Positions 1 to 64,000 of a stretch of DNA of 64,000 bases are shown here, one piece after another (position 1 is the stretch's first letter; each line of letters begins with the position of its first letter). The stretch is taken from contig DATLFB010000044.1 in assembly GCA_035525285.1 (NCBI GenBank), positions 108,441-172,440 on the forward strand, in the 5' to 3' direction. The stretch is from Thermoanaerobaculia bacterium. Lineage in GTDB: Bacteria; Acidobacteriota; Thermoanaerobaculia; Gp7-AA8. The notes beneath the pieces were generated by a model. That model worked only from the letters and a program-made list of their open reading frames with translations. It had not been told where the DNA came from and did not search any database. Made by a program: the position numbers and the translations under genes.

Positions 1-475
1 TGCCGGCGAGCACGCGCGCGAGGAAGACGCGCTTCCGCTCGCCGCCGCTCATCTCGTCGAGGTAGCGGTCGGCGAGATGCGACGCGTCGCACATCGCGAG
101 CGCGCGCGAGGCTTCTTCCCAATCGCGATCGGTTTCCCACGCGAAGCGCCCGAGAAACGGCGCCCGGCCCGAGAGAACCACTTCGATCGCGCGCATCGGA
201 AACGCGGGATCGGGATCCTGCGGGAGATATCCGACGCGGCGCGCGTATTCCTTCGCATGCCACTGAGCGAGCGGCTTGTCTTCGAAGAGCACGTCGCCGC
301 CGTGCGGCGCGAGAACGCGCGCGACGAGCTTCAGCAGCGTCGACTTGCCCGAGCCGTTCGGGCCCGTGAGCGCGACGAGCTGCCGCTCGCCGATCGCCAG
401 CTGTACGTCGCGCACGGCGGCAACATCGGCGTAGGCGTACGAGACGGCGCGGAGCTCGAGCATCATCGTCGTCAT
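1..475 (-). CDS. ABC transporter ATP-binding protein (FecE/FepC/BtuD-like), partial; the C-terminus runs off the window edge
   Basis: I translated the minus strand from the ATG at 475-473 by hand: MTTMMLELRAVSYAYADVAAVRDVQLAIGERQLVALTGPNGSGKSTLLK...LDEMSGGERKRVFLARVLAG. This shows a Walker A (GPNGSGKST) and an ABC signature (MSGGERKRV). It is the last gene of an operon with the permease and binding protein upstream. It is absent from the ORF track only because it is truncated by the window edge. Confidence 0.75.
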   Translation of the reverse strand, partial: MTTMMLELRAVSYAYADVAAVRDVQLAIGERQLVALTGPNGSGKSTLLKLVARVLAPHGGDVLFEDKPLAQWHAKEYARRVGYLPQDPDPAFPMRAIEVVLSGRAPFLGRFAWETDRDWEEASRALAMCDASHLADRYLDEMSGGERKRVFLARVLAG

Positions 476-590
476 TGTGGACTGCGGCGACGCCAGTCGC
501 CGCTTTCTAACACGGCAGCAGGGCTGCCGTGCGCCGCGGCCCTGCCGCGGCGTTGGAAAGCGGCGACTGGCGTCGCCGCAGTCCAAAACG
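476..590. repeat. MITE-like element, first copy (TGGACTGCGGCGACGCCAGTCGCCGC ... GCGGCGACTGGCGTCGCCGCAGTCCA), filling the permease-ATPase intergenic gap
   Basis: Read directly in the sequence. Each inverted repeat is itself a hairpin (gcggcgac-nnnn-gtcgccgc). Confidence 0.85.
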
Positions 591-593
591 AGA

Positions 594-1565
594 TCACGAC
601 GACCTCCGCAGGAGCGAGAGGAAGAAGGGCACGCCGAGGATCGCGGTGAAGGCGCCGATGGGAAGCTCGGTCGTGCGCACGATCGTGCGCGAGGCGAGAT
701 CGGCGGCGACCACCAGCGTCGCGCCGCCGAGAGCGCAGAGCGGAAGGAGAAATCGGAAATCGCGGCGCCAGATCAGGCGGATGAGATGCGGCACGAGGAG
801 GCCGACGAAGCCGATGATGCCGCTCACGGCGACCGCGGCGCCGGTGATGATCGACGCGGCCGTGAAGCCGATCAGCTTCACGCGCTCGACGTCGACGCCG
901 CGCGCTTTCGCATCTTCCTCGCCGAAGACGAGCAGGCGCAGATCGTTGGCCACGAACGCGAGCACGATCATTCCGATCACGAGCAACGAGCTCACCAGCG
1001 CGACATTCGTCCACGTCGCTCCGAAGAGCGTTCCCATCATCCACTTCAGCGCGGCGGTGAGATCGCTTTGCGGCGAGAGTGAAAACGAGATGAGGATGAT
1101 CGCGGAGAAGAAGGCGTTGAGCACGAGTCCCGACAACAACAATCGCGTGGGATCGGTGTGATCGCGGCGGCGCGCGAGAGTGAAGACGGCGGCCGTCGCG
1201 AGAAGCGCGCCCGCGAAGGCAACGAGCGGTACGAGGCCGGGAATGCGGCTCCACTGGAACGCCGTCGCGACGGCCGCGCCACACGCGGCGCCGCCGGAGA
1301 CGCCGAGGATGAAGGGATCGGCGAGCGGATTGCGGAGAAGCGTCTGGAACGTGACGCCCGCGACGGCGAGCGTCGCGCCGATCGCGGCCGCGAGGAGCAC
1401 TCGCGGAAGACGCAGACGAAAGAGGATCATGCGCGCGGTCTCGTCGTTGAAGTCGAGCGCCACCGCGCCGAACGACAACGCGAGGACGATGGCGATGAGC
1501 AGGATGAACGTGAGAACGATGAGCGGTTGCGCGGTTGCGCGGTCACGCGGTTGCGCGCTTGCCAT
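594..1565 (-). CDS. FecCD-family ABC permease (BtuC/FhuB-like iron-siderophore/cobalamin importer)
   Basis: The 323-aa product is hydrophobic and multi-pass, with FecCD-like motifs (LLLSGLVLNAFFSA, GIIGFVGLLVPHLIRL). It lies in an operon with a binding protein and an ATPase. Confidence 0.85.
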   Translation of the reverse strand: MASAQPRDRATAQPLIVLTFILLIAIVLALSFGAVALDFNDETARMILFRLRLPRVLLAAAIGATLAVAGVTFQTLLRNPLADPFILGVSGGAACGAAVATAFQWSRIPGLVPLVAFAGALLATAAVFTLARRRDHTDPTRLLLSGLVLNAFFSAIILISFSLSPQSDLTAALKWMMGTLFGATWTNVALVSSLLVIGMIVLAFVANDLRLLVFGEEDAKARGVDVERVKLIGFTAASIITGAAVAVSGIIGFVGLLVPHLIRLIWRRDFRFLLPLCALGGATLVVAADLASRTIVRTTELPIGAFTAILGVPFFLSLLRRSS

Positions 1566-1568
1566 GGC

Positions 1569-1847
1569 TCACCGCAAAACCGCGAGACCGCGAGACTGCG
1601 AAACCGCATCCGGCGGTTGCACCGACTTGAACGTGAATGCCGCCGGCGACGGCCCGCGCTCTTCGAGTTGCGCGAGGCGCGTCTTCGCCTCATCGACGCC
1701 GGGGATGTGCCCCGCGGGAACCCACCACAGCGCGGCGTACGCGCCTTCGAAGTGCTCGAACCACTCCCGGCGCGCGCGCAGCAGATCCGCGTGCGCGGTC
1801 TTGTAGACGTAGTCCTTCAGGTTCACCTGGGCGATGTGATGCGTCAT
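1569..1847 (-). CDS. hypothetical 92-aa protein inside the ABC importer operon
   Basis: It overlaps the stop of the upstream binding-protein gene by 4 nt and sits 4 nt before the permease start, which suggests translational coupling. I recognise no domain. Confidence 0.45.
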   Translation of the reverse strand: MTHHIAQVNLKDYVYKTAHADLLRARREWFEHFEGAYAALWWVPAGHIPGVDEAKTRLAQLEERGPSPAAFTFKSVQPPDAVSQSRGLAVLR

Positions 1848-2710
1848 CGAGTTCTCGCATCCAGTATCGCATTGAGCGCCGCCGCGGCCAGCACCACGCG
1901 CGGGCCGGGACGCTGGAAGACGTCCTCGTCGACGGGGACGACTTCCGCGCGCAGCGACGGGACGCGCTGCATCAGCACCTTCATCTGCTGCGGCGTCACC
2001 GCGCCGCGCGGATAGAGAATGAGATCGGGCGGAGAGGCGGCGAGCGACTCGAGCGAGTACTGCGGCCAGCCCGTGACCTGCACCGCATTTTGTGCACCGG
2101 TGAGCCGCAGCAGATCGTCGGTGAACGTGTTGCGGCCGGCGACGTAGAGCGGATCGGTCCAGACGGCGAAGAGGATGCGCAGCGGGCGCTCGCGCTTGCG
2201 CGACTGGCGGAGGATGTCCTCGCGCAGACGGCGCGGCGCATCGTTTGTTCCGGAGGCGTGCAGCAACTCGCCGAGACGCCGCATGGCCGGCTCGATCTCA
2301 TGCAGGCGATCGGTGCGCACGACGTACAGAGGGATGCCCGCGGCCTCCAGCGCCTGCGCGAGATTCGGATGATTCCCTTCGGTCGATGCGATGATGAGAT
2401 CAGGCTTCAGCGCCGCGATCTTCTCGACGTTCGGCTGCATCCCGCCGACCTTCGGCAGCGCGCGCGCGGGGGGCGGGAAGTTGGAGAAATCGTCGGTCCC
2501 GGCGAGCTTGTCGCCCGCGCCGAGGGCGAAGACGATCTCGGTGAGATTGGGGGCGAGGGAAACGACGCGATGGATTTCATTCGGCAGCGTGACGGCGCGG
2601 CCGAGGTCGTCGTGTGTGGTGACCGCACGCTCAACGCAGGAGGCGAAGAGGACGCAAACGATGAACGATGAACGATGAACGATGAACGATGAGCGCGGGA
2701 CCCGATTCAT
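1844..2710 (-). CDS. periplasmic substrate-binding protein, TroA/BtuF/FecB-like (class III SBP)
   Basis: Contains HRVVSLAPNLTEIVFALGAGDKLAGTDDF, typical of cobalamin/siderophore-binding proteins. A possible lipobox (LFASC) follows the N-region. The N-terminal codons overlap a heptamer-repeat hairpin, so the start codon is uncertain. Confidence 0.8.
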   Translation of the reverse strand: MNRVPRSSFIVHRSSFIVCVLFASCVERAVTTHDDLGRAVTLPNEIHRVVSLAPNLTEIVFALGAGDKLAGTDDFSNFPPPARALPKVGGMQPNVEKIAALKPDLIIASTEGNHPNLAQALEAAGIPLYVVRTDRLHEIEPAMRRLGELLHASGTNDAPRRLREDILRQSRKRERPLRILFAVWTDPLYVAGRNTFTDDLLRLTGAQNAVQVTGWPQYSLESLAASPPDLILYPRGAVTPQQMKVLMQRVPSLRAEVVPVDEDVFQRPGPRVVLAAAALNAILDARTR

Positions 2711-2749
2711 CGTTCATCCTTCATCGTTCATCGTTCATCGTTCATCGTT
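2657..2749. repeat. mirror tandem-array hairpin: (AACGATG)x5, a 16-nt spacer, then (CATCGTT)x6
   Basis: The unit copies can be read directly in the sequence. The same unit family recurs at 22447-22540. Confidence 0.9.
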
Positions 2750-2818
2750 CGCCGCCAGCCACAAACAAAAACCGCGGCCCGAAGCCGCGGTCGTCCGAGA
2801 ACCGGCGAGCGAGGGTGT

Positions 2819-3049
2819 TTACCCTTCACCGCCCTCTTCGTCTTCGAGGTCGTTCGCCACGCCGAGGCGGTTGCAGGCGGCGGCATACATCTGCTTCGAG
2901 GCGTTGATGGCATTCTGAAGATCGGCGATGCGGTCCTTCACCTTCGCGAGCTCTTCCTCGATCTGATCCTTCAGATCGCTGACCTCCTGCCTGGTCACCG
3001 TGAGCGTGGTCTCGTAGAACTTTCGTTGCTGATCCGTCAGAACCGCCAT
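2819..3049 (-). CDS. small coiled-coil protein, 76 aa (ZapB-like in appearance only)
   Basis: A GGAGGGAG Shine-Dalgarno sits 5 nt upstream of the ATG. Coiled-coil heptads are visible (DLKDQIEEELAKVKDRIADLQNAI). It lies immediately downstream of the kinase gene. Confidence 0.5.
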   Translation of the reverse strand: MAVLTDQQRKFYETTLTVTRQEVSDLKDQIEEELAKVKDRIADLQNAINASKQMYAAACNRLGVANDLEDEEGGEG

Positions 3050-3074
3050 CTCGACTCCCTCCAGCGAATTTCTA

Positions 3075-5882
3075 TCATAGCTTGAAGTCCACGGGCACCG
3101 TGATCCACGACTTCACGCGCACGCCATCGACGGTTCCGGGCGTGAACGTGGAGCGGCGCATCGTCTGCTCCGCGGCCTCGTTGAGACCGACCGGGCGATT
3201 GACGCCGCGGATGATGCGCACTTCCATCACCTGGCCGCTCTCCGACACGAGGACGCTCGTCAGCACCGTCCCCTGGACGCGCTGCATGCGCGCGATCGGC
3301 GGATACGGCACGCTGCCGCGGCGCAGAACGCGCGGCGGAGTCAGACCGGCGGTGCCGGCGGCGACGAGCTCTCCTTCGCGAACCGCGGCGCGTGCGGGCG
3401 CCGCGGGCACGGGCGCGGGCTCCTGCTGAGCCGGCGCGGGCGCGGGCTCCTGTTGCACGGGCGCGGGTGCCGGACGCGTCGTCTCTGCCTGTTGCGGCGG
3501 CGGTTGCTGCTGCACGGGCGCCGGAGCGACCGGCTGCGGACGCACGGCAGCGGTCGTCGGCGTCTGCGTCGTTGCACTCGGTTGCTGCGCGCGCGCCTGT
3601 GCTTCGAGCCGCGCACGTTCGGCGGCGAGCCGCTTCTGCACTTCCTGATCGACGAGCGACGGATCGAGCGTCGCGGTTGCGGGCGACGTCGCCGTTGCAT
3701 CGGTCGTTGCCGGCGCAACGCCCGTTGCCGGGGCCGCGGGCGCCTGCGTTCCGGCCGACGCGGTGACCGCGGGTGCAGGCGTCGCGCTCTTGCCTTTCAT
3801 CAGCATCCACGCCACGCCGCCGAGGGCGAGGAGAACGACGGCGCCGATGACGATGATCGGCACCGCCGACGACTTCTTCCGCACCGGCTGTTCCCACGGT
3901 TCCGGCGCGGCGGACGCGGGCTCGACGCGCGCTGCGGCGGCCGGCGCAGCCGCGACGGGCACAGCCGCGATCGGTGCGGGTTTCGGCGCCGGCGCGGGCG
4001 CGGGAGTCGGAGCAACCGGCTCCGGCTCGGGCGCGGGGATCATCACCGGCTCGGTGCTCGACATGCGATGCATGTAGATCGCGAGATCGGCGCTGGTCGG
4101 CGTCGGCTTGAAGGTGTAGAGGATCTGATCGATGTCGCGCGCCATCTCGCCCGCGGTCTGATAACGCGACGCGGAATCTTTCTGCAGTGCCTTGAACACG
4201 ACCGCATCGATTTCCGGCGTGACTTCCTCGTTGAACTGCGAGGGCGGCGTGACGCGCGCCTCGCGCACCTGCTCGAGGATCGAGAGCTCGCTGTCGCCGG
4301 TGAAGAGCTTGCGATTCGTGAGCATCTCGAAGAGCACGGTCGCGAGCGCGAAGATGTCCGAGCGGCGATCGATCGAGCGGCCCCACGCCTGCTCCGGCGA
4401 CATGTACTGCAGCTTGCCCTTCAGCGCCCCGGCCTGCGTATGCGAGGCCTTCGACGCGGCCTTGGCGATGCCGAAGTCGCAGAGCTTGATGTCGCCTTCC
4501 TGCGAGATGAGCACGTTCTGCGGCGAGACGTCGCGATGCACGAGTCCCATCTCGCGCTCCTCGAAGTCCTTCTTGCGATGCGCGTAGTCGAGCGCGGAGG
4601 CGATCTTCGAGGCGATGAAGAGCGCCAGCTCGACGGCCATCGGATGATCGCGCTCTTCGCCGCGGCGCAGGATCGCCTTCAGATCGTACCCGTCGATGTA
4701 CTCCATCGCGATGTAGTACGAGTTCTGAATTTTTCCGAGGTCGTAGATGTGAATGATGTTGTTGTGATTGAGCTGCGCGGCGAGCTTCGCCTCGTCGACG
4801 AACATCTCGACGAAGTCCTGGTTGTCGGAGAGATGCGGAAGGATCTTCTTGATCGCGACGATCTTCTGGAATCCTTCCACGCCGCGCATGCGCGCCTTCC
4901 AGACTTCCGCCATTCCGCCGGTGGCGATCTTCTCGATCAGCACGTACTGGCCGAACTTGACGCCGTCCGTCGGCTCTTCTTCCTCGATGCGCGCGGCCTC
5001 CGGGGCGGCCTGCGGAAACACCGGCTGCGACACCGGCACGCGATCGGGAACGTAGGCCTGCATCCGCGCGGTGTTGAACTTCTTCTCCGGGACCGGCGCG
5101 GGTGGCGCGGCGGGAGGCGGCGCGGGTGCAGGTGCCGGCGGCGCGGGCACGGGCACATTGCCGCCGCTCGTCGTTTTGCGCGCGCTCTTCTCGAGACCGG
5201 AGAGCGTGTCGGAGAGCATCTTGTCGAGACCCGACGTCGATGTGCGCGGCGCTTTCGCCTGCTGCGCCGGCGGCGCGGCAGAGGGCGGCGGTACAGGCGC
5301 GGCCGGCTGCGCTTCCTTCCTCCGCTGCGGCATCAGGCCGGACAGCGTGTCCGCCACCATCTTGTCGACTTCGCTCGTCGATTTGCCCATCATCGTCTTT
5401 CTCGGCGCCGCCGGTTTCTCGTCTTCGAGGAGGTCGCCGAAGATCTCAGTGGAGGTCAGTCCGGGCTCGGCCGGACGAACCGTGAACTCGTCGTGCAGCG
5501 GCGCATCGGCGCGGATGCCGAGCATCTGCTGCACTTTGCCGAGGAACTCACTTTCGGAGTAGGGCTTCGGAAGGATGTCCGACGCGCCGACGCGCTGCGC
5601 GTCCGCCTTCGGACTCTTCCCGTTGTAGCCGGAGACGGTGAGAAGGATCGGCGTCTCCTGCAGCGGCTTGCGGCCGCGGATGTTGCGGATCAACTCCGTC
5701 GTGCTGACTTTGGGGACGACCGAGGAGAGGACGATGAGGCGCGGCGGCGAGCCGTCGAGAACGCGAATCGCCTCCTCTCCGTCCTTCGCGAACGTGGGGG
5801 TGAAGGGCTGGCCCGCCAGGGCCTGCCGCACGCGGTCGGTATAGCGAGGCTCGTACTCGACGACGAGAATGTTTTCAGACAT
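3075..5882 (-). CDS. multidomain membrane Ser/Thr protein kinase: N-terminal pseudo-receiver, Pro-rich linker with a repeated TSTSGLDKMLSDTLSGL motif, Hanks-type kinase, one TM helix, long Pro/Ala/Gln linker, and a C-terminal TonB_C domain
   Basis: Kinase motifs are present (ATGGMAEVWKA, HRDVSPQNVLIS, DFGIAKA). The receiver-like N-terminus lacks the phospho-acceptor Asp (LIVLSS). A hydrophobic helix (VPIIVIGAVVLLALGGVAWMLM) follows the kinase. The C-terminus (PYPPIARMQRVQGTVLTSVLVSESGQVMEVRIIRG...VPVDFKL) matches the TonB C-terminal fold. Confidence 0.85.
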   Translation of the reverse strand: MSENILVVEYEPRYTDRVRQALAGQPFTPTFAKDGEEAIRVLDGSPPRLIVLSSVVPKVSTTELIRNIRGRKPLQETPILLTVSGYNGKSPKADAQRVGASDILPKPYSESEFLGKVQQMLGIRADAPLHDEFTVRPAEPGLTSTEIFGDLLEDEKPAAPRKTMMGKSTSEVDKMVADTLSGLMPQRRKEAQPAAPVPPPSAAPPAQQAKAPRTSTSGLDKMLSDTLSGLEKSARKTTSGGNVPVPAPPAPAPAPPPAAPPAPVPEKKFNTARMQAYVPDRVPVSQPVFPQAAPEAARIEEEEPTDGVKFGQYVLIEKIATGGMAEVWKARMRGVEGFQKIVAIKKILPHLSDNQDFVEMFVDEAKLAAQLNHNNIIHIYDLGKIQNSYYIAMEYIDGYDLKAILRRGEERDHPMAVELALFIASKIASALDYAHRKKDFEEREMGLVHRDVSPQNVLISQEGDIKLCDFGIAKAASKASHTQAGALKGKLQYMSPEQAWGRSIDRRSDIFALATVLFEMLTNRKLFTGDSELSILEQVREARVTPPSQFNEEVTPEIDAVVFKALQKDSASRYQTAGEMARDIDQILYTFKPTPTSADLAIYMHRMSSTEPVMIPAPEPEPVAPTPAPAPAPKPAPIAAVPVAAAPAAAARVEPASAAPEPWEQPVRKKSSAVPIIVIGAVVLLALGGVAWMLMKGKSATPAPAVTASAGTQAPAAPATGVAPATTDATATSPATATLDPSLVDQEVQKRLAAERARLEAQARAQQPSATTQTPTTAAVRPQPVAPAPVQQQPPPQQAETTRPAPAPVQQEPAPAPAQQEPAPVPAAPARAAVREGELVAAGTAGLTPPRVLRRGSVPYPPIARMQRVQGTVLTSVLVSESGQVMEVRIIRGVNRPVGLNEAAEQTMRRSTFTPGTVDGVRVKSWITVPVDFKL

Positions 5883-5934
5883 GGAAGGGACTCATCGGCA
5901 TTTTCGGGGTTGTGAACGGCAATTTTGGCACACC

Positions 5935-6067
5935 GCGAGCCGAAGGTAAAAGGTAAAAGGAAAAAGGTAAAAGTGGCCAAGCCAGGATCCGCGCGTTTCG
6001 AGGCTCTGCCACTTTTGGCCTTTTACCTTTTACCCTTTGCCTTTTACCTTTTACCTTTTACCTTTTA
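5935..6067. repeat. mirror tandem-array hairpin with a GGTAAAA-type unit (about 4 copies), a 42-nt spacer, and TTTTACC-type units (about 7 copies)
   Basis: Read directly in the sequence (aaaggtaaaaggtaaaagg...ccttttaccttttaccctttgcc...). It lies in the rho 5' leader. Confidence 0.85.
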
Positions 6068-6231
6068 CCTCGCCCTCGCTTGCTTTTCCGAAAATCGTTT
6101 TGCATACTGTCGTCCGCACCTCGCGCGACGAACCATCCCGCTCGGCGTTGAGACCTGACTCTCCGCCACGACGTCGTCGGTTCCCAGAGACTCGAGAGGT
6201 GAAAGCTCAGTTGGCAGTTGATTGAGTTCAA

Positions 6232-7590
6232 ATGACACCAGAAGATCGCACTCCGCGTAAGCGGCGCCGGAGAAGACGCCGCGGGGGCGGCGCCGCAGCG
6301 CCGGGGCAATCACCCGCGTCCAACGGCAACGGCCCTTCACCAGGAAACGAAGCCGCTCCGCAGCAGTACGGCGGAGGCGGAGGAGGTCGGCGCCGCCGTC
6401 GCTCGCGCCGCGGCCGCAATCGCGGCGATGACCGTCCGCGGTCGCAGGAGAGCACCGCCTCTCTGCCGCCGCTCGACATCGAGCCGGGACAGCTCGTCCC
6501 CGCCAGCGGCGTGCTCTTCATCAAGCAGAACGGCGCCGGCATCCTCGTCGATCCGGCGAACAACTATCAAATGCAGCCGGGCGACGTGATCGTGCCGCGC
6601 TCGACGATCGAGAAGCTGCATCTGCAGGCGGGCCTGCTGATCGGCGGCACCGCGCGGCGCGCGGGCAACAACCTCGAGCTCGCCGGTCTCGAGACCGTCG
6701 AGGGCGTCGCGCTCGAGGAGTATCGGGAGTCGCGACGTCCCTTCTCCGAGCTCATCTCGATCGATCCGAACGAGATGTTCAAGCTCGAGACCGAGCCCGA
6801 GCGTCTGACCACGCGCGTGCTCGATCTGCTCTCGCCGATCGGCAGAGGGCAGCGATGCCTCGTCGTCGCGCCGCCGAAGGCGGGCAAGACGACCCTGCTG
6901 AAAGACATCGCCCACGGCGTGAACATGAATCACCCCGAGGTGATCCTGTTCGTGCTGCTGGTCGACGAGCGCCCCGAGGAAGTCACCGACTTCCGGCGCT
7001 CGGTCGAGCAGGGCGAGGTGGTCGCGTCGAGCTCGGACGAAACGGCGGACAGCCACATCCATCTCGCCGAGATCATCCTCGAGCGCGCACGCCGGCTCGT
7101 CGAGATCAAGAAAGACGTCGTGATTCTCTGCGACTCCATCACGCGCATGTCGCGCGCGTACAACAACGAGCAGCGAGGATCGGGAAAGATTCTCTCGGGC
7201 GGCATCGACGCGCGGACGATGGAGAAGCCGCGGCGCTTCTTCGGCGCGGCGCGCAATGCCGAGGACTGGGGATCGCTGACGATCGTCGCCACGGCGCTGG
7301 TCGACACCGGCTCGCGCATGGATGAAGTCATCTTCCAGGAGTTCAAGGGAACCGGAAACACGGAGATCATGCTCGACCGCGGATTGTTCGAGCGGCGCAT
7401 CTTCCCGGCCATGAACATCGCGCAGACCGGCACGCGCAAGGAGGAGAAGCTCCTTCCGCCCACCGTGCTGTCGAAGATTCACACGCTCCGCCGCGCGCTC
7501 GCCGGGACCGATCCGATGACGGCGATGAAGATGCTGCTCGAGCGGCTGCAGAAGTTCCCGTCGAACGAGGCGTTTTTGAAGAGCTTTTGA
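6232..7590 (+). CDS. rho: transcription termination factor Rho
   Basis: The RecA-like core is present (GQRCLVVAPPKAGKTTLLKDIAHG, VLLVDERPEEVTD) with the Q and R loops. The N-terminus carries an Arg/Gly-rich low-complexity segment before the OB fold. Confidence 0.9.
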   Translation: MTPEDRTPRKRRRRRRRGGGAAAPGQSPASNGNGPSPGNEAAPQQYGGGGGGRRRRRSRRGRNRGDDRPRSQESTASLPPLDIEPGQLVPASGVLFIKQNGAGILVDPANNYQMQPGDVIVPRSTIEKLHLQAGLLIGGTARRAGNNLELAGLETVEGVALEEYRESRRPFSELISIDPNEMFKLETEPERLTTRVLDLLSPIGRGQRCLVVAPPKAGKTTLLKDIAHGVNMNHPEVILFVLLVDERPEEVTDFRRSVEQGEVVASSSDETADSHIHLAEIILERARRLVEIKKDVVILCDSITRMSRAYNNEQRGSGKILSGGIDARTMEKPRRFFGAARNAEDWGSLTIVATALVDTGSRMDEVIFQEFKGTGNTEIMLDRGLFERRIFPAMNIAQTGTRKEEKLLPPTVLSKIHTLRRALAGTDPMTAMKMLLERLQKFPSNEAFLKSF

Positions 7591-7594
7591 GGGG

Positions 7595-7668
7595 CCGTGC
7601 TGCGTGCTACGTGCTGCGTGCTGAGGGGTTAACGCAGCACGTTGAACGCAGCACGCAGCACTCCAGAT
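7595..7668. repeat. mirror tandem-array hairpin with GTGCTGC units on one arm and GCAGCAC units on the other
   Basis: gtgctgcgtgctacgtgctgcgtgctgag ... acgcagcacgttgaacgcagcacgcagcac. It lies between the rho stop and the TonB-dependent receptor promoter. Confidence 0.85.
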
Positions 7669-7814
7669 TACCGAATCGTTGCTACACATTTTTGAACCCA
7701 ACCTTCTCCTTGACTTAGCCCAAAACCGACATCACCATTCGCACCACAGCCCAGAATCATGAGAGGATCACCCGGTCCGAAGTCTTCATTTTTCAACGTC
7801 CGTCAGGAGGATCT

Positions 7815-10800
7815 ATGTCCGTTTCACGTCGTTTGAGTTTGTTTGTGGTCCTGAGCTTGTTCGTGCTCGCGCCTGCGGCGATCGCCCAGGTCACGACAGG
7901 CAATCTCGGAGGAGAGGTGACCGCAGGGGGAGACGGCAGTGCGCTCCCCGGCGTCACGATCGAAGCAGTCCATGTTCCCACCGGAACGCGTTATGGCACG
8001 GTGAGCGGCGGCAACGGCCGGTACCTGATCCCGAACGTGCGCGTCGGCGGGCCGTACACGGTCACCGCGAATCTGTCGGGATTCCGTCCCGCCGAGGTCA
8101 CGGGCGTGAGCGTTCCGCTCGGCGGCACGACCAATGTTGCGATCAAGCTTCAGCTGGAAGCGGTGTCGGAAGCGATCACCGTGACCGCCGACGTCGATCC
8201 GATCATCAATCCGAACCGGACCGGCGCAACGTCGGCCGTGTCGGAAGAGCAGATCGAATCGCTGCCGACGGTGAATCGCAGTCTGCAGGATTTCGCGCGC
8301 ACGAATCCGTACTTCAACGTCGATCCGATCGACGCGACGTCGACGCGCATGACCGTCGCCGGCAAGAACAACCGCTACAACACCGTTCAGATCGACGGCG
8401 CGGTCAACAACGATCTGTTCGGTCTCGCCGACACGGGCACGCCGGGCGGCCAGGCGGACCTGCAGCCGATCGCGATCGATGCCATTCAGGAACTGCAGCT
8501 CGTCGTTTCACCGTATGACGTCCGCCAGGGCGGATTCACCGGCGGCGGCGTGAATGCCATCACCCGTTCCGGAACGAATGACTTCCACGGCTCCGTCTTC
8601 TACACCAAGCGCGACTCCTCGTACGTCGGCGACGGCCCTAACGAGGTCGAGGTCGACGAATTCGACTTCGAACAGTACGGCGGCCGCCTGGGAGGACCGA
8701 TCCTGCGCGACCGTCTCTTCTTCTTCGTCACCGGTGAAACGACGAAGCGTCAGGAGCCCACGGGCGTTTCCGCGGAGGCTGGCAGCCCCTCGGTGAGCGC
8801 GACGATCGCCGGTCTTGCCGCACAGGCCGCGGCGATCGCGAAGTCGAAGTATGGTTACGATCCCGGATCGCTCGGCGATTTCCCGGAGGCTCGCGACGGC
8901 GACAATCTGTTCGGCCGTCTCGACTGGAACATCGGATCGTCGCACCAACTCACGCTGCGCCACAACTACGTGGAAGGCGCCCGTGACGTCGTCTCCGACC
9001 GTTTCTTCACTCGCTTCCGCTTCGAGAGCTCGACCTACGCGTTCGCCAGCGAGACCAACTCCACGGTCGCGCAGCTGAACAGCACGTTCGGCGCAAACTC
9101 CTACAACGAGGCGCGCGTCGGACTGCAGACCATCAAAGAGCAGCGCGCGGTCCCGACGGTGTTCCCCTCCATCGAGATCGGCGGCGCACCGCGCGCCGCG
9201 CAGATCATCCTCGGCACGGAGCGTTTCTCCGGCGCCAACGCGCTCGATCAGGACATCCTCGAAGTCACCGATGACTTCACCTGGCTGCGCGGCAATCACA
9301 CCATCACCGTCGGCACCCACAACGAGTTCTTCGAGTTCAAGAACCTGTTCATGTCCGATGCGTACGGCTACTACTTCTTCCCGACCATCGCCGACTTCGA
9401 AGCCGGCAGGCCGCGCGAGTACAGCATCACGTTCGCCACGGGCAGCAATCCGCGCCGCCCGACGCAGTTCGAGGTCGCCCAGTACGGAATCTACGTGAGC
9501 GATCAGTGGCGCGTGAACGACGCCGTGGCGCTGACGATGGGCGTGCGCGCCGACATGCCGCGCTTCGCTGACACGCCGAGCCATAACCCGGCCGTCCTCG
9601 CCGCGATCGGTTTCGACACGGCCGAGACAGCGTCGGAGAGCGCAGTGATCTCGCCGCGCTTCGGCTTCAACTGGCAGCCCGGCGGCACCGGTACGCAGCA
9701 GGTTCGCGGCGGCATCGGCGTCTTTACCGGCCGCACGCCGTATGTCTGGATCTCCAACGCCTACGGCAACACGGGCGTCGAACAGGTCGCGCTGAGCTGC
9801 AGTGGCCTGGGCTGCACGCCGTTCGTGACCGATCCGCTGAACCAGCCGAGGGACTTCCCCCCCGGCACGGGCGCGTTCTCGGTCGATCTGATCGATCCCG
9901 ACTTCCAGCTCCCGCGCGTTCTCCGCGCCACGCTCGGCTACGACCGTGAGCTGTTCGCCGGCATCCGCGGCACGGCGGAAGTGGTCTGGACGAAGAACCT
10001 CGAAGATGTCTACTACCACAACGTGAACAAGGTCCAGACCGGCACGAGCCCGCTCGACGGACGTCCGCGGTACGGCAACGTCAGCACTTCCATGCGCGAT
10101 GCGATCCTGCTCACCAACACGGACAAGGGCGAGCAGCGCATTCTCTCGCTGCAGGTCAACAAGTCGTTCAGCCGCGGCTTCGCATTCTCGGCTTCCTACG
10201 CGAATCAGGACGCGAAGTCGGGCTTCGACGGAACGTCCAGCCGCGCCATTTCCAACTGGCAGTTCCACCACACCAAAGGCGACATCTTCAACGCCGAGGA
10301 ATCGCGCTCGGCGTTCGAGATCGAGCATCGCTTCACCGTGTCCACGAGCTGGAACTTCTCGACCGGCCCGGTCGGACACACGCTCGCGTTCTACTACAAC
10401 GCGCAGTCGGGCCGTCCGTACTCGCTGCTCTTCGGCACGGACATCAACGGCGACGGATACTCGACGAACGACCTGCTCTACGTCCCCGCCGCCGGCAATG
10501 TGATCATCCAGAAGAACGCCGGCTCCACGTGGTCGGCGAGCCCCGATCAGCAGTGGCTCAACTATCTCGAAGGCGCGGGGCTCGATGGGGATTGCGATTG
10601 CATTCTCGACCGCTACGCGAGCACCGAGCCGTGGTCGCGTCAGCTCGACCTGCACTACGAGCTCGGTCTCCCGGTGTACCGCGAGTTCCTCACCAACCTG
10701 ACGTTCGACGTGCTCAACGTGTTCAACATGTTCTCGAACGACAGCGGCGTCGTCCGCTTCGTGTCGAACCAGAACTTCCTGCCGGTAACGTATCAGGGTC

Positions 10801-10931
10801 AGGATGCGGCGACCGGCAAGCCGATCTATCGCGAGCGCTTCGCGAATGCTCTCGCGGTCGGCAGCCAGTTCTCGACCGCGGACATCCGCTCGCGGTGGCA
10901 GGCGCGTGTCGGCCTCCGCGTGACGTTCTAG
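7815..10931 (+). CDS. TonB-dependent outer-membrane receptor with an N-terminal carboxypeptidase-regulatory-like domain
   Basis: An AGGAGG Shine-Dalgarno precedes the start. The signal peptide is followed by NGRYLIPNVRVGGPYTVTANLSGF (CarboxypepD_reg-like). The 1038-aa product is beta-rich and ends in a C-terminal aromatic (LRVTF). Confidence 0.9.
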   Translation: MSVSRRLSLFVVLSLFVLAPAAIAQVTTGNLGGEVTAGGDGSALPGVTIEAVHVPTGTRYGTVSGGNGRYLIPNVRVGGPYTVTANLSGFRPAEVTGVSVPLGGTTNVAIKLQLEAVSEAITVTADVDPIINPNRTGATSAVSEEQIESLPTVNRSLQDFARTNPYFNVDPIDATSTRMTVAGKNNRYNTVQIDGAVNNDLFGLADTGTPGGQADLQPIAIDAIQELQLVVSPYDVRQGGFTGGGVNAITRSGTNDFHGSVFYTKRDSSYVGDGPNEVEVDEFDFEQYGGRLGGPILRDRLFFFVTGETTKRQEPTGVSAEAGSPSVSATIAGLAAQAAAIAKSKYGYDPGSLGDFPEARDGDNLFGRLDWNIGSSHQLTLRHNYVEGARDVVSDRFFTRFRFESSTYAFASETNSTVAQLNSTFGANSYNEARVGLQTIKEQRAVPTVFPSIEIGGAPRAAQIILGTERFSGANALDQDILEVTDDFTWLRGNHTITVGTHNEFFEFKNLFMSDAYGYYFFPTIADFEAGRPREYSITFATGSNPRRPTQFEVAQYGIYVSDQWRVNDAVALTMGVRADMPRFADTPSHNPAVLAAIGFDTAETASESAVISPRFGFNWQPGGTGTQQVRGGIGVFTGRTPYVWISNAYGNTGVEQVALSCSGLGCTPFVTDPLNQPRDFPPGTGAFSVDLIDPDFQLPRVLRATLGYDRELFAGIRGTAEVVWTKNLEDVYYHNVNKVQTGTSPLDGRPRYGNVSTSMRDAILLTNTDKGEQRILSLQVNKSFSRGFAFSASYANQDAKSGFDGTSSRAISNWQFHHTKGDIFNAEESRSAFEIEHRFTVSTSWNFSTGPVGHTLAFYYNAQSGRPYSLLFGTDINGDGYSTNDLLYVPAAGNVIIQKNAGSTWSASPDQQWLNYLEGAGLDGDCDCILDRYASTEPWSRQLDLHYELGLPVYREFLTNLTFDVLNVFNMFSNDSGVVRFVSNQNFLPVTYQGQDAATGKPIYRERFANALAVGSQFSTADIRSRWQARVGLRVTF

Positions 10932-10956
10932 TCCTCAGCCAACGCATCGACGGAAC

Positions 10957-10988
10957 GGCCGCCCGGCAACGGGCGGCCGTTTTTGTTT
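10957..10988 (+). terminator. rho-independent terminator after the TonB-dependent receptor gene
   Basis: A GC stem (ggccgcccg gcaa cgggcggcc) is followed by tttttgttt. Confidence 0.7.
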
Positions 10989-10998
10989 AGAGTGCGCC

Positions 10999-11832
10999 AT
11001 GCGCAAGACGATTCTCATCCTCGCACTCGTCGCCTCCGGCTGTGCGACGTCGACACCGCCGCAGGTCCAGCCGCAGCAGCAGTGCAATCCCGGCCACGCT
11101 CTGCTCAACGCAACGGTCTGGGTACAGAGCTCCGCCGAATATCGCGCCGCCGTCCTCGGCACATGGACCTCCGCGCGACGCGCGCTCGATGCGGCACTCG
11201 CCGATCCGTCGTGGAACGTCGAGGAGGGAACGAGCGATCCGGCGCAGCCGCCCGCGATCATCCTCGACGCGGACGAGACGGTCATCGACAACGCTTCCTA
11301 CGAGGCGCGCGTGATCAAGGCCGGAAAGTCGTACGACGCGGAGACATGGAAGCAGTGGGTCAGCGAGTCGGCGGCGCGCGCGGTTCCGGGCGCGGCGGAG
11401 TTCCTCGCCTGGGCGAAGAGCCGCGGCGTGACGCCGTTCTACATCACGAACCGCGATCATCCCGAGGAGGCGGAGGGAACGCTGCGCAATCTGCAGAACC
11501 TCGGCTATCCGCTCGACCCGAACGTCGACACGCTGCTACTGCGCGGCGAGCGTCCGGAGTGGAAGTCCGACAAGGGATCGCGCCGCGCGCACGTCGCGTC
11601 GAGCTATCGCGTGCTGCTGCTCTTCGGCGACGACCTCAATGACTTCGCGAACGCGCGCGACAAGAGCGCGGCCGAGCGCGAGGAGATCGTGCGCAGCAAC
11701 GCGAGCCGCTGGGGCACGCAGTGGTTCATGATCCCGAATCCGATGTACGGCTCGTGGGAACGCGCGATCACCGCAGGCACCGGCACGCCGTGCGAACAGG
11801 TGCAGAAGAAGGTGGATTCGCTGCGGCCGTAG
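10999..11832 (+). CDS. HAD class B acid phosphatase / 5'-nucleotidase, lipoprotein e(P4) family
   Basis: A lipobox (LVASGC) is present, with the HAD motifs DADETVIDN and LLFGDDLNDF. Confidence 0.8.
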   Translation: MRKTILILALVASGCATSTPPQVQPQQQCNPGHALLNATVWVQSSAEYRAAVLGTWTSARRALDAALADPSWNVEEGTSDPAQPPAIILDADETVIDNASYEARVIKAGKSYDAETWKQWVSESAARAVPGAAEFLAWAKSRGVTPFYITNRDHPEEAEGTLRNLQNLGYPLDPNVDTLLLRGERPEWKSDKGSRRAHVASSYRVLLLFGDDLNDFANARDKSAAEREEIVRSNASRWGTQWFMIPNPMYGSWERAITAGTGTPCEQVQKKVDSLRP

Positions 11833-11857
11833 AGCTCTGCATAGGTTGCATTCGCTC

Positions 11858-11965
11858 GTCATCCCGAGCGTGAGCGAGGGACCTGGGGGCTCGGGAGGGC
11901 GCATGAATGTTCGTTTCTCGCCCCGCCCAACCACCCAGGTTCCTCGCTCACGCTTCGGAATGACA
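11858..11965. repeat. large palindromic element of the GTCATYCCGAGCG...CGCTCGGRATGAC family (translates as SLTLGMT)
   Basis: gtcatcccgagcgtgagcgagggacc ... ggttcctcgctcacgcttcggaatgaca. It lies between convergent genes. The same family occurs at 47700-47770 and 60761-60854. Confidence 0.85.
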
Positions 11966-12013
11966 ACTTCTGCAGAGTTCCTTTTTGGCTCCCGAGCTGG
12001 AGCAGGTCGCGCG

Positions 12014-12865
12014 CTAAAGATCTACGCGAGACGCTTCATGAGTTCGCGCCGGCCGCGCCGAAGCGCTTCGGTGATTGCGAGTACGACTTCGCGAAACGAT
12101 CTCCGGCCACACTTCGTGAATCGCGGCCGCCCATCCCGCCGGTCCGGGGAACGGCGCGATGCGCGCGGCGGGCACGTTCGCGAGCAGCTCCGCGTCAGGC
12201 GTGCCTTCCGCGGACGGAACGACGATGGCGATGTCCGCGCGGCTCAGAAACTCGGCATCGACCGGCGTGCCGCCGAGCGCGATGGCTGCCTCGCAACGCA
12301 GTTCTTCGCGAAGGCACAGGAATGCTTTCCCTTCATCGCACGCGCGGCGGAGATGGAAGAACGTTCGTCCGCGGCGGATCGAGAATCCGAGGGACGCCGC
12401 CGCCTGCGCCACTTTCTCGACGTCCCCGCTTTCGATCACGAACGGTTCGCTGAAGCAGCGCCGCGTCGAGCGGCGGAGGATCTCGCCCGAACGGCCTGAG
12501 AGCAGCGCCGCCTCGGCTGCGGGCAACGCCGAGTACACGAGCAATCCGGCGCCGGAAAGCTCTTCGATCTCCCGGATCACATCGAGCAGCGTGTCCGCGG
12601 CGGGGCCGCACTCTTCGACGTCCCACCGGCTGCCGCTCCATCGCGCAATCGCTCCGCCGGCCTCGATGATCATCGCGTCGCGGAATCCGAGCTCCCGCGC
12701 GATGGGCTCGATCTCCTCGAGCGTCATCACCGTCACCGGAACGACCGGAACGCCCGCGCTCTGCAGCCGGCGCAGCGGCGTACGAATCGCACTGCTGTCG
12801 AGGGTGACGGGATCGAGCAGTATGCCGTCGACCGCCGTGAACACGGCGCGACTCGGGATGTCCAT
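12014..12865 (-). CDS. HAD-IIB family hydrolase (mannosyl/glucosyl-3-phosphoglycerate phosphatase-like)
   Basis: The N-terminal motif VFTAVDGILLD matches HAD motif I. It is divergent from otsA. Confidence 0.6.
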   Translation of the reverse strand: MDIPSRAVFTAVDGILLDPVTLDSSAIRTPLRRLQSAGVPVVPVTVMTLEEIEPIARELGFRDAMIIEAGGAIARWSGSRWDVEECGPAADTLLDVIREIEELSGAGLLVYSALPAAEAALLSGRSGEILRRSTRRCFSEPFVIESGDVEKVAQAAASLGFSIRRGRTFFHLRRACDEGKAFLCLREELRCEAAIALGGTPVDAEFLSRADIAIVVPSAEGTPDAELLANVPAARIAPFPGPAGWAAAIHEVWPEIVSRSRTRNHRSASARPARTHEASRVDL

Positions 12866-13018
12866 CCCGGCACGGTAGATCCAGACGGCGCCGGTCTCAA
12901 TCCGGCAAAGGGGGGAGACGTGCCGGGCTCACCTGTGACTTTCACATGGGGCCTCCCCCGCAGACCGGATGTACATCGACGCGGGCCGGTTCTAACGTGC
13001 GCCACGGAGAGAGCGAAC

Positions 13019-14581
13019 ATGTCCGATCCGAGGATTCCGCGAACGCAGCCTGCGCGCCCTGACGGCGCGGCACGTCTGCGCGCGTTCGCGGGGTCGAAAA
13101 TCCCGAAGAGCGCCCTGGTCGTGATCGCGAATCGCGAGCCGTACGCGCACGAATGGAGCGACGACGGCAGCGTCGTCGTGCAGGTCCCCGCCAGCGGTCT
13201 CGTGACCGGAATCGAGCCGATTCTGCGTGCGTGCGGCGGCACGTGGATCGCGCACGCGAGCGGATCCGCGGACCGCGCACACGCGGATGACTTCGGCCGG
13301 CTCTCCGTGCCGCCGGCTGCGCCGGAGTACACGCTGCGCCGGCTGTGGACGGACGAGGAGACCTACGAGCGGTTCTACTCCGGTCTCGCGAACGAAGGGC
13401 TATGGCCGCTCTGCCACACCGCGTATGCCCAGCCGGCGTTTCGCACGGCCGACTGGGCGGCGTATCAGAACGTGAACGAGACCTTTGCGCGCGCGGCGGC
13501 GGACGAGACGACGGCGGAAGGTCTGCTGCTCATCCAGGACTACCATTTCGCGCTCGTGCCGCGCATCGTGCGCGACGAGGCTCCTCACATCGTGACGAGC
13601 CTCTTCTGGCATGTCCCGTGGCCGGGCGCGGAGACGATCGCCATCTTCCCGTGGAAGGAGGCCCTGCTGGAGGGAATGCTCGGCGCCGACATCATCGGCT
13701 TCCACACCCAGCAGTACTGTCTCAACTTCCTCGACACGGCGCAGCGCTATCTCGAATGCCGCGTCGATCGCGAGGAGCTGTCGATCTCGTACGGCGGCCA
13801 CCGCACGCACGTGCGCCGCTATCCGATCAGCGTCGAGTGGCCCTACCGCGGCGCCTCTCGCGCGCAGGGAAACGCTCTGCGCCGCGCCCTCGGCATCCCA
13901 CTCGACACGCACGTGAGCGTCGGCGTCGATCGCGCCGATTACACGAAGGGTCTGATCGAGCGCATCGCCGCCGTCGAGCAGTTCCTCGAAGAGAATCCCT
14001 CGCTGATCGGCCGGTACGTCCTCGTGCAGCTCGCATCTCCCACGCGCACGCGCATTCGCAGATACCGGCAGGTCATGGACGATCTGCTCGAGGCCGTGAA
14101 CGCGATCAACGAGCGCTTCGGCACGGCAGACTGGAAACCGGTCCTGCTGCACATGCGAACCTTCTCTTCCGACGAGGTGAAGGAGCATTACGCGATGGCG
14201 GACAGCGCGCTCGTCACGCCGCTGCATGACGGCATGAACCTCGTCGCCAAGGAATACGCGGCGGCGTGTGAAGACGGCGACGGTGCACTCGTCCTGAGCA
14301 TTTTCGCCGGCGCCGCGAAAGAGCTCGACGGAGCGCTGCTGGTCAATCCGTACGACACGCAGCAGGTCGGCCGCGCGATTCTTCGTGCGATCCGCATGCC
14401 TCTGGCCGAACGACGCGCGCGCATGCAGACGATGCGCGAGCGCATCGCCGCCAGCTCGATCTTCGACTGGTCCGAGCGCCTGCTGACCGACATGCGTGAT
14501 GTGCAGAAGAAGCGTACGCGCTTCTGGCCGCAGCGTCCGCAGGAGGAGGAGAAACGAAGGCGCGTGGTGATCGCGGGATGA
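13019..14581 (+). CDS. otsA: alpha,alpha-trehalose-phosphate synthase (GT20)
   Basis: Contains LWPLCHT, LIQDYHFALVPRIVR, and FWHVPWPG..DIIGFHTQQYCLNFL. The ATG at 13019 is preceded by GGAGAG. The ORF-track start at 12920 is probably an upstream extension. Confidence 0.85.
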   Translation: MSDPRIPRTQPARPDGAARLRAFAGSKIPKSALVVIANREPYAHEWSDDGSVVVQVPASGLVTGIEPILRACGGTWIAHASGSADRAHADDFGRLSVPPAAPEYTLRRLWTDEETYERFYSGLANEGLWPLCHTAYAQPAFRTADWAAYQNVNETFARAAADETTAEGLLLIQDYHFALVPRIVRDEAPHIVTSLFWHVPWPGAETIAIFPWKEALLEGMLGADIIGFHTQQYCLNFLDTAQRYLECRVDREELSISYGGHRTHVRRYPISVEWPYRGASRAQGNALRRALGIPLDTHVSVGVDRADYTKGLIERIAAVEQFLEENPSLIGRYVLVQLASPTRTRIRRYRQVMDDLLEAVNAINERFGTADWKPVLLHMRTFSSDEVKEHYAMADSALVTPLHDGMNLVAKEYAAACEDGDGALVLSIFAGAAKELDGALLVNPYDTQQVGRAILRAIRMPLAERRARMQTMRERIAASSIFDWSERLLTDMRDVQKKRTRFWPQRPQEEEKRRRVVIAG

Positions 14582-15282
14582 TCGCGCAGCCGGTGCTGCT
14601 CGCGTTCGACTTCGACGGCACGCTCGCACCGATCCGCGAAGATCCCGTGGAGGTGCGGATGAACCGTGCCGCCACCGCGCTGCTCGAGGAAGCGTCGCGC
14701 ATGGAAGGAATCGTGGTGGCGATCGTGTCGGGACGCGACGCGGACGATCTCGCCGCGCGCACGCACACGCCCGGCGCGTACCTCATTGCGTCGCATGGCC
14801 TGGAGATCCGCGCGCCGGGCGGCGTGCTCGTGCGCGACGCCCCGCCGCTGCAGGCGGACCTCGATTCCGAGCTCCGCGGCGAGATCGAGGCGAGCGGCCT
14901 GCGGCTCGAGGCGAAGAAGCACGCGCTCGCACTGCACTGGCGCGGAATCCCGTTCCAGGCGATCGCGCCGGTGGCCGAGCTCTTCCGTGCATGGGCGCGC
15001 GAGGCGGATCTCGACGTAATCGAAGGCCGGTGCGTGGTCGAGGCCCGTTGCCGCGGCGGCGGGAAGGAACAGGCCCTGCGCTGGCTGGCGGGCGTCATCG
15101 GCGCCTCACGCGTCATCTACGCCGGCGACGACCTCACCGACTTCGGCGCGCTCCGTTTCGCGGCGGCGCATGGACGGGGCGTCTTCGTCGCCAGCGACGA
15201 GCGCAGCGCACCTCCCGACGTGACCGTCGTCGCGTCCTTTCGCGAGCTCTACCGCGTCATCCGTGAGGAAGTGATGATGTGA
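14578..15282 (+). CDS. otsB: trehalose-6-phosphate phosphatase (HAD-IIB)
   Basis: Contains LLAFDFDGTLAPI and YAGDDLTDF. Its start overlaps the otsA stop. Confidence 0.8.
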   Translation: MIAQPVLLAFDFDGTLAPIREDPVEVRMNRAATALLEEASRMEGIVVAIVSGRDADDLAARTHTPGAYLIASHGLEIRAPGGVLVRDAPPLQADLDSELRGEIEASGLRLEAKKHALALHWRGIPFQAIAPVAELFRAWAREADLDVIEGRCVVEARCRGGGKEQALRWLAGVIGASRVIYAGDDLTDFGALRFAAAHGRGVFVASDERSAPPDVTVVASFRELYRVIREEVMM

Positions 15283-16694
15283 CGAGCCGCGTTACCAGCA
15301 GACGTCACATGCAATTTCTCCGCGGATGGCAAAACAGAGTGTTCCGGACGTGGCCAGTCGCGGCGGCCGCGTTTGCCGGTCTGCTGCTGCTCATCGGGAC
15401 GACCGTACTCTCCACTTCGCGCAAGGCCCAGGAGATCTACACACAGCTCGATCAGCTGAACACCCATCACCGCGAGGTCGAAGGGAAACTGCGCCGGCTT
15501 CGCTCGGACGTCCATCTCTCGGGCATCTACATCCGCGACTATCTGCTCGACACCGATCGCGAGCGCGCTCCCGAGTATCGCGAGCGGCTCACGCAGCTTC
15601 GCCGCAGCCACGAGGTGACGGTGAAGGAACTGCGCGCGCTCTCGCCGCCGGAAGCGGCGCAGCGGATCGATCATCTGGAGGCGCGGCTCGGCGAGTACTG
15701 GCAGGCCTTCGAGCCGCTGTTCGACTGGTCGGTCGTCGAGAAGATCATGCGCAGCGCGCGTTTTCTGCGGCGCGAAGTGCTGCCGCGCCGCGAGGCGGTG
15801 CTGGCCATCACCCGCGACATCGAGATGCTCAACGACTCGAATCTCAGCGCGCAGCGCGCCGAGGCAGCGCGGCGGCAGAAAGCGTTCCGCAACGATCTCC
15901 TGGTGAGCCTCCGGAAAAGCCTGCTCCTCGGCCTCGTCGTCGCGCTCATCGCCGTCCTCCGCCTGCGCGCGCTCGAGCGCCGGTCCGTCGTGCAGCGGCT
16001 GCATGCCGAGCATGCCGAACACGAGATGCGCCTGCTCTCCCAGCAGCTCGTCGCGGCGCAGGAGGAAGAGCGCAAGAAACTGACCCGCGAGCTGCACGAT
16101 CACGTCGGCCAGATGCTCACCGCGCTCCGTCTGGAGCTCGGACGCGCGCAGCGCGAGCGTAGCGGCGACGACACGCGAACGAGCCGCACGCTCGCCGAAT
16201 GCAAGCGCCTCGTCGACACGATCCTGCGATCGGTACGCGATCTGGTGATGGGGCTTCGTCCGAGCATGCTCGACGACTTCGGCCTCCAGCCCGCGCTCGA
16301 ATGGCACGTGCGCGACTTCCGCCGACGCACGAACATCCGTGTCGACCTGCATCTGGACGGAAATCTCGACGCACTCCCCGATCCGCACCGCACGTGCGTC
16401 TACCGGATCGTGCAGGAGGCACTGACGAACTGCGCGCGCCACGCGCGTGCGAAGCTCGCCGGCGTCGCAGTGACGCTCGATGACGAACAGCTGGAGCTGA
16501 TCGTGTCGGACGACGGCGTCGGGCTCCCCTCGGGGCAGGCCCGCGGCGTCGGCCTCCTCGGCATCGAAGAGCGCGTGCGCGAGCTCGAGGGAACATTCGC
16601 CGTGCGCACGCGAGCGGAGGGAGGAACCGAGCTGCGCGTCAGCCTGCCCGTACCGAAATCGGAGGTCATCGAACTTGCGAGTGCTGCTGGCTGA
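15279..16694 (+). CDS. sensor histidine kinase, NarX/DesK-like (HisKA_3 plus HATPase_c)
   Basis: An N-terminal TM helix is followed by a periplasmic/4-helix sensor region. The H-box is ELHDHVGQMLTALRLEL, and the C-terminal ATPase motifs (DDGVGL, GLLGIEERV) are present. The GTG start at 15279 overlaps the otsB stop. An ATG at 15309 is an alternative start. Confidence 0.8.
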   Translation: MTSRVTSRRHMQFLRGWQNRVFRTWPVAAAAFAGLLLLIGTTVLSTSRKAQEIYTQLDQLNTHHREVEGKLRRLRSDVHLSGIYIRDYLLDTDRERAPEYRERLTQLRRSHEVTVKELRALSPPEAAQRIDHLEARLGEYWQAFEPLFDWSVVEKIMRSARFLRREVLPRREAVLAITRDIEMLNDSNLSAQRAEAARRQKAFRNDLLVSLRKSLLLGLVVALIAVLRLRALERRSVVQRLHAEHAEHEMRLLSQQLVAAQEEERKKLTRELHDHVGQMLTALRLELGRAQRERSGDDTRTSRTLAECKRLVDTILRSVRDLVMGLRPSMLDDFGLQPALEWHVRDFRRRTNIRVDLHLDGNLDALPDPHRTCVYRIVQEALTNCARHARAKLAGVAVTLDDEQLELIVSDDGVGLPSGQARGVGLLGIEERVRELEGTFAVRTRAEGGTELRVSLPVPKSEVIELASAAG

Positions 16695-17316
16695 CGATCA
16701 CGCCATCGTGCGCCGCGGCATGCGCGCGCTGCTGGAGACCGAGCCGACGGTCGAGGTCGTGGCCGAAGCCGCGGACGGCCTCGAGGCCGTGAAGTTGTGC
16801 GAGGAACATCGCCCCGACCTGCTGATCCTCGACATCGCCATGCCGAAGCTGAACGGCATCGACGTCGCGATGAGATGCCTCAAACTGCAGCCTTCCGCAC
16901 AGGCGATCATGCTCAGCATGCACGCCGACGAGTCGTACATCATGCGCTCGCTCTACGCGGGGGCGCGCGCCTACCTGCTCAAGGACGCGACCGATGAAGA
17001 CCTGCTGCCGGCCGTGCGCGCGGTGGCCGCCGGCAAGTCGTACTTCAGTCCGACCGTGACGGGCGTGCTCGCCGAGGAGTACGTGCAGCAACTGCAGGAG
17101 CGCGGCCTCACCGATTCGTATCACCTGCTCACGGACCGGGAGAAGGAAGTCCTGCAACTGCTCGCCGAGGGGCGCTCGAACAAGGAAGTCGCGGCGCTCC
17201 TCGACGTCGGCGTGTCGACGGTCGAAACGCATCGCGCGAACCTGATGCAGAAGCTCAATCTGCACAGCACGGCCGAGATCGTGTTGTACGCGGTGCGGAA
17301 GCGGCTGATCGTGTAA
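16675..17316 (+). CDS. NarL/LuxR-family response regulator
   Basis: A receiver domain (LLADDHAIVRRG...LILDIAMP) and a LuxR helix-turn-helix (EKEVLQLLAEGRSNKEVAALLDVGVSTVETHR) are present. Confidence 0.85.
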   Translation: MRVLLADDHAIVRRGMRALLETEPTVEVVAEAADGLEAVKLCEEHRPDLLILDIAMPKLNGIDVAMRCLKLQPSAQAIMLSMHADESYIMRSLYAGARAYLLKDATDEDLLPAVRAVAAGKSYFSPTVTGVLAEEYVQQLQERGLTDSYHLLTDREKEVLQLLAEGRSNKEVAALLDVGVSTVETHRANLMQKLNLHSTAEIVLYAVRKRLIV

Positions 17317-17333
17317 CGCTGTTATCCTTCGAG

Positions 17334-17381
17334 GAGGGCGGACGTCTCGTCCGCCCTGGCGGACGGGACGTCCGCCCTCCA
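17334..17381. repeat. nested palindromic element GGAGGGCGGACGTCYCGTCCGCC-N-GGCGGACGGGACGTCCGCCCTCC
   Basis: An exact inverted repeat. Each arm is itself a palindrome. The element ends 4 nt before the kinase ATG at 17386. Further copies at 50728, 59982 and 62503 lie inside coding genes. Confidence 0.9.
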
Positions 17382-17385
17382 TACC

Positions 17386-20028
17386 ATGATCGCCGCGGGA
17401 ACCCGGCTCGGCCCCTATGAGGTCTCCGCGCGCATCGGCGAAGGCGGAATGGGCGAGGTGTATCGCGCCCGCGACTCGCGGCTCGATCGCACGGTCGCGC
17501 TGAAAGTTCTTCCGTCGCGCTTTTCCTCGAACCCGAGTCTGCGTGAGCGCTTCGAGCGCGAGGCGCGCGCGATCTCTTCGCTCACGCATCCGCACATCTG
17601 CACGCTCTACGACATCGGCAGCGACGACGGCGTCGACTTCCTGGTGATGGAGTATCTCGAGGGCGAGAGCCTCGCCGATCGCATCGAGCGCGGGCCACTG
17701 CCTGTCGAGCAGGTCATCCGCTACGGCGTCGAGATCGCGGAGGCGCTGGACAAAGCGCATCGCGCGAACATCGTCCATCGCGATCTGAAGCCGGGAAACA
17801 TCATGCTCACGAAGAGCGGCGCGAAGCTGCTCGACTTCGGGCTCGCGAAGTTTGCTTCGAACACGCCCAACGATCCGAATGCGGCCACCGCGGCGATGAC
17901 GCAGCAGAAGCCGCTCACCGAGGAAGGCTCGATCCTCGGCACGTTCCAGTACATGGCGCCGGAGCAAGTGGAAGGGCGCGACGCCGACCCGCGCACCGAC
18001 CTCTTCGCCCTCGGCGCGGTGCTCTACGAGATGGCGACCGGGAAGCGTGCATTCGAAGCGAAGAGCCGCGCGAGCCTCATCGCATCGATTCTCGATCGCC
18101 AGCCGCCGCCGATCTCGACGATCGCGCCGCTCACGCCGCGCGCGCTCGAGCGCGTCGTGCAGATGTGCCTCGAGAAGGACCCCGACAACCGCTGGCAGAG
18201 CGCGCACGACGTCGCCGCGGAGCTGAAGTGGATTCGCGACTCGAGCAGCGAGACGATCGGTCCCGGCGCGCGGCGCTCACGCAACAAACGCCTGGCGCAG
18301 GCGGGCGCGCTCGTACTCGCGGGCGTCGTCGCCGGCGGCGCGATCGCGTGGCTCGCGAAGCGCGACGCTCCACCGCCGCGGCCCGTGTCGCGCTTCACGA
18401 TCAATACCACGCCGAATGCGCCGCTTTTCATGGACCGGCGCGCGCTCGCGATCTCGCATGACGGGACGAAGATCGCGTACCTCGGCTATGAATCGAAGAA
18501 GTGGCGAATCTACGTGCGGAACGCCGGAAGCCCGGGAGCTACACCTCTGGCGGGAACGGACCGTGCGCACTCTCCGGCGTTTTCTCCCGACGGGCGATGG
18601 ATCGCGTACCTCGACAACTCGGGGTTGAAGAAGATCCCGGCAAGCGGCGGCACGCCGGTACGGCTCGCACGCGCCGACGAAAGCGGACCGGGCGTGCACT
18701 GGCTCGGAGAAACGATTTTTTACGCTCCGTCGTTCAACGGCGGCCTCTGGAGCGTTCACGAGAACGGCGGAGCTCCGAAGGAAATTGCGAAAGTCGATCC
18801 CGCGAGCGGCGTGCGCGCGCTGCTGTGGCCGCACGCATTGCCCGGCGGCGAGACGGTGCTGGCGACTGCATGGACCGGCAAGTCGTTCGACGAGGCCAGG
18901 ATCGTCGCCTACTCGTTGCGCGACGGCACGTCGCGCGTCGTGGTGGACGGCGGAGCGAGCCCGCGCTACTCGCCGACGGGACATCTGCTCTATGCACGCG
19001 GCACGAATATCCTCGCCGTACAGTTCGATCCGAAGTCGCTGAAAGTGACCGGCGCGCCCGTGACCGTCGCCACCAACGTCGCATACCACCCGATCAACGG
19101 CGATCCGCACTTCGCGCTGGCGGATAACGGCGACATGATCTTCGCTGCGGGCGGCACGATCGAGCTCAAGCACACGCTCGTCTTCTTCGATCGGAAGGGA
19201 AAGTCGACACCGATCGTCCCGACGCTACGCCCTTACTACAGTCCGGTCACCTCCGCCGACGCGAAGACCGTTGCACTGATTTTGATGAGCGTTACGTACG
19301 ACATCTGGCTCCTCGAAGCGGAGCGCGACGTGCTGACGCGTGTCTCCTTCGGCGGCGACGATGTCAGTCCCACGCTCTCGCTCGATGGCCGCTACGTGTA
19401 CTGGTCATCCGGACGTCACGGCGGTTACAGCCTCTATCGCGCGCCAACCGACGGAACCGGCGGCGAGGAGCTTCTTCTCGCGTCGAAGTACGACGACTAT
19501 GCGTCTTCGGAGGCGGCCGATCACAGTTTCCTGATCTTCAATCGTCACGATAAGGGACAAAGCGACATCTGGATGCTGCCCCTCGGCACGCGCCAGCCGC
19601 GTCCGGTGCTCGCAACGGAGCACGCAGAGTGGGCGCAGAACCTCTCCCCCGACGGGCGCTGGCTCGCCTACCGCTCGGACGAGTCGGGCCAGCACGAGAT
19701 CTACGTGCGGCCGGTCCAGGGAAACGGACCGAAGCTCCAGATATCGATCGGCGGCGCGAACGGCGGCGGGTTCACTGGCGACGGGCGGGAAGTCATCTAC
19801 CGCTCGGGCTCGAAGTTCTACGCGGTCGCAATTCAGACTTCGCCCCAGCTTCGCGCGTCGAAGCCGCAGTTTCTCTTCGAGGACAAGACGGTGGAGGGGC
19901 GCTGGGATCCCACAGCGGGCAGCAATCGCATCCTGGTCATCAAATCGGGTCCCGATCCGACGACGTCGCAGATCGAGATCGTCCTGAACTGGGCCGAGGA
20001 GCTGAAGCGGCGCGTGCCTACGCGGTGA
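17386..20028 (+). CDS. Ser/Thr protein kinase with a C-terminal TolB-like (WD40-like) beta-propeller
   Basis: Kinase motifs are present (GEGGMGEVYRA, HRDLKPGNIML, DFGLAK). The C-terminal half carries repeated PD40-like segments (SPDGRWIAY). Confidence 0.85.
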   Translation: MIAAGTRLGPYEVSARIGEGGMGEVYRARDSRLDRTVALKVLPSRFSSNPSLRERFEREARAISSLTHPHICTLYDIGSDDGVDFLVMEYLEGESLADRIERGPLPVEQVIRYGVEIAEALDKAHRANIVHRDLKPGNIMLTKSGAKLLDFGLAKFASNTPNDPNAATAAMTQQKPLTEEGSILGTFQYMAPEQVEGRDADPRTDLFALGAVLYEMATGKRAFEAKSRASLIASILDRQPPPISTIAPLTPRALERVVQMCLEKDPDNRWQSAHDVAAELKWIRDSSSETIGPGARRSRNKRLAQAGALVLAGVVAGGAIAWLAKRDAPPPRPVSRFTINTTPNAPLFMDRRALAISHDGTKIAYLGYESKKWRIYVRNAGSPGATPLAGTDRAHSPAFSPDGRWIAYLDNSGLKKIPASGGTPVRLARADESGPGVHWLGETIFYAPSFNGGLWSVHENGGAPKEIAKVDPASGVRALLWPHALPGGETVLATAWTGKSFDEARIVAYSLRDGTSRVVVDGGASPRYSPTGHLLYARGTNILAVQFDPKSLKVTGAPVTVATNVAYHPINGDPHFALADNGDMIFAAGGTIELKHTLVFFDRKGKSTPIVPTLRPYYSPVTSADAKTVALILMSVTYDIWLLEAERDVLTRVSFGGDDVSPTLSLDGRYVYWSSGRHGGYSLYRAPTDGTGGEELLLASKYDDYASSEAADHSFLIFNRHDKGQSDIWMLPLGTRQPRPVLATEHAEWAQNLSPDGRWLAYRSDESGQHEIYVRPVQGNGPKLQISIGGANGGGFTGDGREVIYRSGSKFYAVAIQTSPQLRASKPQFLFEDKTVEGRWDPTAGSNRILVIKSGPDPTTSQIEIVLNWAEELKRRVPTR

Positions 20029-21382
20029 CGCGGCCGACGAGATCGTACGGATGCGCGTCGGTGATCGTGACGCGCGCGAACGCGGGCAGCGCCTTCGGCA
20101 ACAGCTCGATGCCATCGTTGATCAGCAGTCTTCCGTCGATCTCCGGCGCCTGCCCAACGATGCGTCCCTCGAGCAGGTGCTCGGTCTCTTCGCACGCGCC
20201 GGTGATGAGCGCGTCGAACGTCTGGCCGACTCTCATCTCGTTGCGCGAGAGGGCGATCTTCTGCTGCAGCTCCATCAATTTTGCGCGACGTCTTTCGGCG
20301 GTCTTGCGCGTCGGCGTGTCCGTCATGCGCGCGGCGAGCGTCGAGTCTTCCTGCGAGTAGACGAACGCGCCCATGTTGTCGAACTGCGCCCACTCGACGA
20401 AGTCGTAGAGCTCGCCGAAGTCCTTCGGCGTCTCGCCGGGATGTCCGGTGATGAACGTCGTGCGCAGGGTGATGTCCGGCACGAGCTCGCGCATGCGCGC
20501 GATCATCTCGCGATACTCCTTCGGCGAGCCGGGGCGGCGCATGCGTCCGAGGACGTTCGCGGTCACGTGCTGGAGCGGGATGTCGCAGTACGACGCGAAA
20601 CGCGGCTCGCGGCCCATCAGCTCGAAGAGCGACCAGTCGAGCGAGCCGGGATACGCATAGAGAAAACGGATCCACCGAAAGCCGGTCTCGCGCAGCAGCG
20701 TCTCGACGAGCTTCGTCAGCCCGTTCGCGATGCCGATGTCTTCGCCGTAGCGCGTGGTGTCCTGCGCGACGAGTGCGAGCTCCTTCACGCCGGCCCGCTG
20801 CAGCGTGTGCGCCTCGCGCAGCAGCGAGTCGATGCCACGCGAGCGGAACTTGCCGCGCATCTGCGGAATCGCGCAGAACGTGCACGGATTCGAGCACCCC
20901 TCGGACACTTTCAGATACGCGTGCGCGGTGCCTTGCGTGAGCACGCGCGGGAGGTCTTCGTAAAGCCGCACCGACATCTTCCGGCGCGTTGGCGCGGCGT
21001 CATCGACGACACCCGTGACGGCTTCCGTGATCTTCTCGAGATGATCGAGGCCGACGAAGGCATCGATCTCCGGAATCGACTCCTGCAGGTCGCCGCGGTA
21101 CTTCTGGACCATGCAGCCGGTGACGATGAGACGCTCGACGCCGCGGCCCTTCTTCTCCGCGATCTCGAGGATCGTGTCGATCGATTCCTGCTTCGCCGCG
21201 TCGATGAAGCCGCACGTGTTCACGATCACCACGTCGGCCTCTTCGAGGTCGTTGGTGATGACGACGTGCCCGGCATCCGCCTGCAGCTGCCCGAGCATGA
21301 TCTCGGCATCGACGAGATTCTTGGGGCAGCCGAGGGAGATCATTCCGACACGGCGGACGCGTTCTGCGGGGACTGCGGTCAT
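20018..21382 (-). CDS. rimO: ribosomal protein S12 methylthiotransferase RimO (radical SAM MTTase with TRAM domain)
   Basis: Contains the MISLGCPKNLVDAE motif, a CxxxCxxC radical-SAM cluster (CSNPCTFCAIP), and a C-terminal TRAM domain. Confidence 0.8.
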   Translation of the reverse strand: MTAVPAERVRRVGMISLGCPKNLVDAEIMLGQLQADAGHVVITNDLEEADVVIVNTCGFIDAAKQESIDTILEIAEKKGRGVERLIVTGCMVQKYRGDLQESIPEIDAFVGLDHLEKITEAVTGVVDDAAPTRRKMSVRLYEDLPRVLTQGTAHAYLKVSEGCSNPCTFCAIPQMRGKFRSRGIDSLLREAHTLQRAGVKELALVAQDTTRYGEDIGIANGLTKLVETLLRETGFRWIRFLYAYPGSLDWSLFELMGREPRFASYCDIPLQHVTANVLGRMRRPGSPKEYREMIARMRELVPDITLRTTFITGHPGETPKDFGELYDFVEWAQFDNMGAFVYSQEDSTLAARMTDTPTRKTAERRRAKLMELQQKIALSRNEMRVGQTFDALITGACEETEHLLEGRIVGQAPEIDGRLLINDGIELLPKALPAFARVTITDAHPYDLVGRVTA

Positions 21383-21420
21383 GAGGACGGTCCAACACGG
21401 AAAAGCACCGCCTGCTTCCA

Positions 21421-21480
21421 GTCACGCAGGGGCGGGCTTCAGCCCGCCCTCGACCGGCTAAAGCCGGTCGCTACGTTTCA
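21421..21480. repeat. pair of hairpins GGGCGGGCTTCAGCCCGCCC plus GACCGGCTAAAGCCGGTC (AACGTAGCG/GCGGGCTTYAGCCCGCC family)
   Basis: Related copies occur at 49040-49075 and 56455-56486. Confidence 0.7.
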
Positions 21481-21545
21481 TCACCACCGGATCGTTGTCC
21501 GCGACCTGCACGTTTCCTGCGAATCTGCGCAGGATCGGGTATGCC

Positions 21546-22448
21546 TCATTCCTCGAGAATTTTCCAGATTTTCCCCGCACTTCCGTGCTCCAGGACATTT
21601 CGTCGCAGCGCGTGATTCATGACGATGGAGTCGAGAAGAACGAGCTCATCATCGTCGGTCGGATCGGCGAGCGTGATTCCGAGCGTGCGCGCGACTTCTT
21701 CGACCGTCCGGTCGTGCATCGCGGCGATCGATTCGGAGACCGGTTTCGCGGGATTCACTTCATGCGCGATCGCGAGCGCGTTGCCCCGGAGGATGAACGT
21801 CGCGCAGCGCTGACCGGCGAGCCACTCGAGCGCCGCGGCGAGCGTGACGAGGTGCCAGTTGCGGTGCCGGCGATAGAGCTTCGCGATTCCTCGATTGCGC
21901 TCGCCGGCGGGCTTGTAGACGTTCGGCTGCACTTCCCAGATCAGCGCGACGCCGTGCGCGCTGTCGAACGTGCCCGACGTCTCGCCGACGGATCCGGGGA
22001 TCGTGTGCTGCTGCCCCTCGCTCTGTCCGATCGCGATCGCGTCCTCGAGCTCGCGCGCGACGACGTCGAAGGAGATGGTCTCCGCGCGCCCGCCGAAGTG
22101 CGCGTTGCGTCCGAGGACCAGGATGCCGCGATCCGCGTCGCGCAGAGGAATCGCGGCGCCCGATGCGCGTCCTTCCGCTTCGCGCGGATGCCACAGGCTC
22201 GCCGTCGGCTTTCCCGCGAGCCACAGAGGATGATTACGGCGCAGAAAGCGTTCGACCACACGCGCGCGAATCGTCAGCGTGTCTTCAGGCCGCAGCTCGG
22301 CGACGGATGCCGCGTCCTCGGCGATGTCGGAAAACACCTCGAGGACCTCGTCGCCCAGCCCGAGGTAGAGGTCGTAGAGCGCAGCCTTGGTCGCGGGTTG
22401 GACGCCGTGGGTGTTGAGGATGCGGTCGATGTGAGAGGGGAAAGGCAT
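21546..22448 (-). CDS. conserved hypothetical protein, 300 aa
   Basis: A long ORF in the same orientation between rimO and dusB. No motif recognised. Confidence 0.5.
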   Translation of the reverse strand: MPFPSHIDRILNTHGVQPATKAALYDLYLGLGDEVLEVFSDIAEDAASVAELRPEDTLTIRARVVERFLRRNHPLWLAGKPTASLWHPREAEGRASGAAIPLRDADRGILVLGRNAHFGGRAETISFDVVARELEDAIAIGQSEGQQHTIPGSVGETSGTFDSAHGVALIWEVQPNVYKPAGERNRGIAKLYRRHRNWHLVTLAAALEWLAGQRCATFILRGNALAIAHEVNPAKPVSESIAAMHDRTVEEVARTLGITLADPTDDDELVLLDSIVMNHALRRNVLEHGSAGKIWKILEE

Positions 22449-22540
22449 CAGCGATGAACGATGAACGATGAACGATGAACGATGAATTATGAACGATGAA
22501 TGACGTGCGATCGTTCATCGTTCATCGTTCATCGTCATGC
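22447..22540. repeat. mirror tandem-array hairpin of the GATGAAC/GTTCATC unit family (second copy of the 2657-2749 family)
   Basis: gatgaacgatgaacgatgaacgatgaac...cgttcatcgttcatcgttcatcgtcat. Confidence 0.9.
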
Positions 22541-23551
22541 CGCGATCCGTAGCCGCGCCTCGTCCAGCAACCGCTGCACATCCGAAACCGCGGCAATGTC
22601 CTGCAGCCCCATCCGGATGTCCTTCCCGTGCGGGATGCCTTTCGAGAACCACCCGATCACCGTGCGCGCCTTGTGGAGCTTCCACTTGTCGATCTGCGGG
22701 GCGGCGTCGATCTTCGCGAGATAGCGCTGCATCGCGTCGATGCGGCGGTCGATCTCGTTGTGGAGGACAGGCAATCCTGCCTGTCCGGACGGGCAGGATT
22801 GCCCGTCCTCCACATGCGCGTGAATATCTCGGAAGATGAACGGATTGTGCAGCGCGGCGCGGCCGATCATCACGCCGTCGACACCCGTGGTCTCGAACAT
22901 GCGCAGCGCATCCGCGGGCGACTTCACGTCGCCGTTGCCCCACACCGGAATCGTCAGCTCGCTCTTCACGCGGGCGATGTAGCTCCAGTCGCTCGCGCCG
23001 GTGTAGGCCTCGTTGCGCGTGCGGCCGTGAATCGCGATCGCGGCGACGCCGATCTCTTCGAAGCGCTTCAGCAGCGGGATGACGTCATCGCTCTCCCACC
23101 CCTTGCGCACTTTCACCGTGACCGGGATCTTCACCGCGGCCTTGATCTTCTCCACCACGCGCGCGGCTTTGTCGAAGTCCTTGAGCAGCGCCGATCCCGC
23201 GCCGCTGTTGACGATCTTGCGGACCGGGCAGCCCATGTTCACGTCGACGATGTCGACGCCCTCGGCCTCGACGATCGCGGCCGCGTCGTCCATCCGCTCC
23301 GGATCGCCGCCGTAGATCTGAATCGCGACCGGACGCTCGCTCTCGTTGAAGGCGAGCATCTGATGGCTGCGATCGTTCTTCCGCGTCAGCCCCTCGGCCG
23401 AGACGAACTCGGACACGACGAGTCCCACGCCGCCGAGCTCCTTGATCAGCGACCGGTAATACGTGTCGGTGACCTCGGCCATCGGGGCGAGCGCCAGCGG
23501 CGAGTCGATGTGGACGCCGCCGATCGAGAACGAACGCTTCAGATATTCCAT
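22535..23551 (-). CDS. dusB: tRNA-dihydrouridine synthase (DusB-like)
   Basis: Contains LAPMAEVTD, VAIQIYGGDP, and VDVNMGCP, matching the FMN-binding TIM barrel. Confidence 0.85.
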   Translation of the reverse strand: MEYLKRSFSIGGVHIDSPLALAPMAEVTDTYYRSLIKELGGVGLVVSEFVSAEGLTRKNDRSHQMLAFNESERPVAIQIYGGDPERMDDAAAIVEAEGVDIVDVNMGCPVRKIVNSGAGSALLKDFDKAARVVEKIKAAVKIPVTVKVRKGWESDDVIPLLKRFEEIGVAAIAIHGRTRNEAYTGASDWSYIARVKSELTIPVWGNGDVKSPADALRMFETTGVDGVMIGRAALHNPFIFRDIHAHVEDGQSCPSGQAGLPVLHNEIDRRIDAMQRYLAKIDAAPQIDKWKLHKARTVIGWFSKGIPHGKDIRMGLQDIAAVSDVQRLLDEARLRIAA

Positions 23552-23598
23552 CCTGGAACCGAGTTTAACGTCGGCGGCAGGAGTTACAATCCCGGCTC

Positions 23599-24153
23599 AT
23601 GCGTAAGCTCATCCTCGCCACTACCCTCGTCCTCGCCGCCTCCACCGCCAGCGCCGTGACCGTCGCCGGCGCAAACATCGAAGACTCCGTCAGCGTCAAC
23701 AACCAGAATCTCGTGCTCAACGGCGCTGGACTGCGCAAGAAGTTCGTGGTCAAGGTCTACGTCGGCGCGCTCTACCTGCCTTCAAAGCAGACGAACGCGG
23801 CCGCGATCATCGCCGCCGACACGCCGCGCCGCATGGTCATGCACTTCGTGTACGACGTCGAGAAAGGCAAGATCGCCGAGGCGTGGGGAGAGGGACTGAC
23901 CGCGAACACGCCGAACGCGTCGCCGGAAGTGAAGACCGCGTTCAAGACCCTCGCCTCGTGGATGGAGGACATGAAGGACGGTCAGCGCATCACGATGACC
24001 TACGTCCCCGGCATCGGCACGACCGTCGAGGTGAACGGAAAGAGCAAAGGCACCCTCGGCGGAAAAGCCGTCGCGGACGCGATCCTGAACACGTGGATCG
24101 GCCCGAAGCCGGGCCCGGGCGGGGATTTCAAGAAGGGCGTGCTGGGGCAGTAG
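23599..24153 (+). CDS. chalcone-isomerase-like (CHI-like) family secreted protein
   Basis: A signal peptide is followed by VLNGAGLRKKFVVKVYVGALYL, typical of bacterial CHI-like proteins. Confidence 0.65.
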   Translation: MRKLILATTLVLAASTASAVTVAGANIEDSVSVNNQNLVLNGAGLRKKFVVKVYVGALYLPSKQTNAAAIIAADTPRRMVMHFVYDVEKGKIAEAWGEGLTANTPNASPEVKTAFKTLASWMEDMKDGQRITMTYVPGIGTTVEVNGKSKGTLGGKAVADAILNTWIGPKPGPGGDFKKGVLGQ

Positions 24154-25123
24154 TCCGCGCGCGCAGTCCCTTCTCCCCGCCACGCGGAGAGAAGGTGGCC
24201 CTGAGCGAAGCGAAGGGCCGGATGAGGCGCCCCTCACCCTGGCCCTCTCCCCGCACGCGGGGAGAGGGGACTGGGGGTCGCCACGAAGAACACCTTCGCC
24301 CGAGGATCGCGACGCGCTCGCCGCCGATCTTCGCCCCACCGTGGAACGCCGATTGGAAATCGGCGTTCCTCTCCGGCCGGCAGACGAAGAACATCTTCAC
24401 CCGATCCGATTCGACCCATTCCTGGTCGTGATACGGATCGAAGTCGATCACGTCCACCGGCGTCAGTTGCGCTTCGGCGAGCGAGGAGACGATCTCCCGC
24501 TCGCTGTACGCGCGCTGGCGATGCTGCTCGCGGATCGCGATGCGCTCGCCGCCGATCTTCGCCCATCCGGTCACCATCGCCTTCGCGATCTTCTCGCGCG
24601 CGCGGTACGACGTCGCCATCTCGAGGTGAAAGTCCGGACCGTCGGCGATGAACGGATCGGCGATGCCCCAGATCGCGGGGTAGATGTCGGGATGGTTCAT
24701 GTCGAAGAGCAGCAGCGAGTCGTGGTCCATCACGCCGCGCATCGCGCGGAATGCGGCCACGAGCTCGTTGCGGTCGAGCAGATGATTGAGGCTGTCGTAC
24801 AGACAGGTGATGCGCGCGAAGCGCCGACGCAGCGGCAGGGCGCGGAGATCCGCCGCGATCACCTGTGGCGCGCGCGTGCGCGCGAGCCGTAGCATCGGCA
24901 GCGACGCGTCGATGCCGACGGACATCCAGCCCCGCTCGCGAAACCAGCGCAGCGCGAGTCCCGTTCCGCACGCGACGTCGAGATGCGTGCGTTTCGCCGT
25001 CGGATATTTCGCGAGCACCTGCTCGAGCGTGGCGCGGACAGCCTTGAAGAAACGCTCGCCGAGGGACTGGTCGTACGCGTAGGCAAACGCGCCGTAGGCT
25101 TCACCAGCGGTAGAAGCCTTCAC
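24128..25123 (-). CDS. class I SAM-dependent methyltransferase
   Basis: Contains LDVACGTGLALRWF (motif I) and LLLFDMNHP. The ORF-track start at 25465 is a spurious extension across hbd. The GTG at 25123 overlaps the hbd stop by 23 nt, so the true start and the true C-terminal end are both uncertain (an internal direct repeat and hairpins complicate the end). Confidence 0.55.
   Translation of the reverse strand: MKASTAGEAYGAFAYAYDQSLGERFFKAVRATLEQVLAKYPTAKRTHLDVACGTGLALRWFRERGWMSVGIDASLPMLRLARTRAPQVIAADLRALPLRRRFARITCLYDSLNHLLDRNELVAAFRAMRGVMDHDSLLLFDMNHPDIYPAIWGIADPFIADGPDFHLEMATSYRAREKIAKAMVTGWAKIGGERIAIREQHRQRAYSEREIVSSLAEAQLTPVDVIDFDPYHDQEWVESDRVKMFFVCRPERNADFQSAFHGGAKIGGERVAILGRRCSSWRPPVPSPRVRGEGQGEGRLIRPFASLRATFSPRGGEKGLRARTTAPARPS
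24172..24290. repeat. two tandem GC-rich hairpins (CTCTCCCCGC-ACGCGG-GGAGAG type)
   Basis: cccttctccccgccacgcggagagaagg and ccctctccccgcacgcggggagagggg. They lie in the convergent 3' region of the CHI-like and methyltransferase genes. Confidence 0.7.
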
Positions 25124-25946
25124 CCGTCTTCTTTCCGAGTTTCCCCTGCGCGACGAGATCGCGCAGGAGATGCGGCGGCTCGAAACGCGGTCCGAGAGTG
25201 GAGGCGAGGTATTCGGCGATGCTGAGACGGACGTCGAGGCCGACCAGATCGCTGAGGCGCAGCGGTCCCATCGGATGGTTGTAGCCGAGAACCATCGCGC
25301 GATCGATGTCTTCGGCGGACGCGACACCTTCCTCGAGCATGCGCATCGCCTCGAGACCGATGGCGATGCCGAGGCGCGAGGTCGCGAAGCCGGGGCTGTC
25401 GCGCACGACGATCGGCGTCTTTCCCATCCTTTCGGCGACGTTGCGCACCGTATCGACCGTCGCATCGGCCGTCCGCTCGCCGCGCACGATCTCGACGAGT
25501 TGCATCACGTGCGGCGGATTGAAGAAATGCATACCGAGGAAGCGATCGCGGCGCTCGACGGTGCCGGCGAGCTTCGAGATCGAGAGTGAGGACGTGTTCG
25601 TGGCGAGGATCGTCTCCGGTCCGCAGAAGAGATCCGCCTGCGCGAAGAGATCCTTCTTCAGGTCGAAGCTCTCCGGCACCGCCTCGATGATCAGATCCGC
25701 GCTGTTGACGGCCGGCTCGAGGTCGGGCACGAGCTGCAGGCGCGCCATCGCCTCGCTCGCCGCCGTCTCGGTGATCTTCTCTTTCTCCACGCCCTTTCGG
25801 AGAGTCGAGTCGATCGCGGCCTTCGCCGCGTCGAGCGCGCCCGCGTCGATGTCGAAGACGACCGTGTCGAAGCCGGCGAGCGCGGAGAGGTACGCGATGC
25901 CGCGGCCCATCGTTCCGGAGCCGAGGATGGAGATCTGGCGGATCAT
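25101..25946 (-). CDS. hbd: 3-hydroxyacyl-CoA / 3-hydroxybutyryl-CoA dehydrogenase
   Basis: A Rossmann motif (ISILGSGTMGRGIA) and a C-terminal 3HCDH domain are present. Start placed at MIRQISILG. The upstream 40 codons in the ORF track cross a repeat element. Confidence 0.85.
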   Translation of the reverse strand: MIRQISILGSGTMGRGIAYLSALAGFDTVVFDIDAGALDAAKAAIDSTLRKGVEKEKITETAASEAMARLQLVPDLEPAVNSADLIIEAVPESFDLKKDLFAQADLFCGPETILATNTSSLSISKLAGTVERRDRFLGMHFFNPPHVMQLVEIVRGERTADATVDTVRNVAERMGKTPIVVRDSPGFATSRLGIAIGLEAMRMLEEGVASAEDIDRAMVLGYNHPMGPLRLSDLVGLDVRLSIAEYLASTLGPRFEPPHLLRDLVAQGKLGKKTGEGFYRW

Positions 25947-25965
25947 GAAGGGGGAGTCTATCTCG

Positions 25966-26074
25966 GTTGCCCGGCTGCCCGGTTTCCCGGCGACGCCGTC
26001 CGGGTGGCGGCGCCAGACGTTGCTGAGGCGCCGGCTCCCGCGCGGCGCCGCCGGGAAGCCGGGCAACCGGGAAG
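25966..26074. repeat. octamer mirror-array element (CCGGTTGC-type units on one arm, GCAACCGG-type on the other)
   Basis: ggttgcccggctgcccggtttcccgg ... ccgggaagccgggcaaccgggaagcc. The same family occurs at 27730-27810, 31121-31212, and as a single arm at 59378-59411. Confidence 0.85.
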
Positions 26075-26077
26075 CCT

Positions 26078-26923
26078 CTACTCCTCGCCCGCCGCCCGAA
26101 TCAAATCCGCGTTGTCCTTACACTCCGACCACTCGGCGAGCTGCAGCGCGGTCGCGCCGCCGTCGGACTCGAGATCGGTCTTCGCACCGGCGCGAAGAAG
26201 CGCGCGCACGGCGTCGGTGGCGGTGCACTTGTCGGCGATCCGCATCAGCGCGGTCGTGTGGATGTCGTCCTGCGCGTTCACGTCGGCGCCGGCCTCGATG
26301 AGATACAGAACGATCGCCGGATGGCCGAACATCGCCGCACGGACGATCGCCGGCGCGCCGCCGGCCATCGTGTCCACGTCGTAGCCCGCCTGCACGAACA
26401 GCTTCACCGCGTCGAGATCGCCGGTCACCGCGCTGGAGACGAGGAACTCGGGGCCCGGCGCGGCGAAGCCCATCTCGCGCAGTTTGCGGATCGCCTCGCG
26501 CTGCTTTTCCGTCACCGGCTGAGGCCCCGGCTCCACCGGCGCCTGATCGGGATCGCCGCCGATGTCCCACAGCTCGCTGAGAATCTTCCACTTGCCGTCT
26601 TCACGCACGAACTCGATGTGTCCCGCGGATTCGGTCTCGGCGACGTTCGCAACGACGATCAACGTGGCGTCATCGCCGTCGAAGATCTCCTTGTGCATGC
26701 GGAGATCCTCTTTCGGCGAGATCACGTTCAGCGACGACAGCGCCTCTTCCTTCGACTTGTCGCGCAGCATGCGCGCCTTTCCGGCGGAGAGATGTTTCTT
26801 CGCCGCGGCGAGATCGCCGTCGTCGATCGCCTTCACGTACGACTTGTACAGAGGAAAGAGGACGTCTTCGCCGAGCGCGGGCAGCGCGATCAGAAGCGCG
26901 AGTGCGGCAGCGAGGAGTCTCAC
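26078..26923 (-). CDS. secreted ankyrin-repeat protein
   Basis: A signal peptide (MRLLAAALALLIALPALG) precedes C-terminal ankyrin repeats (TALMRIA...ALLRAGAKTD, ATALQLAE). Confidence 0.7.
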   Translation of the reverse strand: MRLLAAALALLIALPALGEDVLFPLYKSYVKAIDDGDLAAAKKHLSAGKARMLRDKSKEEALSSLNVISPKEDLRMHKEIFDGDDATLIVVANVAETESAGHIEFVREDGKWKILSELWDIGGDPDQAPVEPGPQPVTEKQREAIRKLREMGFAAPGPEFLVSSAVTGDLDAVKLFVQAGYDVDTMAGGAPAIVRAAMFGHPAIVLYLIEAGADVNAQDDIHTTALMRIADKCTATDAVRALLRAGAKTDLESDGGATALQLAEWSECKDNADLIRAAGEE

Positions 26924-27687
26924 ACCGCCTTCATCGCGAGCGAGAGGATCTCGCGGTGCGTGAAGTAGTTCACCGCCGGATCGTCGAGGTGGAACGTGTA
27001 GGTGAAGCGCTCGTCGTTGTCGGCGATGAAGGTGAAGTGGAAGTAGCGGTTCTCCGTCCCTTCACCGAACTCCTTGATGTTCGCCGCGTGCCCGCGATCC
27101 TCCTCGGCCTTCAGCACGCGATAGAGCTTGTGCGCGCTGATCGGCAGGTCGTCCGGCGGGTAGTGGATGAACTGGATCGCATAGATCGACTTCGGATCGA
27201 TCTCGCGCTGCGGGTAGTCCTGCATCGCGTCGCCCGCGACGCCGGTGAACCACGTCTCGTCTTCCTTGAAGAGGACCAAGTTCGCGGAGTTCTCGGTCAT
27301 GGGCAGCGCGCCGCGGTCGAGGTGGATGTGCTGTTCGGGGTCGGTCGCGTCACGCAGCTGCGTGAGGAGATCGATCAGGTACTGGAGGCCTTCCTTCGTG
27401 CCGGTGAAGGCGACTTCGTCGTCCTCGTCGGAGATCCAGATGTCGAGCCACGCATCCTTCGGAAGCTTGACGCGGCCTTCGAGCGCATCGCGCGTGATGG
27501 CGGCAAAGCCGAGGCGCTTCGCGGCGGCGAGCAGGAACTCGTTGCAGTGCGGATCTTCGATCAGATGCTGCCGCGCGTACTCGATCGCCGCCTCATAGGC
27601 GCCCTTGCGGCCGAAGTCGTGGCTCAGATCGAACGGGCCGATGAGCTGGTCGAGAAGCTGCGCGTGGCGCTCTGCGGGTTTGGACAT
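26920..27687 (-). CDS. hypothetical cytoplasmic protein, 255 aa; its stop overlaps the ankyrin gene start (ATGA)
   Basis: A long ORF translationally coupled to the ankyrin gene. No domain recognised. Confidence 0.55.
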   Translation of the reverse strand: MSKPAERHAQLLDQLIGPFDLSHDFGRKGAYEAAIEYARQHLIEDPHCNEFLLAAAKRLGFAAITRDALEGRVKLPKDAWLDIWISDEDDEVAFTGTKEGLQYLIDLLTQLRDATDPEQHIHLDRGALPMTENSANLVLFKEDETWFTGVAGDAMQDYPQREIDPKSIYAIQFIHYPPDDLPISAHKLYRVLKAEEDRGHAANIKEFGEGTENRYFHFTFIADNDERFTYTFHLDDPAVNYFTHREILSLAMKAV

Positions 27688-27729
27688 AGGTCAGCGTGTA
27701 AACCACCGGCAGCGTACCATATGTTCCGC

Positions 27730-27810
27730 GGGTTGCCCGGTAACCCGGTTGCCCGGTTTCCCAGTGTGTTTTTCTCCGGGCAACCGGGCGACTGGGCAAC
27801 CGGGCAACCA
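27730..27810. repeat. octamer mirror-array element (CCGGTTGC/GCAACCGG family)
   Basis: gggttgcccggtaacccggttgcccggtttcccagtgtg...ccgggcaaccgggcgactgggcaaccgggcaacc. Confidence 0.85.
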
Positions 27811-27814
27811 CACC

Positions 27815-28384
27815 TCACCCCACTGTGCGATCCCGCGCCCTCCAGTCCTTTTCCATGTCCGCGAGGAAGCTCGACAGATCGTCCGCGTGCTCCTCTTCGA
27901 CCGCCAGGATCGACTCGAGCATCCGGCGCGTGGTGATGTCGTCGTCGCCGATGTAGCGGATCATTTCCGTGTAGGAATCGATGGCCACGCGCTCGGCGAC
28001 GAGGTCTTCGCGGATCATCTCGACGAGAGTGTTTCCCTCCACGTACTCGGAGTGCGAGCGCGTCAGCAGCCCGTCGGGACTGAAGTTCGGCGAGCCGCCG
28101 AGCTGCACGATGCGCGCGGCGATCTGATCGGCGTGTCCCTGCTCTTCATTCGCATGCGTGAGGAATTCCGAGGCGATCGGATCGGCGTGGATGCCCTGGG
28201 CCATGAAGTAGTGGCGCTTGTAGCGGAGCACGCAGACGATCTCGGTCGCGAGCGCCTCGTTGAGGATCCTGATCACCGTCTCGCGGTTCGCGCGGTAGCC
28301 ATCGGTGACAGCGCCCGTCTCGATGTGCTGCCGGGCCCGGCGGCGCAACTCCTGGACGTCGGTGAGGAACGGCTTGTCGGTCAT
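27815..28384 (-). CDS. bacterioferritin-like (ferritin-like diiron) protein
   Basis: It aligns by eye to Bfr (LNEALATEIVCVLRYKRHYFMAQG, EEQGHADQIAARIVQLGG, ILAVEEEHADDL). Confidence 0.75.
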   Translation of the reverse strand: MTDKPFLTDVQELRRRARQHIETGAVTDGYRANRETVIRILNEALATEIVCVLRYKRHYFMAQGIHADPIASEFLTHANEEQGHADQIAARIVQLGGSPNFSPDGLLTRSHSEYVEGNTLVEMIREDLVAERVAIDSYTEMIRYIGDDDITTRRMLESILAVEEEHADDLSSFLADMEKDWRARDRTVG

Positions 28385-29104
28385 GTACTTCTACCTCCGG
28401 CCGCGTCCGTTGCAAACCTCAATCCGCTCCGCGGGTGCGGGTGGGTGTCGGACGTGATCGCCGCTGCACGACCGCTCGGTCGATCAGGTGCTGCGCGCGC
28501 GGCGGGTCATTGTTTCGACCCCCGGCGTCGTGCTTGGCACCGTCATCTATAATTGTCTGGCGCAACGATGGCTGTATCCCGAAGCGCTCTGGACTGGATG
28601 GCATATTGGCGAACGCAATTCCCTCAGATGTGGACCGGATCTACCGTGACTGGAACTGGTATAGGAAGCTTTGGTGGTTCCTTCATTACCTAATCGGTAG
28701 CATCGGCGTTGTTGCATCGATAACGGCAGCAAATAAGCCTCAGTTCTTGCAGGCGTTTCCTGACGTCCTGAGCGGCATTGCGTGGCTGTCGGCTCTATGT
28801 GTAACGCTGCTTGTCTTTCTGGAGCCGAAGAAGCGTGCGCGCGCTTATGCCGCGGCATGGCGGCTGCTGAATACAGAGACAGGGAGATTCCGTAACGCGC
28901 CAGCCAACACCCCACCAGCTAGCCTTTTTGACGTCATCGCGCAAGGCGAAGAGTTCATCGCGAAGCTCGATGGGTAGTTATTGCGATCATCCGTACCACG
29001 ATCCGAACGGGTCGCGTGTTTCATGGCTACTGAGTTCCGCAGACGTCGGTGAGGAACGGCTGACCAGTCCTCCCCGCCGCGCCTGTTGCAAACCGTCAAT
29101 CCGC
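28354..29104. mobile_element. low-GC islet of about 0.6 kb flanked by imperfect direct repeats of about 65 bp that duplicate the bfr 5' end and upstream region
   Basis: GACGTCGGTGAGGAACGGCT...GTTGCAAACC(T/G)TCAATCCGC occurs at 28354-28427 and again at 29042-29104. The DNA between the copies is visibly more AT-rich than its neighbours (roughly 52% versus about 68% GC). Confidence 0.6.
28603..28977 (+). CDS. small two-helix membrane protein encoded in the low-GC islet
   Basis: Two hydrophobic helices are present (WWFLHYLIGSIGVVASITAA and GIAWLSALCVTLLVFL). The start is uncertain (TTG at 28603 or GTG at about 28627). The ORF-track start at 28435 reads through the duplicated bfr upstream region and is unlikely. 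Confidence 0.4.
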   Translation: MLANAIPSDVDRIYRDWNWYRKLWWFLHYLIGSIGVVASITAANKPQFLQAFPDVLSGIAWLSALCVTLLVFLEPKKRARAYAAAWRLLNTETGRFRNAPANTPPASLFDVIAQGEEFIAKLDG

Positions 29105-30226
29105 GCCGAAGCGAGTGCGGCTCGCATCATATCTGCGCCCGCGCCATTCGAGCCGGCGCCGGACTCCCGTCAGCCAGAGCGAACGCAGCAGTATCCAGCT
29201 CCACACGCAGGTCATGAGCGGGTGGCCCAACATAGCGTTGTCGAGGCGAGAGCACCGTAGCGCGATGAAAAGAATGGAGCGACTGACACCGATGATCAGA
29301 ATCGTCGTGATGGCAACCCAGTCACCAGACAGTGCAAGGACGTATGGCAGCAAGTGAAAGATTCCGGTTAGGACTAGGAAGAAGAGAGCGATCGCGTAGT
29401 TGCGATTGAGAACCGCGAACATGTTCTTCGTGAAGCCGCGGACGATCTCGCCGAGGCCGTGGTACATCCGGACAGAGACGAAGTCGTCCGCGAGCACCAC
29501 TTCTGTGCGGAATCCGCTACGCCGGAAGAGTGAGCCCAACGCGACGTCGTCGACCACAGCCGCCTTCAGCGCTTCGTGCCCGCCGACCGTTACGTAGTCG
29601 TCGCGGCGCATGAGATTGCCCGTGCCGGCGCCAATGCCAAGGAACGGAATGCGGCTGTGGTTGACCAGCCAGAGGGGAATCATCGTGAACGCGAAGACGG
29701 CGAGGTTCGGCATCGCGATGTGCTCCCAGAAACCGTGCATCTCGAAACGCGGGAGGAGCGTGATCATCGGCAGATCGCGCTCCTCGAGGTGCGCGACCGC
29801 CGCCGCGATTGCGTCCGGCTCGTAGATCACATCGGCGTCGATGAACAGCAACAGCTCGCCGCGCGCGCGGGCACTCCCCTGCTGCAGCGCCCATGGCTTT
29901 CCGAGCCAGCCCGCCGGCGTCTCTTCGCCGTGGAGGATTGTGAGGCGCGAGTCTTCCTGGGCAACACGCGCGAGGATCTCGCCGGTCGCGTCGGTCGAGC
30001 GGTCGTCGATCACAATCACCTCGAGCGCGGGGTACGTCTGCGCGAGCAGCGCACGCACGGTGCGCTCGACGGCGCGCTCTTCATTCCGCGCGGGAACGAT
30101 CACCGAGACGAGCGGCGTGCGCTCGGGCATCCGGGGGCGGAGGCGTGGAACGAGGAGCAGATTGAGGATGGTGCGGCCGAGGGCGAGGAGCCAGGTAAAG
30201 AGGATGAGCCAAGCTAGCGCGCGCAT
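29096..30226 (-). CDS. membrane glycosyltransferase family 2
   Basis: Contains VSVIVPARNEE and VIVIDDRSTD (DxD), with multiple C-terminal TM helices. Confidence 0.8.
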   Translation of the reverse strand: MRALAWLILFTWLLALGRTILNLLLVPRLRPRMPERTPLVSVIVPARNEERAVERTVRALLAQTYPALEVIVIDDRSTDATGEILARVAQEDSRLTILHGEETPAGWLGKPWALQQGSARARGELLLFIDADVIYEPDAIAAAVAHLEERDLPMITLLPRFEMHGFWEHIAMPNLAVFAFTMIPLWLVNHSRIPFLGIGAGTGNLMRRDDYVTVGGHEALKAAVVDDVALGSLFRRSGFRTEVVLADDFVSVRMYHGLGEIVRGFTKNMFAVLNRNYAIALFFLVLTGIFHLLPYVLALSGDWVAITTILIIGVSRSILFIALRCSRLDNAMLGHPLMTCVWSWILLRSLWLTGVRRRLEWRGRRYDASRTRFGAD

Positions 30227-30227
30227 G

Positions 30228-30322
30228 AGGTTCGAGGTTCGAGGTTCGAGGTTCGAGGTCAGAATGAAGAGGCAGTCTCTCTCTTCATTCGTCCTTCGAA
30301 CCTCGCACCTCGAACCTCGGCT
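30228..30322. repeat. mirror tandem-array hairpin: (GAGGTTC)x5, a spacer, then GAACCTC units
   Basis: gaggttcgaggttcgaggttcgaggttcgaggtc...ccttcgaacctcgcacctcgaacctcgg. Confidence 0.9.
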
Positions 30323-30328
30323 TCTAGC

Positions 30329-31045
30329 TTACGCTCCTGCTCTTCGCGCCGCTTCGACCGCGTACGGCGAGTCGGGGAACTCGGTCGTGATGCGGCGATA
30401 CGCTTCGCGCGACTTCGCCGCATTGCCCTGCACGTCGTACGCGTGTGCGAGCAGGATCAGCAGCGTGTCGCCCGGCAGCACCGGCTCGCTCTTGCCGATC
30501 TCCGCGTTCAGCTCCGCGGCCACCTGCGCGGCTTCGCCGCTGTCGATGCGCAGCTGATAGAGGCTGTAGCGCGCCGAGCCGGCGAGCACGTGATCGCCGT
30601 GATCGTCGATGAACTCCGTGAGCATCTTCTTCGCGGCGGCGAGGTCGCCCTTCGACGCGGCGATGCGCGCGAGATAGAGGCTCCCGACGTCGGCGGCGTC
30701 GGTGCCGCCGTGCTTCGCCGCGATGTCCTTGAACATCCGCTCGGAGGCCGCGGTGCGCTCCTGCTCGGTCTTGAACTTCGGGCCGGGCTGCGGCTGCTGG
30801 TTCGGCTGCTGCGCCGTCTCGACCGTTGCGTCGGCGGTCTCAATCGCCGCGGCCAGCGCCTGCTGCGCCTTCTCCTCGCGCGAGGAGCGGTAGAAGTAGA
30901 TGCCGTAGACGATCACCGCGACGGCGAGGATGCCGCCCGCGATGCTGTAGAGGAGGCGCTGGTTCTGCTGCGCCCGGGCCGAAAGCGCGCCGATCTCATC
31001 GACGAACTTGTCGTGCTTGAGGTCATGCCGGTGTTGACGATCCAT
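30329..31045 (-). CDS. membrane-anchored tetratricopeptide-repeat protein (YfgM-like)
   Basis: One TM helix (LLYSIAGGILAVAVIVYGIYFY) is followed by TPR-like helices. Start placed at MDRQ. Confidence 0.6.
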   Translation of the reverse strand: MDRQHRHDLKHDKFVDEIGALSARAQQNQRLLYSIAGGILAVAVIVYGIYFYRSSREEKAQQALAAAIETADATVETAQQPNQQPQPGPKFKTEQERTAASERMFKDIAAKHGGTDAADVGSLYLARIAASKGDLAAAKKMLTEFIDDHGDHVLAGSARYSLYQLRIDSGEAAQVAAELNAEIGKSEPVLPGDTLLILLAHAYDVQGNAAKSREAYRRITTEFPDSPYAVEAARRAGA

Positions 31046-31120
31046 GGGAGAGAAAAGCCTCCGTGCGAAGAGCGGGAACTCTGGTTCGTCCGCGCGCAAC
31101 CGTCAACGTCTCAGGAGGAT

Positions 31121-31212
31121 TCCCGGTTGCCCGGTTGCCCGGTTGCCCGGTTGCCCGGTAGCCCGGTAAGCGGCACACTGGGAAACCGGGCGACTGGGCA
31201 ACCGGGCAACTC
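31121..31212. repeat. octamer mirror-array element (CCGGTTGC/GCAACCGG family), in the opposite orientation to the copy at 27730
   Basis: cccggttgcccggttgcccggttgcccggttgcccggtagcccggtaagcggcacactgggaaaccgggcgactgggcaaccgggcaac. The core cacactggg here is the reverse complement of cccagtgtg at 27760. Confidence 0.85.
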
Positions 31213-31251
31213 GTGCCCAAGCGGTACAATCGTTGCACCCGGAGCGAGACT

Positions 31252-32433
31252 ATGACCGCGCCGCGCGCGTTATCGTTCACGATCCTCGCCGTTTTCCTGA
31301 CCGCCAGCGCCTTCGCGGCCCCGCGCCGCGTCGCGGACGAGCATCCGACGGCGACGGTGCTCTGCTATCACATCGTCGAGGCGCCCGCCGCGCCGAAGAT
31401 GCACATCACGCGCGACGTGTTCCGTCAGCATCTCCGCTATCTCGAGATGACCGGCTACAACGTGATTCCGCTGCGCGAGCTGTACGAGTACGTCACCGGC
31501 AAGCGCGCGTCGATTCCGAAGAACGCGGTGGTGATCACGATCGACGACGGCTGGCGCAGTACGTACACGGAGGCCTTCCCCGAGCTGCAGAAGCGCAAAT
31601 TTCCGTTCACCGTCTTCATTTATCCGAAGATCATCGGGAAGACCGCGAACGCCTTGTCGTGGACGCAGATCCGGGAGATGGCCGAGGCGGGCGTCGACAT
31701 TCAAAGCCATTCGCTCTCGCATCCCTATCTGACGAAGCGCCACCATCGCTCGTTCGACGACGAGGGCTACGCGAAGTGGGTGACCCGCGAGCTCGCCGAG
31801 AGCAAGCGCATTCTCGAGAAGGAGACCGGACGGAAGGTGCAGTTCCTCGCCTATCCGTACGGCGACTATGACGCGCGCCTCGCGAAGTACGTGACGAAGG
31901 CCGGCTACTCCGCCGCGCTGACGTGCAACTTCGGGCGGGTGAAGAAAGGCAGCAACCCGCTGGAGATGCGCCGGTTCGTGATCGATGACCGCATGGATTT
32001 CGCCGCCTTCCGCCGTTACCTCGGCGCCTCGCCGCTGCAGATCGCCGCGATGACGCCGAAGCCGGGCCCTCTCCTCGATCCCGGCGTTTCGGTGGTGTCC
32101 GCGAAGATCCCCGCACACGAGGCGCTCGATCCGAAGTCCGTCGGCATGGCTCTGCTCAGCCTCGGCGCCGCGAAGCCGTACTCGTACGACGCGCGCACCG
32201 GCGAGGTCACGCTCACTCTCAGCGACGCGATCGGCTCTCTGCCGTCGAAGTTTCACCGCGCGGTGGTGTGGGGCACGGAGCTGAAGACCGGCAAGCGCGT
32301 GGAAGCGACGTGGGTCTTCCGCGTGGGACCGCCGCCAACGCCGCCGCCTTCCGCACCGCCCGCGGCGCCCGCCGCCGCGGTCACGGCCGCTGCCGCGAGC
32401 GCAGACCCTCTCGGCGGCTCGCCGAAACGCTGA
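31252..32433 (+). CDS. polysaccharide deacetylase (NodB homology) family protein
   Basis: A signal peptide is followed by VLCYHIV, TIDDGW, and a metal-binding HSLSHP motif. Confidence 0.8.
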   Translation: MTAPRALSFTILAVFLTASAFAAPRRVADEHPTATVLCYHIVEAPAAPKMHITRDVFRQHLRYLEMTGYNVIPLRELYEYVTGKRASIPKNAVVITIDDGWRSTYTEAFPELQKRKFPFTVFIYPKIIGKTANALSWTQIREMAEAGVDIQSHSLSHPYLTKRHHRSFDDEGYAKWVTRELAESKRILEKETGRKVQFLAYPYGDYDARLAKYVTKAGYSAALTCNFGRVKKGSNPLEMRRFVIDDRMDFAAFRRYLGASPLQIAAMTPKPGPLLDPGVSVVSAKIPAHEALDPKSVGMALLSLGAAKPYSYDARTGEVTLTLSDAIGSLPSKFHRAVVWGTELKTGKRVEATWVFRVGPPPTPPPSAPPAAPAAAVTAAAASADPLGGSPKR

Positions 32434-32434
32434 G

Positions 32435-32728
32435 TCACTTCGGCAGCTTGATCTTCGGCTTCTCCTCGCGCGCGCGGTAGAGAATCGCGATCTTCCCGAC
32501 CGTCCCCACGAGCTGCGAGTCCGTCTCTCCCGCGAGCTTCTCCGCGAGCGCGCGCCGCGCGTCGCCTTCGTCGAGATCGACGCGAGCCTTGATCAGCTCA
32601 TGCGCCTCGAGCGACTTCTTCGTCTCCGCGATGACAGCCGGCGTGAGGCCACCTTTGCCGAGGCGGACGATCGGCGAGAGCGGATGAGCGAGGCCTTTGA
32701 GGAACTGGCGCTGTCTGGTGGTGAGCAC
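32435..32728 (-). CDS. yhbY: RNA-binding protein YhbY (CRM domain)
   Basis: LTTRQRQFLKGLAHPLSPIVRLGKGGLT...GKIAILYR matches the CRS1/YhbY fold. Confidence 0.8.
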   Translation of the reverse strand: MLTTRQRQFLKGLAHPLSPIVRLGKGGLTPAVIAETKKSLEAHELIKARVDLDEGDARRALAEKLAGETDSQLVGTVGKIAILYRAREEKPKIKLPK

Positions 32729-32775
32729 GGGGGAATCTTATCGAGCTGGCGCGCCGCAGAGATAAAATCCTGCGC

Positions 32776-33009
32776 ATGGGCCGCAAGCTGGAAGAGATCG
32801 CGTCAGAGGCGTTGGGGATGAATATCGAGTCTCGCGCCGCGCTCGCGAAGCAATTGCTCGACAGCCTCGATGACCTCACTGCTGACGAACATGATCGCCT
32901 GTGGGCGGAAGAAGCCGCTCGGCGTTATCAGCAGTTGAAAGCCGGAACCGCCACGTCAACCGCGTCGGAGGATGTCTTCGCGAGACTGGACGCGCGACCG
33001 CGTAAATGA
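32776..33009 (+). CDS. putative addiction-module antitoxin (TIGR02574-like)
   Basis: ESRAALAKQLLDSL...DRLWAEEAARRYQQLKAGTATSTASEDVF matches the putative addiction-module-component family. Confidence 0.55.
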   Translation: MGRKLEEIASEALGMNIESRAALAKQLLDSLDDLTADEHDRLWAEEAARRYQQLKAGTATSTASEDVFARLDARPRK

Positions 33010-33139
33010 AGTCGCGGTTCCACGAAGCCGCTGACGCAGAGCTCACGGAAGCCGTTTTGTACTATGACGGCAAGGCCTCCGGGCTGGGCGACCGGTTTCT
33101 GGCAGAGGTCAAGGCCGCTACTCGGACGATCGAGCAATA
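33008..33139 (+). pseudogene. truncated RelE/ParE-family toxin remnant (44 codons, then stop)
   Basis: MKSRFHEAADAELTEAVLYYDGKASGLGDRFLAEVKAATRTIEQ* matches the N-terminal third of ParE-like toxins that pair with this antitoxin family. The C-terminal two thirds are missing. Confidence 0.45.
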
Positions 33140-33766
33140 ACGCGCAGGACTGGAGCGCGATCGGCGCCGTGGCCGACAGCGTGAAGATCATGGCCTACGA
33201 CTACCACTGGAGCACCAGCGCGCCGGGACCGATCTCGCCGCTCACGTGGCTCGCGGACGTCGCGAAGTACGCCGCAGGCACGCTTCCGGGCGGGAAAGGC
33301 GATCATCGGACTGCCGTGGTACGGCTATGACTGGCTCGGCAACGCCGGCGTGGGAGTGACGTACGCGCAGGCGATGACGCAGGCGCAGGTTGCGGGCGCG
33401 ACCGTGAGCCGCGACGTGAACGGCGAGCAGACGTACACGTACAGCAGCCACACGGTGTTCTTCCAGGATGCGACGAGCTATCGCCGGAAGGTCGACGCGG
33501 TGCTCGCCGCGAATCCCGCCGTCGGCGGCTTCGCGCACTGGCGCGTGGGCGCCGAAGATCCGGCGACGTGGGAGATCGTCGGAACCGTGCAGCGCACGGG
33601 CTCGACGCCGATCGAGGAGCCGGCGAAAGACTTCGCGATCAACGGCCCGAGCGCGATGAGCGTCGAGGCCGGCGCGGAGGCGGCGGCGGGCTTCGGGTAC
33701 AGCGGGATCAACGGATTCGCCGACGCGGTCTCAGTGACACGATGGAGAAATCGAAAGCTGCCGTAG
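33140..33766 (+). pseudogene. 3' fragment of a GH18 (chitinase-like) glycoside hydrolase gene, with a frameshift near 33296
   Basis: KIMAYDYHW...PGGK is read in one frame and AIIGLPWYGYDWLGNAGVGVTYAQ in the next. There is no N-terminal catalytic region and no start codon. It abuts the toxin remnant. Confidence 0.5.
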
Positions 33767-33817
33767 CTCAGCAGCAAGGCCCTGTTCGGGACGTGGTCGC
33801 ACCCTGGTTTGATCCGC

Positions 33818-34447
33818 TCACGGCAGCAGGTGATGCTCGACGAGATACCGCACCAGATCCGCGTTGCTCGACATGTTCATCTTCTCGAGCAGGCGGGCGC
33901 GGTAGGTGCCGACGCTCTTGACGCTCAGCGACATGATCGCGGCGATCTCCTTGAGACTCTTCCCCTGACCGATGAGGCGCAGGACCTCGAGCTCGCGCGT
34001 GGAGAGGCGTTCGTGAAGCTCCCGTGGCTGGTCGGACGACAACGACATCGCGATGCGCTCGGCGACGGAGGCACTGATGTATCTACCGCCATCGCTCACG
34101 CGATCCACCGCCGCGAGCAGGTCGGCCGGCGCCGTGTCTTTCGTTACATAACCGGCTGCGCCGTTGCGCAGCGCGCGCAGCGCATAGTCCTCCTCCTGGT
34201 GCATCGTCAGCACGATCACTGGGATCTCCGGCCAGTCGCGACGGATCTGAACGAGCAGGTCGAGACCGCCGCGATCCGGCAGGGACAGGTCGAGCAAAAC
34301 CAGATCCCACCGCTCGCGGGTCAGACTCTCCAGCGTCTCCCGTGCGCTCGACGCTTCACCGAAATGGAACGGCGCCGCCGATCTGGCGAGGATCTGCCTG
34401 ACACCCTGGCGAAAAATGGCGTGGTCGTCGACACACAGAATTCTCAT
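33818..34447 (-). CDS. NarL/LuxR-family response regulator
   Basis: Receiver domain (ILCVDDHAIFRQG...DLVLLDLSLPD) and LuxR helix-turn-helix are present. Confidence 0.85.
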   Translation of the reverse strand: MRILCVDDHAIFRQGVRQILARSAAPFHFGEASSARETLESLTRERWDLVLLDLSLPDRGGLDLLVQIRRDWPEIPVIVLTMHQEEDYALRALRNGAAGYVTKDTAPADLLAAVDRVSDGGRYISASVAERIAMSLSSDQPRELHERLSTRELEVLRLIGQGKSLKEIAAIMSLSVKSVGTYRARLLEKMNMSSNADLVRYLVEHHLLP

Positions 34448-35811
34448 GACTGGAAAGGGTTCCCCGAAACCGGAAGAATGACTCTGACGAGCGTGCCTTT
34501 TCCCTCGCCGGATTCGATCGACACATGTCCACCGAGGAGAAGGGCCCGTTCGCGGATGCCGACGAGTCCGAGCGACTCCGGCGCGGCCACCCTGGCGGGA
34601 TCGATGCCCCGGCCATTGTCGCGGATTTCGAGCCGGATCGATTGATCGTCGCCACTCAGACGTACCTCGACGGTGGACGCAGCGGCGTGACGGACGACGT
34701 TCGCCAGCGCCTCGCGCACGATGCGCAGGATCGTCGAGGCGGTCAGCTGGTCCACGTCGACCGTTTGCGGCGCAACCAGCGAAGCAGAAAGTCCTGCTTT
34801 CTCATTGAGCCTGCGGACCTGATGCTCCAGCGCGGCTTGCAGACCGAGGTCATCGAGGACCAGAGGGCGCAGCTCGGCCGCGATCCGGCGCACCAACTCG
34901 ATCAGCGAATCGATCGACGAACACAGCGAATTCGCCACCGCCGGTGCGATCCGATCGGCGGGGAAATTCCGGATGTCCATTTTGAGGATCGTCAACGCGT
35001 GCCCCAGCTCGTCGTGAATCTCGCGGGAGATCGTGACGCGCTCCTCCTCCTGCACGGAAAGCAGCTTCCTCGACAGCCGGCGCAGCTCATCATGAGAACG
35101 TTGCAGGTCGGAAGCGCGAAGCTCGACATCATCGATCATCGTATTGAAGGACATCGAGAGCCGCCGGACCTCCGCACTGCCGGCGATCCGGACACGTTCG
35201 CGAGTCCGGCCGGAGGTGATGCTCTCCGCGGTCGCCGCGACCGCTCGCAGCGGCCGCGTCAGGTACGTCGAGATGCCGATCACCGCCAGCACGCCAACCC
35301 CGAGGACCAGGACGCTCATCAGGACCACGGCGATGCGAGCGTTGCGGATCTCCCGTTTCAAACGCTGCAACGACATGCCGACGTAAAGACGGGCGATGGA
35401 CCGGCCGTCGTGAATCGTCTTCATCCCTTCGTACATGGAACCGTCGGCGGAGATTGCCGCACCGTCATTCGTCCTGCGCATTGCCGGCGGCGACGCACGC
35501 TCGCCATGGAACTGGGTGATGATTTCATCCGTGCCGGCGACCACGATGTAAACGACATCCTCGTCGCGCATCGTCGCGCTGAGCGCTTCCTCCAGAGCGT
35601 CGGCGTCCCGGAGGTAGACAGCCGGATGGATCGTGAAGGCGGTCAGATCGAGGATTGCGCTCATCTTGTACGACATCAGCGCGATCGCCTCGCGCTCGAG
35701 ACGCGCGGGGAAATGGAATCCCACGAACGAGAGGAGAATCACCAGAAGCAGTCCCATGGCAACGGACAGCTGTACACGGAACGAAAGCGCCGGCCGCGGA
35801 AGCTGCGTCAC
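34444..35811 (-). CDS. sensor histidine kinase (HisKA_3 / HATPase_c)
   Basis: A TM helix, a periplasmic region and a HAMP-like segment precede the H-box EIHDELGHALTILKMD. C-terminal ATPase motifs are present. Confidence 0.8.
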   Translation of the reverse strand: MTQLPRPALSFRVQLSVAMGLLLVILLSFVGFHFPARLEREAIALMSYKMSAILDLTAFTIHPAVYLRDADALEEALSATMRDEDVVYIVVAGTDEIITQFHGERASPPAMRRTNDGAAISADGSMYEGMKTIHDGRSIARLYVGMSLQRLKREIRNARIAVVLMSVLVLGVGVLAVIGISTYLTRPLRAVAATAESITSGRTRERVRIAGSAEVRRLSMSFNTMIDDVELRASDLQRSHDELRRLSRKLLSVQEEERVTISREIHDELGHALTILKMDIRNFPADRIAPAVANSLCSSIDSLIELVRRIAAELRPLVLDDLGLQAALEHQVRRLNEKAGLSASLVAPQTVDVDQLTASTILRIVREALANVVRHAAASTVEVRLSGDDQSIRLEIRDNGRGIDPARVAAPESLGLVGIRERALLLGGHVSIESGEGKGTLVRVILPVSGNPFQS

Positions 35812-36233
35812 CGCGTCATCTCCACGATCCTGACGGACGCCGGTCGCAATCCCGCGGTAATGTAACCGATGGCCCCGGGATGATCCGCGACAAAGTCGAT
35901 CACGTCATCATCCGACTGCAGCTCGACGGGTGGCACGCCGCGCCCGGAAAAGATCTTGCGATGCCAGTACCGCAGCATGAACGCCGGTTCCTTGTCATAA
36001 ACAGCCTTGAGAAATCGCGCTCGCACCACTGCACGGATGGGCTGGTCCACGGGCAGGATCCGCGTCCCGTCGTCCCATCTGGTCCTGGTCTTGAGATAGA
36101 TCTCCGCCAGCCGTGCCCGGGAGATCGAGGTGACCTTCACGCCCGGATGAACGATGAGCTGAAAACGCGCCGGCGCAGGCACATCGCGCGCTGCGGCCAA
36201 TGGAGCCAGCAGAACCAACAGAGCCCCTGCCAT
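35808..36233 (-). CDS. periplasmic PBP-like (phosphate-binding-like) domain protein
   Basis: Signal peptide is MAGALLVLLAPLAAA. Contains LIVHPGVKVTSISRARLAEIYLKTRTRWDDG. The ORF-track N-terminal extension from 36596 overlaps the outer-membrane protein gene, and I rejected it. Confidence 0.5.
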   Translation of the reverse strand: MAGALLVLLAPLAAARDVPAPARFQLIVHPGVKVTSISRARLAEIYLKTRTRWDDGTRILPVDQPIRAVVRARFLKAVYDKEPAFMLRYWHRKIFSGRGVPPVELQSDDDVIDFVADHPGAIGYITAGLRPASVRIVEMTR

Positions 36234-36259
36234 GGTCGTCCGCAACGCGCTGCCGCTCC

Positions 36260-37342
36260 TCAGAAACTCGCCGCGAGACTCAGGATCGCGTAACGGGTGC
36301 GGTACGGTGGATCCGTGATCGTCACCGGGACGTCCTCGACGAGCAGACCGGAATTCGAATGACCCTCGACCTTCACGACCACGGCCGGTGCGACGGCGTA
36401 GTTGACAGCCAGGGCATAGTCGCGGTCGATCTGGCGATTGACCACGACCCGTCCGGCCGCGAGATAGAGCCTCGACTGCTCGACGCGTGCATGGATGCTC
36501 CAGCGCGGATGAACCTGCGCGCCGGCCTGCACATAGGCAGACCGGTAGGCGCCGATGTCCCCATCGACTTCCAGGGCTTCGGCCGCCACCGACCATCGAT
36601 CGAAGTCCGCCTCGATGGAGGCGTGAGTACCGGAATACACCGCCACCGTTCCGGGCGGCCGGAAGAGCAGATTGCTCACGTCGGCCCGATAGTGACCCGC
36701 GCCGAACCGAAGACCGACGATGGGAGTATTGATCCAGAGCTGGCCGCCGACGGCATCATCGACGTCCGCCCGGGTCTCGAAATCTTCCTGGACGAAGTCC
36801 CACTCTCCGTAGTAGAGATCGGCATCGAAGCTCCACGAGCCGAATGCCGGAATCGAAGCCGACAGGACGGCTCCTTCAACGGTCTCATTGCTGTACTGTC
36901 CTTCGCCGTAAACCCCGGTGGCCGGCCGGTAAAAGGGAAAGGTCGTGCCGGCGTCCCGTGACTCGTTGTAGATGCCGAGAGGAATCGGAATCCGGCCGAC
37001 CTTCAGAGAGAATTTCTCCGTCAGCTCCCGCTGGTAAAAGGCCCAATCGATCTCGACGTCATCCTTGAGCTTCGCCACCGGACTGTCGCCAAGGCGCTCG
37101 TGGCTGAACTGCACGATCAGCACGTTGCGCGGGCTTTGCTGGTAGCGAAACTGGAGGGCCAGATCGCGGTAGTCGCTCGTTCCGTCCTCGCCGATCCCCA
37201 GGATCTGATGACCGTCGCTGCGGGCGTAGGCCTGTGACAGATATCCATGCACGGAGAGTCTCGTCAGCTCCTCTCCTCGCGATACGCGTGCCATCGATAA
37301 CACGGCGATCACCGACATGCACGCCGCACTCATTCGGCTCAT
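36260..37342 (-). CDS. outer-membrane beta-barrel (porin-like) protein
   Basis: A signal peptide and an alternating beta pattern are present, with a C-terminal SLAASF. It is the first gene of a minus-strand operon with the binding protein, kinase and regulator. Confidence 0.55.
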   Translation of the reverse strand: MSRMSAACMSVIAVLSMARVSRGEELTRLSVHGYLSQAYARSDGHQILGIGEDGTSDYRDLALQFRYQQSPRNVLIVQFSHERLGDSPVAKLKDDVEIDWAFYQRELTEKFSLKVGRIPIPLGIYNESRDAGTTFPFYRPATGVYGEGQYSNETVEGAVLSASIPAFGSWSFDADLYYGEWDFVQEDFETRADVDDAVGGQLWINTPIVGLRFGAGHYRADVSNLLFRPPGTVAVYSGTHASIEADFDRWSVAAEALEVDGDIGAYRSAYVQAGAQVHPRWSIHARVEQSRLYLAAGRVVVNRQIDRDYALAVNYAVAPAVVVKVEGHSNSGLLVEDVPVTITDPPYRTRYAILSLAASF

Positions 37343-37584
37343 CGAGCCCTCCTCTCACACGGGTCGACGTGATCACGCATACCACGAAGTTCCACATCAC
37401 CGACACCGGACTTCCTTTTTTCCTACGCAGCGATGCTTCATATTCGCCTGTTCGTGAGATCGTCGCGTCACTATCCTGTCACGACCGGCTCAGAGCGTGA
37501 CCCAAGTGTACCCATTCGCCGGGTCAGTTTCTGATTGCTTCGGTGAGATGAATGCCCACAAGTAAAGAAAGGAAAAAGCTCGCG

Positions 37585-39180
37585 ATGCGTAAGACCCTTT
37601 TGTTCCTTTGTACGGTCCTGCTTGCCGTTCCCATGTTCGCCGCGAACGGAGGCAACCAGGATCTCGAACGTTACATCGTCGTGTTCAAAAACGGGCTCGG
37701 TCCCGACGCGCACGCCGCGCTCCGCGGATCCGGGGCGATCACCGCGCTGGAACTGCCGGATCATCGAGCGGCTGCCGCGTACATGAGGCCGCAGGCGGCC
37801 GAGGCGCTGGCGAGAAACCCGAACGTCGAGCTCGTCGAAGTCGATGCGAAACGGTATCCGCTCGCGTGGACGAACACCAGCTCGGGCGGGGAGACGACGC
37901 CGTACGGCATCAAAGCGGTGGAAGCGAACCTTTTCAGCGCCGGTGCCGGGATCGGCTCGTGTACCGTCTGCATCATCGACTCCGGGTACTTCATTCAGCA
38001 CGACGATCTTCAGGATTCACCAGTCGTCGGAGCCCCGCAGGGGACCGAGAATGTGTTCGAAGATGGTTGCGGTCACGGCAGCCACGTTGCCGGCACGATC
38101 TCGGCGATCACCGGCAATGGCGTGGGCGTGTCGAGCGTCAACGGCGGCCGGAACCTCAATCTGGTCATCTCCCGCGTGTTCGACAACAACTGCTCCTGGG
38201 CCTTCGCCTCGAGCCTGATCAAGGCGCTCGACGCCTGCAAGGCCAAGCGCGGCTCGAACAAGATGGTCGTGAGCATGAGCCTCGGCGGAAGCTTCAAGAG
38301 CCGCACCGAGGATCAGGCGTTTGCGAAGGCCTACAACGAAGGCATTCTCTCCATCGCCGCCGCTGGCAACGGCGGCAACACACAGACCTCGTATCCGGCG
38401 GGCTACACGTCGGTCGTGTCCGTCGCCGCGATCGACGCCAACGAAGCTCTCGCCAGCTTCTCGCAGCGCAACAAGGACGTCGAGATCGCCGCACCCGGCG
38501 TCTCGGTCCTCTCGACCGTTCCCTGGAAGGGATCCTCGATCACCGTTGACTCAGTCAAATACCTCGGCAGCCACATCGCCAGTTCCGCCACCACCGACGG
38601 CGTCTCGGGCGCGCTGGTCAGCGGCGGCCTCTGCGACACGGTCGGAAGCTGGAGCGGGAAAACCGTCCTCTGTCAGCGCGGCACGATCAGCTTCAAGCAG
38701 AAGATCGACAACGTCACCGCCGGCGGCGGCGTCGCGGCTGTGATCTACAACAACGTCTCCGGGGGATTCGCCGGCACGTGCGACGACGGTTCGGGCACGA
38801 CCTGCTCCGGCGTCGGCATCGGCATCAGCAAGGAAGACGGCGAATTTCTGGTGGGGAACAAGCTCGGACTGACGGGTACGACCGTGGCGTCGCTCAGCAC
38901 CGACTGCGGCGACGGCAAGGCGGTCGCTTGCGGTTATGAGGCATGGGACGGGACGTCAATGGCCACCCCGCACGTTTCGTCCGTCGCGGCGCTGATCTGG
39001 AGTCATGACACCTCAAAGACCAACGCCCAGGTCCGCGATACAATGAACAAGACGGCGAAGGATCTCGGCTCCGCCGGCCGCGACAACAGCTTCGGCTACG
39101 GCCTCGTGAAAGCGCTCCGCGCGAGGGATTGCCTGCTGGGCACTGGCCCGTGCACACCGTCCACCGCTCCTCTCCCGTAG
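37585..39180 (+). CDS. secreted subtilisin-like serine protease (S8) with I9 propeptide and PA-domain insertion
   Basis: Signal peptide ends ...FAANG. An I9-like segment (YIVVFKNG) is followed by the catalytic D/H/S motifs ([19 protein letters not shown]). The PA-like insert is at about 360-440 aa. Confidence 0.85.
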   Translation: MRKTLLFLCTVLLAVPMFAANGGNQDLERYIVVFKNGLGPDAHAALRGSGAITALELPDHRAAAAYMRPQAAEALARNPNVELVEVDAKRYPLAWTNTSSGGETTPYGIKAVEANLFSAGAGIGSCTVCIIDSGYFIQHDDLQDSPVVGAPQGTENVFEDGCGHGSHVAGTISAITGNGVGVSSVNGGRNLNLVISRVFDNNCSWAFASSLIKALDACKAKRGSNKMVVSMSLGGSFKSRTEDQAFAKAYNEGILSIAAAGNGGNTQTSYPAGYTSVVSVAAIDANEALASFSQRNKDVEIAAPGVSVLSTVPWKGSSITVDSVKYLGSHIASSATTDGVSGALVSGGLCDTVGSWSGKTVLCQRGTISFKQKIDNVTAGGGVAAVIYNNVSGGFAGTCDDGSGTTCSGVGIGISKEDGEFLVGNKLGLTGTTVASLSTDCGDGKAVACGYEAWDGTSMATPHVSSVAALIWSHDTSKTNAQVRDTMNKTAKDLGSAGRDNSFGYGLVKALRARDCLLGTGPCTPSTAPLP

Positions 39181-39203
39181 TCAGATCCATTCGTGAAATC
39201 GCA

Positions 39204-39234
39204 GACGCCCGGCGGAAACGCCGGGCGTTTTTTG
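39204..39234 (+). terminator. rho-independent terminator
   Basis: gacgcccggcg-gaaa-cgccgggcg followed by tttttt. Confidence 0.8.
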
Positions 39235-39516
39235 TTGGTGCGCTTTCATGGGAGCCGCTGCAACCGCAGCTTCTCGATCGCCGACGATTCACTTCCGATG
39301 TTCCGACAGGAGCGCTTCCAATCGAGGGGTTGCGATATGACCCGCCTGAGCGTGTATTGACCCACTTTTGCGGCTCATTCATGCAAAAAGAATTAACTTC
39401 TGACCCTTGCGGATTTCTTCGTCGCAGCCAAATCGTTTCTTTACAAGCACATGCTTTATGGCGTGATGCTTGCCTCGGGCGGGACCTCGTCTGAAAGTAG
39501 ATGGAGGGTAAAAGGA

Positions 39517-41100
39517 ATGAGAAGGCTTTTCATTACGGTGATCCTGTTGGGCGTCGTTCCGGCAATCGCGCAGAATGGCAACGCGAATGGGCGCGCGCTG
39601 GAGGCGTCGATGGCACACTTCAACGCGAATGCACGGGCGTATGGGCTTACGAATCCGCAGGCGGAGTTGAAGGTGCGTAATGCTCTCCGCGATTCGCTCG
39701 GCCAGACACACGTTCGCTTCGATCAATACTACGAAGGCGTCCGTGTGTTCGAAGGGCAGGCGATCAGTCACGTCGACGGCAAAGGCCGCGTATCCTCGGT
39801 CACGAACGCCATCCGCGGCAACTTGAGAATCAGTACGACGCCGTCGGTCTCGGAATCGACTGCAACGGCGAAGGCGCTTGCAGCGGTCAATGCCCTCGGC
39901 GGAGCGTCGGCCACCGCAACGCTCGAGATTCTGCCCGAGGGACAGCGCAGTTCCATCGACCGCCTGGTCTGGCACGTGGTCGTCGAGGTGGAGAACGACG
40001 CCCAGGACCGCGGCCAGTGGGATTACTTCGTCGATGCAAACAGCGGCGACGTGGTGTGGTCGTTCGACTCGCTCGAGACGAGCAACGCCACGGGAACCGG
40101 CCGCACGCAGTATCTCGGCGACCAGAGCGCCAGCCTCGACCTCGTCAGCGGCACTTATTATCTGCGCGACGTCTCGCGCAGCAGCGGTAACTACACGTGT
40201 GACAAGAACAACAAGACCAACGCGCCGCAGTGCACGGTCTTCTCCAATACGTCGGGCATCTTCGGCGATGGCGTGCTCGATGGAAGCAACCGAGGGACGA
40301 GCGCGGCGGACGCGCACGTCGGCCTGCAGTACACCTGGGACTACTACAAACTGGTCCTCGGCCGCAATGGAATCGACGGTTCCGGCACGAGGAGCTATTC
40401 GCGCGTGCACTACGGCAGCAACTACAACAACGCCTTCTGGAGCGATAGCTGCTTCTGCATGACGTACGGCGACGGCTCGGGCACGCCGGGCGGAACGTCC
40501 GGTTTCCTTCCCCTCGTCTCGATCGACGTCGCCGGGCACGAGATGACCCACGGCGTGACCAGTACGACCGCCGATCTGACGTATTCGGGAGAGTCGGGCG
40601 GTCTCAACGAGTCGACTTCCGATATCTTCGGAACGATCGTCGAGTTCTATGCGAACAGCGCGAAGGACGCTCCCGACTATCTGATCGGCGAAATGATCTA
40701 TCCCTCGAACTGGAACACGGACGGAACCTGGAAGAACCTTTCCTCGCCGAAGGCCCTTCGCTACATGACGCAGCCGTCGCTCGACGGAAAGAGCCCGAAC
40801 TGCTGGTCCAGCGGGATCGGCAGTCTGGACGTCCACTACTCATCGGGCCCGAACAATCACATGTTCTATCTTCTGTCCAAGGGCGGCACCAGCGCCTGCA
40901 ATGGGAACGTCGTGGGCGCCATCGGCAACGACGCCGCGGCCAGAATCTGGTACCGCGCGCTGACCGTGTATATGACTTCGTCGACGAACTATGCCGGCGC
41001 GCGCCAGGCCGCTTTGAAAGCAGCGACCGATCTGTATGGGACGGGCTCGACCCAATACAACGGCGTGGCGGCGGCATTCTCTGCGATCAACGTGAACTGA
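39517..41100 (+). CDS. secreted thermolysin-like metalloprotease (M4) with FTP/PepSY propeptide
   Basis: A GGAGGG Shine-Dalgarno precedes the start. Signal peptide ends ...AIAQNG. Propeptide contains HVRFDQYYEGVRVFEG. The catalytic motifs HEMTHGV and ESGGLNESTSDIFG are present. Confidence 0.85.
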   Translation: MRRLFITVILLGVVPAIAQNGNANGRALEASMAHFNANARAYGLTNPQAELKVRNALRDSLGQTHVRFDQYYEGVRVFEGQAISHVDGKGRVSSVTNAIRGNLRISTTPSVSESTATAKALAAVNALGGASATATLEILPEGQRSSIDRLVWHVVVEVENDAQDRGQWDYFVDANSGDVVWSFDSLETSNATGTGRTQYLGDQSASLDLVSGTYYLRDVSRSSGNYTCDKNNKTNAPQCTVFSNTSGIFGDGVLDGSNRGTSAADAHVGLQYTWDYYKLVLGRNGIDGSGTRSYSRVHYGSNYNNAFWSDSCFCMTYGDGSGTPGGTSGFLPLVSIDVAGHEMTHGVTSTTADLTYSGESGGLNESTSDIFGTIVEFYANSAKDAPDYLIGEMIYPSNWNTDGTWKNLSSPKALRYMTQPSLDGKSPNCWSSGIGSLDVHYSSGPNNHMFYLLSKGGTSACNGNVVGAIGNDAAARIWYRALTVYMTSSTNYAGARQAALKAATDLYGTGSTQYNGVAAAFSAINVN

Positions 41101-41479
41101 TCGCTGCTCTCCGCGAAACGAGGAGGGGCTCCCAATGGGAGCCCCTTGTCGTCTGCGCGTACCGCGCCGGGCGTTTCTCACTTCCCCGCCATGATACTTC
41201 CTGTTTTCTTACACGTGCCGTGATGAGCCCTGACGGCGGCGCTCAGTACGGCGGTCGTGTATTGGCGCACAAATGGACCCACTTGCGCATCCATTGATCC
41301 ACCATATCGTGCATTTTCGGGCCAAATAGCGCAACGCCTGACCCATCTCGCCGACGTCGTGAAAATGCTCGATGCGCCTAAGTGAGTGTGGCTCAATGAG
41401 TTGGATGCTTTTTCACCGAATGGGCGCCGCATCCGCTAAGTCGAATCGCCCGAAAGCAACGTGGAAGGAGCATCAATTC

Positions 41480-43123
41480 ATGAAACGAGTCCTCATCATG
41501 GCCCTGGCAGTATTGATGACGCCAGTTGTATTCGCGTCGAACGGAGAGATCCGGCGGAACAGCCGGGCGATCAAAGATCAGTACATCGTCGTGTTCAGGG
41601 CCGGCGCTGTGCGTGATGTGCCGGCGGCCGCGGCGGAGATGGCGCGGATGAACGGCGGCCGGCTGGGCCATGTGTACAGCCGGGCGTTGCAGGGATTTTC
41701 CGTCGAACTGTCCGAAGGCCGGGCCCGCGCGCTCGCGAAGGATCCCCGCGTGGAGTACGTGGAAGAGGACGGCCAGGTGACGCTCGGGGCGACGCAGAGC
41801 AACGCCACCTGGGGACTCGACCGCATCGACCAGCGCGATCTGCCGCTGAGCGGTAGCTATACGTACAACTACACCGGCTCGGGAGTGAAGGCCTACATCA
41901 TCGACACCGGGATCCTGGCCTCGCACAACGAGTTCGGCGGCCGGGTGGTCAGCGGTTACACCGCCATCAGCGACGGCCGGGGCACGACCGACTGCAACGG
42001 CCACGGCACGCACGTCGCGGGCACGGTGGGCGGCGCGACGTACGGCGTGGCCAGGAGCGTGACTCTCGTTCCGGTGCGCGTGCTGGACTGCAACGGATCG
42101 GGCACGAATTCCGGCGTGATCGCGGGCGTCGACTGGGTCACGTCCAATCACGGCGCGGGCCAGCCCGCCGTCGCGAACATGTCGCTGGGCGGCGGGGCCA
42201 GCTCGGCGCTCGATACCGCCGTCAACAACTCCATCAACGACGGCGTGACCTACGCCGTGGCGTCGGGCAACGACAATAAAGACGCCTGCAACTACTCGCC
42301 GGCGCGCGTGGCTGCCGCGATCACCGTCAACTCCAGCACCTCGTCGGACGCGCGCTCCTCGTTCTCGAACTGGGGCACGTGCACGGACATCTTCGCTCCG
42401 GGCTCGAGCATCACTTCCGCGTGGTACACGAGCAACACCGCGACGAACACGATCAGCGGCACGTCGATGGCCACGCCTCACGTGGCCGGCGTCGGTGCGC
42501 TGTATCTCCAGTCCAACACAAGCGCCTCGCCATCGACGGTCTGGGCGGCGATCCGCGACAGCGCGACACTGAACAAGATCACCAGCGCCGGGAGCGGCTC
42601 GCCGAACCGCCTGCTCTACTCGCTTCTCAGCAGCGGCGGAGGCGGCACGACCACGCAGCTTCTGAGCAACCCGGGATTCGAGTCGGGCAACAACGGCGCC
42701 TGGACCACGACCTCCGGCGTGATCACGAATTCCACCTCGCGCACGCCGCAGGCCGGCTCGTGGTACGCATGGCTCTGCGGCTACGGTTCCTCGCATACCG
42801 ATTACGCCTACCAGCAGATCTCGATCCCGTCGGGTGCCACCGCGGCGACTCTGAATTTCTATCTGAAGATCGACACGGCCGAGACGACCACGAGCACGGC
42901 GTACGACAAGATGTCGGTGCAGATTCTCAACTCCTCCGGGAGCCTTCTGGCGACTCTGGCGACGTATTCGAATCTGAACAAGAGCTCGTCCTATTCGCTC
43001 AAATCCTTCGACCTCCTCGCGTACAAGGGGCAGACCATCCGGGTCCGCTTCTACGCGACGGAGGACAGCATCTACCAGACTTCGTTCCTCGTCGACACGA
43101 CATCACTGAACGTGACCCAGTAA
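41480..43123 (+). CDS. secreted subtilisin-like serine protease (S8) with a C-terminal beta-sandwich domain
   Basis: A GGAAGGAG Shine-Dalgarno precedes the start. Signal peptide ends ...FASNG. I9 segment (YIVVFRAG), then HGTHVAGT and [11 protein letters not shown]. About 170 extra C-terminal residues. Confidence 0.85.
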
Positions 43124-43191
43124 GTCAATCAACAACCGACTGACCCGCCTGAAGCGGCAGTCAACAGTCAACAGCAGGAGGATGTATCGCT

Positions 43192-44451
43192 ATGCACGGG
43201 AAAAAGTCCAGGTTGATCGTCATCTCCATCGTGGTTCTCTCCGCCGTCATCTCATCTGCACTCTGGGCGCAGTCACGTTCCGACGATCGTGAATTCACCC
43301 CGCGTGTCCGTCAGGAAGTGACTCTGCCGGTCATCGTGGTCCTGCGCGACGACGTGACGGTTCAGGCCAGTACGCCAGTCGACGTGATGCTCGATGAACG
43401 GGCCGTCGCCGCGCCCGAGGCCTGGTCCTATCTGAGCGCATCGGTGGTGGGCAGCGTCCGGTCGCTGGAGAATAGTCACGGATTCAAGGCCGAGCACGTC
43501 TACAGCGCGGCCCTGCGCGGTTTCTCGGCCCGGTTGTCGGCCCGGCAGATCGAGGCGCTGGAGCTCGATCCTCGCGTCGATTACATCGAGCCCGATGGAA
43601 CGATGCACATCATCGCCCAGACTCTTCCCTGGGGCATCGACAAGATCGACGCCGACGTCAGCTCCACTCTGGCCGGCAACGGCAGCGGAGCGATCACGAA
43701 CGTCAACGCCTATGTCATCGATACGGGCATCGATACCCACACGGATCTCAACCTGGTCGGGCACGTGAATTTCGCCGGCGGTCCGAACAAGGACTGCAAC
43801 GGTCACGGCACGCATGTGGCCGGAACGGTGGCGGCGAAGGACAACACGCAGGACGTGGTCGGCGTGGCGCCGGGCGCACCGCTGACCGGCGTGAAAGTCC
43901 TCGGCTGCGGCGGGAGCGGCACGACCTCGGGCGTGATCAAAGGCGTCGACTGGGTCACCGCGAACGCCAAAAAGCCGGCCGTGGCGAACATGTCCCTCGG
44001 CGGCAGTGCGAGCACGGCTCTCGATGACGCCGTTCGCAACTCGGCGAACAGCGGCGTGTTCTACGCCCTGGCCGCCGGCAATGACGGTGCCGACGCCTGC
44101 AACTCGTCGCCGGCACGCGCCGGTGCGGGAACCAATAACGGCATCATGACCGTTGCCGCGACCGACAGCGCCGACAAGGAAGCCTCCTGGAGCAACTACG
44201 GCAACTGCGTCGACATCTGGGCGCCCGGCGTGAGCATCCTCTCCACGAAGAAGGGCGGCGGCACCACCACGCTGTCCGGTACGTCGATGGCTTCGCCGCA
44301 CGGCGCGGGCGGCGGCGCGCTGTATCTCTCATCGCATACGGGTGCCAGCCCGTCCACGGTCGAAGGCGCGCTCAAGAGCGCGGCCACGACCACGGCCAAC
44401 AAGAGCAAAGACGGCCGGACCATCACCCGCGAGAATGTCGGCAGCTTCTGA
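43192..44451 (+). CDS. secreted subtilisin-like serine protease (S8)
   Basis: An AGGAGG Shine-Dalgarno precedes the start. A signal peptide is followed by HGTHVAGT and GTSMASPHGAG. Confidence 0.85.
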   Translation: MHGKKSRLIVISIVVLSAVISSALWAQSRSDDREFTPRVRQEVTLPVIVVLRDDVTVQASTPVDVMLDERAVAAPEAWSYLSASVVGSVRSLENSHGFKAEHVYSAALRGFSARLSARQIEALELDPRVDYIEPDGTMHIIAQTLPWGIDKIDADVSSTLAGNGSGAITNVNAYVIDTGIDTHTDLNLVGHVNFAGGPNKDCNGHGTHVAGTVAAKDNTQDVVGVAPGAPLTGVKVLGCGGSGTTSGVIKGVDWVTANAKKPAVANMSLGGSASTALDDAVRNSANSGVFYALAAGNDGADACNSSPARAGAGTNNGIMTVAATDSADKEASWSNYGNCVDIWAPGVSILSTKKGGGTTTLSGTSMASPHGAGGGALYLSSHTGASPSTVEGALKSAATTTANKSKDGRTITRENVGSF

Positions 44452-44591
44452 TTCTGACCACGTCGAATACACGTACCCCATCGAGCGGCGGCTCCCGCGA
44501 AGGAGCCGCCGCAGGGGCCTGTGGATCCGGCGGAAGCGAGGAAGAACGGCGCACCGTGCCGGCTCCCCACAACTGAGAGAGGAGCACATTA

Positions 44592-45731
44592 ATGAAGCGA
44601 TTCACGACCATCGTCCTGACATTTTTCTTCACCGTTCCCATCCTGGCCGGCAACGGCGATTTTCGCCGCGCCGGCGGAAAAGCAATCAAGGGTCAATACA
44701 TCGTAGTGCTCGAAGATCACGTCGCCGACGTTCGCGGTGCGGCGGCCGTGCTCTCGCGCATGCACGGCGGCGACGTCGGCTACGTTTATGAGAGCGCGCT
44801 GCGAGGCTACTCGGTGCGAATGCCGGAAATGGCCGCGCGCGGACTGGCCCACGACCCGTACGTCAAGTACGTCGAAGAGGACGGCGAGGTGTCGATCAAC
44901 ACGACCCAGACGTCGCCCGTCTGGGGCCTGGACCGGATCGATCAGCGCAATTTGCCTTTGAGCAATTCGTTCACGTACACGTACACGGGAAGCGGGGTTC
45001 GCGTGTACGTCATCGATACCGGCATTCGAACGTCTCACGGCGAGTTCGAAGGCCGTGCTTCACGGGTCTACGACGCCTTTGGCGGCAACGGCAGCGATTG
45101 CAACGGTCACGGAACGCACGTGGCCGGGACGGTGGGCGGAAAGACCTATGGCGTTGCCAAGAAGGCCTATCTTCGCGCCGTGCGCGTTCTCGACTGCGGC
45201 GGATCCGGTACGTGGTCTCAGATCATTGCGGGCGTGGACTGGGTGAGGGCCAATCACATCAAGCCGGCCGTTGCAAACATGAGCCTGGGCGGCGGAGCCA
45301 ACAGCTCGGTCGACACGGCCGTCAATAATCTGATCAACGCCGGAGTCACCGTGGTCGTCGCCGCGGGAAACAGCAACGCCAATGCCTGTAACTACTCGCC
45401 CGCTCGCGTAGGAGCGGCAATCACGGTCGGCTCGACTACGTCGACGGACGCCCGCTCTTCGTTCTCCAACTACGGCTCGTGCCTTGATCTTTTCGCACCC
45501 GGCTCGAGCATCAAGTCGGCGTGGTACACGAGCGACACGGCGACGAACACGATCAGCGGAACATCGATGGCATCCCCTCACGCAGCCGGCGTCGCGGCGC
45601 AGTATCTCCACCGTTTCGGCAACCAGTCTCCGTCCACGGTGCGCAATGCGCTGGTCAACAACGCAACGAGCGGAGTTTTATCGAGTATCGGAAGCGGATC
45701 GCCGAACCGCCTTCTCTTCACCAATTACTAA
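44592..45731 (+). CDS. secreted subtilisin-like serine protease (S8), close paralog of 41480-43123
   Basis: Signal peptide ends ...LAGNG. I9 segment (YIVVLEDHV), then GHGTHVAGT and GTSMASPHAAG. Confidence 0.85.
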   Translation: MKRFTTIVLTFFFTVPILAGNGDFRRAGGKAIKGQYIVVLEDHVADVRGAAAVLSRMHGGDVGYVYESALRGYSVRMPEMAARGLAHDPYVKYVEEDGEVSINTTQTSPVWGLDRIDQRNLPLSNSFTYTYTGSGVRVYVIDTGIRTSHGEFEGRASRVYDAFGGNGSDCNGHGTHVAGTVGGKTYGVAKKAYLRAVRVLDCGGSGTWSQIIAGVDWVRANHIKPAVANMSLGGGANSSVDTAVNNLINAGVTVVVAAGNSNANACNYSPARVGAAITVGSTTSTDARSSFSNYGSCLDLFAPGSSIKSAWYTSDTATNTISGTSMASPHAAGVAAQYLHRFGNQSPSTVRNALVNNATSGVLSSIGSGSPNRLLFTNY

Positions 45732-45818
45732 AGCGAGGGCTGCGATGAGCGGCGCGCCCGCGGGCCGCGTCGAGGCGGGGGTTCCCATCGAGAGAGCCGC
45801 CGCCAGGGAGGGGCACTG

Positions 45819-46427
45819 GTGGATCTGATGAATGCGCAAGCGCAGTCCCAGCAGCGCCCCCACAGCGTTCTCGATGTCCGGCTTTCCGCGGGAAGCGACG
45901 AGCGGTATGCCGTGTCCTTCGCCCTGGCGGGCGGGGCCGGCCCGCACGAGCCGGACCATTCCATCGACCTGGCGTGCTTCCGTTTCACGCTGCACTACTA
46001 CGCCCGCGTCCTGTACGAGCTCGTGCGGCACGAGAAGTCCGTCCGAAACCTGCCGCGCATGATGGGACGAATCTCGGCCACGGCCATCGATCCGGCCTCC
46101 AATCTCTTCGAGATCGCCGGCGTTCGGGCGGTGTTGGCGCCGGTCGTCGCCGATCGGATCTCCGCCGTTCTGTCTCTGCGACCCTGTGGTCTGCGCGTGT
46201 ACGAGATCGACGGCGACCTGTCGCGTTTGCGCGGCTCGAAACTGGCCACCTCCGCAGTCGCGGTTTGTCAGGCCGCGCTCCGTCACCTCTCACCGGCGAA
46301 CATCGAAGCATTGCCGGTGGCGCTGGCGAACATGAACGCCTCCTACGAAATGACGCATCGGTTCGGGGATCCGAACAGCCAGTACGAAGTCCCGGGTAAC
46401 GCATATTACGCAACCGCCTTTGTATGA
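45819..46427 (+). CDS. hypothetical cytoplasmic protein, 202 aa, inside the protease island
   Basis: A GTG start is preceded by GGGAGGGG at a 5-nt spacing. There is no signal peptide and no recognised domain. Confidence 0.45.
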   Translation: MDLMNAQAQSQQRPHSVLDVRLSAGSDERYAVSFALAGGAGPHEPDHSIDLACFRFTLHYYARVLYELVRHEKSVRNLPRMMGRISATAIDPASNLFEIAGVRAVLAPVVADRISAVLSLRPCGLRVYEIDGDLSRLRGSKLATSAVAVCQAALRHLSPANIEALPVALANMNASYEMTHRFGDPNSQYEVPGNAYYATAFV

Positions 46428-46494
46428 CTTCCGGCGTCTGTCCGGCTCATCGGCATCAATCACATCGAAACGACCCGGTAGAGAGGAGAAATTG

Positions 46495-47676
46495 ATGACA
46501 ACGCGCTTTTCTGCTCTGGTGGCTTTCGCAGCAGTGTTTTTCGCGGGCAGTGCTTTCGCAGGGGACGTAGGCGGAACTGTCTACTCCAATCCGGGAACCA
46601 TCACGTTGCGGCTGGAGTGGGGCTCGAATTTCGGGAGCTCAAAAGAAATCAACAAGACCGGCGACGGATCGTATGCATTCGGCGTGAACATCCGCAACAA
46701 CACCAAATACCGCGTGATCGGGAAATCGGCGCCGACCGGCTGGGCCTGCAAGGGCAAGCAGATCGACAAGTACATCACCTCCGCGGCAGCGACGAAGACG
46801 CATGTCTATTGCGGATCGTCGAGCTCCGCGGGCATCCGGGTCGGTTCCTGGAATCTCGAGTGGTACGACAGCGCTGATGCCGTCGACAAGAAGAAGGCGA
46901 TCGCCGCGCTCATCAATCAGTACAACTTCGACGTCGTGATCGCCAATGAAGTGCTGGACGAGGCCTCCTGGAACGACTTCATCACCAATTACCTCGGCAA
47001 CGCTTCCAATTGGGATTACCGGATCTCCCAGGCCGGCTGCTCGCTGCGACAGGTCACGATGTGGAAGAAGAGCAGCGTGACGTTCGAGTCGGGGTATGAC
47101 CTGAACTGCGCCACGACGAACTGCATCATCGACGAGAACAGCGCCACGTGGGACGACTGCGGCGGACGGCGACCCTATGTCGCGAATTTCGCGGTGAACA
47201 ATTCAACCGTCAAATTCACCACGGCCACGATCCACTTCAAGGCTTACACGACGACCACCGACTGCCAACTGCGCAAAGACCAGGTGGATACGTTCGTGCA
47301 ATGGGTGGACTGGGCCGGCATGGGCTCGAAGAACTTCGTCGCCGCCGGCGACTACAACGATCAACTTGCCGGCACCGGCAACTGCAGCTCGATCGACACC
47401 CTCGCGTCGATGGAATCGCATTCCGGCTTCTGGTTCGCGACCGCTCAGCCGGGCTATTTCTATTCGCACATGATGGGCAATGGTCTGGTGACCTACGACA
47501 CGAAGAGCTTCCAGAACACCATCGACCACTTCTGGGTGACCAACAGCCTGTTCGATCTTCTCGAGACCACGGTCGACACCTACGGCAACCGGGCCAACGC
47601 CGTGCAGGCGAACATGTATTTTTCGGCGGCGGGAGAGCCGGATCACAACCCACCGTACATCGTGATCAAGAAGTAG
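46495..47676 (+). CDS. secreted endonuclease/exonuclease/phosphatase (EEP) family protein
   Basis: A GAGAGGAG Shine-Dalgarno precedes the start. The signal peptide is MTTRFSALVAFAAVFFAGSAFA. EEP motifs are present (VGSWNLEW, DVVIANEV, DHNPP). Confidence 0.75.
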   Translation: MTTRFSALVAFAAVFFAGSAFAGDVGGTVYSNPGTITLRLEWGSNFGSSKEINKTGDGSYAFGVNIRNNTKYRVIGKSAPTGWACKGKQIDKYITSAAATKTHVYCGSSSSAGIRVGSWNLEWYDSADAVDKKKAIAALINQYNFDVVIANEVLDEASWNDFITNYLGNASNWDYRISQAGCSLRQVTMWKKSSVTFESGYDLNCATTNCIIDENSATWDDCGGRRPYVANFAVNNSTVKFTTATIHFKAYTTTTDCQLRKDQVDTFVQWVDWAGMGSKNFVAAGDYNDQLAGTGNCSSIDTLASMESHSGFWFATAQPGYFYSHMMGNGLVTYDTKSFQNTIDHFWVTNSLFDLLETTVDTYGNRANAVQANMYFSAAGEPDHNPPYIVIKK

Positions 47677-47699
47677 CGCCAGGGAACCTCTGCACGAGT

Positions 47700-47770
47700 G
47701 TCATTCCGCGCCGCGAAGACGGCGAGGAATCCCCCGAATCAGGGGATTCCTCGCTCACGCTCGGAATGAC
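47700..47770. repeat. perfect long palindrome GTCATTCCGCGCCGCGAAGACGGCGAGGAATCCCC-CGAATCA-GGGGATTCCTCGCTCACGCTCGGAATGAC (SLTLGMT family)
   Basis: It lies between convergent gene ends (the EEP gene and dsbD) and is a likely bidirectional terminator. Confidence 0.9.
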
Positions 47771-47789
47771 ACATTGACCCGCCGGTCAG

Positions 47790-49556
47790 CTATCGGGGAG
47801 AGGGGACTGAGCGCACGCGCGCGAGGAAGTCCGCGGGGGGCTCGAAGCCGCTGAGCCGCAGGTCGGTCAGCTCGCGCCCGCTCGAGTCGAGGAAGACGAG
47901 CGTCGGGACGCCGAGGATTCCGTACTCCTTCGTCAATCGCTTCGTGGTCTCGTCGTCGGGTGCGGTGAGATCCGCCTTCACGCGTACGAAGCGATCCAGC
48001 TCCGCCACCACCGCGGCGTCGGTGAACGTATTCGCGTCGAGCTCCTTACACGGCAGGCACCAGTCGGCGTAGAAGTCGATCACCACCGGCTTGTTCGCCG
48101 CCTTCGCGGCCGCGAGCGCTTTCGCGTCGTACTTCTCCCACTGCACTTCGACCGCGTGCTTCTTCGGAATCGCGAATGCCACGCCGGAGACGAGCAGGAG
48201 GATCGAGATCGCGATCCGCCACACGCGCGCGCCCTGCGCACGGCCTGAGAAGAAGAGGAACGCCGCGCCGACGAGCAGGCTCGCGGCGACGCCGTACTGG
48301 AACGCGAAGTCGCCGATGATCGGGCGGACGAAGTAGAACGCCATCGCGATGAGGATGAAGCCCATCGCCTTCTTCACCTGCACCATCCATTCGCCCGAGC
48401 GCGGCAGCGCGGTCATGCCCGATGAGAAGATGCCGAGCAGCAGATACGGCACGCCGAGTCCGAGGGCGAGAACGAAGAACATGAGGAAGCCGAGGAACGG
48501 ACTCTGGAGGCTGCTCACGAGCGCGATCAGCGAGATCACGAACGGTCCGACGCACGGCGCGGCGACGATGCCGATCAGCAGTCCCATGGTCAGCGCGCCG
48601 GCCAGTCCCGCCTGTCCGCCGGAGCGGCTGGTGATGAACTGCGGCACGCGGATCTCGAAGAGCCCGAACATCGACGACGCCATCACGAGCATCAATCCGG
48701 CGAAGAAGAAGAGGACGCCGGGATGCTGCAGCCAGGCGCCGAAGAGTTTTCCGGACAGCGCGGAGAAGACGCCGAGCACGGAGTACGTGACGGCGATGCC
48801 GAGCACGTAGAGCGACGAGAGCGCGGCGCGGCGTCCGGTGCTGCTGCCGCTCTGCGAGCTGAAGTAGCCGATCGTGATCGGGATCAGCGGATAGACGCAT
48901 GGGGTGAGATTCAGCGCGAGGCCGAGGACGAAGATCGCGAGGAGCGTGAGCGGCAGCCCGCGCTCGGCAAGCGTCCCTTTGACGTCGCTCGAGAAAAGGC
49001 TCGATTTCGCCTTCGCACCCTTCGGCGCCGCACTGAGCGGCGTAAACGTAGCGGCGGGCTTCAGCCCGCCGGCGGGCGCCGCGGTGATCTTCGCGAGATC
49101 GATGGTCGCGATCGCATCCGCGGGCGGCAGGCAGACGCGATCGCTGCAGGCCTGATAGCGCAGCTTCGCGGTGAGCGCCGTCGCGCCGGCATCGAGCGTG
49201 GCGGTGAACGGAATCGCGATCGTGCCGTCGTACACCGCGAGCTCTTTTCCGCCGGTGAACTCGAACGCCTTCATCGCGTGCGCCGGGTATTCGAGCTTCG
49301 CGTCGCTCGCGCCGGCGAACGTCAGGACCGTCGGAATCGCGAACTCTTCGAGCGGCGTGGCCGAGTTGACGTGCCACCCCTCCGCGATCTTCGCGGTGAC
49401 GGTTCCCTCGATCGCGTCGCCGTCACGCTTCTGCAGCGCGCCGTCGATCGTCACCTTCGGCGACGCATCGCCGCCGGGAAAATCGAGCTGGGCGGCGGCG
49501 GAGACGGCGGTGAGGAGGAGGAGAAGAAAGACGAGACTTCGGTGTGTCAACGTCAC
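47790..49556 (-). CDS. dsbD: thiol:disulfide interchange protein DsbD
   Basis: An N-terminal periplasmic alpha domain, a cytochrome-c-biogenesis-type TM core, and a C-terminal thioredoxin domain with WCLPCK are present. Confidence 0.85.
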   Translation of the reverse strand: MTLTHRSLVFLLLLLTAVSAAAQLDFPGGDASPKVTIDGALQKRDGDAIEGTVTAKIAEGWHVNSATPLEEFAIPTVLTFAGASDAKLEYPAHAMKAFEFTGGKELAVYDGTIAIPFTATLDAGATALTAKLRYQACSDRVCLPPADAIATIDLAKITAAPAGGLKPAATFTPLSAAPKGAKAKSSLFSSDVKGTLAERGLPLTLLAIFVLGLALNLTPCVYPLIPITIGYFSSQSGSSTGRRAALSSLYVLGIAVTYSVLGVFSALSGKLFGAWLQHPGVLFFFAGLMLVMASSMFGLFEIRVPQFITSRSGGQAGLAGALTMGLLIGIVAAPCVGPFVISLIALVSSLQSPFLGFLMFFVLALGLGVPYLLLGIFSSGMTALPRSGEWMVQVKKAMGFILIAMAFYFVRPIIGDFAFQYGVAASLLVGAAFLFFSGRAQGARVWRIAISILLLVSGVAFAIPKKHAVEVQWEKYDAKALAAAKAANKPVVIDFYADWCLPCKELDANTFTDAAVVAELDRFVRVKADLTAPDDETTKRLTKEYGILGVPTLVFLDSSGRELTDLRLSGFEPPADFLARVRSVPSPR

Positions 49557-50398
49557 CGTCCCATCGCGAGCCGCTTCTCGATCCCCGGGAGTACCGAGTC
49601 GACGGTGCGGATCAGCGGCGAGTTCGGATACGTCGTCTTGAAGCTGCGGAACTCATTCGCCGCGTTGAGCCAGTTGCCCTGCTGCATGTAGATCTGACCC
49701 GCCAGGATGCGCGCGCGCTCGACCGACTCCCCGACCTTGCTGTGCGAAGTCAGCTCGCGGATCGTTTTCAGTGCCTCGTTGAATTTGTTCTGCACCGTGA
49801 ACGAGAGCGCGAGGTGATAGTAGGCTTCGTCGCGAATGACGACCGGGATGTTCTTCTCGGTGATGAGCTTCCGGAGCCGGAGCTCGCCCTTGTCGTACGC
49901 GCCGCGCGTCACGTACTCCTTCGCGAGCGCGAGGCGCTGCACCGGATCCTTCGCGAAGGACGCCTCGTTCTTCGCGCGCTTCAGGAAGTCGTCGTACTTC
50001 GTGCGCGTGTCCTTCAGCGACTTCACGAAGTCGGTCGGCGGCGCGTAGCCGCGGATCAATCCGGCGATGGAGAGGTCGTGTGTGACGAGGACGAAGGTCG
50101 GCAGCGAAGTCACCCCGAACTTGCGCGAGTACTCCGTCCCTTCCTTCCCATCCTCGGTGTCGAGACGGAGGAGGACGATGTCTTTGGTCGCTGCCTGGAA
50201 GACCGCGGAGGGGAAGACTTCACGCTCGAAGCGATGGCACCAGCCGCACCACTGCGCGAACATGTCGATCAGGATGAGCTGATTCTTCTCCCTGGCGACC
50301 TTCTGCGCCGCGGCAACGCTCTTGTGCCACGTGCCGGCAAAGGTCTGCGGCGCGAGCAGGAGCGCGAGTACGGCGGCGAGGGTGATCTTTCGGGTCAA
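49553..50398 (-). CDS. periplasmic thioredoxin-fold protein with a TPR-like C-terminal half
   Basis: Signal peptide present. Contains WCGWCHRFE (CxxC). Its stop overlaps the dsbD start. Confidence 0.75.
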   Translation of the reverse strand: MTRKITLAAVLALLLAPQTFAGTWHKSVAAAQKVAREKNQLILIDMFAQWCGWCHRFEREVFPSAVFQAATKDIVLLRLDTEDGKEGTEYSRKFGVTSLPTFVLVTHDLSIAGLIRGYAPPTDFVKSLKDTRTKYDDFLKRAKNEASFAKDPVQRLALAKEYVTRGAYDKGELRLRKLITEKNIPVVIRDEAYYHLALSFTVQNKFNEALKTIRELTSHSKVGESVERARILAGQIYMQQGNWLNAANEFRSFKTTYPNSPLIRTVDSVLPGIEKRLAMGR

Positions 50399-50456
50399 AC
50401 GAGATCCTCCGTGGCGTCCGAAACGGCCACGATCCTTTCACCTATTCCGCTGAGGA

Positions 50457-51272
50457 TCAGCGACCGACTCCCTGTGACGTTTCGGTCGCTTCTTTTTTCT
50501 TCTCTTTTGCATGTTGCCGCGCGGCGTCGACGAATGCCCCGAACAACGTCGAGGCGCTGCCCTCCCCGCTCATGTCCTCCGGGTGCCACTGCACGCCGAC
50601 GTAGAACGGATGCCGCGGGTCCTCGAGCCCTTCGATGATGCCGTCGGGCGCGTGCGCGGTGACGGTCAGGCCCTCGCCGACGCGGCCGATGGCCTGATGG
50701 TGCGAGGAGTTCACGTTGAGCTCGAGAGGAGGGCGGACGTCCCGTCCGCCGTCGCCCAGGCGGACGGGACGTCCGCCCTCCATTCCGCCGAGGATCTTCG
50801 CCAGCTTCGTGCCGCCCTCGATGATCACGTCGTGCCGCGCGCGGTCTTCCGGCACGCTGGCGTGCGCGATCTCCGTTTCGACCTGCGCGGCGATGTCCTG
50901 CACGAGCGAGCCGCCCGCGGCGACGTTCATGACCTGCACGCCGAGGCAGATGCCGAGGACGGGGATGCCGCGGTCGCGCGCGGCTTTCGCGAGGGAGACG
51001 TCGTTGCTCTGGCGGCGCGGGTCCATCGGCTCGACCGTGGGATGGCGGTCTTCGCCGTACAGCGCGGGGTCGCAGTCGTCGCCTCCCGCGAGCAGCACGC
51101 CGTCGAGCTCGCTCACGAGCTCAGCCGCGTTCTCGGGCTGCGGCGGGATGAGCACAGGAATCGCGCCGGCGCGCCGCAGCGCGTCGACATAGGTGAGATA
51201 GATGAAGGCACGCTCGCGCTTGCCTGGCGGGCTCTGGACGTCGGATCCGATTCCGATGATGGGCTTGATCAT
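50457..51272 (-). CDS. gamma-glutamyl-gamma-aminobutyrate hydrolase family protein (peptidase C26, class I glutamine amidotransferase-like)
   Basis: Contains GICLGVQ (Cys nucleophile) and HHQAIGRVG...VGVQWHPE. An in-frame copy of the 54-bp nested palindrome sits at 50728-50781. Confidence 0.75.
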   Translation of the reverse strand: MIKPIIGIGSDVQSPPGKRERAFIYLTYVDALRRAGAIPVLIPPQPENAAELVSELDGVLLAGGDDCDPALYGEDRHPTVEPMDPRRQSNDVSLAKAARDRGIPVLGICLGVQVMNVAAGGSLVQDIAAQVETEIAHASVPEDRARHDVIIEGGTKLAKILGGMEGGRPVRLGDGGRDVRPPLELNVNSSHHQAIGRVGEGLTVTAHAPDGIIEGLEDPRHPFYVGVQWHPEDMSGEGSASTLFGAFVDAARQHAKEKKKEATETSQGVGR

Positions 51273-51365
51273 GACTTCGATGATATTGCGAAATTCACGC
51301 TGACTCCGAGGCGTTTTCGGAGGCTCAACCAACAATGACGACAACCCAACGTTTCTTCACGAGAC

Positions 51366-52319
51366 TTGCCACCGCTCTGTTCGCCTTCGCCGCTGCTCCA
51401 TGCGGGCGCGACCGGCACGCAGATCCAACTCGACGCGCTGCCGTCGTACGTCGACCGCGTGTTCGTCCCCGTGGTTCCGCAGACGGAGAACACGCTCGCC
51501 ATCGAGAACCTTGCCATCGACCAGGTGCTCGAGGCGCCGCCCGGATTCGACGTGCGCGCGAAGAATGGCGCGGTCGTGATCGCGCCGGCGGCGGGCGAGC
51601 GCTCCGGCTACGCGCGCGTGCGCGGCGGCGGACGCGAGCTCACGCTGACGCTGGTGAGTCTCGTGCCGTACGCGGAGATGAAGAACGGACGTCTCGACGG
51701 CTATCGGGTCGGCGAATACAACGCCGAGCCGCTGCGCGGCCTCGAACAGTACGAGCGGCCGAAGGGATTCATCCGCCTCACCGATGCGAACTCGGCGCTG
51801 TGGGTCTCCGATCACTACCGGATGCGCGATTTCCAGTGCAAGCTCGATGGAACGACGAAGTTCCTCATCCTCCGCTCCGAGGCGCTGGTGAAGCTGGAGA
51901 TTCTGCAGCATGAGCTGGAGACAAAGCACGGACTGGCGTTCGATCGTTTCACGGTGATGTCGGGCTACCGCACGCCGTACTACAACTCGCGCATCGGCAA
52001 CGAGACGAGCTACTCGCGTCATCTCTACGGCGACGCGATGGACATCTACATCGACCAGGACCGCAACGGCAGCATGGACGACGTGAATCGCGACGGCCGC
52101 ATCGACGCCGGCGACGCGCGCTTCATCCTCCGCGTGGCCGAGCAGATCGACAACTCGCGCGAGTGGGGCTGGCTCAAGGGCGGCGCGGGCGTGTATCACG
52201 CAAACGCCGCGCACGGACCGTACCTGCACGTCGACGCGCGCGGCTACGTGGCGCGCTGGGGTCCGGTGGAAGAACCGGCGACGCTGCGCGCGTCGTCGCG
52301 CGCGGCGGCGGCGCGGTAA
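51366..52319 (+). CDS. peptidase M15A / DUF882 (YcbK-like) zinc D,D-carboxypeptidase-like protein
   Basis: Contains SGYRTPYYNSRIGNETSYSRHLYGDAMDI. A signal peptide is encoded in a different frame starting at 51335, so a frameshift is possible (see findings). Confidence 0.65.
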   Translation: MPPLCSPSPLLHAGATGTQIQLDALPSYVDRVFVPVVPQTENTLAIENLAIDQVLEAPPGFDVRAKNGAVVIAPAAGERSGYARVRGGGRELTLTLVSLVPYAEMKNGRLDGYRVGEYNAEPLRGLEQYERPKGFIRLTDANSALWVSDHYRMRDFQCKLDGTTKFLILRSEALVKLEILQHELETKHGLAFDRFTVMSGYRTPYYNSRIGNETSYSRHLYGDAMDIYIDQDRNGSMDDVNRDGRIDAGDARFILRVAEQIDNSREWGWLKGGAGVYHANAAHGPYLHVDARGYVARWGPVEEPATLRASSRAAAAR

Positions 52320-52340
52320 GACGTGCGATAATCGCTCGCG

Positions 52341-52919
52341 ATGACGGTATCGTTCCACGACGTCAGATCCTCGTACGCCGAGTACGTCGCGTTCGAGAAT
52401 TCGAGCAATGTCAGGCACGAATTCCTCGATGGTCGGATCTACGCGATGGCGGGTGGGACGCCGGAGCATGCGGCGCTGGCGATGGCCTTCGGTGGTCAGT
52501 TGTACGCGCAACTCCTCGGCGGGCCCTGCCGTTCCTATCCTTCGGACCTGCGCATCCTCACGCGCTCCAGTCTCGCGACCTACCCCGACCTTGCGGTGAT
52601 CTGCGGATCACCCCTCCGCGATGTCAGCGATACGCTCGCAGCTACGAATCCGACGATGATTGTCGAGGTCCTCAGCCCTAGCACCGAGGAGTACGACACC
52701 ACCGAAAAGTTCGAGCACTACAAAACGCTCCCATCGCTGCAGCAATACGTGCTCGTGTCTCACCGCGAACGCGCCATTGAAGTCTGGACAGGTGAGAGAA
52801 GCGGCACGTGGCAGAAAACCACCGTGCGCGAAGGCGAGATCGCCGATCTCGTCCTCGGCTTGCGCCTCGACGTCCGCGAGCTCTACGACGCAGCCGCCGT
52901 CCTGCCTGCTCGAACGTAA
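52341..52919 (+). CDS. Uma2-family (DUF820) putative endonuclease
   Basis: Contains EFLDGRIYAMAGGTPEHA, PDLAVICG, and TMIVEVLSPSTEEYDTTEKFEHYKTLPSLQQYVLV. Confidence 0.75.
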   Translation: MTVSFHDVRSSYAEYVAFENSSNVRHEFLDGRIYAMAGGTPEHAALAMAFGGQLYAQLLGGPCRSYPSDLRILTRSSLATYPDLAVICGSPLRDVSDTLAATNPTMIVEVLSPSTEEYDTTEKFEHYKTLPSLQQYVLVSHRERAIEVWTGERSGTWQKTTVREGEIADLVLGLRLDVRELYDAAAVLPART

Positions 52920-52930
52920 CCCTGACGTTC

Positions 52931-53626
52931 CTACCCGAGAAACTTGTAGCCGAGTCCGTGCACCGTGACGATGAACGCCGGCCGCGCGGGATTCGACTCC
53001 AGCTTCTGGCGCAGCGAGGCGATGTGCACGTCGACGGTGCGCGTGACCGGCGTCGCGTCGTAGCCCCACACCTTCTCCAGCAGCTCGTCGCGCGAGAGCA
53101 CGGCGCCGCGATGATCGACGAGGTAGCGCAGGAGCTTGAGCTCGAGTCCGGAGAGCTCGATCGGCGCACCGGCGCGCCTCACTTCCGCGCGGCGGAAGTC
53201 AGCTTCGACGTCGCCGAACGCGTAGACGTCCGCGCTGCTCGAGGCGATCGTGCGCGAGCGGCGCAGCAGCGCTTCGATGCGCGCGAGCAGCTCCGCCATC
53301 TCGAACGGCTTGGTCACGTAGTCGTCGGCGCCGAGCTTCAGCCCGAGCACGCGATCGATCACCTGCCCGCGCGCGGTGAGCATGAGGATCGGCGTCTGCA
53401 CGCCGCGCTGGCGGAGATCGCGGCAGACGTCGAAGCCGTTCTTCTTCGGCAGCGCGACGTCGAGCAGGATGCAGTCGAACGAGCGGTTCGTCGCCGTTTC
53501 GAGCGCCGCTTCGCCGTCCGTCGCGACCGTCGTGTCGTAGCCCTCGCTCGCGAGGCGGTCCTGCATCGTGAGGATCAGGCTCTCCTCGTCTTCGACGAGC
53601 AGGATGCGGCGCTGCACTTCACCCAC
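52931..53626 (-). CDS. OmpR-family response regulator
   Basis: A receiver domain (ILLVEDEESL...CILLDVALP) and a winged-helix domain (LLEKVWGYDATPVTRTVDVHIASLRQKL) are present. Confidence 0.85.
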   Translation of the reverse strand: MGEVQRRILLVEDEESLILTMQDRLASEGYDTTVATDGEAALETATNRSFDCILLDVALPKKNGFDVCRDLRQRGVQTPILMLTARGQVIDRVLGLKLGADDYVTKPFEMAELLARIEALLRRSRTIASSSADVYAFGDVEADFRRAEVRRAGAPIELSGLELKLLRYLVDHRGAVLSRDELLEKVWGYDATPVTRTVDVHIASLRQKLESNPARPAFIVTVHGLGYKFLG

Positions 53627-55247
53627 GATGCGTCTCCGCCGGCAGGTGGATCGTGAAGGCCGCGCCGCTGCGCCGTTTGCGATCGACGTCGACGGAGCCG
53701 CCGTGCGCGCGCGCGATCTGCTGCACGATCGCCAGGCCGAGGCCCGCGCCGCGCACGCGGGTGCTGTTGCGGCCGCGATAGAAGGGCTCGAAGAGACGCG
53801 CGGTGTCGCGGCCGTCGATGCCGGGCCCGCGGTCCTCGACGGTGATCGCGACGCCGCTGCCGTTGCGCGACACGCGCACGCCCACCCACCCGCCGCTGCC
53901 GCCGTGACGGATCGCGTTCGCGACGAGGTTCTGGATCGCGCGGGTGAGCGCCTGCGCGTCGCCGCGCACGCGCGGCAAATCCGTTTCGACCTGCGTCTCG
54001 ATGGTCACTTCCGCGTCGAGGGCACGGCATTGCTCCACCGCCTCGCCGACGATCGCCTCGACGTCGACCGGCTCGTGCGACGCGCGCGCGTTGGCGCGCG
54101 CCTGGATGCCCGCGAAATCGAGGACCTGCGCGACCATGTCGCCGAGGCGCGCGGATTCCTTCACGATCACGTCGCCGTAGCGCGTGAGCTTCTCGCCGTC
54201 GGCAACGATGCCGTCCTTGAGGTTCTCGCCCGCCGCGCGCAACGCGGCGATCGGCGTGTTCAGCTCGTGCGTCATCGCCGCGACGAATTGCGCCTGCTGC
54301 GCGCGCAGGCGATCCGCGCGGCGCAGCAGCGCGAGCAGCAGCGCGACGGTGGCCGCGAGAATGAAGAGGATGCCGAAGCTGAGCGCGAGGTTGCGGCGGC
54401 GCGCGGAGGCGACGAGTGTCTCGAGCGCCGCATCGCGCCGGCGCACGAGAAGACGCCACGGCTCCATCGGCGGTCGATTCGGCGCCATCGCGCGCAGCGG
54501 CACGGGGCGCACCGCGGGCTCGAATGCGACGAACGGCACTTCGACGTCAGGCAGCGTGCGTCCGTCGGGCCACGACGGGTCGGAGCGGAACAGCAACTCC
54601 GTGCCGCGCATCACCGCGACGTCGTACGAGTCGGTTCCCGTCGCGAAGTGCTGCGCCGCGAGCTGCGGCAGGATCACGTCGACGAGCTGCGCGCGATCGA
54701 GCTGCACGAAGATCGCCGGGCGATCGTCACGCATCTCCTCGAACCCTGCCGGCGGCGGTCCGCGCCTCGGCGCAATCAACAATCCCGGCACGTCGGCCAC
54801 GAACGGCGGCGGCCAGCGCGCCGGTCCTGCCATCGATTCAATCTGCCGCCGCAAGCCCGCGAGCGCCTCCGGCCACGTGCTCTCGACGAGCTGCAGCGAG
54901 TCGAGATCGAGCATGCGCACGGAGTCCCGCTGGATGACGTAGATGTTCGCGATGAGCCGCGGATGCACGGCGATGCTCGCCCAATCCCCGTAACGCTGCC
55001 CGAGATCGCCGCCCTCGGGACGCGCGAAGCTCTCGAACACCTCCCCGATCTCCGCGCGGAGCTCCTCGGTGAAACGGCGCGCGGCGAAGTCGATGTTCGC
55101 GCGCATCCGCTCGCGCTCCGCGTCGCTGACGCGATCGATCCAGCCGTACTGCAGCACGGCCAGCACGCCGAGGCCGGCGACCAGAAGCACGAGCAGTGCG
55201 GCGAGCAGCGCGTTCGTGCCGCGCGAAGGACCCCCCGATGAACCCAT
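53619..55247 (-). CDS. sensor histidine kinase (HisKA / HATPase_c), Cpx/Bae-like
   Basis: Two TM helices flank a periplasmic region of about 250 aa. The H-box is FVAAMTHELNTPIAAL, and ATPase motifs are present. Confidence 0.8.
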   Translation of the reverse strand: MGSSGGPSRGTNALLAALLVLLVAGLGVLAVLQYGWIDRVSDAERERMRANIDFAARRFTEELRAEIGEVFESFARPEGGDLGQRYGDWASIAVHPRLIANIYVIQRDSVRMLDLDSLQLVESTWPEALAGLRRQIESMAGPARWPPPFVADVPGLLIAPRRGPPPAGFEEMRDDRPAIFVQLDRAQLVDVILPQLAAQHFATGTDSYDVAVMRGTELLFRSDPSWPDGRTLPDVEVPFVAFEPAVRPVPLRAMAPNRPPMEPWRLLVRRRDAALETLVASARRRNLALSFGILFILAATVALLLALLRRADRLRAQQAQFVAAMTHELNTPIAALRAAGENLKDGIVADGEKLTRYGDVIVKESARLGDMVAQVLDFAGIQARANARASHEPVDVEAIVGEAVEQCRALDAEVTIETQVETDLPRVRGDAQALTRAIQNLVANAIRHGGSGGWVGVRVSRNGSGVAITVEDRGPGIDGRDTARLFEPFYRGRNSTRVRGAGLGLAIVQQIARAHGGSVDVDRKRRSGAAFTIHLPAETHRG

Positions 55248-55405
55248 TTGCCGGCGAGTCTAACGCGGTGCGCGCGGCGCCGCGCGGCGTCGCATCCACG
55301 TTTTACGTTTCTTACGAAGTTCTTGCGACGTCATGAAGTTCCCGGCGCGCGATGAGGCCATATTGCGATGCATCCGAAACGGGACAAACGAAAGGAAACG
55401 AAAAC

Positions 55406-55873
55406 ATGAAACGCCTCATCATCCTCACTCTCTCGGTTCTCCTCGTGGCCGCCGGCGCGTTCGCCGCGCCGCCGCCGCCCCAGCAACAGGGCCCGGGCGC
55501 GCCGTCTCCTCCGGGCGGAGGTCCTCGCGGCGATGAGATCCTCGCCGATTACCTCGATCTCACCGCCACTCAGATCGAATCGTGGAAGACGATCCAGACC
55601 GAGCTCCGCGCGGCCGTCGAGCCGCTTCGCGAGCAGGAGCGCGCGCTGCACGAGCAGCTCCGCACCGCGCTCGACGGAACCGACGCGAATGCGATCGGCA
55701 GCCTGATGCTGCAGATCCGCGCGATCGGCGATCAGGTCAAGGCCGCGCGCGAAGCGGCCGACGCAAAGTTCGTGGCGCTGCTGACGACCGAGCAGAAAGC
55801 GAAGTTCGAGGCCTTCCAGGCGGCGGTCGAATTTCTCCGCCAGAATGGGCCGGGAGGTGGCCCGCCCCGCTAA
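55406..55873 (+). CDS. periplasmic Spy/CpxP-like protein (LTxxQ motifs)
   Basis: Signal peptide MKRLIILTLSVLLVAAGAFA. Contains LTATQIESWKTIQ and LTTEQKAKFEAFQ. Confidence 0.7.
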   Translation: MKRLIILTLSVLLVAAGAFAAPPPPQQQGPGAPSPPGGGPRGDEILADYLDLTATQIESWKTIQTELRAAVEPLREQERALHEQLRTALDGTDANAIGSLMLQIRAIGDQVKAAREAADAKFVALLTTEQKAKFEAFQAAVEFLRQNGPGGGPPR

Positions 55874-55948
55874 ACTTCACGGCAATCGTGCGGGCGGCGG
55901 CCGATCGACGCGGATGGCCGCCGCCCGAACGAGGCAGGCATAGACACC

Positions 55949-56458
55949 ATGCGAATCAAATTCGTTCTTCCTCTCCTTTTCATCGCCGTCGGCGCGCTCG
56001 CGCAGCCGATGGAGCCGCCGCGCGGCGGCGGCCGGCGCGGGCCGGAGCTCCTTCCGCCGCCGGGCTGGTGGCACGATCCGTATCTCTCTGAGAGCGTGAA
56101 CCTGACCGACGAGCAGACCGACAAGCTCGACGACCTGCAGGACGCCGCGCGCGCCGAATCCAGACAACTCGAACGAGACGTGCGCAAAGCGGACGACGAG
56201 CTGCGCGCCGCGCTGAATGACCGCAACGCCAGCGTCGAGCGCATCGTCGCCGCTGGCAATCGCGTCGCGACGCTGCGCGATCAGATGCTGCGCAAGCAGA
56301 TCGTGGCGCTCGCCAATCAGCGCGCGATCCTCACGCATGCGCAATGGACCGCGCTGCAGAAGCAACTCGACGAACGGCGCGGCCCGCCGATGCACGATCG
56401 CGGCGGCTTCCGCCCGGGCGGTCCGCCACGCGGCGGAGGCATGCGGCCGCCGCGGTAA
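55949..56458 (+). CDS. periplasmic Spy/CpxP-like protein (LTxxQ motifs), second copy
   Basis: A signal peptide is followed by LTDEQTDKLDDLQ and LTHAQWTALQKQ. Confidence 0.7.
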   Translation: MRIKFVLPLLFIAVGALAQPMEPPRGGGRRGPELLPPPGWWHDPYLSESVNLTDEQTDKLDDLQDAARAESRQLERDVRKADDELRAALNDRNASVERIVAAGNRVATLRDQMLRKQIVALANQRAILTHAQWTALQKQLDERRGPPMHDRGGFRPGGPPRGGGMRPPR

Positions 56459-56459
56459 A

Positions 56460-56805
56460 ACGTAGCGGCGGGCTTTAGCCCGCCTACGGGGCCGACCGGC
56501 TGAAGCCGATCGGAGATCGGCGGACCGGCCGACTGAAAGTCGGCGTTCCGTTTTCGAGTAGCGCGGCCTTCCAGGCCGCCGTGTCGCTGGCTTCCAGCCA
56601 GCGATGTCGCCGGCAGGATGCCGGCGTTACGGCGGGCAGGATGCCCGCGCTACAACTCCCGCTTGGGCAACGGTCATGGAACGCCGACATGCTGTCGGCC
56701 GGTCCGCCGACTTCCAGTCGGCGGGTTTTGACGCCGATCGGAAATCGGCGGACCGGCCGACTGAAAGTCGGCGTTCCGTTTCGAGAAAAAGGTAGGCGGT
56801 CGCTA
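56460..56805. repeat. hairpin-dense non-coding region with two direct copies of about 55 nt
   Basis: GCCGATCGGA(G/A)ATCGGCGGACCGGCCGACTGAAAGTCGGCGTTCCGTTT occurs at 56506-56556 and 56733-56790. At least five more stem-loops lie between them. One (ccgccgacttccagtcggcgg + gttttg) looks like a terminator. Confidence 0.8.
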
Positions 56806-56810
56806 CGTTC

Positions 56811-57701
56811 TCACGCGCGTTTCTTTTTCTTCATCGCCGCGCGTTTGCTCGCGCGGCGCGGCGGCTTGCGGGCGGCCGTGCCGCCGCCGAGGGAGCGGCT
56901 GAGGACGGCGAGGAGATCGACGACTTCCGCGCCCGGCTCTTCCGGCTTCATGCCTTCCGGCGCGCGGATCACGTCCTCGCCCTTGCGTTGCTTCGCGGCG
57001 ACGAGCTTCTCGAGCCGCTCCTCATAGTCGTCGAGCAGCTCCCCCGGATCGAGCTTGCGCGACTTCTTCGCGATCTGGCTCTCGAATTTCTTCACGTCCG
57101 CGGCCGTCGCCTTCGCTTTCTTCGGCAATCCGATCTGCTCCGGCGTGCGGACTTCGTCGTGGAAGCGCAGCGTCTCCGCGCGCAGGATCCCATCCTCGGC
57201 CAGGATCGCCACGAGATACTCCTTCGCGCGCATCACGAACGTCGCGATGCCCGCGTATCCCTTCTTCTCCATCACTTCGGCGAGCAGTCGATACGCTTTG
57301 TTCGAGCCGCCGGAGGGAACGAGGAAATAGCCGCGCTCGAAGTAAACGGGATCGAGCGCATCGGCATCGACGAAGAGCTGCAGATCGATCTCGCGCGACT
57401 TGCGCGGCTCGATCGCCTCGAGCTCTTCATCCGTGACGACGACGTACTTGTCCTTCTCGATCGCGTAGCCGCGCACGATGTCGTCCGCGTCGAGCTCCTT
57501 CTCGTCTTTCGAACAGATGTAGCGCCGCTCGACCGTCGCGCCGTCGGGTCCGACCATGCGCAGCGCGGTGCCGCCGGAACGCGTCGCGGCGTAGAGCGCG
57601 ACGGGAACGGTGACCAGGCCGAACGTGATCGTGCCGGTCCAGAACGAGCGAATGCCGCCCGGTGCGCTGCCTTCTTCGACGTCTTCGAGCTCCTCAGCCA
57701 T
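56811..57701 (-). CDS. ku: Ku protein (non-homologous end joining)
   Basis: FWTGTITFGLVTVPVALY matches the Ku core, with a Lys-rich C-terminal tail. Confidence 0.85.
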   Translation of the reverse strand: MAEELEDVEEGSAPGGIRSFWTGTITFGLVTVPVALYAATRSGGTALRMVGPDGATVERRYICSKDEKELDADDIVRGYAIEKDKYVVVTDEELEAIEPRKSREIDLQLFVDADALDPVYFERGYFLVPSGGSNKAYRLLAEVMEKKGYAGIATFVMRAKEYLVAILAEDGILRAETLRFHDEVRTPEQIGLPKKAKATAADVKKFESQIAKKSRKLDPGELLDDYEERLEKLVAAKQRKGEDVIRAPEGMKPEEPGAEVVDLLAVLSRSLGGGTAARKPPRRASKRAAMKKKKRA

Positions 57702-58482
57702 GTTTCCTCTTTCCCGCGCCCGCGAGACTCGCCTCGAGGACGTCGGCGAGCTGCTCTTCGCGCTTCGGCTTCCGCGGGCGGAAGACTTTCATCTTCACCT
57801 TCCCACCCTCGGCCTTCGTTTCGACGAGCTCCATCACCCGCGCGCGGTACTCATCCCGATATTGCGAGGGATCGAGCTCGCCGTGCAGCGCTTCGAGCAG
57901 CTGCGCGGCCATGTCGAGCTCGCGCTTCTGCATCGGACGTCCGCCCGGCGGCTTCAGCGCGTCGGCGGCGATGATCTCGTCCGCGTGCCGCAGGACGATG
58001 AGCATCAGATGGCCCTCCTCTTCGCGCAGCGCACCCGCGTACGCGCGGTCGCGCATCACCCACTTCGCGATCGCCTGTTTGTTTTTCTTCCTCAGCGCCT
58101 CGGCGAGCGCAAAGTAGGCCTTCGTGTTGCCGTCGGGTCCGAGGTAGTACGCGCGCTCGTACCAGCGTTGATCGACGTCCGCGGGATCGACGAAACGCGT
58201 GATCGCGATGTCGCGCGATTCTTCCGGCTCGAGCGTTTCCAGCTCCTCGTCCTCGAGGACGACCATCCGCCCGCGCGACACCGGATACGCTTTCCTCACC
58301 TCGGCGTACTCGACCGGCTTGCCGCTCTCCGAGCTCACGAGTTGCTGCTTGACGGGTTGCTTGTCGGTCTTGTGCAACAGGCGGAAGTGCACCGTGCGAT
58401 CGGTGACTCCGGAGTAGAGCTTCACCGGCACCTCGATCGAGCCAACATGAATGACGCCTTTCCACATCGCGCGTGCGGCCAT
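57694..58482 (-). CDS. ku: Ku protein, second paralog; its stop overlaps the first Ku start by 8 nt
   Basis: MAARAMWKGVIHVGSIEVPVKLY is the Ku N-terminus. I chose the ATG at 58482. The ORF-track start at 58584 runs into a palindromic element. Confidence 0.8.
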   Translation of the reverse strand: MAARAMWKGVIHVGSIEVPVKLYSGVTDRTVHFRLLHKTDKQPVKQQLVSSESGKPVEYAEVRKAYPVSRGRMVVLEDEELETLEPEESRDIAITRFVDPADVDQRWYERAYYLGPDGNTKAYFALAEALRKKNKQAIAKWVMRDRAYAGALREEEGHLMLIVLRHADEIIAADALKPPGGRPMQKRELDMAAQLLEALHGELDPSQYRDEYRARVMELVETKAEGGKVKMKVFRPRKPKREEQLADVLEASLAGAGKRKHG

Positions 58483-58514
58483 GCCGAGGATCATTGCAAA
58501 TGGAACGCCGCCTG

Positions 58515-58592
58515 TGTGGAGTGCGGCGACGCCAGTCGCCGCTTCTCTACGCGCATACAACAGCGGCGACTGGCGTCGCCGCACTCCACATC
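58515..58592. repeat. MITE-like element with terminal inverted repeats of about 30 bp (TGGAGTGCGGCGACGCCAGTCGCCGC...GCGGCGACTGGCGTCGCCGCACTCCA)
   Basis: The same inverted repeats, with a longer internal spacer, occur at 476-590 between the ABC ATPase and permease genes. Confidence 0.85.
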
Positions 58593-60765
58593 ACTTCACC
58601 CAGATCCGCGAACTGTCCCGCCTGCCCTGCGCGTCGATCGCCGTAATCACGTGCATGCCGGGCGCGAGCGGCCACTCGAGCGAGCCGCCGGGCGATGACG
58701 AGCCGATGCGGCGGTCGTCGATGTGCCAGGCGACGCGCGTCGCGGCAAGCGCGCGGAGGCGCAGGGTCTGGAACTCGCTGCGCAGCGTGGGATCGATCAG
58801 GTACGTCGCGCCGTCCGGCGGATTTGCGATCTCGAGCGGAGCGCGGTGCATCGTCGCGGTCTGCGCGCGCTGCGGCGGCAGCCAGCCGCGATATTCGGCG
58901 GGCCAGTCGATCCAATGGTCGTGATGCCACGAACAGAATCGCGGCGCGGCGTCGACGGGCAGCCATTCCTTGCGCAGCGAGTCGCACCACTGCGTCGGAC
59001 GCGCACCGGAGAGCGCGCAGATCTCGACGGACTCGACATCGGCAGTCGGCGCGACGATCGGCGTCGAGTCGCCGATGGGCAGCGTGCCCCGCGCGCGTTT
59101 CATCGCCGCGAGCATCACCGCGTGAAAGACCGGCGCGGCGCCGGTGACGCCGGTCGAGCCGCGCAGCGGCCGCAGGTCGAAGTTGCCGACCCACACGCCG
59201 ACGGTGACGTCTTTCGTGTAGCCGATCGTCCAGTTGTCGCGATACGACTGCGAGGTTCCCGTCTTCACGGCGACGGGAAACGGGAAGTCGAGACTGCCGC
59301 CGGTGCCGAAGGCGTAGGCGCGCGCTTCGGGGTCGGCGAGGATGTCGGTGATCCAGAACGCGGTGCGCTTCGCGAAGGGTTGCCCGGTTGCCCGGTTGCC
59401 CGGTTGCCCGGCGAAGAGTGAATAGGCTTTGACGAGTTGCTCTAAGGTCACCTCGGCGTCGCCGAGTGTCAGGCCGAGGCCGTAGTAGTCCGCGGTGCGC
59501 TGCAGATCCGTGAATCCCGCGTTGCGCAGCAATCGCAGCAGCGCCTCGGGGCCGAGTTTCGAGAGCATCGCTACCGCGGGGACGTTCTGCGATCCCGCGA
59601 GCGCCGCGCGGATGCGGAGCGGGCCGCGATAGCGGCCGTCGTAGTTGCGCGGCGAGTAGACGATGCCTTCCTCGGCGGTCGGGAAGTGCGAGGGAACATC
59701 GGCGAGGACGGTCGCGGGCGTCTCGCCGCTCTCGAACGCGAGTGCGTACGTGAACGGCTTCAGCGCCGATCCCGGCTGGCGCGGCGTGGTGACGCCGTCG
59801 ATCGCACCGCCGAAGCCCTCGCCGAAGTAGTCGCCGGAGCCTTCCCATGCGAGCCACTCGCCGCTCGCGTTGTCGAGCACGGCGACCGCGACGCTCGACG
59901 CGCCGTGGCGGAGGAGCTCTTTCCTGTGCGCGTCGATGATGCCGATGACGTCGCGTTGCAGGTCTGCGTCGAGCGTGGTGAGGAGGGCGGACGTCTCGTC
60001 CGCCCCGCGGGGGGCGGACGAGGACGTCCGCCCTCCAAGGACACGCTCGACGAAGTGCATCGCCAGCACGGGCTGCGCGCCGCGCACGAACCGCAAGCGC
60101 TCCGCGCGCGCGAGCGCGAGCTCCTGCGGCGTCAACTGCATCCGCGCGAGCACGTGCAGTTGCCTCGCGCGCGCGCGCTGCGCGTCGCGCCGCGGATTGA
60201 ACGCGCCCGGCCGCTGCGGCAGCGACGCGAGAAACGCGGCCTGCGCGGGCGTGAGGTTCTCCGGCGCGCAGCCGAAGTACGCGCGGCTCGCGCGCGCGGC
60301 GCCGGTGATGCGGTTTCCGTACGGCGCGAGGTTGAGGTACATCGCGAGGATCTCGCGCTTCGTGTAGCGATGTTCGAGCCGGAGGGCGACGACGCTTTCG
60401 CGCCACTTCGAGCGCAGCGAGCGGTCGCGCGATTGCAGGATCAGCTTCGCGACCTGCTGCGTGATCGTCGAGCCGCCTTCGACGACGCGCATCGCGCGCA
60501 CGTTGTGTGCCGCGGCGCGGGACACCGCAATCGGATCGATGCCGATGTGCGAGAAGAATCGCCGATCCTCGGCCGCGAGCGTCGCGTCGACGATGCGCGG
60601 AGGGAGCGCATCCGCGCTCAGCCATTCCGTCCGGTTGCCGCTCGCGCCGAGGGACTCGTAGAGGACTTCGCCGTGACGGTCGACGATCGTGACGTGACGC
60701 GGAGTTTCGATGTGCGGGATCGGGCCGAGGCGGAGCCACGCCACGAACGCGATCACCGCTGTCAT
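58591..60765 (-). CDS. pbpC: penicillin-binding protein 1C (GT51 transglycosylase, transpeptidase, PbpC C-terminal domain)
   Basis: Contains EDRRFFSHIGIDP...GGSTITQQVAK (GT51) and a transpeptidase core. It lies directly downstream of the alpha-2-macroglobulin gene. Start placed at MTAVIAFV (60765). In-frame repeat copies sit at 59378-59411 and 59982-60036. Confidence 0.85.
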   Translation of the reverse strand: MTAVIAFVAWLRLGPIPHIETPRHVTIVDRHGEVLYESLGASGNRTEWLSADALPPRIVDATLAAEDRRFFSHIGIDPIAVSRAAAHNVRAMRVVEGGSTITQQVAKLILQSRDRSLRSKWRESVVALRLEHRYTKREILAMYLNLAPYGNRITGAARASRAYFGCAPENLTPAQAAFLASLPQRPGAFNPRRDAQRARARQLHVLARMQLTPQELALARAERLRFVRGAQPVLAMHFVERVLGGRTSSSAPRGADETSALLTTLDADLQRDVIGIIDAHRKELLRHGASSVAVAVLDNASGEWLAWEGSGDYFGEGFGGAIDGVTTPRQPGSALKPFTYALAFESGETPATVLADVPSHFPTAEEGIVYSPRNYDGRYRGPLRIRAALAGSQNVPAVAMLSKLGPEALLRLLRNAGFTDLQRTADYYGLGLTLGDAEVTLEQLVKAYSLFAGQPGNRATGQPFAKRTAFWITDILADPEARAYAFGTGGSLDFPFPVAVKTGTSQSYRDNWTIGYTKDVTVGVWVGNFDLRPLRGSTGVTGAAPVFHAVMLAAMKRARGTLPIGDSTPIVAPTADVESVEICALSGARPTQWCDSLRKEWLPVDAAPRFCSWHHDHWIDWPAEYRGWLPPQRAQTATMHRAPLEIANPPDGATYLIDPTLRSEFQTLRLRALAATRVAWHIDDRRIGSSSPGGSLEWPLAPGMHVITAIDAQGRRDSSRIWVK

Positions 60766-60925
60766 CCCGAGCGCAGCGAGGGACCTGGGGGTCAGGGCGG
60801 CGCGAGCACGGCGCCACCCGCCCGCCCGGGTCCCTCGCTCACGCTCGGGATGACGTGGGGTCACTTCTCCACCTCCACCGGGGTCACTTCTCCACCTCCA
60901 CGTGGGGTCACTTCTGCACCTCCAC
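60761..60925. repeat. SLTLGMT-family palindrome (60761-60854) followed by 3 tandem copies of a GGGGTCACTTCTCCACCTCCAC unit of about 23 bp (60855-60925)
   Basis: gtcatcccgagcgcagcgagggacc...ggtccctcgctcacgctcgggatgac, then gtggggtcacttctccacctccaccg repeated three times. Confidence 0.85.
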
Positions 60926-63900
60926 CGTCACCGTGCCCGTCCTTCCGAATACCTCCGGCTCGTACATTTCCTCCGCGTGCGTCGGGGCGGTGATGAAAGT
61001 GCCCGCGGTCGTGGCGCGCACGAGGTACGAGTATTCGTGCTCGCCTTCGCCGAGGCGGGTGGCGAAGAGGTTGACGCGATCGTCGTGGCGCTCGACGTGA
61101 TCGAAGCCGCCGCGCTCCCACCAGGTCCACCAGTCGCCGCCCCCGTCCGACCGCATCTGCGTTTCCGCGAGCTGCGCAGCGGTCGTCGCGAACCACGTTT
61201 CCACCGGCTCGGTGCCCGCGGGAATCGGATCGGTCACCGCGACGTAGCGGCGCTCCTTCGTGTTGCGGATGCGCAGCGTGACGAGGATCAGATCGCCCGC
61301 CTTGAACGTCGTCGACGGTTCGCCGCCGCTCTGCAGCGCGTACGAACGCTCGACGCGGAAACCGCTGTCGAGCGCCTGCAGGCACTGGATGTTTCGCGCG
61401 TAGCGCAGCCGCAGCATGTAGAAGAGCGTGCCCGTGCCTTCGCGCGTGAAGACGACGGGAAGCGTTCCGCTGCGACGCAGCACGTCCTGCATCGAGAACT
61501 CTTTCCGCCTCGCCTCGGTCGAGCGGCCCTTGAACGTCTCGGTCGCGATCGTTTCGGTTCCGAGCGCAACGGTCGCGACGAAGTCGGGGATCTCTGACTC
61601 GTACTTGCGGTAGTAGTCGACGAGCGCTTCCATCGCCCACGCGTTTTCCTGCGTGTTGCCCCACCGCCCTTCCTTCCGCACGCGCATCATCCAGCGCACC
61701 ATGCGCTTCACCATCTCTTCTTCGGATCCATGACGCACCAGCGTGCCGAGAGTCATCGCGGTCGAGCGCACGTTCGAGTTCCAGAACCAGAGCAGATACG
61801 GATCGCTGAGCTCGTTCACGAACGCGTGTCCTCCCTCGGGGAGGATCGAGTTCATGATGCGGCGCTTCAGATCCGTCACGCGCGGACCGCTCGTCTCCTT
61901 TTTGGCAATCATCGCGTCGAGTAGATGCGTGAGTCCGAACACCGGCATCCGATCGCGATACTCGTAGATGCGATTGAGGTTGCTGTCGACGTTGCGCCCG
62001 CCCTCGGCGAGCACCTTCAGCGCGAACGCCTGCCACGCGTTGTATGCCGGACGCCACCCCTCGTTGTTCGGCGGCGCCTGTCCAAGGACTCCTTCGAGGA
62101 ACGCGTAGGCCCGATCCATCATCGTCTGGTCGACGCGATAGCCGAGCTTCGCGCCGCGCTGGAAGACGTGCATCACGTAGCTCGTGAGATACGGCGGGGA
62201 CGGACCCCAGCACTCGCCCGGCCAGAACGAGAACCCGCCGTCGCCGCACTGGAACTTGCGCAGCTCGTCGAGATTCGTCTGGACGGCCTCTTTTTGTTTG
62301 GCCGGATCGATTCCCGGCAGCGAGAACGCATCGCCGAGATCGGTGACGAGCATCAACGCCAGCGCGCGCGACGAGCGCTGCTCCGCGCAGCCGTACGGAT
62401 ACTCGACGAGATACTGCGCGCCTTCGGCGAGACCGACCATCGCGGTCGACGAGAGATCCACGCGCAATCCGCCGAAGCCGGGAACGACGTCCGTCGGAAT
62501 CTGGAGGGCGGACGTCCCGTCCGCCAAGCGGACGGGACGTCCGCCCTCCGGGACTTCGCCATACGCGGCAACGGTCTCCGGCGACACGATCACGCGCACC
62601 GGGATCACGTCTTCGAACGCGTCGGCCTCGCGCCCCATCTTCACGCGCATGCGAATGCGCGCGACGCCGACGCTCTTCGCTTCGGCATCGAAGCGGACTT
62701 CGTTTGCGGAGCCGGGCTTCACGTCGACCGTCGAACTGCCACCGATCGCGATCACGTTCGGATCGAGCGACTCGATCGTGACAGTCGCCTTGCCGCCCTT
62801 TTTGAGCTGGTTGTGCACGACCGCGCCGAAATGCGCTTTGTCGCCGGCGGTGAGGAACCGCGGCCAGGCCGGCGTGAGCATCAGCGGCTTGTTGACGCGG
62901 ATCTCGTTCGACGCCCAGCCGAAGCGCGACTCGCGGTCGCCGGCAACGGCCATGATGCGATACGTCGTGAGCGACTCGGGGAGCGTGACTTCGGTGCGCG
63001 CGCGGCCCTTCGCATCGGTGATGAGCGATCCGAGCCAGAACGCGAGCACGCGGAAGTCCTTGCGCACCACGCCCGGACCCGCGTCGCGTCCGCCGCCACC
63101 GCCCTCGCCCCCACCCTTCGGCGTGAGCACGCGGCGGCTGACGATGCGCTGGCGCGAGTCTTCGTTCGCGACCTGCAACGCCTTGTCGAGATAGATCGAC
63201 TCGAGCACGTCGGGCGTCCTGTAGTTCGTCAGCGACAGCACGCCGTAGTCGACGGCCCACAACGTGACCTCCGACTGCGATGGCTTGCCGCCCGCGTCGC
63301 GCACGTTGACTTCGATCTTCGCCTTCGACGCGGGACGGAACTCGTCGCGATCGGCTTTCACGTTCACGGCGAGACGCTTCGATGCGTCTTCGACCTGCAA
63401 TTCGACATAGCCGAGGCGGAACGCGGGCTTGCCGGGATCGCTGCCGTCCTTCCCATCATTAATATCCGGATCTTTCTTCGTGCGTCCTTTGACGAGCAAC
63501 ACCGAGACGAACACGTTCGGGATGTCGCGCTCGGTGAGCGGCACGCTCACCGTTTGCTGCGTCGAGGTCAGCGTGAATGTCGTCCACGTGCGGACGCCTT
63601 CGCGCTCGGTGGTGAGCAGCGCGGTCGCCGTTTCCCACGGCGACTTGATCATGATCCGCGCGGTCTCGCCGGGGCGATACGTCGTCTTTTCGGGCACGAG
63701 ATCGATGCGGTTGTGATCGAAGCGCTCCCAGGCGGTGTAGCCCTCGCCGAGGGCGTAGAAGCCGACGCGCGTCGTCGTCGAGCGCCCGGCGTTCTCCGCG
63801 TGCCCGATGATCACGTAGCGGCCGCCTTCCTTCAGCGGGATGTGCAGCGGCACGGGCTTCGTCTCGCTGGTGATCGTCCACTCACCCGCGGGAATCTCTT

Positions 63901-64000
63901 TCCGCTCCGTTTCCCATTCGTAGAATCCGTGCCCCTCGGCCCTGCGCACGCTGACCCACTGGATGCGCTTGAGCTCCACGGTGACCTTCACGCCCGCATC
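60908..64000 (-). CDS. bacterial alpha-2-macroglobulin (YfhM-like), partial; the N-terminus lies beyond the window
   Basis: The thioester motif GCAEQ is present (EYPYGCAEQRSS), with MG-domain-like repeats. There is no stop before position 64000. It sits in the conserved pairing with pbpC. Confidence 0.85.
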   Translation of the reverse strand, partial: DAGVKVTVELKRIQWVSVRRAEGHGFYEWETERKEIPAGEWTITSETKPVPLHIPLKEGGRYVIIGHAENAGRSTTTRVGFYALGEGYTAWERFDHNRIDLVPEKTTYRPGETARIMIKSPWETATALLTTEREGVRTWTTFTLTSTQQTVSVPLTERDIPNVFVSVLLVKGRTKKDPDINDGKDGSDPGKPAFRLGYVELQVEDASKRLAVNVKADRDEFRPASKAKIEVNVRDAGGKPSQSEVTLWAVDYGVLSLTNYRTPDVLESIYLDKALQVANEDSRQRIVSRRVLTPKGGGEGGGGGRDAGPGVVRKDFRVLAFWLGSLITDAKGRARTEVTLPESLTTYRIMAVAGDRESRFGWASNEIRVNKPLMLTPAWPRFLTAGDKAHFGAVVHNQLKKGGKATVTIESLDPNVIAIGGSSTVDVKPGSANEVRFDAEAKSVGVARIRMRVKMGREADAFEDVIPVRVIVSPETVAAYGEVPEGGRPVRLADGTSALQIPTDVVPGFGGLRVDLSSTAMVGLAEGAQYLVEYPYGCAEQRSSRALALMLVTDLGDAFSLPGIDPAKQKEAVQTNLDELRKFQCGDGGFSFWPGECWGPSPPYLTSYVMHVFQRGAKLGYRVDQTMMDRAYAFLEGVLGQAPPNNEGWRPAYNAWQAFALKVLAEGGRNVDSNLNRIYEYRDRMPVFGLTHLLDAMIAKKETSGPRVTDLKRRIMNSILPEGGHAFVNELSDPYLLWFWNSNVRSTAMTLGTLVRHGSEEEMVKRMVRWMMRVRKEGRWGNTQENAWAMEALVDYYRKYESEIPDFVATVALGTETIATETFKGRSTEARRKEFSMQDVLRRSGTLPVVFTREGTGTLFYMLRLRYARNIQCLQALDSGFRVERSYALQSGGEPSTTFKAGDLILVTLRIRNTKERRYVAVTDPIPAGTEPVETWFATTAAQLAETQMRSDGGGDWWTWWERGGFDHVERHDDRVNLFATRLGEGEHEYSYLVRATTAGTFITAPTHAEEMYEPEVFGRTGTVTVEVQK

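Follow-up and report, generated by a model that had tools for sequence, protein, structure and literature searches.

The window analysed here (64 kb of Thermoanaerobaculia DNA, taken as a whole) contains four near-identical nested palindromes of 47-55 bp, one of them extragenic (1/4) and the others genic (3/4). The intergenic copy (17333..17380) lies between the genes for a LuxR-type response regulator (16675..17316, + strand) and a Ser/Thr protein kinase with PD40 repeats (17386..20028, + strand), both recognised by domain search; within the 69-nt spacer that runs from the response regulator TAA (17314-17316) to the kinase ATG (17386), it starts 17 nt past the former and ends 5 nt ahead of the latter. 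The second copy (50728..50781) is found inside a gene (50457..51272, - strand) whose 271-aa product (P0001) is a Peptidase_C26/class I glutamine amidotransferase, gamma-glutamyl-GABA hydrolase-like (Pfam PF07722, E 8e-58), and matches a Thermoanaerobaculia MAG protein in NCBI at 100% identity. The third (59982..60036) lies within pbpC (58591..60756, - strand), which encodes the 721-aa penicillin-binding protein 1C (P0121; Pfam Transgly, Transpeptidase and BiPBP_C), and the fourth (62503..62549) within a bacterial alpha-2-macroglobulin (A2M) gene (60908..64000, - strand) that runs off the window and supplies the C-terminal 1027 aa of its protein (Pfam A2M_BRD, A2M, TED and bMG10; PDB matches to YfhM/ECAM). 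The first-pass annotation had placed the three genic copies at exactly these positions and the intergenic one a single base off, at 17334-17381. It had also raised paralogous domains as a possible source of the shared DNA; since the host proteins are unrelated by Pfam, such domains do not explain it.

Every palindrome is built of two 23-nt units placed head-to-head with their tags outside (4/4 window copies); in each unit a GGAG tag precedes a 7-8 bp GC stem that is capped by a GTCYC loop. Inverted dimers, whether head-to-head or tail-to-tail, are frequent among REPs. With a loop of 3-5 nt, the unit falls within the dimensions of REPs (20-40 bp, stem 5-13 bp, loop 2-20 nt; PMC3733652), whose conserved unpaired tetranucleotide stands 0-2 nt 5' of the hairpin foot; GGAG immediately adjoins the stem in 8/8 window arms and in every partner unit at other loci. 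The intergenic dimer reads GGAG GGCGGAC GTCTC GTCCGCC / CT / GGCGGAC GGGAC GTCCGCC CTCC; the C26 copy is 23+8+23 nt, the pbpC copy 23+8+24 nt and the A2M copy 23+1+23 nt with one mismatch. In the order intergenic, C26, pbpC and A2M, the arms are thus separated by 2, 8, 8 and 1 nt (CT, GTCGCCCA, CCGCGGGG and A), for total lengths of 48, 54, 55 and 47 nt. Arms vary by only 0-1 nt among the copies. The half-unit GGAGGGCGGACGTCCCGTCCGCC has seven matches in the window with at most one mismatch and none in 100 dinucleotide-preserving shuffles, and the eighth arm, the right arm of the pbpC copy, has one extra nucleotide in its loop (GTCCTC); eight units (four dimers) in 64 kb therefore stand against zero expected by chance.

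None of the four doublets contains a stop codon in any of the six frames. A lone arm is predicted to fold by itself (single-unit RNA, -14 kcal/mol), and dimer RNA would form a helix of 22-24 bp at -51 to -61 kcal/mol (z about -8 to -9), in which the GGAG tag is base-paired; the intergenic dimer, whose transcribed strand forms a G-U pair, folds at -51.7 kcal/mol (z -8.6). No target-site duplication was found at any of the four copies, and their flanks share no common direct repeat, which separates them from MITEs. Nothing in the window reached Rfam gathering thresholds, and a permissive scan of 17250-17450 returned only generic hairpins far below threshold; against PLSDB plasmids the element had four BLAST matches, weak, partial and uninformative, and its sequence strings occur in the full-text literature only within unrelated primers. 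The anatomy also speaks against CRISPR, integron attC, Xer/dif sites and inteins.

Each genic copy is a lineage-specific insertion, placed in a loop or variable linker and secondary to the gene that carries it. All are translated without stops, as M-EGGRPVRLGDGGRDVRPP-L in C26, L-GGRTSSSAPRGADETSALL-T in pbpC and P-EGGRPVRLADGTSAL-Q in A2M, so that the in-frame reading through unbroken ORFs proposed in the first-pass annotation stands; two different frames of the element are in use across the three genes. The encoded segments are 15-19 residues long and rich in Gly, Arg, Pro and Ser (EGGRPVRLGDGGR is an example of a peptide spanning an insert), and the net gains over orthologs are 19 aa in C26, 13 aa in pbpC and 8 aa in A2M. 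Alignments of orthologs of all three hosts contain insert-free forms, which bears out the earlier suggestion of a mobile-type, in-frame insertion into unrelated genes.

In C26, exactly 19 residues are missing in 12 orthologs (79-95% identical), a net difference of +57 nt in the DNA. An AF2 model built from 60 sequences (pLDDT 78, compared with 43 for an earlier model from 13 close sequences) predicts the insert to be a low-confidence coil loop (pLDDT <50) between a helix (156-162) and a strand (183-189); this structural check covers C26. The pbpC segment (net +39 nt) occupies a variable linker that joins the Transgly domain (aa 71-243) to the Transpeptidase domain (aa 326-584) and is missing in the closest ortholog (83%) and in all others aligned but one; that exception (P0127/L020, from a syntenic relative) has, in frame and at the corresponding place in the linker, a doublet with a variant stem (GGCGGGC). 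In A2M, some 40 residues N-terminal to the thioester motif YPYGCAEQ, 18 residues stand in place of the 10 seen in the closest nine of 16 orthologs, the syntenic one of L020 included, and the segment itself is missing in all 16 aligned; at the DNA level, 27 nt have become 51 nt (net +24 nt). The net gains of 57, 39 and 24 nt differ from element lengths of 54, 55 and 47 nt; the junctions are therefore imprecise, with host bases lost or remodelled. Arms that differ by 0-1 nt, in host proteins that have diverged by 5-28% from insert-free orthologs, indicate that the insertions are young.

Other REP families also occur in the window. GTGG-tagged REP dimers lie right after stop codons at 472-591 and 58515-58590, and a further GTGG-tagged dimer lies in frame inside the Dus gene, which brings the in-frame repeat-derived dimers in 64 kb to four (C26, pbpC, A2M and Dus). 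An 81%-identical Dus ortholog (P0361) carries a different repeat-like insert at the same Dus domain junction.

The exact 23-mer was found at more than 16 loci, in at least five other phyla or classes of MAGs and in one isolate; its hosts are Caulobacterales, Akkermansiaceae/Verrucomicrobiae, another Thermoanaerobaculia MAG, Anaerolineales, Obscuribacterales and the isolate Labrys okinawensis. In the Akkermansiaceae loci the unit reads TAAGGAGG. Elsewhere the 23-mer is mostly a single hairpin, or stands opposite the stem variant GGAG CGCGGGC GTCCC GCCCGCG across 0-60 nt, with facing pairs in 9/16 other loci. The stop of a long ORF lies no more than 25 nt upstream of the unit in at least eight loci, and single units are found 3-25 nt past stop codons (L002, L006, L007, L013, L014, L015 and L016). 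The same dimer also lies between atpA and atpG on an independent metagenome contig (L021), the sole match in a metagenome scan for the same-stem dimer, and so exists outside the window; here and ahead of the kinase ATG in the window (17386), intergenic copies lie 5-11 nt upstream of start codons. GGAG was considered as a Shine-Dalgarno sequence and set aside; the tag is paired in dimers, and units follow stop codons rather than standing at start-codon distance. Across 370 kb of fetched DNA, 58 of 64 GGAG-N7-GTCYC-N7 sites have at most one stem mismatch, with six different fully complementary stem pairs, a count biased by the fact that the loci were fetched with patterns already fixing both stems; independent evidence for the stem comes only from the partner units, which were not part of the search pattern. 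Among loop-matched units with other tags in the same 370 kb, GTAG occurs in none and GTGG in one.

The spacers of the GGAG dimers (1-8 nt, not alike between copies) set them apart from REPINs, in which spacers are longer and conserved; varying as they do in both length and sequence, they indicate that no single master REPIN was simply copied to give the four dimers. The dimers are nevertheless like REPINs (Bertels and Rainey 2011, PMC3116915) in consisting of two inverted REPs that form one long hairpin and in being dispersed in the genome, and where REPINs are presumed to be moved in trans by a single-copy HUH/Y1 transposase, a similar presumption may be made for the GGAG dimers. REPIN-RAYT systems are described as vertically inherited and lineage-specific, whereas the GGAG unit is found across phyla. 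Canonical RAYT-associated REPs are defined by a GT[AG]G tetranucleotide (PMC6006769), the RAYT guide sequence; the GGAG unit departs from it, whereas other REP families in the window carry GTGG.

In-frame intragenic REP dimers have already been catalogued in Opitutus terrae, Pseudomonas, Stenotrophomonas and others (Di Nocera, De Gregorio, Rocco 2013, PMC3733652); in that survey, intragenic singles and dimers encode 7-30 residues (20-30 aa for dimers) in unrelated proteins, where they are thought to form loops or linkers. The O. terrae GTAG-17 dimers also have their tags outside and are only 1-2 bp apart, and GTAG-19, which we back-derived from the peptide table of the same paper as GTGG CACGGGC GTCCC GCCCGTG, shares with the GGAG unit a 4-nt tag, a 7-bp G+C stem and a 5-nt loop (GTCCC). 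Members of the GTAG superfamily further resemble it in the placement of singles just downstream of ORFs and in the coexistence of stem variants. Unlike theirs, however, the GGAG tag has no occurrence in PMC3733652, and Acidobacteriota (Thermoanaerobaculia) is not a REP host reported in that survey. The window differs from the GTAG-superfamily pattern, too, in that 3/4 copies are genic and no RAYT was seen in it, nor a REPtron, in which the same REPs flank the RAYT gene.

The first-pass annotation had likened the copies to Rickettsia palindromic elements (RPE), which Ogata and colleagues reportedly described in 2000 as palindromic repeats lying in frame in unrelated genes. The likeness holds for behaviour, since both lie in frame in unrelated genes and add a surface peptide while leaving the ORF unbroken. 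It probably does not extend to family membership, and no sequence relationship is evident: the element here is a REP-type hairpin dimer with a unit of 23 nt (dimer 47-55 bp), G+C-rich and GGAG-tagged, and its length does not fit RPE-1, which is about 100-150 bp and A+T-rich. RPE-4 and RPE-6 have been re-filed as CGTC-type REPs, in which the stem starts with two A/T positions and a CCA tail is present (PMC3733652); on these two features, membership of the GGAG unit in the CGTC type was ruled out. Also comparable are the high-copy Class 3 TnpA(Y1)-associated hairpins known from Acidobacteria and Planctomycetes, which have a 5' tetranucleotide foot (Quentin et al. 2018, PMC6006769); about 600 of them occur in Solibacter usitatus, so this phylum does host REP-like systems, but their foot is described as CnGA and ours is GGAG.

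Taken together, we think it likely that the nested palindromes are head-to-head REP-type dimers, a dispersed, non-autonomous mobile family recently inserted in the genome of a soil acidobacterium. By analogy with REPs and REPINs, the unit would have moved as a single-stranded DNA hairpin through an HUH/Y1 (RAYT-like) transposase encoded elsewhere in the genome, and copies would recently have entered three coding genes and one intergenic spacer. Those inside genes would have been retained as stop-free in six frames, as altering length by a multiple of three, and as lying in a tolerant surface loop or inter-domain linker; also by analogy with REPs, the stable RNA hairpin may alter mRNA decay or translation of the host genes. 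The missing target-site duplications fit HUH-type rather than DDE-type transposition. Several observations pull the other way: the tag is GGAG and not GT[AG]G, the spacers are unlike between dimers, the junctions are imprecise, whereas HUH transposition is normally precise, and 3/4 copies are genic here, whereas REPs are mostly extragenic and close to the 3' ends of ORFs. A domain search of about 51 window ORFs found no Y1/HUH or other transposase domain, and tblastn with nine RAYT/TIRYT proteins gave no match in the window or in 39 fetched loci; with no RAYT or other transposase in the window, we can only infer the mobilising enzyme.

A broader proposal, to which we give only tentative weight, is that the GGAG hairpin represents one REP lineage that extends across phyla, has spread with a non-canonical enzyme and serves as a regular source of loops in Thermoanaerobaculia. 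The identical 23-mers in Acidobacteriota, Verrucomicrobiota, Alphaproteobacteria, Chloroflexota and Melainabacteria-like cyanobacteria would speak for the cross-phylum part, and the four in-frame dimers in 64 kb, together with variants recurring at the same sites in relatives, for the loop-source part.

Spread without a dedicated transposase seems to us improbable. On this view templated repair or gene conversion from other copies would write hairpin DNA into breaks or stalled forks, favouring existing repeats or similar sequence, which would suit junctions that are replacements (27 to 51 nt in A2M; in pbpC, a 55-nt element with a net gain of 39 nt), spacers that are unlike between copies, and the different variants that occupy the L020 pbpC linker and the P0361 Dus junction; CGTC-type REPs have also been reported without a dedicated transposase (PMC3733652). 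Exact 23-mers common to several phyla are, however, hard to explain without a sequence-specific agent. The imprecise junctions may reflect later remodelling, given orthologs that are 5-28% diverged and linkers of variable length, and the recurrent sites may simply be the few that tolerate insertions.

We give little credence to the idea that the copies are kept as useful, domesticated either as RNA hairpins (stabilising, attenuating or RNase III targets) or as functional peptide loops. The extreme stability of the hairpins, the G-U pair on the transcribed strand of the intergenic copy and the position of intergenic copies 5-11 nt ahead of start codons would accord with it, as would the stabilisation of upstream mRNA and the effects on translation ascribed to REPs (literature summarised in PMC6006769). 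Yet orthologs function without the inserts, no conservation of the inserts across lineages was seen, the host proteins are unrelated, the peptides change with reading frame, and in the model of C26 the insert forms a disordered loop.

It is more improbable still that the DDE transposase of a full-length insertion sequence recognises the 23-nt arms as its terminal inverted repeats. The element is indeed small and dispersed, with perfect inverted termini; against this, a target-site duplication is present at 0/4 copies, no more than 1-8 nt separate the arms, the window yielded no transposase, and each terminal repeat is a complete hairpin that occurs alone elsewhere, with partners and distances that vary. 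Ancestral coding sequence or a paralogous protein motif, which the first-pass annotation had also considered, is virtually inconceivable: nothing was found in its favour, the segments are missing in all aligned orthologs of the three genes (12 for C26, 16 for A2M, all but one for pbpC) except P0127/L020, which has a different stem variant of the element in place of any conserved ancestral segment, and the same DNA is read in different frames and also occurs between genes.

The GGAG-tagged Thermoanaerobaculia family is thus an addition to the REP-type elements, and events of this kind are on record from other bacteria. With it, Acidobacteriota (Thermoanaerobaculia) joins the lineages whose proteins contain translated REP-type hairpins, with clean empty-site evidence for three genes within one 64-kb stretch. 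A GGAG tag and a unit common to distant phyla run counter to the view that REP/RAYT systems are species-specific and passed on vertically, and the variants recurring at the pbpC linker and the Dus junction bear on whether existing hairpins are targeted or selection acts as a filter. For annotation, Gly/Arg/Pro-rich "low-complexity loops" in the proteins of such MAGs can be repeat insertions.

All four palindromes reported in the first-pass annotation are present, three of them at the exact coordinates given there (50728-50781, 59982-60036 and 62503-62549) and the first, at 17333-17380, shifted by one base. Each element consists of two inverted copies of one unit, separated by spacers of 2, 8, 8 and 1 nt in order of position, and the unit is a small hairpin by itself: GGAG, followed by GGCGGAC / GTCYC / GTCCGCC. 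A search of the window that allowed up to 3 mismatches recovered seven arms with 0-1 mismatch to the 23-nt half-unit GGAGGGCGGACGTCCCGTCCGCC, while 100 dinucleotide-preserving shuffles gave 0 matches; the eighth arm, in the pbpC element, carries a 1-nt insertion in its loop. Folded as RNA, the dimers form helices of 22-24 bp (−51 to −61 kcal/mol, z about −8 to −9).

The intergenic element (17333-17380) occupies most of the 69 nt that separate a LuxR-type response regulator gene from a Ser/Thr kinase gene, ending 5 nt upstream of the kinase ATG. The other three lie within ORFs for a Peptidase_C26 amidotransferase (50728-50781), penicillin-binding protein 1C (59982-60036) and a bacterial alpha-2-macroglobulin (A2M; 62503-62549), where they are read through in frame, as had been proposed, in two different reading frames of the element. 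The four dimers hold zero stop codons in all six frames, so that an ORF stays open after any insertion whose net length is divisible by three. The window derives from a Thermoanaerobaculia (Acidobacteriota) MAG. P0001 and P0121, two NCBI MAG proteins encoded on one 180,677-bp contig, match the C26 and pbpC products, respectively, at 100% identity.

Alignment to orthologs bore out the expectation that these segments are additions to their hosts. In the C26 protein exactly 19 residues at the element are missing from 12 orthologs (79-95% identity), and the empty site is seen in the DNA of two orthologous contigs (net +57 nt); in an AlphaFold model (pLDDT 78) the insert is a coil of low confidence, flanked by a helix and a strand. 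The pbpC segment, missing from the closest ortholog (83%) and from all others aligned but one, falls in a linker of variable length that joins the glycosyltransferase domain to the transpeptidase domain, where it adds a net 13 aa. In A2M, 18 residues stand in place of ten (net +8 aa), with the thioester motif following about 40 residues downstream, and the segment is missing from 16 orthologs, including that on L020, a syntenic contig from a Thermoanaerobaculia relative on which the C26 gene is likewise empty at the corresponding site. Since the alignments show the segments missing from orthologs and the hosts are unrelated, neither ancestral sequence nor paralogous domains account for them, and they are lineage-specific insertions in loops or linkers of unrelated proteins.

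Some insertion sites are filled by different repeats in related genomes. At L020:6192-6238, within the same inter-domain linker of the pbpC ortholog, two units with a variant stem (GGAG GGCGGGC GTCYC GCCCGCC) form a 47-nt dimer that is in frame as VGVSPAWRAGRPPS. Similarly, the Dus ORF of the window (22535-23551, minus strand) contains a GTGG-tagged dimer of a different REP family at 22759-22814, a 56-nt palindrome made of TGTGGAGGACAGGCAATCCTGCCTGTCC and its reverse complement without a spacer; it is translated in frame as VEDGQSCPSGQAGLPVLH where the TIM barrel meets the C-terminal domain. Distant orthologs have about 10 residues fewer at this point, and in P0361, an ortholog with 81% identity, another repeat-like insert, VGPALSRSEPAGEPALREPAGEPALR, occupies the position. 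The pbpC and Dus cases together show that in this clade different variants repeatedly come to occupy the same permissive site.

The first-pass annotation had likened the element to Rickettsia palindromic elements, a comparison that holds in substance for the in-frame insertion but probably not for family membership. The foot tag and short G+C hairpin, the stem variants, the position after ORFs and the inverted dimers are all REP or BIME/REPIN-like, and on this anatomy the element is best classified as a REP-type hairpin with a GGAG tag, arranged in head-to-head dimers, rather than as a Rickettsia palindromic element. REPs from >80 species in 8 phyla fall into two superfamilies, GTAG- and CGTC-tagged, and head-to-head dimers have been described, some in Opitutus terrae just 1-2 bp apart (Di Nocera et al., 2013, PMC3733652). 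A canonical REP is defined by GTAG or GTGG at a distance of 0-2 nt from its stem, which is 7-20 bp long and closed by a loop of 2-5 nt, and REP-like hairpins with other feet have been noted in Acidobacteria (Quentin et al., 2018, PMC6006769); neither paper mentions a GGAG tag. From published peptides (WHGRPAR, GTGVPPV, HGRDARAT and TGGTPVP; Additional file 3, PMC3733652) we back-derived a putative sequence for O. terrae GTAG-19, GTGG CACGGGC GTCCC GCCCGTG, whose layout and loop would recur in the unit described here and in the CGCGGGC variant.

The unit also occurs in other genomes. A scan of one genome per species found the exact 23-mer at >16 loci among the matches listed, in Caulobacterales / Caulobacteraceae MAGs, Akkermansiaceae, Verrucomicrobiae, another Thermoanaerobaculia MAG, Anaerolineales, Obscuribacterales and the isolate Labrys okinawensis. 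There it is mostly single, or opposite a different unit with a self-complementary stem 0-60 nt away (GGAG CGCGGGC GTCCC GCCCGCG; GGAG CGCGGAC ...; GGAG AGTGGAC ATCTT ...), and several units lie 3-25 nt downstream of the stop codon of a long ORF. Among 64 GGAG-N7-GTCYC-N7 sites in 370 kb of fetched DNA, a sample biased by the way loci were fetched, 58 had at most 1 stem mismatch, and they covered six different fully complementary stem pairs. Partner units were not search targets. The same dimer occurs in the atpA-atpG spacer of a JGI metagenome contig (L021), 11 nt upstream of the atpG start, which is assembly-independent confirmation of the dimer form. Members of the hairpin family were found on 18 IMG/VR contigs, one with tandem arrays; an Rfam scan of the window matched no family to the element at gathering thresholds, and BLAST against PLSDB plasmids found no copy, giving four weak partial matches.

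That array-bearing contig (L037, labelled viral) has clustered head-to-tail hairpins of the family, CGCGGGC GTCYC GCCCGCG with tags GGAC/GGAA/GGAG, at 171-468, 1150-1244 and 4430-4632 with a period of roughly 36 nt. In the Verrucomicrobia loci (L009:5924-6029 and L014:3523-3600, Akkermansiaceae MAG) TAA always precedes the unit, giving a perfect Shine-Dalgarno-like string (TAAGGAGG...); in two loci of one MAG the shared sequence runs on for about 40 nt into the flank, and the repeated unit may therefore be longer there.

The element is a dispersed repeat of REP-type hairpins, secondary to the genes and without target-site duplications. It would be mobilised as single-stranded hairpins by an HUH/Y1 (RAYT-like) transposase acting in trans; a domain search of about 51 window ORFs found no transposase domain of any kind, and tblastn with nine RAYT/TIRYT sequences from PMC3733652 found nothing in the window or in the 39 fetched loci. 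There is room left for spread by repair or gene conversion, or by an enzyme other than a canonical RAYT, given the non-canonical tag, the dissimilar dimer spacers and the imprecise insertion junctions. Net gains of 57, 39 and 24 nt in C26, pbpC and A2M do not equal element lengths of 54, 55 and 47 nt, pointing to loss of host bases or remodelling of junctions, as judged from orthologs that are 5-28% diverged. That the RNA hairpins or encoded peptides are kept for a selected function is possible but unsupported. A DDE-type MITE is unlikely, because insertion sites lack duplications, each of the arms is a unit in its own right and no more than 1-8 nt lie between them.

The window holds several further palindromic repeats. 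GTGG-tagged head-to-head dimers of a third hairpin family (TGTGGAGT GCGGCGAC GCCA GTCGCCGC) occupy canonical REP positions at 58515-58590, starting directly after the pbpC stop codon, and at 472-591, ending 3 nt from the FecCD stop, the latter with another hairpin in its 56-nt spacer. Many intergenic spacers (1523-1607, 2654-2752, 5943-6070, 7596-7661, 22452-22535, 27731-27809, 30227-30319 and 31122-31211) carry a heptamer or octamer repeated 4-7 times in tandem and then the same run inverted, forming long hairpins; the units, e.g., (AACGATG)n/(CATCGTT)n, (AAGGTAA)n, (CGTGCTG)n, (GAGGTTC)n and (GGTTGCCC)n, differ between spacers, and the same unit also turns up at two or more sites. The last of these, an octamer, is also present 4.2 times within pbpC (59378-59411), where its translation, GQPGNRATGQP, belongs to a transpeptidase-domain loop that varies in length; the orthologs differ in length at this point and their sequence is unrelated. 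A 100-nt composite palindrome in the spacer upstream of the first Ku gene (56678-56777) combines the hairpins CGCCGAC ATGCT GTCGGC and GCCGAC TTCCA GTCGGC with inverted copies. The final roughly 24 nt of the A2M gene, stop codon included (GTGGAGGTGCAGAAGTGACCCCAC), form three tandem repeats (60853-60927), followed just upstream of the pbpC start by an imperfect hairpin with 29-nt arms (60775-60839). Three small hairpins (CCTTCTCCCCGC cac GCGGAGAGAAGG; CCCTCTCCCCGC ac GCGGGGAGAGGG; GTGGAACGCCGATT gga AATCGGCGTTCC) cluster at 24169-24371, within a long methyltransferase ORF whose 3' part, where they lie, contains no domain and may really be intergenic.

In-frame insertion of REPs into genes is an already documented phenomenon: REPs within ORFs have been catalogued, with dimers or groups that encode 20-30 residues making up over half, and have been argued to occupy flexible loops or linkers (PMC3733652). 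Three features merit a genome-scale look: a tag that departs from the canonical one, a unit that is identical in different phyla, and repeated hits at the same sites in proteins.

Follow-up and report, generated by a model that had tools for sequence, protein, structure and literature searches.

A 601-bp piece of foreign DNA lies between the genes for a glycosyltransferase (GT2) and a ferritin-like protein (bfr) of a Thermoanaerobaculia genome, with a diverged copy of the junction between these genes on either side. In our judgement there is about an even chance that this islet is a horizontally acquired single-gene insert that entered by an att-like, Campbell-type integration and is now a remnant carrying a SLATT-like effector with two transmembrane (2TM) helices. 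It is a very clean natural case of a foreign gene in a tight operon junction with both neighbours undamaged, and the documented empty site in 22 relatives, together with readable junction copies, makes it useful for studying the origin of integrase-less islets. Small genomic islets, att-like duplications of gene ends and mobile SLATT genes are already known, so current views stand, and the islet represents a clean but fairly ordinary horizontal gene acquisition.

The islet and the duplicated junction

The features of the locus are listed below, numbered within the window, the whole stretch of 64,000 nucleotides that was analysed.

27815–28384, minus strand: ferritin-like ('bfr'/Dps-like) gene, 189 aa (Pfam Ferritin PF00210, E=2.9e-26)
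28355–28440: direct-repeat copy 1, 86 nt, bfr side (alignment of the repeat copies)
28355–28374: perfect 20-mer GACGTCGGTGAGGAACGGCT, bfr codons 4–10, identical at 20/20 positions to 29042–29061
28441–29041: islet-specific DNA, 601 bp, unmatched at all 22 related loci and in the window outside the islet
28606–28977, plus strand: stand-alone SLATT-like 2TM gene, 123 aa, TTG start (alignment with 12 homologues)
28999–29014, plus strand: weak terminator-like hairpin, a consensus match only, 22 nt past the stop codon of the small gene
29042–29120: direct-repeat copy 2, 79 nt, GT2 side (alignment of the repeat copies)
29096–30226, minus strand: GT2 glycosyltransferase gene, 376 aa, HpnB/CruG-like (below cut-offs), with its 3′ end inside copy 2

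The islet consists of a 165-nt leader, one gene and a 64-nt tail, and its 601 bp between the repeat copies agree with the ~0.6 kb first estimated from the sequence. A GC plot bore out the expectation that this DNA is richer in AT than its surroundings: the GC content of 28500–29000 is 0.557 vs. a window mean of 0.654 (500-nt windows, sd 0.035), within the lowest 0.6% of such windows, and the window minimum of 0.552 falls inside the islet. The leftmost ~90 nt (28441–28530) are GC-rich. By eye, a perfect TATAAT box is present at 28549–28554; a sigma-70 promoter scan of the islet returned no match. Two terminator-like sites were found in the region, compared with 0.8 expected. In blastn and tblastx comparisons with the relatives and with the window outside the islet, the non-coding islet DNA gave chance-level matches only, and an Rfam search of 27600–29400 found nothing in the islet. 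The matches that Rfam did return in this interval were spurious miRNA hairpins on a REP-like palindrome. A tRNA-targeted island was rejected, as the window holds no tRNA or tmRNA genes.

The flanking direct repeats are real and significant, though longer (79–86 nt) than the 65 bp of the original prediction, and imperfect. A blastn comparison of flank with flank gave a 78-nt alignment at 79.5% identity (E=1.3e-7). The Smith-Waterman score for 28355–28440 against 29042–29120 is 29.5, compared with 9.1 ± 1.1 for 500 shuffles (maximum 14) and a maximum of 23 for 205 genomic pairs at equal spacing. The copies start 687 bp apart, close to the ~690 bp proposed. They take in the GT2 end (last eight codons and stop, ~24 nt), the spacer of 35 nt and bfr codons 1–10; the 10 bfr codons and ~40 nt upstream that had been noticed initially are both included, and the end of GT2 has to be added to them. 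The junction duplicated by the insertion therefore amounts to ~86 bp.

Within each copy, the half needed by the adjoining gene is intact and the other half is degenerate. Copy 1, into which the ferritin-like gene extends by 10 codons, supplies the bfr ribosome-binding site (RBS), ATG and codons 1–10 in native-like form along with the 35-nt spacer, and its GT2 3′ end has decayed, reading RTR-GAD* after a 3-nt deletion and two substitutions (native GT2, RTRFGAD*). Copy 2 supplies the GT2 C-terminus, retaining the native last eight codons and stop. Its spacer has a 1-nt insertion and 2–3 substitutions, and a 12-nt deletion takes out the RBS spacer and the ATG, followed by three substitutions and then the perfect 20-mer. 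In the repeat search the match beyond the 20-mer resumes past an 11–12-nt indel, and in the alignments the outer edge of the 20-mer is an abrupt end of homology. On the islet side of copy 1, the GT2 pseudo-3′ end could not be traced past 28440, where the Smith-Waterman alignment stops and where codons compared by eye are at background identity.

The two diverged copies also bear on whether the islet was created by assembly or binning, through a chimeric join of foreign reads. The window does correspond to a metagenome-assembled genome (MAG). However, an assembler cannot make two diverged junction copies, each with its own indels, around an insert; the 20-nt identity is shorter than assembler k-mer sizes, and the contig, 180.7 kb long, continues beyond the islet in both directions with normal synteny. 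We regard an artefact as highly improbable.

The small membrane protein and its relatives

The islet contains a single conserved ORF, antisense to GT2-bfr transcription, and its product matches the two-helix membrane protein of ~120 aa that had been predicted as the only one encoded: it has 123 residues, with hydrophobic helices at residues 22–43 and 50–73 by hydropathy. Alignment with homologues favours the TTG at 28606 as the best start, while the NCBI annotation begins at the GTG at 28630 (115 aa). The window copy has all 35 invariant columns of a 13-sequence alignment (A2), and the family shows dN of 0.18–0.33 with saturated dS, and for these reasons we consider the small ORF a real gene. 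The AlphaFold2 (AF2) model has a pLDDT of 97.5, with helices at residues 7–43, 52–72, 74–96 and 105–122, and the protein is predicted to be N-in/C-in, with a cytoplasmic helical hairpin after its two TM helices. Fold searches with this protein returned generic helical bundles only, and no solved structure was found among its relatives.

The SMODS- and SLOG-associating 2TM effector (SLATT) domains are described by NCBIfam SLATT_1 and SLATT_4 and by Pfam SLATT_1 and DUF4231, and the superfamily takes in CBASS 2TM effectors and the SLATT proteins of DRT10/UG17, AbiA, RADAR and related systems. The window protein scored 19.2 bits against NCBIfam SLATT_1 (E about 1e-3, 9e-4), under the curated cut-off of 41 bits, and matched the PADLOC CBASS '2TM effector' at E=1.5e-3; Pfam returned no SLATT match. 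A profile search starting from the family collected 426 clusters. Among 121 of these that were sampled, 75 matched SLATT_1 (best 3.6e-9), 55 matched SLATT_4, 15 matched Pfam DUF4231 and 14 matched Pfam SLATT_1 (profiles NCBIfam NF033634/NF033632, Pfam PF18181 and PF14015). By profile similarity, then, remote relatives link the window protein transitively to SLATT, of which it would be a divergent member.

Several properties fit this placement. The protein is small, and cytoplasmic helices come after its two TM helices. Its family is found in accessory regions rich in toxin-antitoxin (TA) and Abi genes, and the gene behaves as a mobile 'plug-in' gene, as do those for SLATT proteins, pore-forming effectors that have been called 'highly mobile and adaptable' (PMC9226505). 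In contrast to the superfamily, members of the close family share a strongly conserved signature of their own (WW.LHYLIG, FLEP+KRARAY.AAWR.L and a C-terminal GEE.IAKLDG), and in contrast to SLATT systems with an adjoining nucleotide-generating or RT partner, no signal-generating partner (SMODS/CD-NTase, SLOG, RT, NTase or mCpol) was found within ±8 kb of the islet or at eight other loci. The islet defines a rare, strongly conserved and always stand-alone SLATT-like 2TM branch, raising the question of how cells keep a potentially membrane-toxic effector in check when no partner is encoded in cis.

The SLATT/2TM effectors of CBASS, DRT10, Hailong and Panoptes offer an analogy: like them, the protein may be a toxin-like or abortive-infection effector that, once triggered, oligomerises and depolarises the inner membrane or makes it permeable. 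Read-through from the GT2-to-bfr operon could, speculatively, damp expression of the small gene. The cargo had been described as holin-like or toxin-like, and it does resemble class II holins in being small, with two TM helices, a predicted N-in/C-in topology and a charged C-terminus. Its profile relatives, however, are SLATT proteins, and neither it nor its relatives matched a holin family in Pfam; neither an endolysin nor a phage context is present, and phage and viral collections gave no matches, so we rejected a holin and refined the description to a stand-alone, divergent SLATT-type 2TM protein. A sub-threshold match to Pfam 7TMR-DISM was also set aside, being judged to reflect the hydrophobic composition of TM segments.

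The family is rare, conserved and without a fixed gene neighbour. Searching databases with the membrane protein yielded 12 close homologues in 5.8 billion proteins, and a search of 185,579 species genomes yielded one match, in another phylum, in a Rhodopila (Alphaproteobacteria) MAG. The Rhodopila gene likewise lies in a low-GC islet (0.50 vs. 0.65), within a TA/Abi island. Around the eight other distinct loci with the gene (L001, L002, L083, L085, L087/L088, L095, L096 and short fragments), no conserved partner gene was found, and the neighbours are unrelated (FG-GAP, NHL, TA, Abi and unknown proteins). No flanking direct repeats were found around other family members, whose contigs are short, and DNA similarity among members ends at the coding sequence, with no conserved element ends. 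Collections of plasmids, phages and viral contigs, searched with the islet DNA and the protein, gave no match. These three negative results count against the reading of the islet that we favour.

The empty site and the case for insertion

The genes adjoining the islet within about ±8 kb are housekeeping or conserved-synteny genes, and those at the locus form a conserved row, TPR-GT2-ferritin-Imm32-like. The ferritin-like protein is 100% identical to a Thermoanaerobaculia MAG protein at NCBI. The label bacterioferritin was rejected for it, since it scores 52.9 bits against TIGR00754 (cut-off 125.55), and ferritin-like/Dps-like is used instead.

When the bfr-to-GT2 interval was compared in related genomes, as had been suggested, all 22 loci with TPR-GT2-bfr synteny proved to have an empty site, with the small gene absent and 5–45 nt between the GT2 stop and the bfr ATG. 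Seventeen of these are JGI metagenome loci (bfr 79–88% identical at the amino acid level, TPR-GT2-bfr(-Imm32) synteny). The spacer is 33–35 nt in the four closest bfr relatives (L091–L094, 93–95% aa identity) and 35 nt in the closest GT2 relative (L097, 81%), all of them empty. The ancestral state was a GT2 stop, 33–35 nt and a bfr ATG. None of the 22 carries an alternative cargo at this junction.

Had the small gene instead been inherited vertically, it would have been lost precisely in every sampled relative, and the repeat would be the by-product of a local duplication. In favour of this reading, even the closest relatives sampled lie at some distance (dS 0.5–0.7). Against this, the empty spacers of the closest relatives match the repeat copies base for base, and the gene differs in composition from its surroundings: its GC is 0.554 and its GC3 0.63, vs. 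0.67–0.92 in the other genes called in the window (~50, from a GC3-based gene call) and 0.82–0.89 in the genes neighbouring the islet. Family members elsewhere have GC3 values of 0.48–0.65 (mean about 0.58), and the nearest homologue is 72% identical and sits in an unrelated context. We consider an ancestral arrangement very unlikely. The empty sites, the foreign composition and a family whose contexts differ and extend to another phylum argue for insertion with target duplication over vertical inheritance, in agreement with the original prediction.

Routes of insertion

In the reading we favour at about even chance, a small circular DNA would have borne a homeologous, att-like copy of the GT2|bfr junction. 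It may have been a minimal element, or else a larger integrative one that deletions have since reduced to its cargo. A single (Campbell-type) crossover with the chromosome, catalysed by RecA or by a site-specific recombinase supplied in trans, would then have duplicated the junction, leaving attL- and attR-like repeats. Att-type recombination is favoured by the perfect 20-mer with its abrupt edge on one side and ~85% homeology on the other, and the 20-mer at 28355–28374 is, from its sequence, a candidate crossover core. An analogous arrangement that counts for such recombination is seen at L002, where an integrase-less TA module lies between duplicated ABC-F 3′ ends; neither a third copy of the ABC-F 3′ end nor an integrase was found at that locus.

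Neither the islet nor the stretch of about 8 kb on each side of it holds an integrase or other recombinase, and since none remains, the islet should be immobile or a remnant that is at most mobilisable in cis. Nor did we find a second islet at a GT2|bfr site or a larger parent element. An integrative-element remnant, as initially suggested, is compatible with the flanking repeats and empty sites; with neither an integrase nor a related element or second occurrence in hand, it is a source that we infer. An IS, MITE or transposon was rejected: there is no transposase ORF, the repeat search found no terminal inverted repeats pairing the islet ends, and the duplication is 79–86 bp vs. 2–15 bp. That length far exceeds any transposase target duplication known to us, which is a further point for att-type recombination.

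A one-off illegitimate duplicative insertion is a possible, though tentative, alternative, in which break repair or MMBIR-like template switching acted without any element-encoded mobility. Once past bfr codon 10, synthesis would have switched to a foreign template for ~600 nt and then returned to the chromosome ~86 nt upstream; the junction copies would have been identical at first, and their unneeded halves then lost by neutral decay. Consistent with this, neither a recombinase nor terminal inverted repeats, conserved element ends or a second occurrence were found, and the degenerate parts coincide exactly with the non-functional halves. Indeed, retention of the useful half of each copy is equally predicted by simple target duplication and neutral decay. 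The distribution of changes is less easily accommodated, with none in 20 nt beside three in 10 nt and a 12-nt deletion, but each such unevenness has P ~0.1 and is weak. The duplicated gene ends at L002, which belongs to an unrelated genome, also hint at a recurrent process. To our knowledge, duplications as long as ~86 bp have rarely been documented for illegitimate insertion in bacteria, which counts further against it.

If integration was of the att type, the closest known counterparts are CIMEs, decayed elements that keep attL and attR and have lost their integration genes (PMC5704250). Like these, the islet has flanking, target-duplicating repeats, lacks an integration gene and occupies a site that is empty in relatives, and tandem duplication of gene ends recurs at L002. 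Unlike them, it spans only 0.6 kb with one gene, its target is an intergenic junction including the 5′ end of a gene rather than a tRNA or gene 3′ end, its repeats are ~80% identical, and no parent ICE/IME, cognate integrase or evidence of excision was found. It likewise resembles islets at core-gene hotspots in that its gene is small, compositionally deviant, patchy and placed between conserved core genes; unlike at such hotspots, the GT2|bfr site is empty in the relatives and holds no other cargo. A bolder idea, which we think doubtful, is that the islet and a Rhodopila PIN/HTH toxin-antitoxin pair exemplify a new class of minimal, recombinase-less, single-module cassettes, which would enter at gene boundaries by way of the ~80–400 bp homeologous junctions they carry and would rebuild both flanking genes. 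If it were true, such cassettes would rely on host recombination or an unlinked integrase to mobilise them in trans, and would offer defence and toxin genes a general route into the core operons of soil bacteria.

The ~10% of substitutions, plus indels, that each unneeded half has gathered agrees with the time elapsed, as judged from the dS to the nearest relatives and a modest rise of GC3 from the family mean to the value seen here, and this fit counts for illegitimate insertion; GC3 amelioration and repeat divergence do not separate the two mechanisms. A point in favour of att-type recombination is Thr codon 2 of bfr, which reads ACT in copy 2, as in L091 and L097, and ACC in copy 1, as in L092 and L093.

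The insertion site in related genomes

The islet lies between two host genes:

30226..29096, minus strand: GT2 glycosyltransferase gene, upstream of the ferritin-like gene
28384..27815, minus strand: ferritin-like gene (bfr), 189 aa

The second was originally named bfr, a label we keep: the product is ferritin-like (Pfam Ferritin, E=2.9e-26) but falls below the TIGR00754 bacterioferritin cut-off. In the window 711 nt separate the two genes. A JGI metagenome scan with the ferritin-like protein gave 80 loci, which were probed by tblastn using five proteins of the window (TPR, GT2, bfr, Imm32-like and the small one). TPR-GT2-bfr(-Imm32-like) synteny is common to 17 of them (bfr 79-88% amino acid identity), with the bfr ATG 5-45 nt from the GT2 stop, and tblastn found the small gene in none of the 17. 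Spacers measure 33-35 nt on contigs L091-L094, which carry the protein-database homologues closest to bfr (93-95% aa), and 35 nt on L097, which carries the homologue closest to GT2 (81% aa). The site is empty in all 22 related loci recovered. Vertical inheritance of the small gene would need 22 precise losses and is not credible. As bfr dS is 0.49-0.74, these relatives are not very close and the gain is not finely datable.

Other differences were seen around this site. At L003 (444-2033; bfr 88% aa) the GT2 gene is missing and the TPR gene ends ~290 nt upstream of bfr. A subclade of relatives (L009-L011, L019, L021 and L022) has, between bfr and the Imm32-like gene, a gene for a trypsin-like protease (HtrA/DegP-type, GNSGGPL motif) with host-like GC, which neither the window nor its closest relatives contain. 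GT2 (29096-30226) is far more diverged than the adjoining ferritin-like gene (27815-28384) against the same relatives (dN 0.26-0.27, 64-66% aa vs. dN 0.035-0.044, 93-95% aa).

The islet is, as predicted, more AT-rich than its flanks. GC of 28500-29000 is 0.557, in the lowest 0.6% of 500-nt windows (mean 0.654, sd 0.035), and the window minimum, 0.552, sits inside the islet. The contrast is sharper at synonymous positions: the small gene has a GC3 of 0.63, its neighbours have 0.82-0.89, and the full set of ~50 genes called across the window spans 0.67-0.92; family members elsewhere have 0.48-0.65. The leftmost ~90 nt are GC-rich, and comparison with relatives and the rest of the window did not trace their source. 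The remaining low-GC windows hold genes with host-like GC3, chiefly a protease gene cluster. This row of five secreted-protease genes (37552-45731, plus strand) encodes one thermolysin (M4) and four subtilases (S8), of which three have I9 propeptides and one a PA domain; GC1 is unusually low in all five genes (0.53-0.60) and accounts for several of these windows.

The flanking repeats and the mode of arrival

The original prediction described 65-bp flanking direct repeats. These are genuine, but longer and imperfect. The 20-mer GACGTCGGTGAGGAACGGCT is present without mismatch (20/20) at both 28355-28374 and 29042-29061. Past an indel the match resumes; blastn of the two flanks gives 79.5% identity over 78 nt (E=1.3e-7). 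By Smith-Waterman the limits are 28355-28440 (86 nt) and 29042-29120 (79 nt). The score of 29.5 exceeds both 500 shuffles (9.1 +/- 1.1, maximum 14) and 205 same-spacing window segment pairs (maximum 23), so the similarity is significant.

Both copies were aligned with the junctions of the closest relatives. There the GT2 gene ends in RTRFGAD* (CGC ACN CGC TTC GGC GCG GAT TGA), a 33-35 nt spacer follows (GGTTTGCAAC...GGAGG.AGAAGTAC), and bfr begins MTDKPFLTDV (ATG ACC GAC AAG CCG TTC CTC ACC GAC GTC). In copy 1, adjoining bfr, the spacer, RBS, ATG and codons 1-10 are all native-like, and the GT2 end is degenerate (CGCACCCGC---GGAGCGGATTGA), with no homology left upstream. Copy 2, adjoining GT2, keeps the GT2 end intact. 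The spacer in this copy differs by 2-3 substitutions and one inserted nucleotide, the RBS spacer and ATG are lost to a 12-nt deletion, and three substitutions in codons 2-4 precede the perfect 20-mer, beyond which homology ends abruptly. Each copy therefore retains exactly the half that its adjoining gene needs. The match to the native junction, the empty relatives and the GC3 of the small gene bear out an insertion that duplicated its target.

The islet has no terminal inverted repeats, transposase or integrase; neither a recombinase nor a SLATT partner was found within about +/-8 kb, and the window has no tRNA genes. To our knowledge, every known transposase makes target duplications far shorter than 79-86 bp, a length typical of att duplications from Campbell-type integration. 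In such an event the chromosomal site would have recombined with an element-borne homeologous copy of the GT2-bfr junction. The abrupt edge at the perfect 20-mer, with ~85% homeology opposite, fits this, as does the Thr codon 2 difference between copies (ACT/ACC), since both are natural allelic variants in relatives. Somewhat less likely is an illegitimate insertion, duplicative and one-off: retention of the useful halves is equally expected if an ~86-bp target duplication arose at insertion and then decayed, and ~10% decay fits the time available. We favour att-like integration, giving it about an even chance; the islet would then be a remnant comparable to a CIME (PMC5704250).

A stand-alone SLATT-like protein

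The conserved reading frame is ORF 28435..28977. Twelve homologues (58-72% identity, 115-128 aa), when aligned with it, place the start at TTG 28606; the resulting MANAIPSDV agrees with the family N-terminus M-x(1-6)-N-x-I-P-x-D-V. The NCBI annotation, a hypothetical protein in a Thermoanaerobaculia MAG, is a shorter form from GTG 28630. All 35 invariant columns of the 13-sequence alignment are present, and dN against other members is 0.18-0.33 (dS saturated); the gene is live and under purifying selection. As predicted, the product is a small two-helix membrane protein (123 aa, hydrophobic helices at residues 22-43 and 50-73, basic residues flanking on both cytoplasmic sides). An AlphaFold2 model from a 121-sequence alignment has four helices (pLDDT 97.5), and structure searches returned nothing informative.

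Direct profile matches are weak, both to NCBIfam (SLATT_1 E=1e-3, 19 bits, cut-off 41; SLATT_4 E=0.025) and to the PADLOC CBASS '2TM effector' models (E=1.5e-3 and 4e-3). Searching 1.84 billion representatives with a profile gave 426 clusters at E<=1e-3, mostly 110-190 aa. Because a sample of 121 of these relatives matches SLATT profiles (SLATT_1 in 75, best 3.6e-9; SLATT_4 in 55; Pfam DUF4231 in 15; Pfam SLATT_1 in 14), we place the protein, by transitive homology, in a putative divergent, stand-alone branch of the SLATT superfamily, which recasts the earlier suggestion of a holin-like or toxin-like cargo. The literature describes SLATT/2TM proteins as 'highly mobile and adaptable' effectors that form pores or channels in the membrane and serve CBASS, DRT10/UG17, AbiA, RADAR and related systems (PMC9226505; PMC13276650). 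HalA, from the Hailong system, acts as an ion channel in the membrane and causes depolarisation of the cell (PMC13276650).

The close family is rare (12 clusters among 5.8 billion proteins). Among 185,579 species-representative genomes the one match is a Rhodopila MAG (Alphaproteobacteria, a different phylum), where the gene is likewise a low-GC islet (0.50 vs. 0.65), in a toxin-antitoxin/Abi island downstream of an ABC-F gene. Neighbours differ on all other contigs (ParE/PemK/PIN toxin-antitoxin genes, FG-GAP, NHL-repeat and unknown proteins), no conserved partner was found around family members, and DNA similarity ends at the CDS ends. The plasmid, phage and viral-contig collections searched contained no member. 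The Rhodopila locus (L002) also contains:

8470-9580 (CAJATU010000158.1): PIN/HTH toxin-antitoxin module

Like the islet, this 1.2-kb module is bracketed by a duplication, here of the ABC-F 3' end, and has no integrase, none being found in 10 kb beyond the gene. The second copy is degenerate and internally deleted (7958-8341 vs. 9577-9710; 83-93% identity). The module directly adjoins the SLATT-like gene islet (9989-10366), an Abi/PD-T4-5-like gene, MazEF and an MNT gene.

Possible consequences for the host, and neighbouring features

In relatives GT2 and bfr, on the same strand, are probably co-transcribed. The window bfr retains its RBS, with an opposite-strand gene now between it and GT2. 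Its transcription would depend on GT2 read-through across the islet, which would yield antisense RNA to the SLATT-like gene, or on a new promoter in 28441-28600. A sigma-70 consensus scan of the islet detected no promoter; the small gene has a TATAAT box upstream, at 28549-28554. A small genomic islet with att-like repeats and a stand-alone SLATT-like 2TM cargo are both of known kinds, and the islet is a tidy example that will not surprise specialists. It would carry wider weight only if recombinase-less, junction-carrying cassettes prove a general class.

Directly downstream of the ferritin-like gene are genes for an Imm32 (polymorphic-toxin immunity) domain protein (26920-27687, minus strand) and an ankyrin-repeat protein (26078-26923, minus strand), kept in most relatives with long enough contigs; with no toxin gene visible, the conserved pairing is odd. 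The GT2-TPR intergenic region (30227-30319) holds a hairpin of tandem heptamers (CGAGGTT)n and their inverted copy (arms 39 nt, complementarity 87%). REP-like intergenic palindromes, tandem 8-nt units GGCAACCG with their complement, occur at:

25965-26076
27731-27809
31117-31211
59378-59408
1525-1563 (variant)

The window has 23 matches to GGCAACCGGGCAACC with up to 2 mismatches (0.14 expected), and the 15-mer has no exact match in 96 related loci. Between bfr and the Imm32-like gene lie 127 nt, vs. 43-60 nt in L091/L092, so the palindromes look like a repeat family that is lineage-specific and expanding. Folding of the copy after bfr gives -61 kcal/mol (z=-6.8), and this copy attracts spurious miRNA matches in Rfam.

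Follow-up and report, generated by a model that had tools for sequence, protein, structure and literature searches.

What brings together, head to tail and in one orientation, genes for four S8 proteases, one M4 protease, one DNase I-like enzyme of the EEP superfamily, and a conserved cytoplasmic protein of 202 aa in a soil Acidobacteria genome (Thermoanaerobaculia, Acidobacteriota)? These seven genes (g1 to g7) occupy positions 37585-47676 of the + strand of the window, that is, the whole stretch of 64,000 nucleotides that was analysed. The cluster is probably a local gathering of genes from a regulon of secreted hydrolases, not described before, that depends on sigma-54 and an enhancer-binding protein.

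Gene content and transcription units

Pfam and the catalytic motifs bear out the S8, M4, and EEP genes of the initial annotation (Table 1). The domains are S8 and PA in g1; FTP, PepSY, M4, and M4_C in g2; I9 and S8 in g3, g4, and g5; and g6 matches no family. The translations contain the D/H/S motifs IIDSG, HGSHVAG, and GTSMATPH (g1), HEMTH and NESTSD (g2), and WNLE, GDYN, and IDH (g7). GC3 periodicity backs all the open reading frames, and it agrees with the coding status of g6 on the + strand. A Shine-Dalgarno sequence stands 5′ of each of the seven starts, as had been noted. Read by eye, the N-termini of g1 to g5 and of g7 resemble signal peptides (six in all), and four of them have the A-x-N-G ending (A/xNG) reported earlier, for example VPMFA/ANG in g1 and VPAIA/QNG in g2. 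Members of the S8 subfamily share this ending by descent (orthologues have AGNGD); it is only partly conserved in M4 orthologues (AQN-x) and is absent from other regulon members.

The proteases match proteinase K and aqualysin I (S8A) and thermolysin (M4) in domain order, catalytic motifs, and signal peptides, and differ from the known secreted enzymes of these families only by the PA insert of g1 and the extra C-terminal domain of g3. The aqualysin-like g3, g4, and g5 are products of duplication (62% identity between g3 and g5, about 50% between g4 and both); homologues of g5 are named "aqualysin 1" at JGI. The Pfam match of g7 is Exo_endo_phos (28 bits for a cut-off of 24.5), and its AF2 model (pLDDT 81.7) has its best Foldseek matches in DNase I and DNase1L3 (E 1e-12, TM 0.70). 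It matches the fold of bovine DNase I (2dnj) and human DNase1L3 (7kiu) and conserves the catalytic motifs WNLE, GDYN, and DH, although identity is only 12-14% and there is an additional N-terminal beta-sandwich of about 90 residues. From these best matches, g7 is predicted to be a DNase I-like nuclease, but it may instead be a phosphatase or phosphodiesterase. The family is unusually conserved, with 65-88% identity across phyla.

Table 1. Positions of the genes, regulatory elements, and hairpins in the window
Feature	Position	Strand	Evidence or remark
Response regulator, NarL/LuxR-type	33818-34447		Divergent, just 5′ of cluster
Histidine kinase of the same system	34444-35811		Divergent, just 5′ of cluster
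g1 upstream element: GCTCAGAGCGTGACCC (37488-37503) and inverted GGGTCA (37521-37526)	37488-37526	+	
g1: secreted subtilase (S8), inserted PA domain, 531 aa	37585-39180	+	PF00082, 131 bits; PF02225, 45 bits
Intrinsic terminator after g1: GC-rich hairpin, then T run	39204-39233	+	Fold z-score -4.9
g2 upstream activating-sequence-like array: TGACCC (39338), ATTGACCCAC (39356-39365, exact half-site), TGACCC (39401)	39338-39406	+	
g2 sigma-54-type -24/-12 element TGGCGTGATGCTTGC	39459-39473	+	43 nt 5′ of g2 start codon
g2: secreted thermolysin-family (M4) metalloprotease, FTP and PepSY propeptide, 527 aa	39517-41100	+	PF07504, PF03413, PF01447, PF02868
Terminator-like hairpin after g2	41125-41145	+	Fold z-score -4.7
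g3 upstream array: GCGCA-N5-GGACCC (41265), GCGCA-N5-TGATCC (41285), GCGCA-N5-TGACCC (41329)	41265-41344	+	
g3 promoter-like box TGGCTCAATGAGTTGGA	41389-41405	+	TGGCTCA-N4-TTGGA of relatives with one extra base between -24 and -12
g3: secreted proteinase-K/aqualysin-like S8, I9 propeptide, extra C-terminal domain, 547 aa	41480-43123	+	Pfam
TGACCCGCCTGA in 68-nt g3/g4 gap	43141-43152	+	Identical 12-mer at 39338
g4: secreted S8 protease, I9 propeptide, 419 aa	43192-44451	+	Pfam; sole one without A-x-N-G
Hairpin after g4, without T run	44485-44512	+	Fold z-score -3.0
g5: secreted aqualysin-like S8 protease, 379 aa	44592-45731	+	Pfam
g6: conserved cytoplasmic protein, uncharacterised family, 202 aa	45819-46427	+	
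g7: secreted EEP-superfamily enzyme, N-terminal beta-sandwich and DNase I-like catalytic domain, 393 aa	46495-47676	+	PF03372
Long hairpin between convergent g7 and dsbD	47698-47772	.	Fold z-score -5.7

The hairpins delimit the putative transcription units [g1], [g2], [g3-g4], and [g5-g6-g7], and the last hairpin is probably a bidirectional terminator. Since the g3/g4 gap has no hairpin (fold z 0.03), g4 is probably co-transcribed with g3. The genes g5, g6, and g7 look like one transcription unit, without recognisable element or signal in this window. The gaps were said to be richer in AT than coding DNA, which holds for five of seven (GC 0.52-0.58) but not for g4/g5 (0.66) and g5/g6 (0.78). 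No integrase or tRNA was found at the cluster and its G+C content dips only slightly, so the term "island" does not apply in a mobile or foreign sense. Because orthologues elsewhere are dispersed, the clustered arrangement is lineage-specific.

The TGACCC element and its -24/-12 partner

The initial annotation placed a GACCCA-type hexamer in every upstream region. The exact hexamer is found 5′ of g1, g2, and g3 only, and TGACCC 5′ of g1 to g4 only; nothing comparable precedes g5 and g6, and g7 is preceded only by CGACCCGG. The enrichment itself is confirmed: the 1,255 nt of gaps contain seven copies of TGACCC/GGGTCA where 0.49 are expected, a count reached by none of 5000 dinucleotide shuffles, and four of GACCCA where 0.51 are expected (12/5000 shuffles). 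The two longest upstream regions do share CGTGTATTG and GACCCACTT, whose only occurrences in the whole window are at 39351/39359 and 41256/41276. GACCCA is part of a conserved cis-element, usually present in 2-3 copies about 20-23 nt apart, whose unit GCKCA-N5-TGAYCC forms an imperfect inverted repeat; the half-site is ATTGAYCCAC. This 16-mer, defined from other genomes and then scanned in the window, has three matches in 64 kb (0.18 expected), all 5′ of g1 and g3. Literature searches for the site sequence returned nothing on it, and we know of no prior description of it as a binding site.

The same units recur in relatives. The GCTCA-N5-TGACCC unit of g1, which lies in the gap common to g1 and a divergent outer-membrane-protein-like gene, is the unit found 5′ of the first preM10 gene. 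The unit of the g3 array, whose copy at 41285 contains an exact ATTGATCCAC, is the one found 5′ of preM10-2 and g6. In the g2 array the first two copies are 20 nt apart, as in the M4 orthologue L049. In a set of about 40 related contigs, sigma-54-type -24/-12 promoters follow the element at a distance of about 60-150 nt, and element and promoter-like box precede M10, M4, S8, and EEP genes and homologues of g6. Both occur together in 26 of the 57 hydrolase or g6 upstream regions versus none of 243 others; a -24/-12-type box is present in four of these controls, all without sites. In 23 loci the 16-mer is almost confined to gaps 5′ of hydrolase or g6 genes, and in the g6 loci (507 kb) clusters of TGACCC/GGGTCA are found essentially only 5′ of preM10-M10 pairs or of g6.

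Almost all diderm bacteria with LPS have sigma-54, which recognises -24/-12 promoters and works only with an ATP-dependent activator (PMC3162934). The box of close relatives reads TGGCTC-N5-TTGG, its -12 part thus being TTGG and not TTGC; the canonical TGGCA-N6-TTGC is found in L027, L028, L030, and L037, and TGGCACACGCGATGC in L036. Distant loci retain TGG-N9-TTGC exactly while the intervening bases vary. The -24/-12 logo is partly circular, as the pattern used for picking rewards consensus positions. About half of the sampled M4 homologues use TTGACA-N17-TAnnnT promoters, and the regulon is therefore confined to a subclade.

Within the window, only g2 has the full architecture. Its TGGCGTGATGCTTGC is the sole TGGC-N7-TTGC match, a count that is not significant in itself (one observed versus 1.63 expected); the match is meaningful only by its position and by its conservation in orthologues, the M4 genes of L036, L037, and L049 having an element at the same position. 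The g3-g4 unit is preceded by an element and a box with one surplus base, and the function of TGGCTCAATGAGTTGGA is uncertain because this spacing departs from the sigma-54 rule. One unit but no clear promoter precedes g1, the best candidate downstream of it, CGGTGAGATGAATGC (37541-37555), being weak, and g4 has no good -24/-12 element. Upstream of g5 neither motif nor -24/-12 element is found in this window, and the same holds for g6 and g7. Elsewhere, the full signal accompanies some homologues of g6 and the orthologues of both g5 and g7: three g5 orthologues (L069-L071) and one g7 orthologue (L072) are solitary genes, each with TGAYCC sites and, 36-47 nt 5′ of its start, a -24/-12 element. 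The co-regulated extracellular arsenal proposed earlier thus finds support in the conservation of the element before hydrolase genes in relatives, but co-regulation cannot be claimed for all seven genes, since g5 to g7 lack the signal and those of g1, g3, and g4 are incomplete.

The element could be real and yet act as an operator, or as the -35-like box (TTGACC) of a sigma-70/ECF promoter, its -24/-12 partner being a coincidence or a second binding site. TTGACC and TTGATC do look like TTGACA, a correctly spaced box is missing at g1 and g3, and the window and the compared loci contain no rpoN (RpoN box) and no gene for a GAFTGA-type activator. Moreover, with TTGG at -12, the TGGCTCA-N4-TTGGA box of close relatives resembles the upstream unit (it is like GCTCA-N5-TGGAG) and could therefore be another site for the binding factor. 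However, no -10 box lies 16-18 nt from the sites, a sigma-70 scan of the cluster is empty, and the sites stand 100-240 nt before the start codon. The exact spacing kept in distant loci despite changed intervening bases, and the rarity of the box in control regions, further argue against this explanation, which we regard as unlikely.

g6 and its link to the hydrolases

The protein g6 had been taken for an orphan, but it has 57 homologues (42-57% identity) in a family restricted to Thermoanaerobaculia, with motifs LHYYARVL and ALANMNASYEMTHR..DP..EVP..AY.A..FV-COOH. A protein that NCBI assigns to a Thermoanaerobaculia MAG is 100% identical to g6, which places the genome in this class. The structure search suggested earlier gives a confident model but no match to a known fold. 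The gene is always beside the hydrolase genes or downstream of its own copy of the element: of the 20 species loci that were informative, 15 have it 3′ of M10 pairs; in L028-L030 it and the pairs are divergently oriented, and in L006, L026, L027, and L028-L030 an element and a promoter of its own precede g6. This conserved linkage and shared regulation support a functional tie between g6 and the hydrolases. One might object that g6 is an unrelated passenger kept beside the proteases by inherited gene order, as most relatives retain the whole neighbourhood, including an M61 peptidase and a ModABC-like transporter. This is improbable, because the linkage outlasts the inversion in L028-L030, because in L006, L026, and L027 the element and promoter of g6 are its own, with no hydrolase gene preceding it, and because in the window all the other neighbours have changed and g6 still lies between regulon members.

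As the one constant nonsecreted member, g6 would have a role general to the regulon rather than specific to an enzyme, and our best guess is that it would exert feedback on the activator or serve as its adaptor. The sigma-54 activators PspF and HrpS are each modulated by a small co-regulated partner, PspA and HrpV respectively. Like these partners, g6 is small, cytoplasmic, and encoded inside the regulon on which it would act; it has no sequence or fold similarity to either, and an interaction is suggested by analogy only.

A probable regulon for secreted hydrolases

The adjacent NarL/LuxR-type two-component system might control the cluster locally, with the TGACCC sites as its operators. The system is divergent from the cluster, a TGACCC-N17-GGGTCA pair lies in the gap common to g1 and the first gene of its operon, and TACCCAT (about 37509) fits what we take to be the NarL heptamer, TACYYMT, a lead only. 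Yet the element is present in dozens of related loci without tblastn match to the kinase or the regulator (E <= 1e-8 or 1e-10), with the sole exception of a 36% receiver-domain match in L033, a locus without the motif, and its partners are -24/-12 boxes, from which a NarL-type regulator cannot activate transcription; we thus give this explanation very little weight. That there is no regulon, and that promoter regions were simply copied with duplicated protease genes, is hardly credible: g3, g4, and g5 are indeed paralogues and the two 9-mers are common to two gaps only, but the element precedes nonhomologous genes (M4, S8-PA, M10 partner, EEP, g6) in many genomes, and the duplicates g4 (a single TGACCC) and g5 (none) carry the least upstream signal.

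In the sigma-54 regulon that we favour, the element would be an upstream activating sequence bound by a bacterial enhancer-binding protein, which would drive a sigma-54-type promoter. This promoter would stand about 60-150 nt 3′ of the element, with 15-95 nt between it and the start codon. The genes for M10, M4, S8, and EEP secreted hydrolases and g6 would form a single regulon. Promoters of the NtrC/glnAp2 type offer the closest parallel: the -24 GG and -12 GC have the same exact 10-nt spacing (in g2 and in 18 related regions), dyad-like sites are repeated upstream at the above distance, and each site is 5-N5-5, which is the geometry of the NtrC dimer site. The differences are the site sequence, the TTGG at -12 of close relatives, an activator that is hypothetical here, and the targets, here secreted proteases and a nuclease of an uncultured class of Acidobacteria. 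These targets fit the cell-exterior theme proposed for sigma-54 regulation (PMC3162934). Because the element and sigma-54-type promoters precede the same families in relatives, the external digestive enzymes of these bacteria are probably switched on together.

Composition and setting of the gene cluster

The interval 37585–47676 is filled by seven co-oriented open reading frames, g1 to g7, all with the third-position G+C bias typical of real genes and, as the initial annotation had stated, each preceded by a Shine-Dalgarno sequence. The prediction of five secreted proteases (four S8, one M4) also holds: profile matches lie above cut-off and the catalytic motifs are intact. In g1, g3, g4, and g5, PF00082 scores 128–149 bits (curated cut-off 21.8), and the Asp-His-Ser triad is read directly from the translations in the right order, as (I/V)ID(S/T)G, HG(S/T)HVAG, and GTSMA(T/S)PH. 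The M4 membership of g2 is given by PF01447 (140 bits) and PF02868 (162 bits), with both HEMTH (the HExxH motif) and NESTSD (the downstream Glu zinc ligand) in the translation. g3 and g5 are 62% identical, g4 is ~50% identical to both, and g1 is distant. NCBIfam gives only sub-threshold matches for these proteins, which are hence generic secreted proteases; the cluster enzymes themselves are ordinary. Signal-peptide-like N-termini are present on g1–g5 and g7, four of them with the A|xNG ending described earlier. This ending is not a regulon-wide sorting signal, as it is missing from g4, from EEP proteins, and from the M10 and preM10 proteins of related loci (see below).

Genes of the cluster (+ strand of the window) and their Pfam families
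Gene	Coordinates	Pfam families
g1	37585-39180	S8 + PA
g2	39517-41100	FTP, PepSY, M4, M4_C
g3	41480-43123	I9 + S8, plus C-terminal domain
g4	43192-44451	I9 + S8
g5	44592-45731	I9 + S8
g6	45819-46427	no family
g7	46495-47676	Exo_endo_phos, weak match

The match of g7 to PF03372 scores 28.2 bits (cut-off 24.5), and the catalytic residues E122, D286, N288, D383, and H384 are invariant across 24 homologs. Its structural model (pLDDT 81.7) is a four-layer α/β sandwich, with DNase I and DNase1L3 as best Foldseek matches (E 1e-12, TM 0.70), and TDP2, nocturnin, and mannosyl-6-phosphatase among the others. Only the ranking of these fold matches favors a DNase I-like enzyme over a phosphatase or sphingomyelinase; g7 differs from DNase I by an extra N-terminal β-sandwich. 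Homologs (protein handles P0272–P0345) are 65–88% identical across Acidobacteriota, Gemmatimonadota, and one γ-proteobacterium (Oleiagrimonas), an unusual conservation across phyla that points to either horizontal spread or very strong constraint. About a fifth of them (~577 aa) have an additional Big_7 domain.

"Cluster" is a better word for this region than the "island" first proposed, because there is no tRNA or integrase among the neighbors and no strong compositional break. The G+C content is 0.59–0.66 in the cluster versus about 0.61–0.72 elsewhere in the window (~65% overall), and the only flanking repeats stem from paralogy. With mobility genes absent and so slight a dip in G+C, a mobile or foreign origin is rejected. 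Upstream, on the opposite strand, lie an outer-membrane-protein-like gene, a small periplasmic-binding-like open reading frame, a HisKA_3 kinase, and a NarL-type regulator; downstream lie dsbD and then a thioredoxin-TPR gene. Between the convergent g7 and dsbD, at 47773–47788, ATTGACCCGCCGGTCA (TGACC-N4-GGTCA) resembles the half-site discussed below. It does not lie where a promoter would be and folds into a small hairpin beside the long terminator. Elsewhere in the window, 3075–5882 (− strand) encodes a 935-aa protein with an unusual combination of receiver, Ser/Thr protein kinase, and TonB C-terminal domains, and at 56811–58584 (− strand) two Ku-domain genes, each coding for 296 aa, overlap in tandem.

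A strong hairpin lies after each of g1, g2, g4, and g7 (fold z-scores −4.9, −4.7, −3.0, and −5.7), the first with a T run, and the fold analysis finds none in the g3/g4, g5/g6, or g6/g7 gaps. The likely transcription units, as predicted from the sequence, are g1, g2, g3–g4, and g5–g6–g7. A consensus scan detects no sigma-70 promoter in the cluster, and Rfam has no match at E ≤ 0.1 in 36000–49000, a span taking in the long leaders.

An upstream element and a promoter-like box

A GACCCA hexamer had been reported before every gene, and in its exact form it precedes g1, g2, and g3 but no other. TGACCC is found upstream of g1–g4 and is missing for g5 and g6; the upstream region of g7 holds only CGACCCGG. 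The enrichment of the motif is nevertheless real: TGACCC/GGGTCA is observed 7 times in 1,255 nt of gaps versus 0.49 expected (0/5000 dinucleotide shuffles), and GACCCA 4 times versus 0.51 (12/5000). The two shared 9-mers of the initial annotation are likewise present, in the g2 and g3 gaps alone when the window is searched. A longer unit, GCKCA-N5-TGAYCC, matches the window three times (37488, 41285, 41329) versus 0.18 expected, always upstream of g1 or g3, and its half-site ATTGAYCCAC occurs exactly at 39356 (g2) and 41293 (g3). The unit is an imperfect inverted repeat, a geometry that would suit the binding of a dimer.

The full architecture, element plus box, is found upstream of g2. There, three TGACCC copies (39338, 39358, 39401) are followed by TGGCGTGATGCTTGC at 39459–39473, the sole TGGC-N7-TTGC in the window, 43 nt before the ATG; its −24 GG and −12 GC are spaced by exactly 10 nt, as in sigma-54 promoters. 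Upstream of g3 there are three units and a box (41389–41405) with one surplus base between the −24 and −12 parts, so that the spacing is off by +1; no correctly spaced box precedes g1, g4, g5, g6, or g7. g1 has one unit, an inverted GGGTCA, and weak boxes only, and g4 probably rides on g3 transcription.

A TGACCC cluster at 60789–60905 is rejected as a further regulatory site. It is misleading because of a tandem triplication, at 60853–60927, of the 3′ end of an alpha-2-macroglobulin gene (60908–63991, − strand): three copies of 23–24 nt, each with the last codons (…VEVQK) and the stop codon. The repeat lies directly before a PBP1C gene. An octamer tandem repeat, (CGGTTGCC)n, is present at 25964, 27738–27810, 31124–31163, and 59377–59408; its double unit has 10 matches versus 0 expected, and one copy lies within the called PBP1C open reading frame.

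In related loci, the usual neighbors of g6 homologs are two genes, as in L001 (7370–9915) and similarly in L003, L005, and L009–L030. They code for a secreted ~190-aa protein without family assignment (preM10) and an M10 metalloprotease (HEVGHVIGIGH), also secreted and of minimal size (~195 aa). These pairs are often tandemly duplicated, each with its own element and promoter-like box. Across 507 kb of g6-homolog loci (background 0.39 sites per kb), TGACCC/GGGTCA clusters are found almost exclusively in gaps upstream of M10 pairs, and directly upstream of g6 wherever no same-strand pair immediately precedes it. In 23 loci, almost every GCKCA-N5-TGAYCC match lies in a gap that precedes a hydrolase or g6 gene. 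The aligned layout begins with GGGTCA-N17-GGGTCAAT and GCGCA-N5-TGATCC (or GCTCA-N5-TGACCC), followed ~90–110 nt after the GCKCA unit by TGGCTCA-N4-TTGGA and then the ribosome-binding site. The −12 part is TTGG in close relatives, and in more distant loci the final box is TGGCAATCGCATTGC, TGGCAGTCCGTTTGC, or TGGCAGATCGTTTGC, i.e., the canonical sigma-54 TGGCA-N6-TTGC. Heptamer microsatellites, e.g., (CAATCCT)n and (CCAACCG)n, lie immediately upstream of the element in relatives such as L005, L016, L017, L019, and L022.

When at least two TGAYCC sites within 300 nt are demanded together with a −24/−12-like box in the last 130 nt, 26/57 upstream regions of the target families qualify versus 0/243 other upstream regions. 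The controls with two TGAYCC sites are nearly all divergent neighbors on the same gap as a target gene. The box keeps its place before M4 (L036, L037, L049), S8 (L069–L071), EEP (L072), preM10, and g6 genes. One divergent operon, in L001 (4679–7105, − strand) and also in L003, L012, L017, L022, and L025, has the motif-bearing gap in common with the first M10 pair and encodes an ABM monooxygenase-like protein, a B12-binding-domain protein, and a histidine kinase; it may serve as the regulon's sensor.

A predicted regulon of secreted hydrolases

The same families are found dispersed in other genomes. In the metagenome loci examined, no M4 relative of g2 is flanked by an S8, g6, or EEP gene. Those of L036, L037/38, L043, and L049, including the nearest sampled g2 relative, have two TGACCC/GGGTCA copies each and the boxes TGGCACACGCGATGC, TGGCAGCGGCATTGC, and TGGCCTGCGGCGTGC (weak in L043); other M4 homologs have plain TTGACA-N17-TAnnnT promoters. 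The g5 orthologs of L069–L071 (73–80% identical) each stand alone, with TGAYCC sites and, 36–47 nt before the start, TGGCATCGCCGCTGC, TGGCAGCGCGCCTGC, or TGGCAGTCCGCTCGC. The g7 ortholog of L072 is likewise solitary; its upstream region carries GGGTCA-N25-TGACCC and, 45 nt ahead of the start, TGGTCCTCCGATTGC. Conserved synteny of the cluster is rejected, since its M4, S8, and EEP members occur elsewhere without the others alongside.

The proposal of co-regulation through a shared motif thus survives in part: element and box precede the same families in relatives, but in the window g5–g6–g7 have neither signal upstream, unlike the orthologs of g5 and g7 and several g6 homologs. Because the signal is full at g2, partial at g3 and g1, and missing from g5–g7, the cluster looks like a gathering of regulon members that other genomes keep apart. 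Duplication of S8 genes looks like part of its making, with downstream genes having lost their individual control regions.

The best-supported reading of these upstream regions is a regulon in which an enhancer-binding protein and sigma-54 would drive the production of secreted hydrolases. This fits the published view of sigma-54 (PMC3162934): its promoters are of the −24/−12 kind, it works only with an ATP-dependent activator, and nearly all diderm LPS bacteria possess it. Neither RpoN nor an AAA+ activator with a GAFTGA loop is encoded in the 64-kb window or the other fetched loci. Further weak points of this reading are the TTGG at −12 in close relatives and a partly circular choice of −24/−12 instances. 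The element was also considered as an operator or promoter of a kind other than sigma-54. The idea that duplicated genes brought copies of one promoter with them is contradicted by the presence of the element before nonhomologous genes. The NarL-type system that neighbors the cluster is rejected as its regulator, as no other genome examined links it to the motif.

The g6 family and the meaning of the predicted regulon

The g6 protein, identical to a hypothetical protein of a Thermoanaerobaculia (Acidobacteriota) metagenome-assembled genome, was initially called an orphan. It is not: there are 57 homologs of about 186–200 aa (42–57% identity), those bearing an organism name all from Thermoanaerobaculia metagenome-assembled genomes, and the C-terminus of the family is nearly invariant. 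Among 1.84 billion representative proteins, a profile search recovers only 93 relatives, including distant ~200-aa proteins sharing LHYYAK, MN..Y, and VPN.AY, and in none of them does Pfam match the g6-homologous region. The AF2 model is confident (pLDDT 91.5, pTM 0.88), with two β-hairpins and seven helices, and g6 has no profile or fold match to any named family. Family members range from acidic to neutral (median pI 5.8) and lack a signal peptide. A DNA-binding role is unlikely given this pI and no helix-turn-helix match; a phage or defense protein is rejected, with no match in PHROGs or PADLOC. The preM10 proteins are not paralogs of g6 but unrelated secreted proteins.

In 22 species-level genomes, as in several metagenome contigs, one or two preM10–M10 pairs directly precede the g6 homolog. 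In L028–L030, which contain the most distant members, it is divergent and adjoins a pair; no pair is adjacent to it in L006, in L027, or in the window. That g6 is a mere passenger is contradicted both by its own element and promoter-like box and by a linkage that outlasts rearrangement. Among distant g6-like proteins, one (353 aa; L066, 3850–4911) lies within an integrase/AlpA/Prim-Pol element. Another (L067, 4237–5201) is encoded downstream of a gene for a retropepsin-like protease and overlaps the stop codon of a 119-aa receiver-domain gene that stands alone, a hint of a signaling role.

Acidobacteriota rank among the most abundant bacteria in soil, and, to our knowledge, almost nothing is known of how they control the extracellular enzymes that free nitrogen, carbon, and phosphorus from proteins and DNA. 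Literature searches returned nothing on the GCKCA-N5-TGAYCC element, on its coupling to sigma-54-type promoters before protease and nuclease genes, or on the g6 family. Three things appear new: the cis-element, its putative coupling to such promoters in an uncultured class of Acidobacteria, and the constant presence in the regulon of a structurally unassigned family. An element and promoter type common to protease, nuclease, and partner genes make an exo-enzyme regulon predictable from sequence alone in uncultured lineages, and also aid the search for the activator and the interpretation of metatranscriptomes. The analysis singles out the g6 family as conserved, structurally unassigned, and the sole nonsecreted member of the regulon. 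It is a long shot that g6 and its ~200-aa relatives are a new fold whose task would be to tie a sigma-54 enhancer-binding protein to how far hydrolase production has gone, with feedback provided by g6 acting, for instance, as anti-activator or adaptor. If true, soil Acidobacteria would have in the GCKCA-N5-TGAYCC regulon a switch for extracellular digestion that limits itself.
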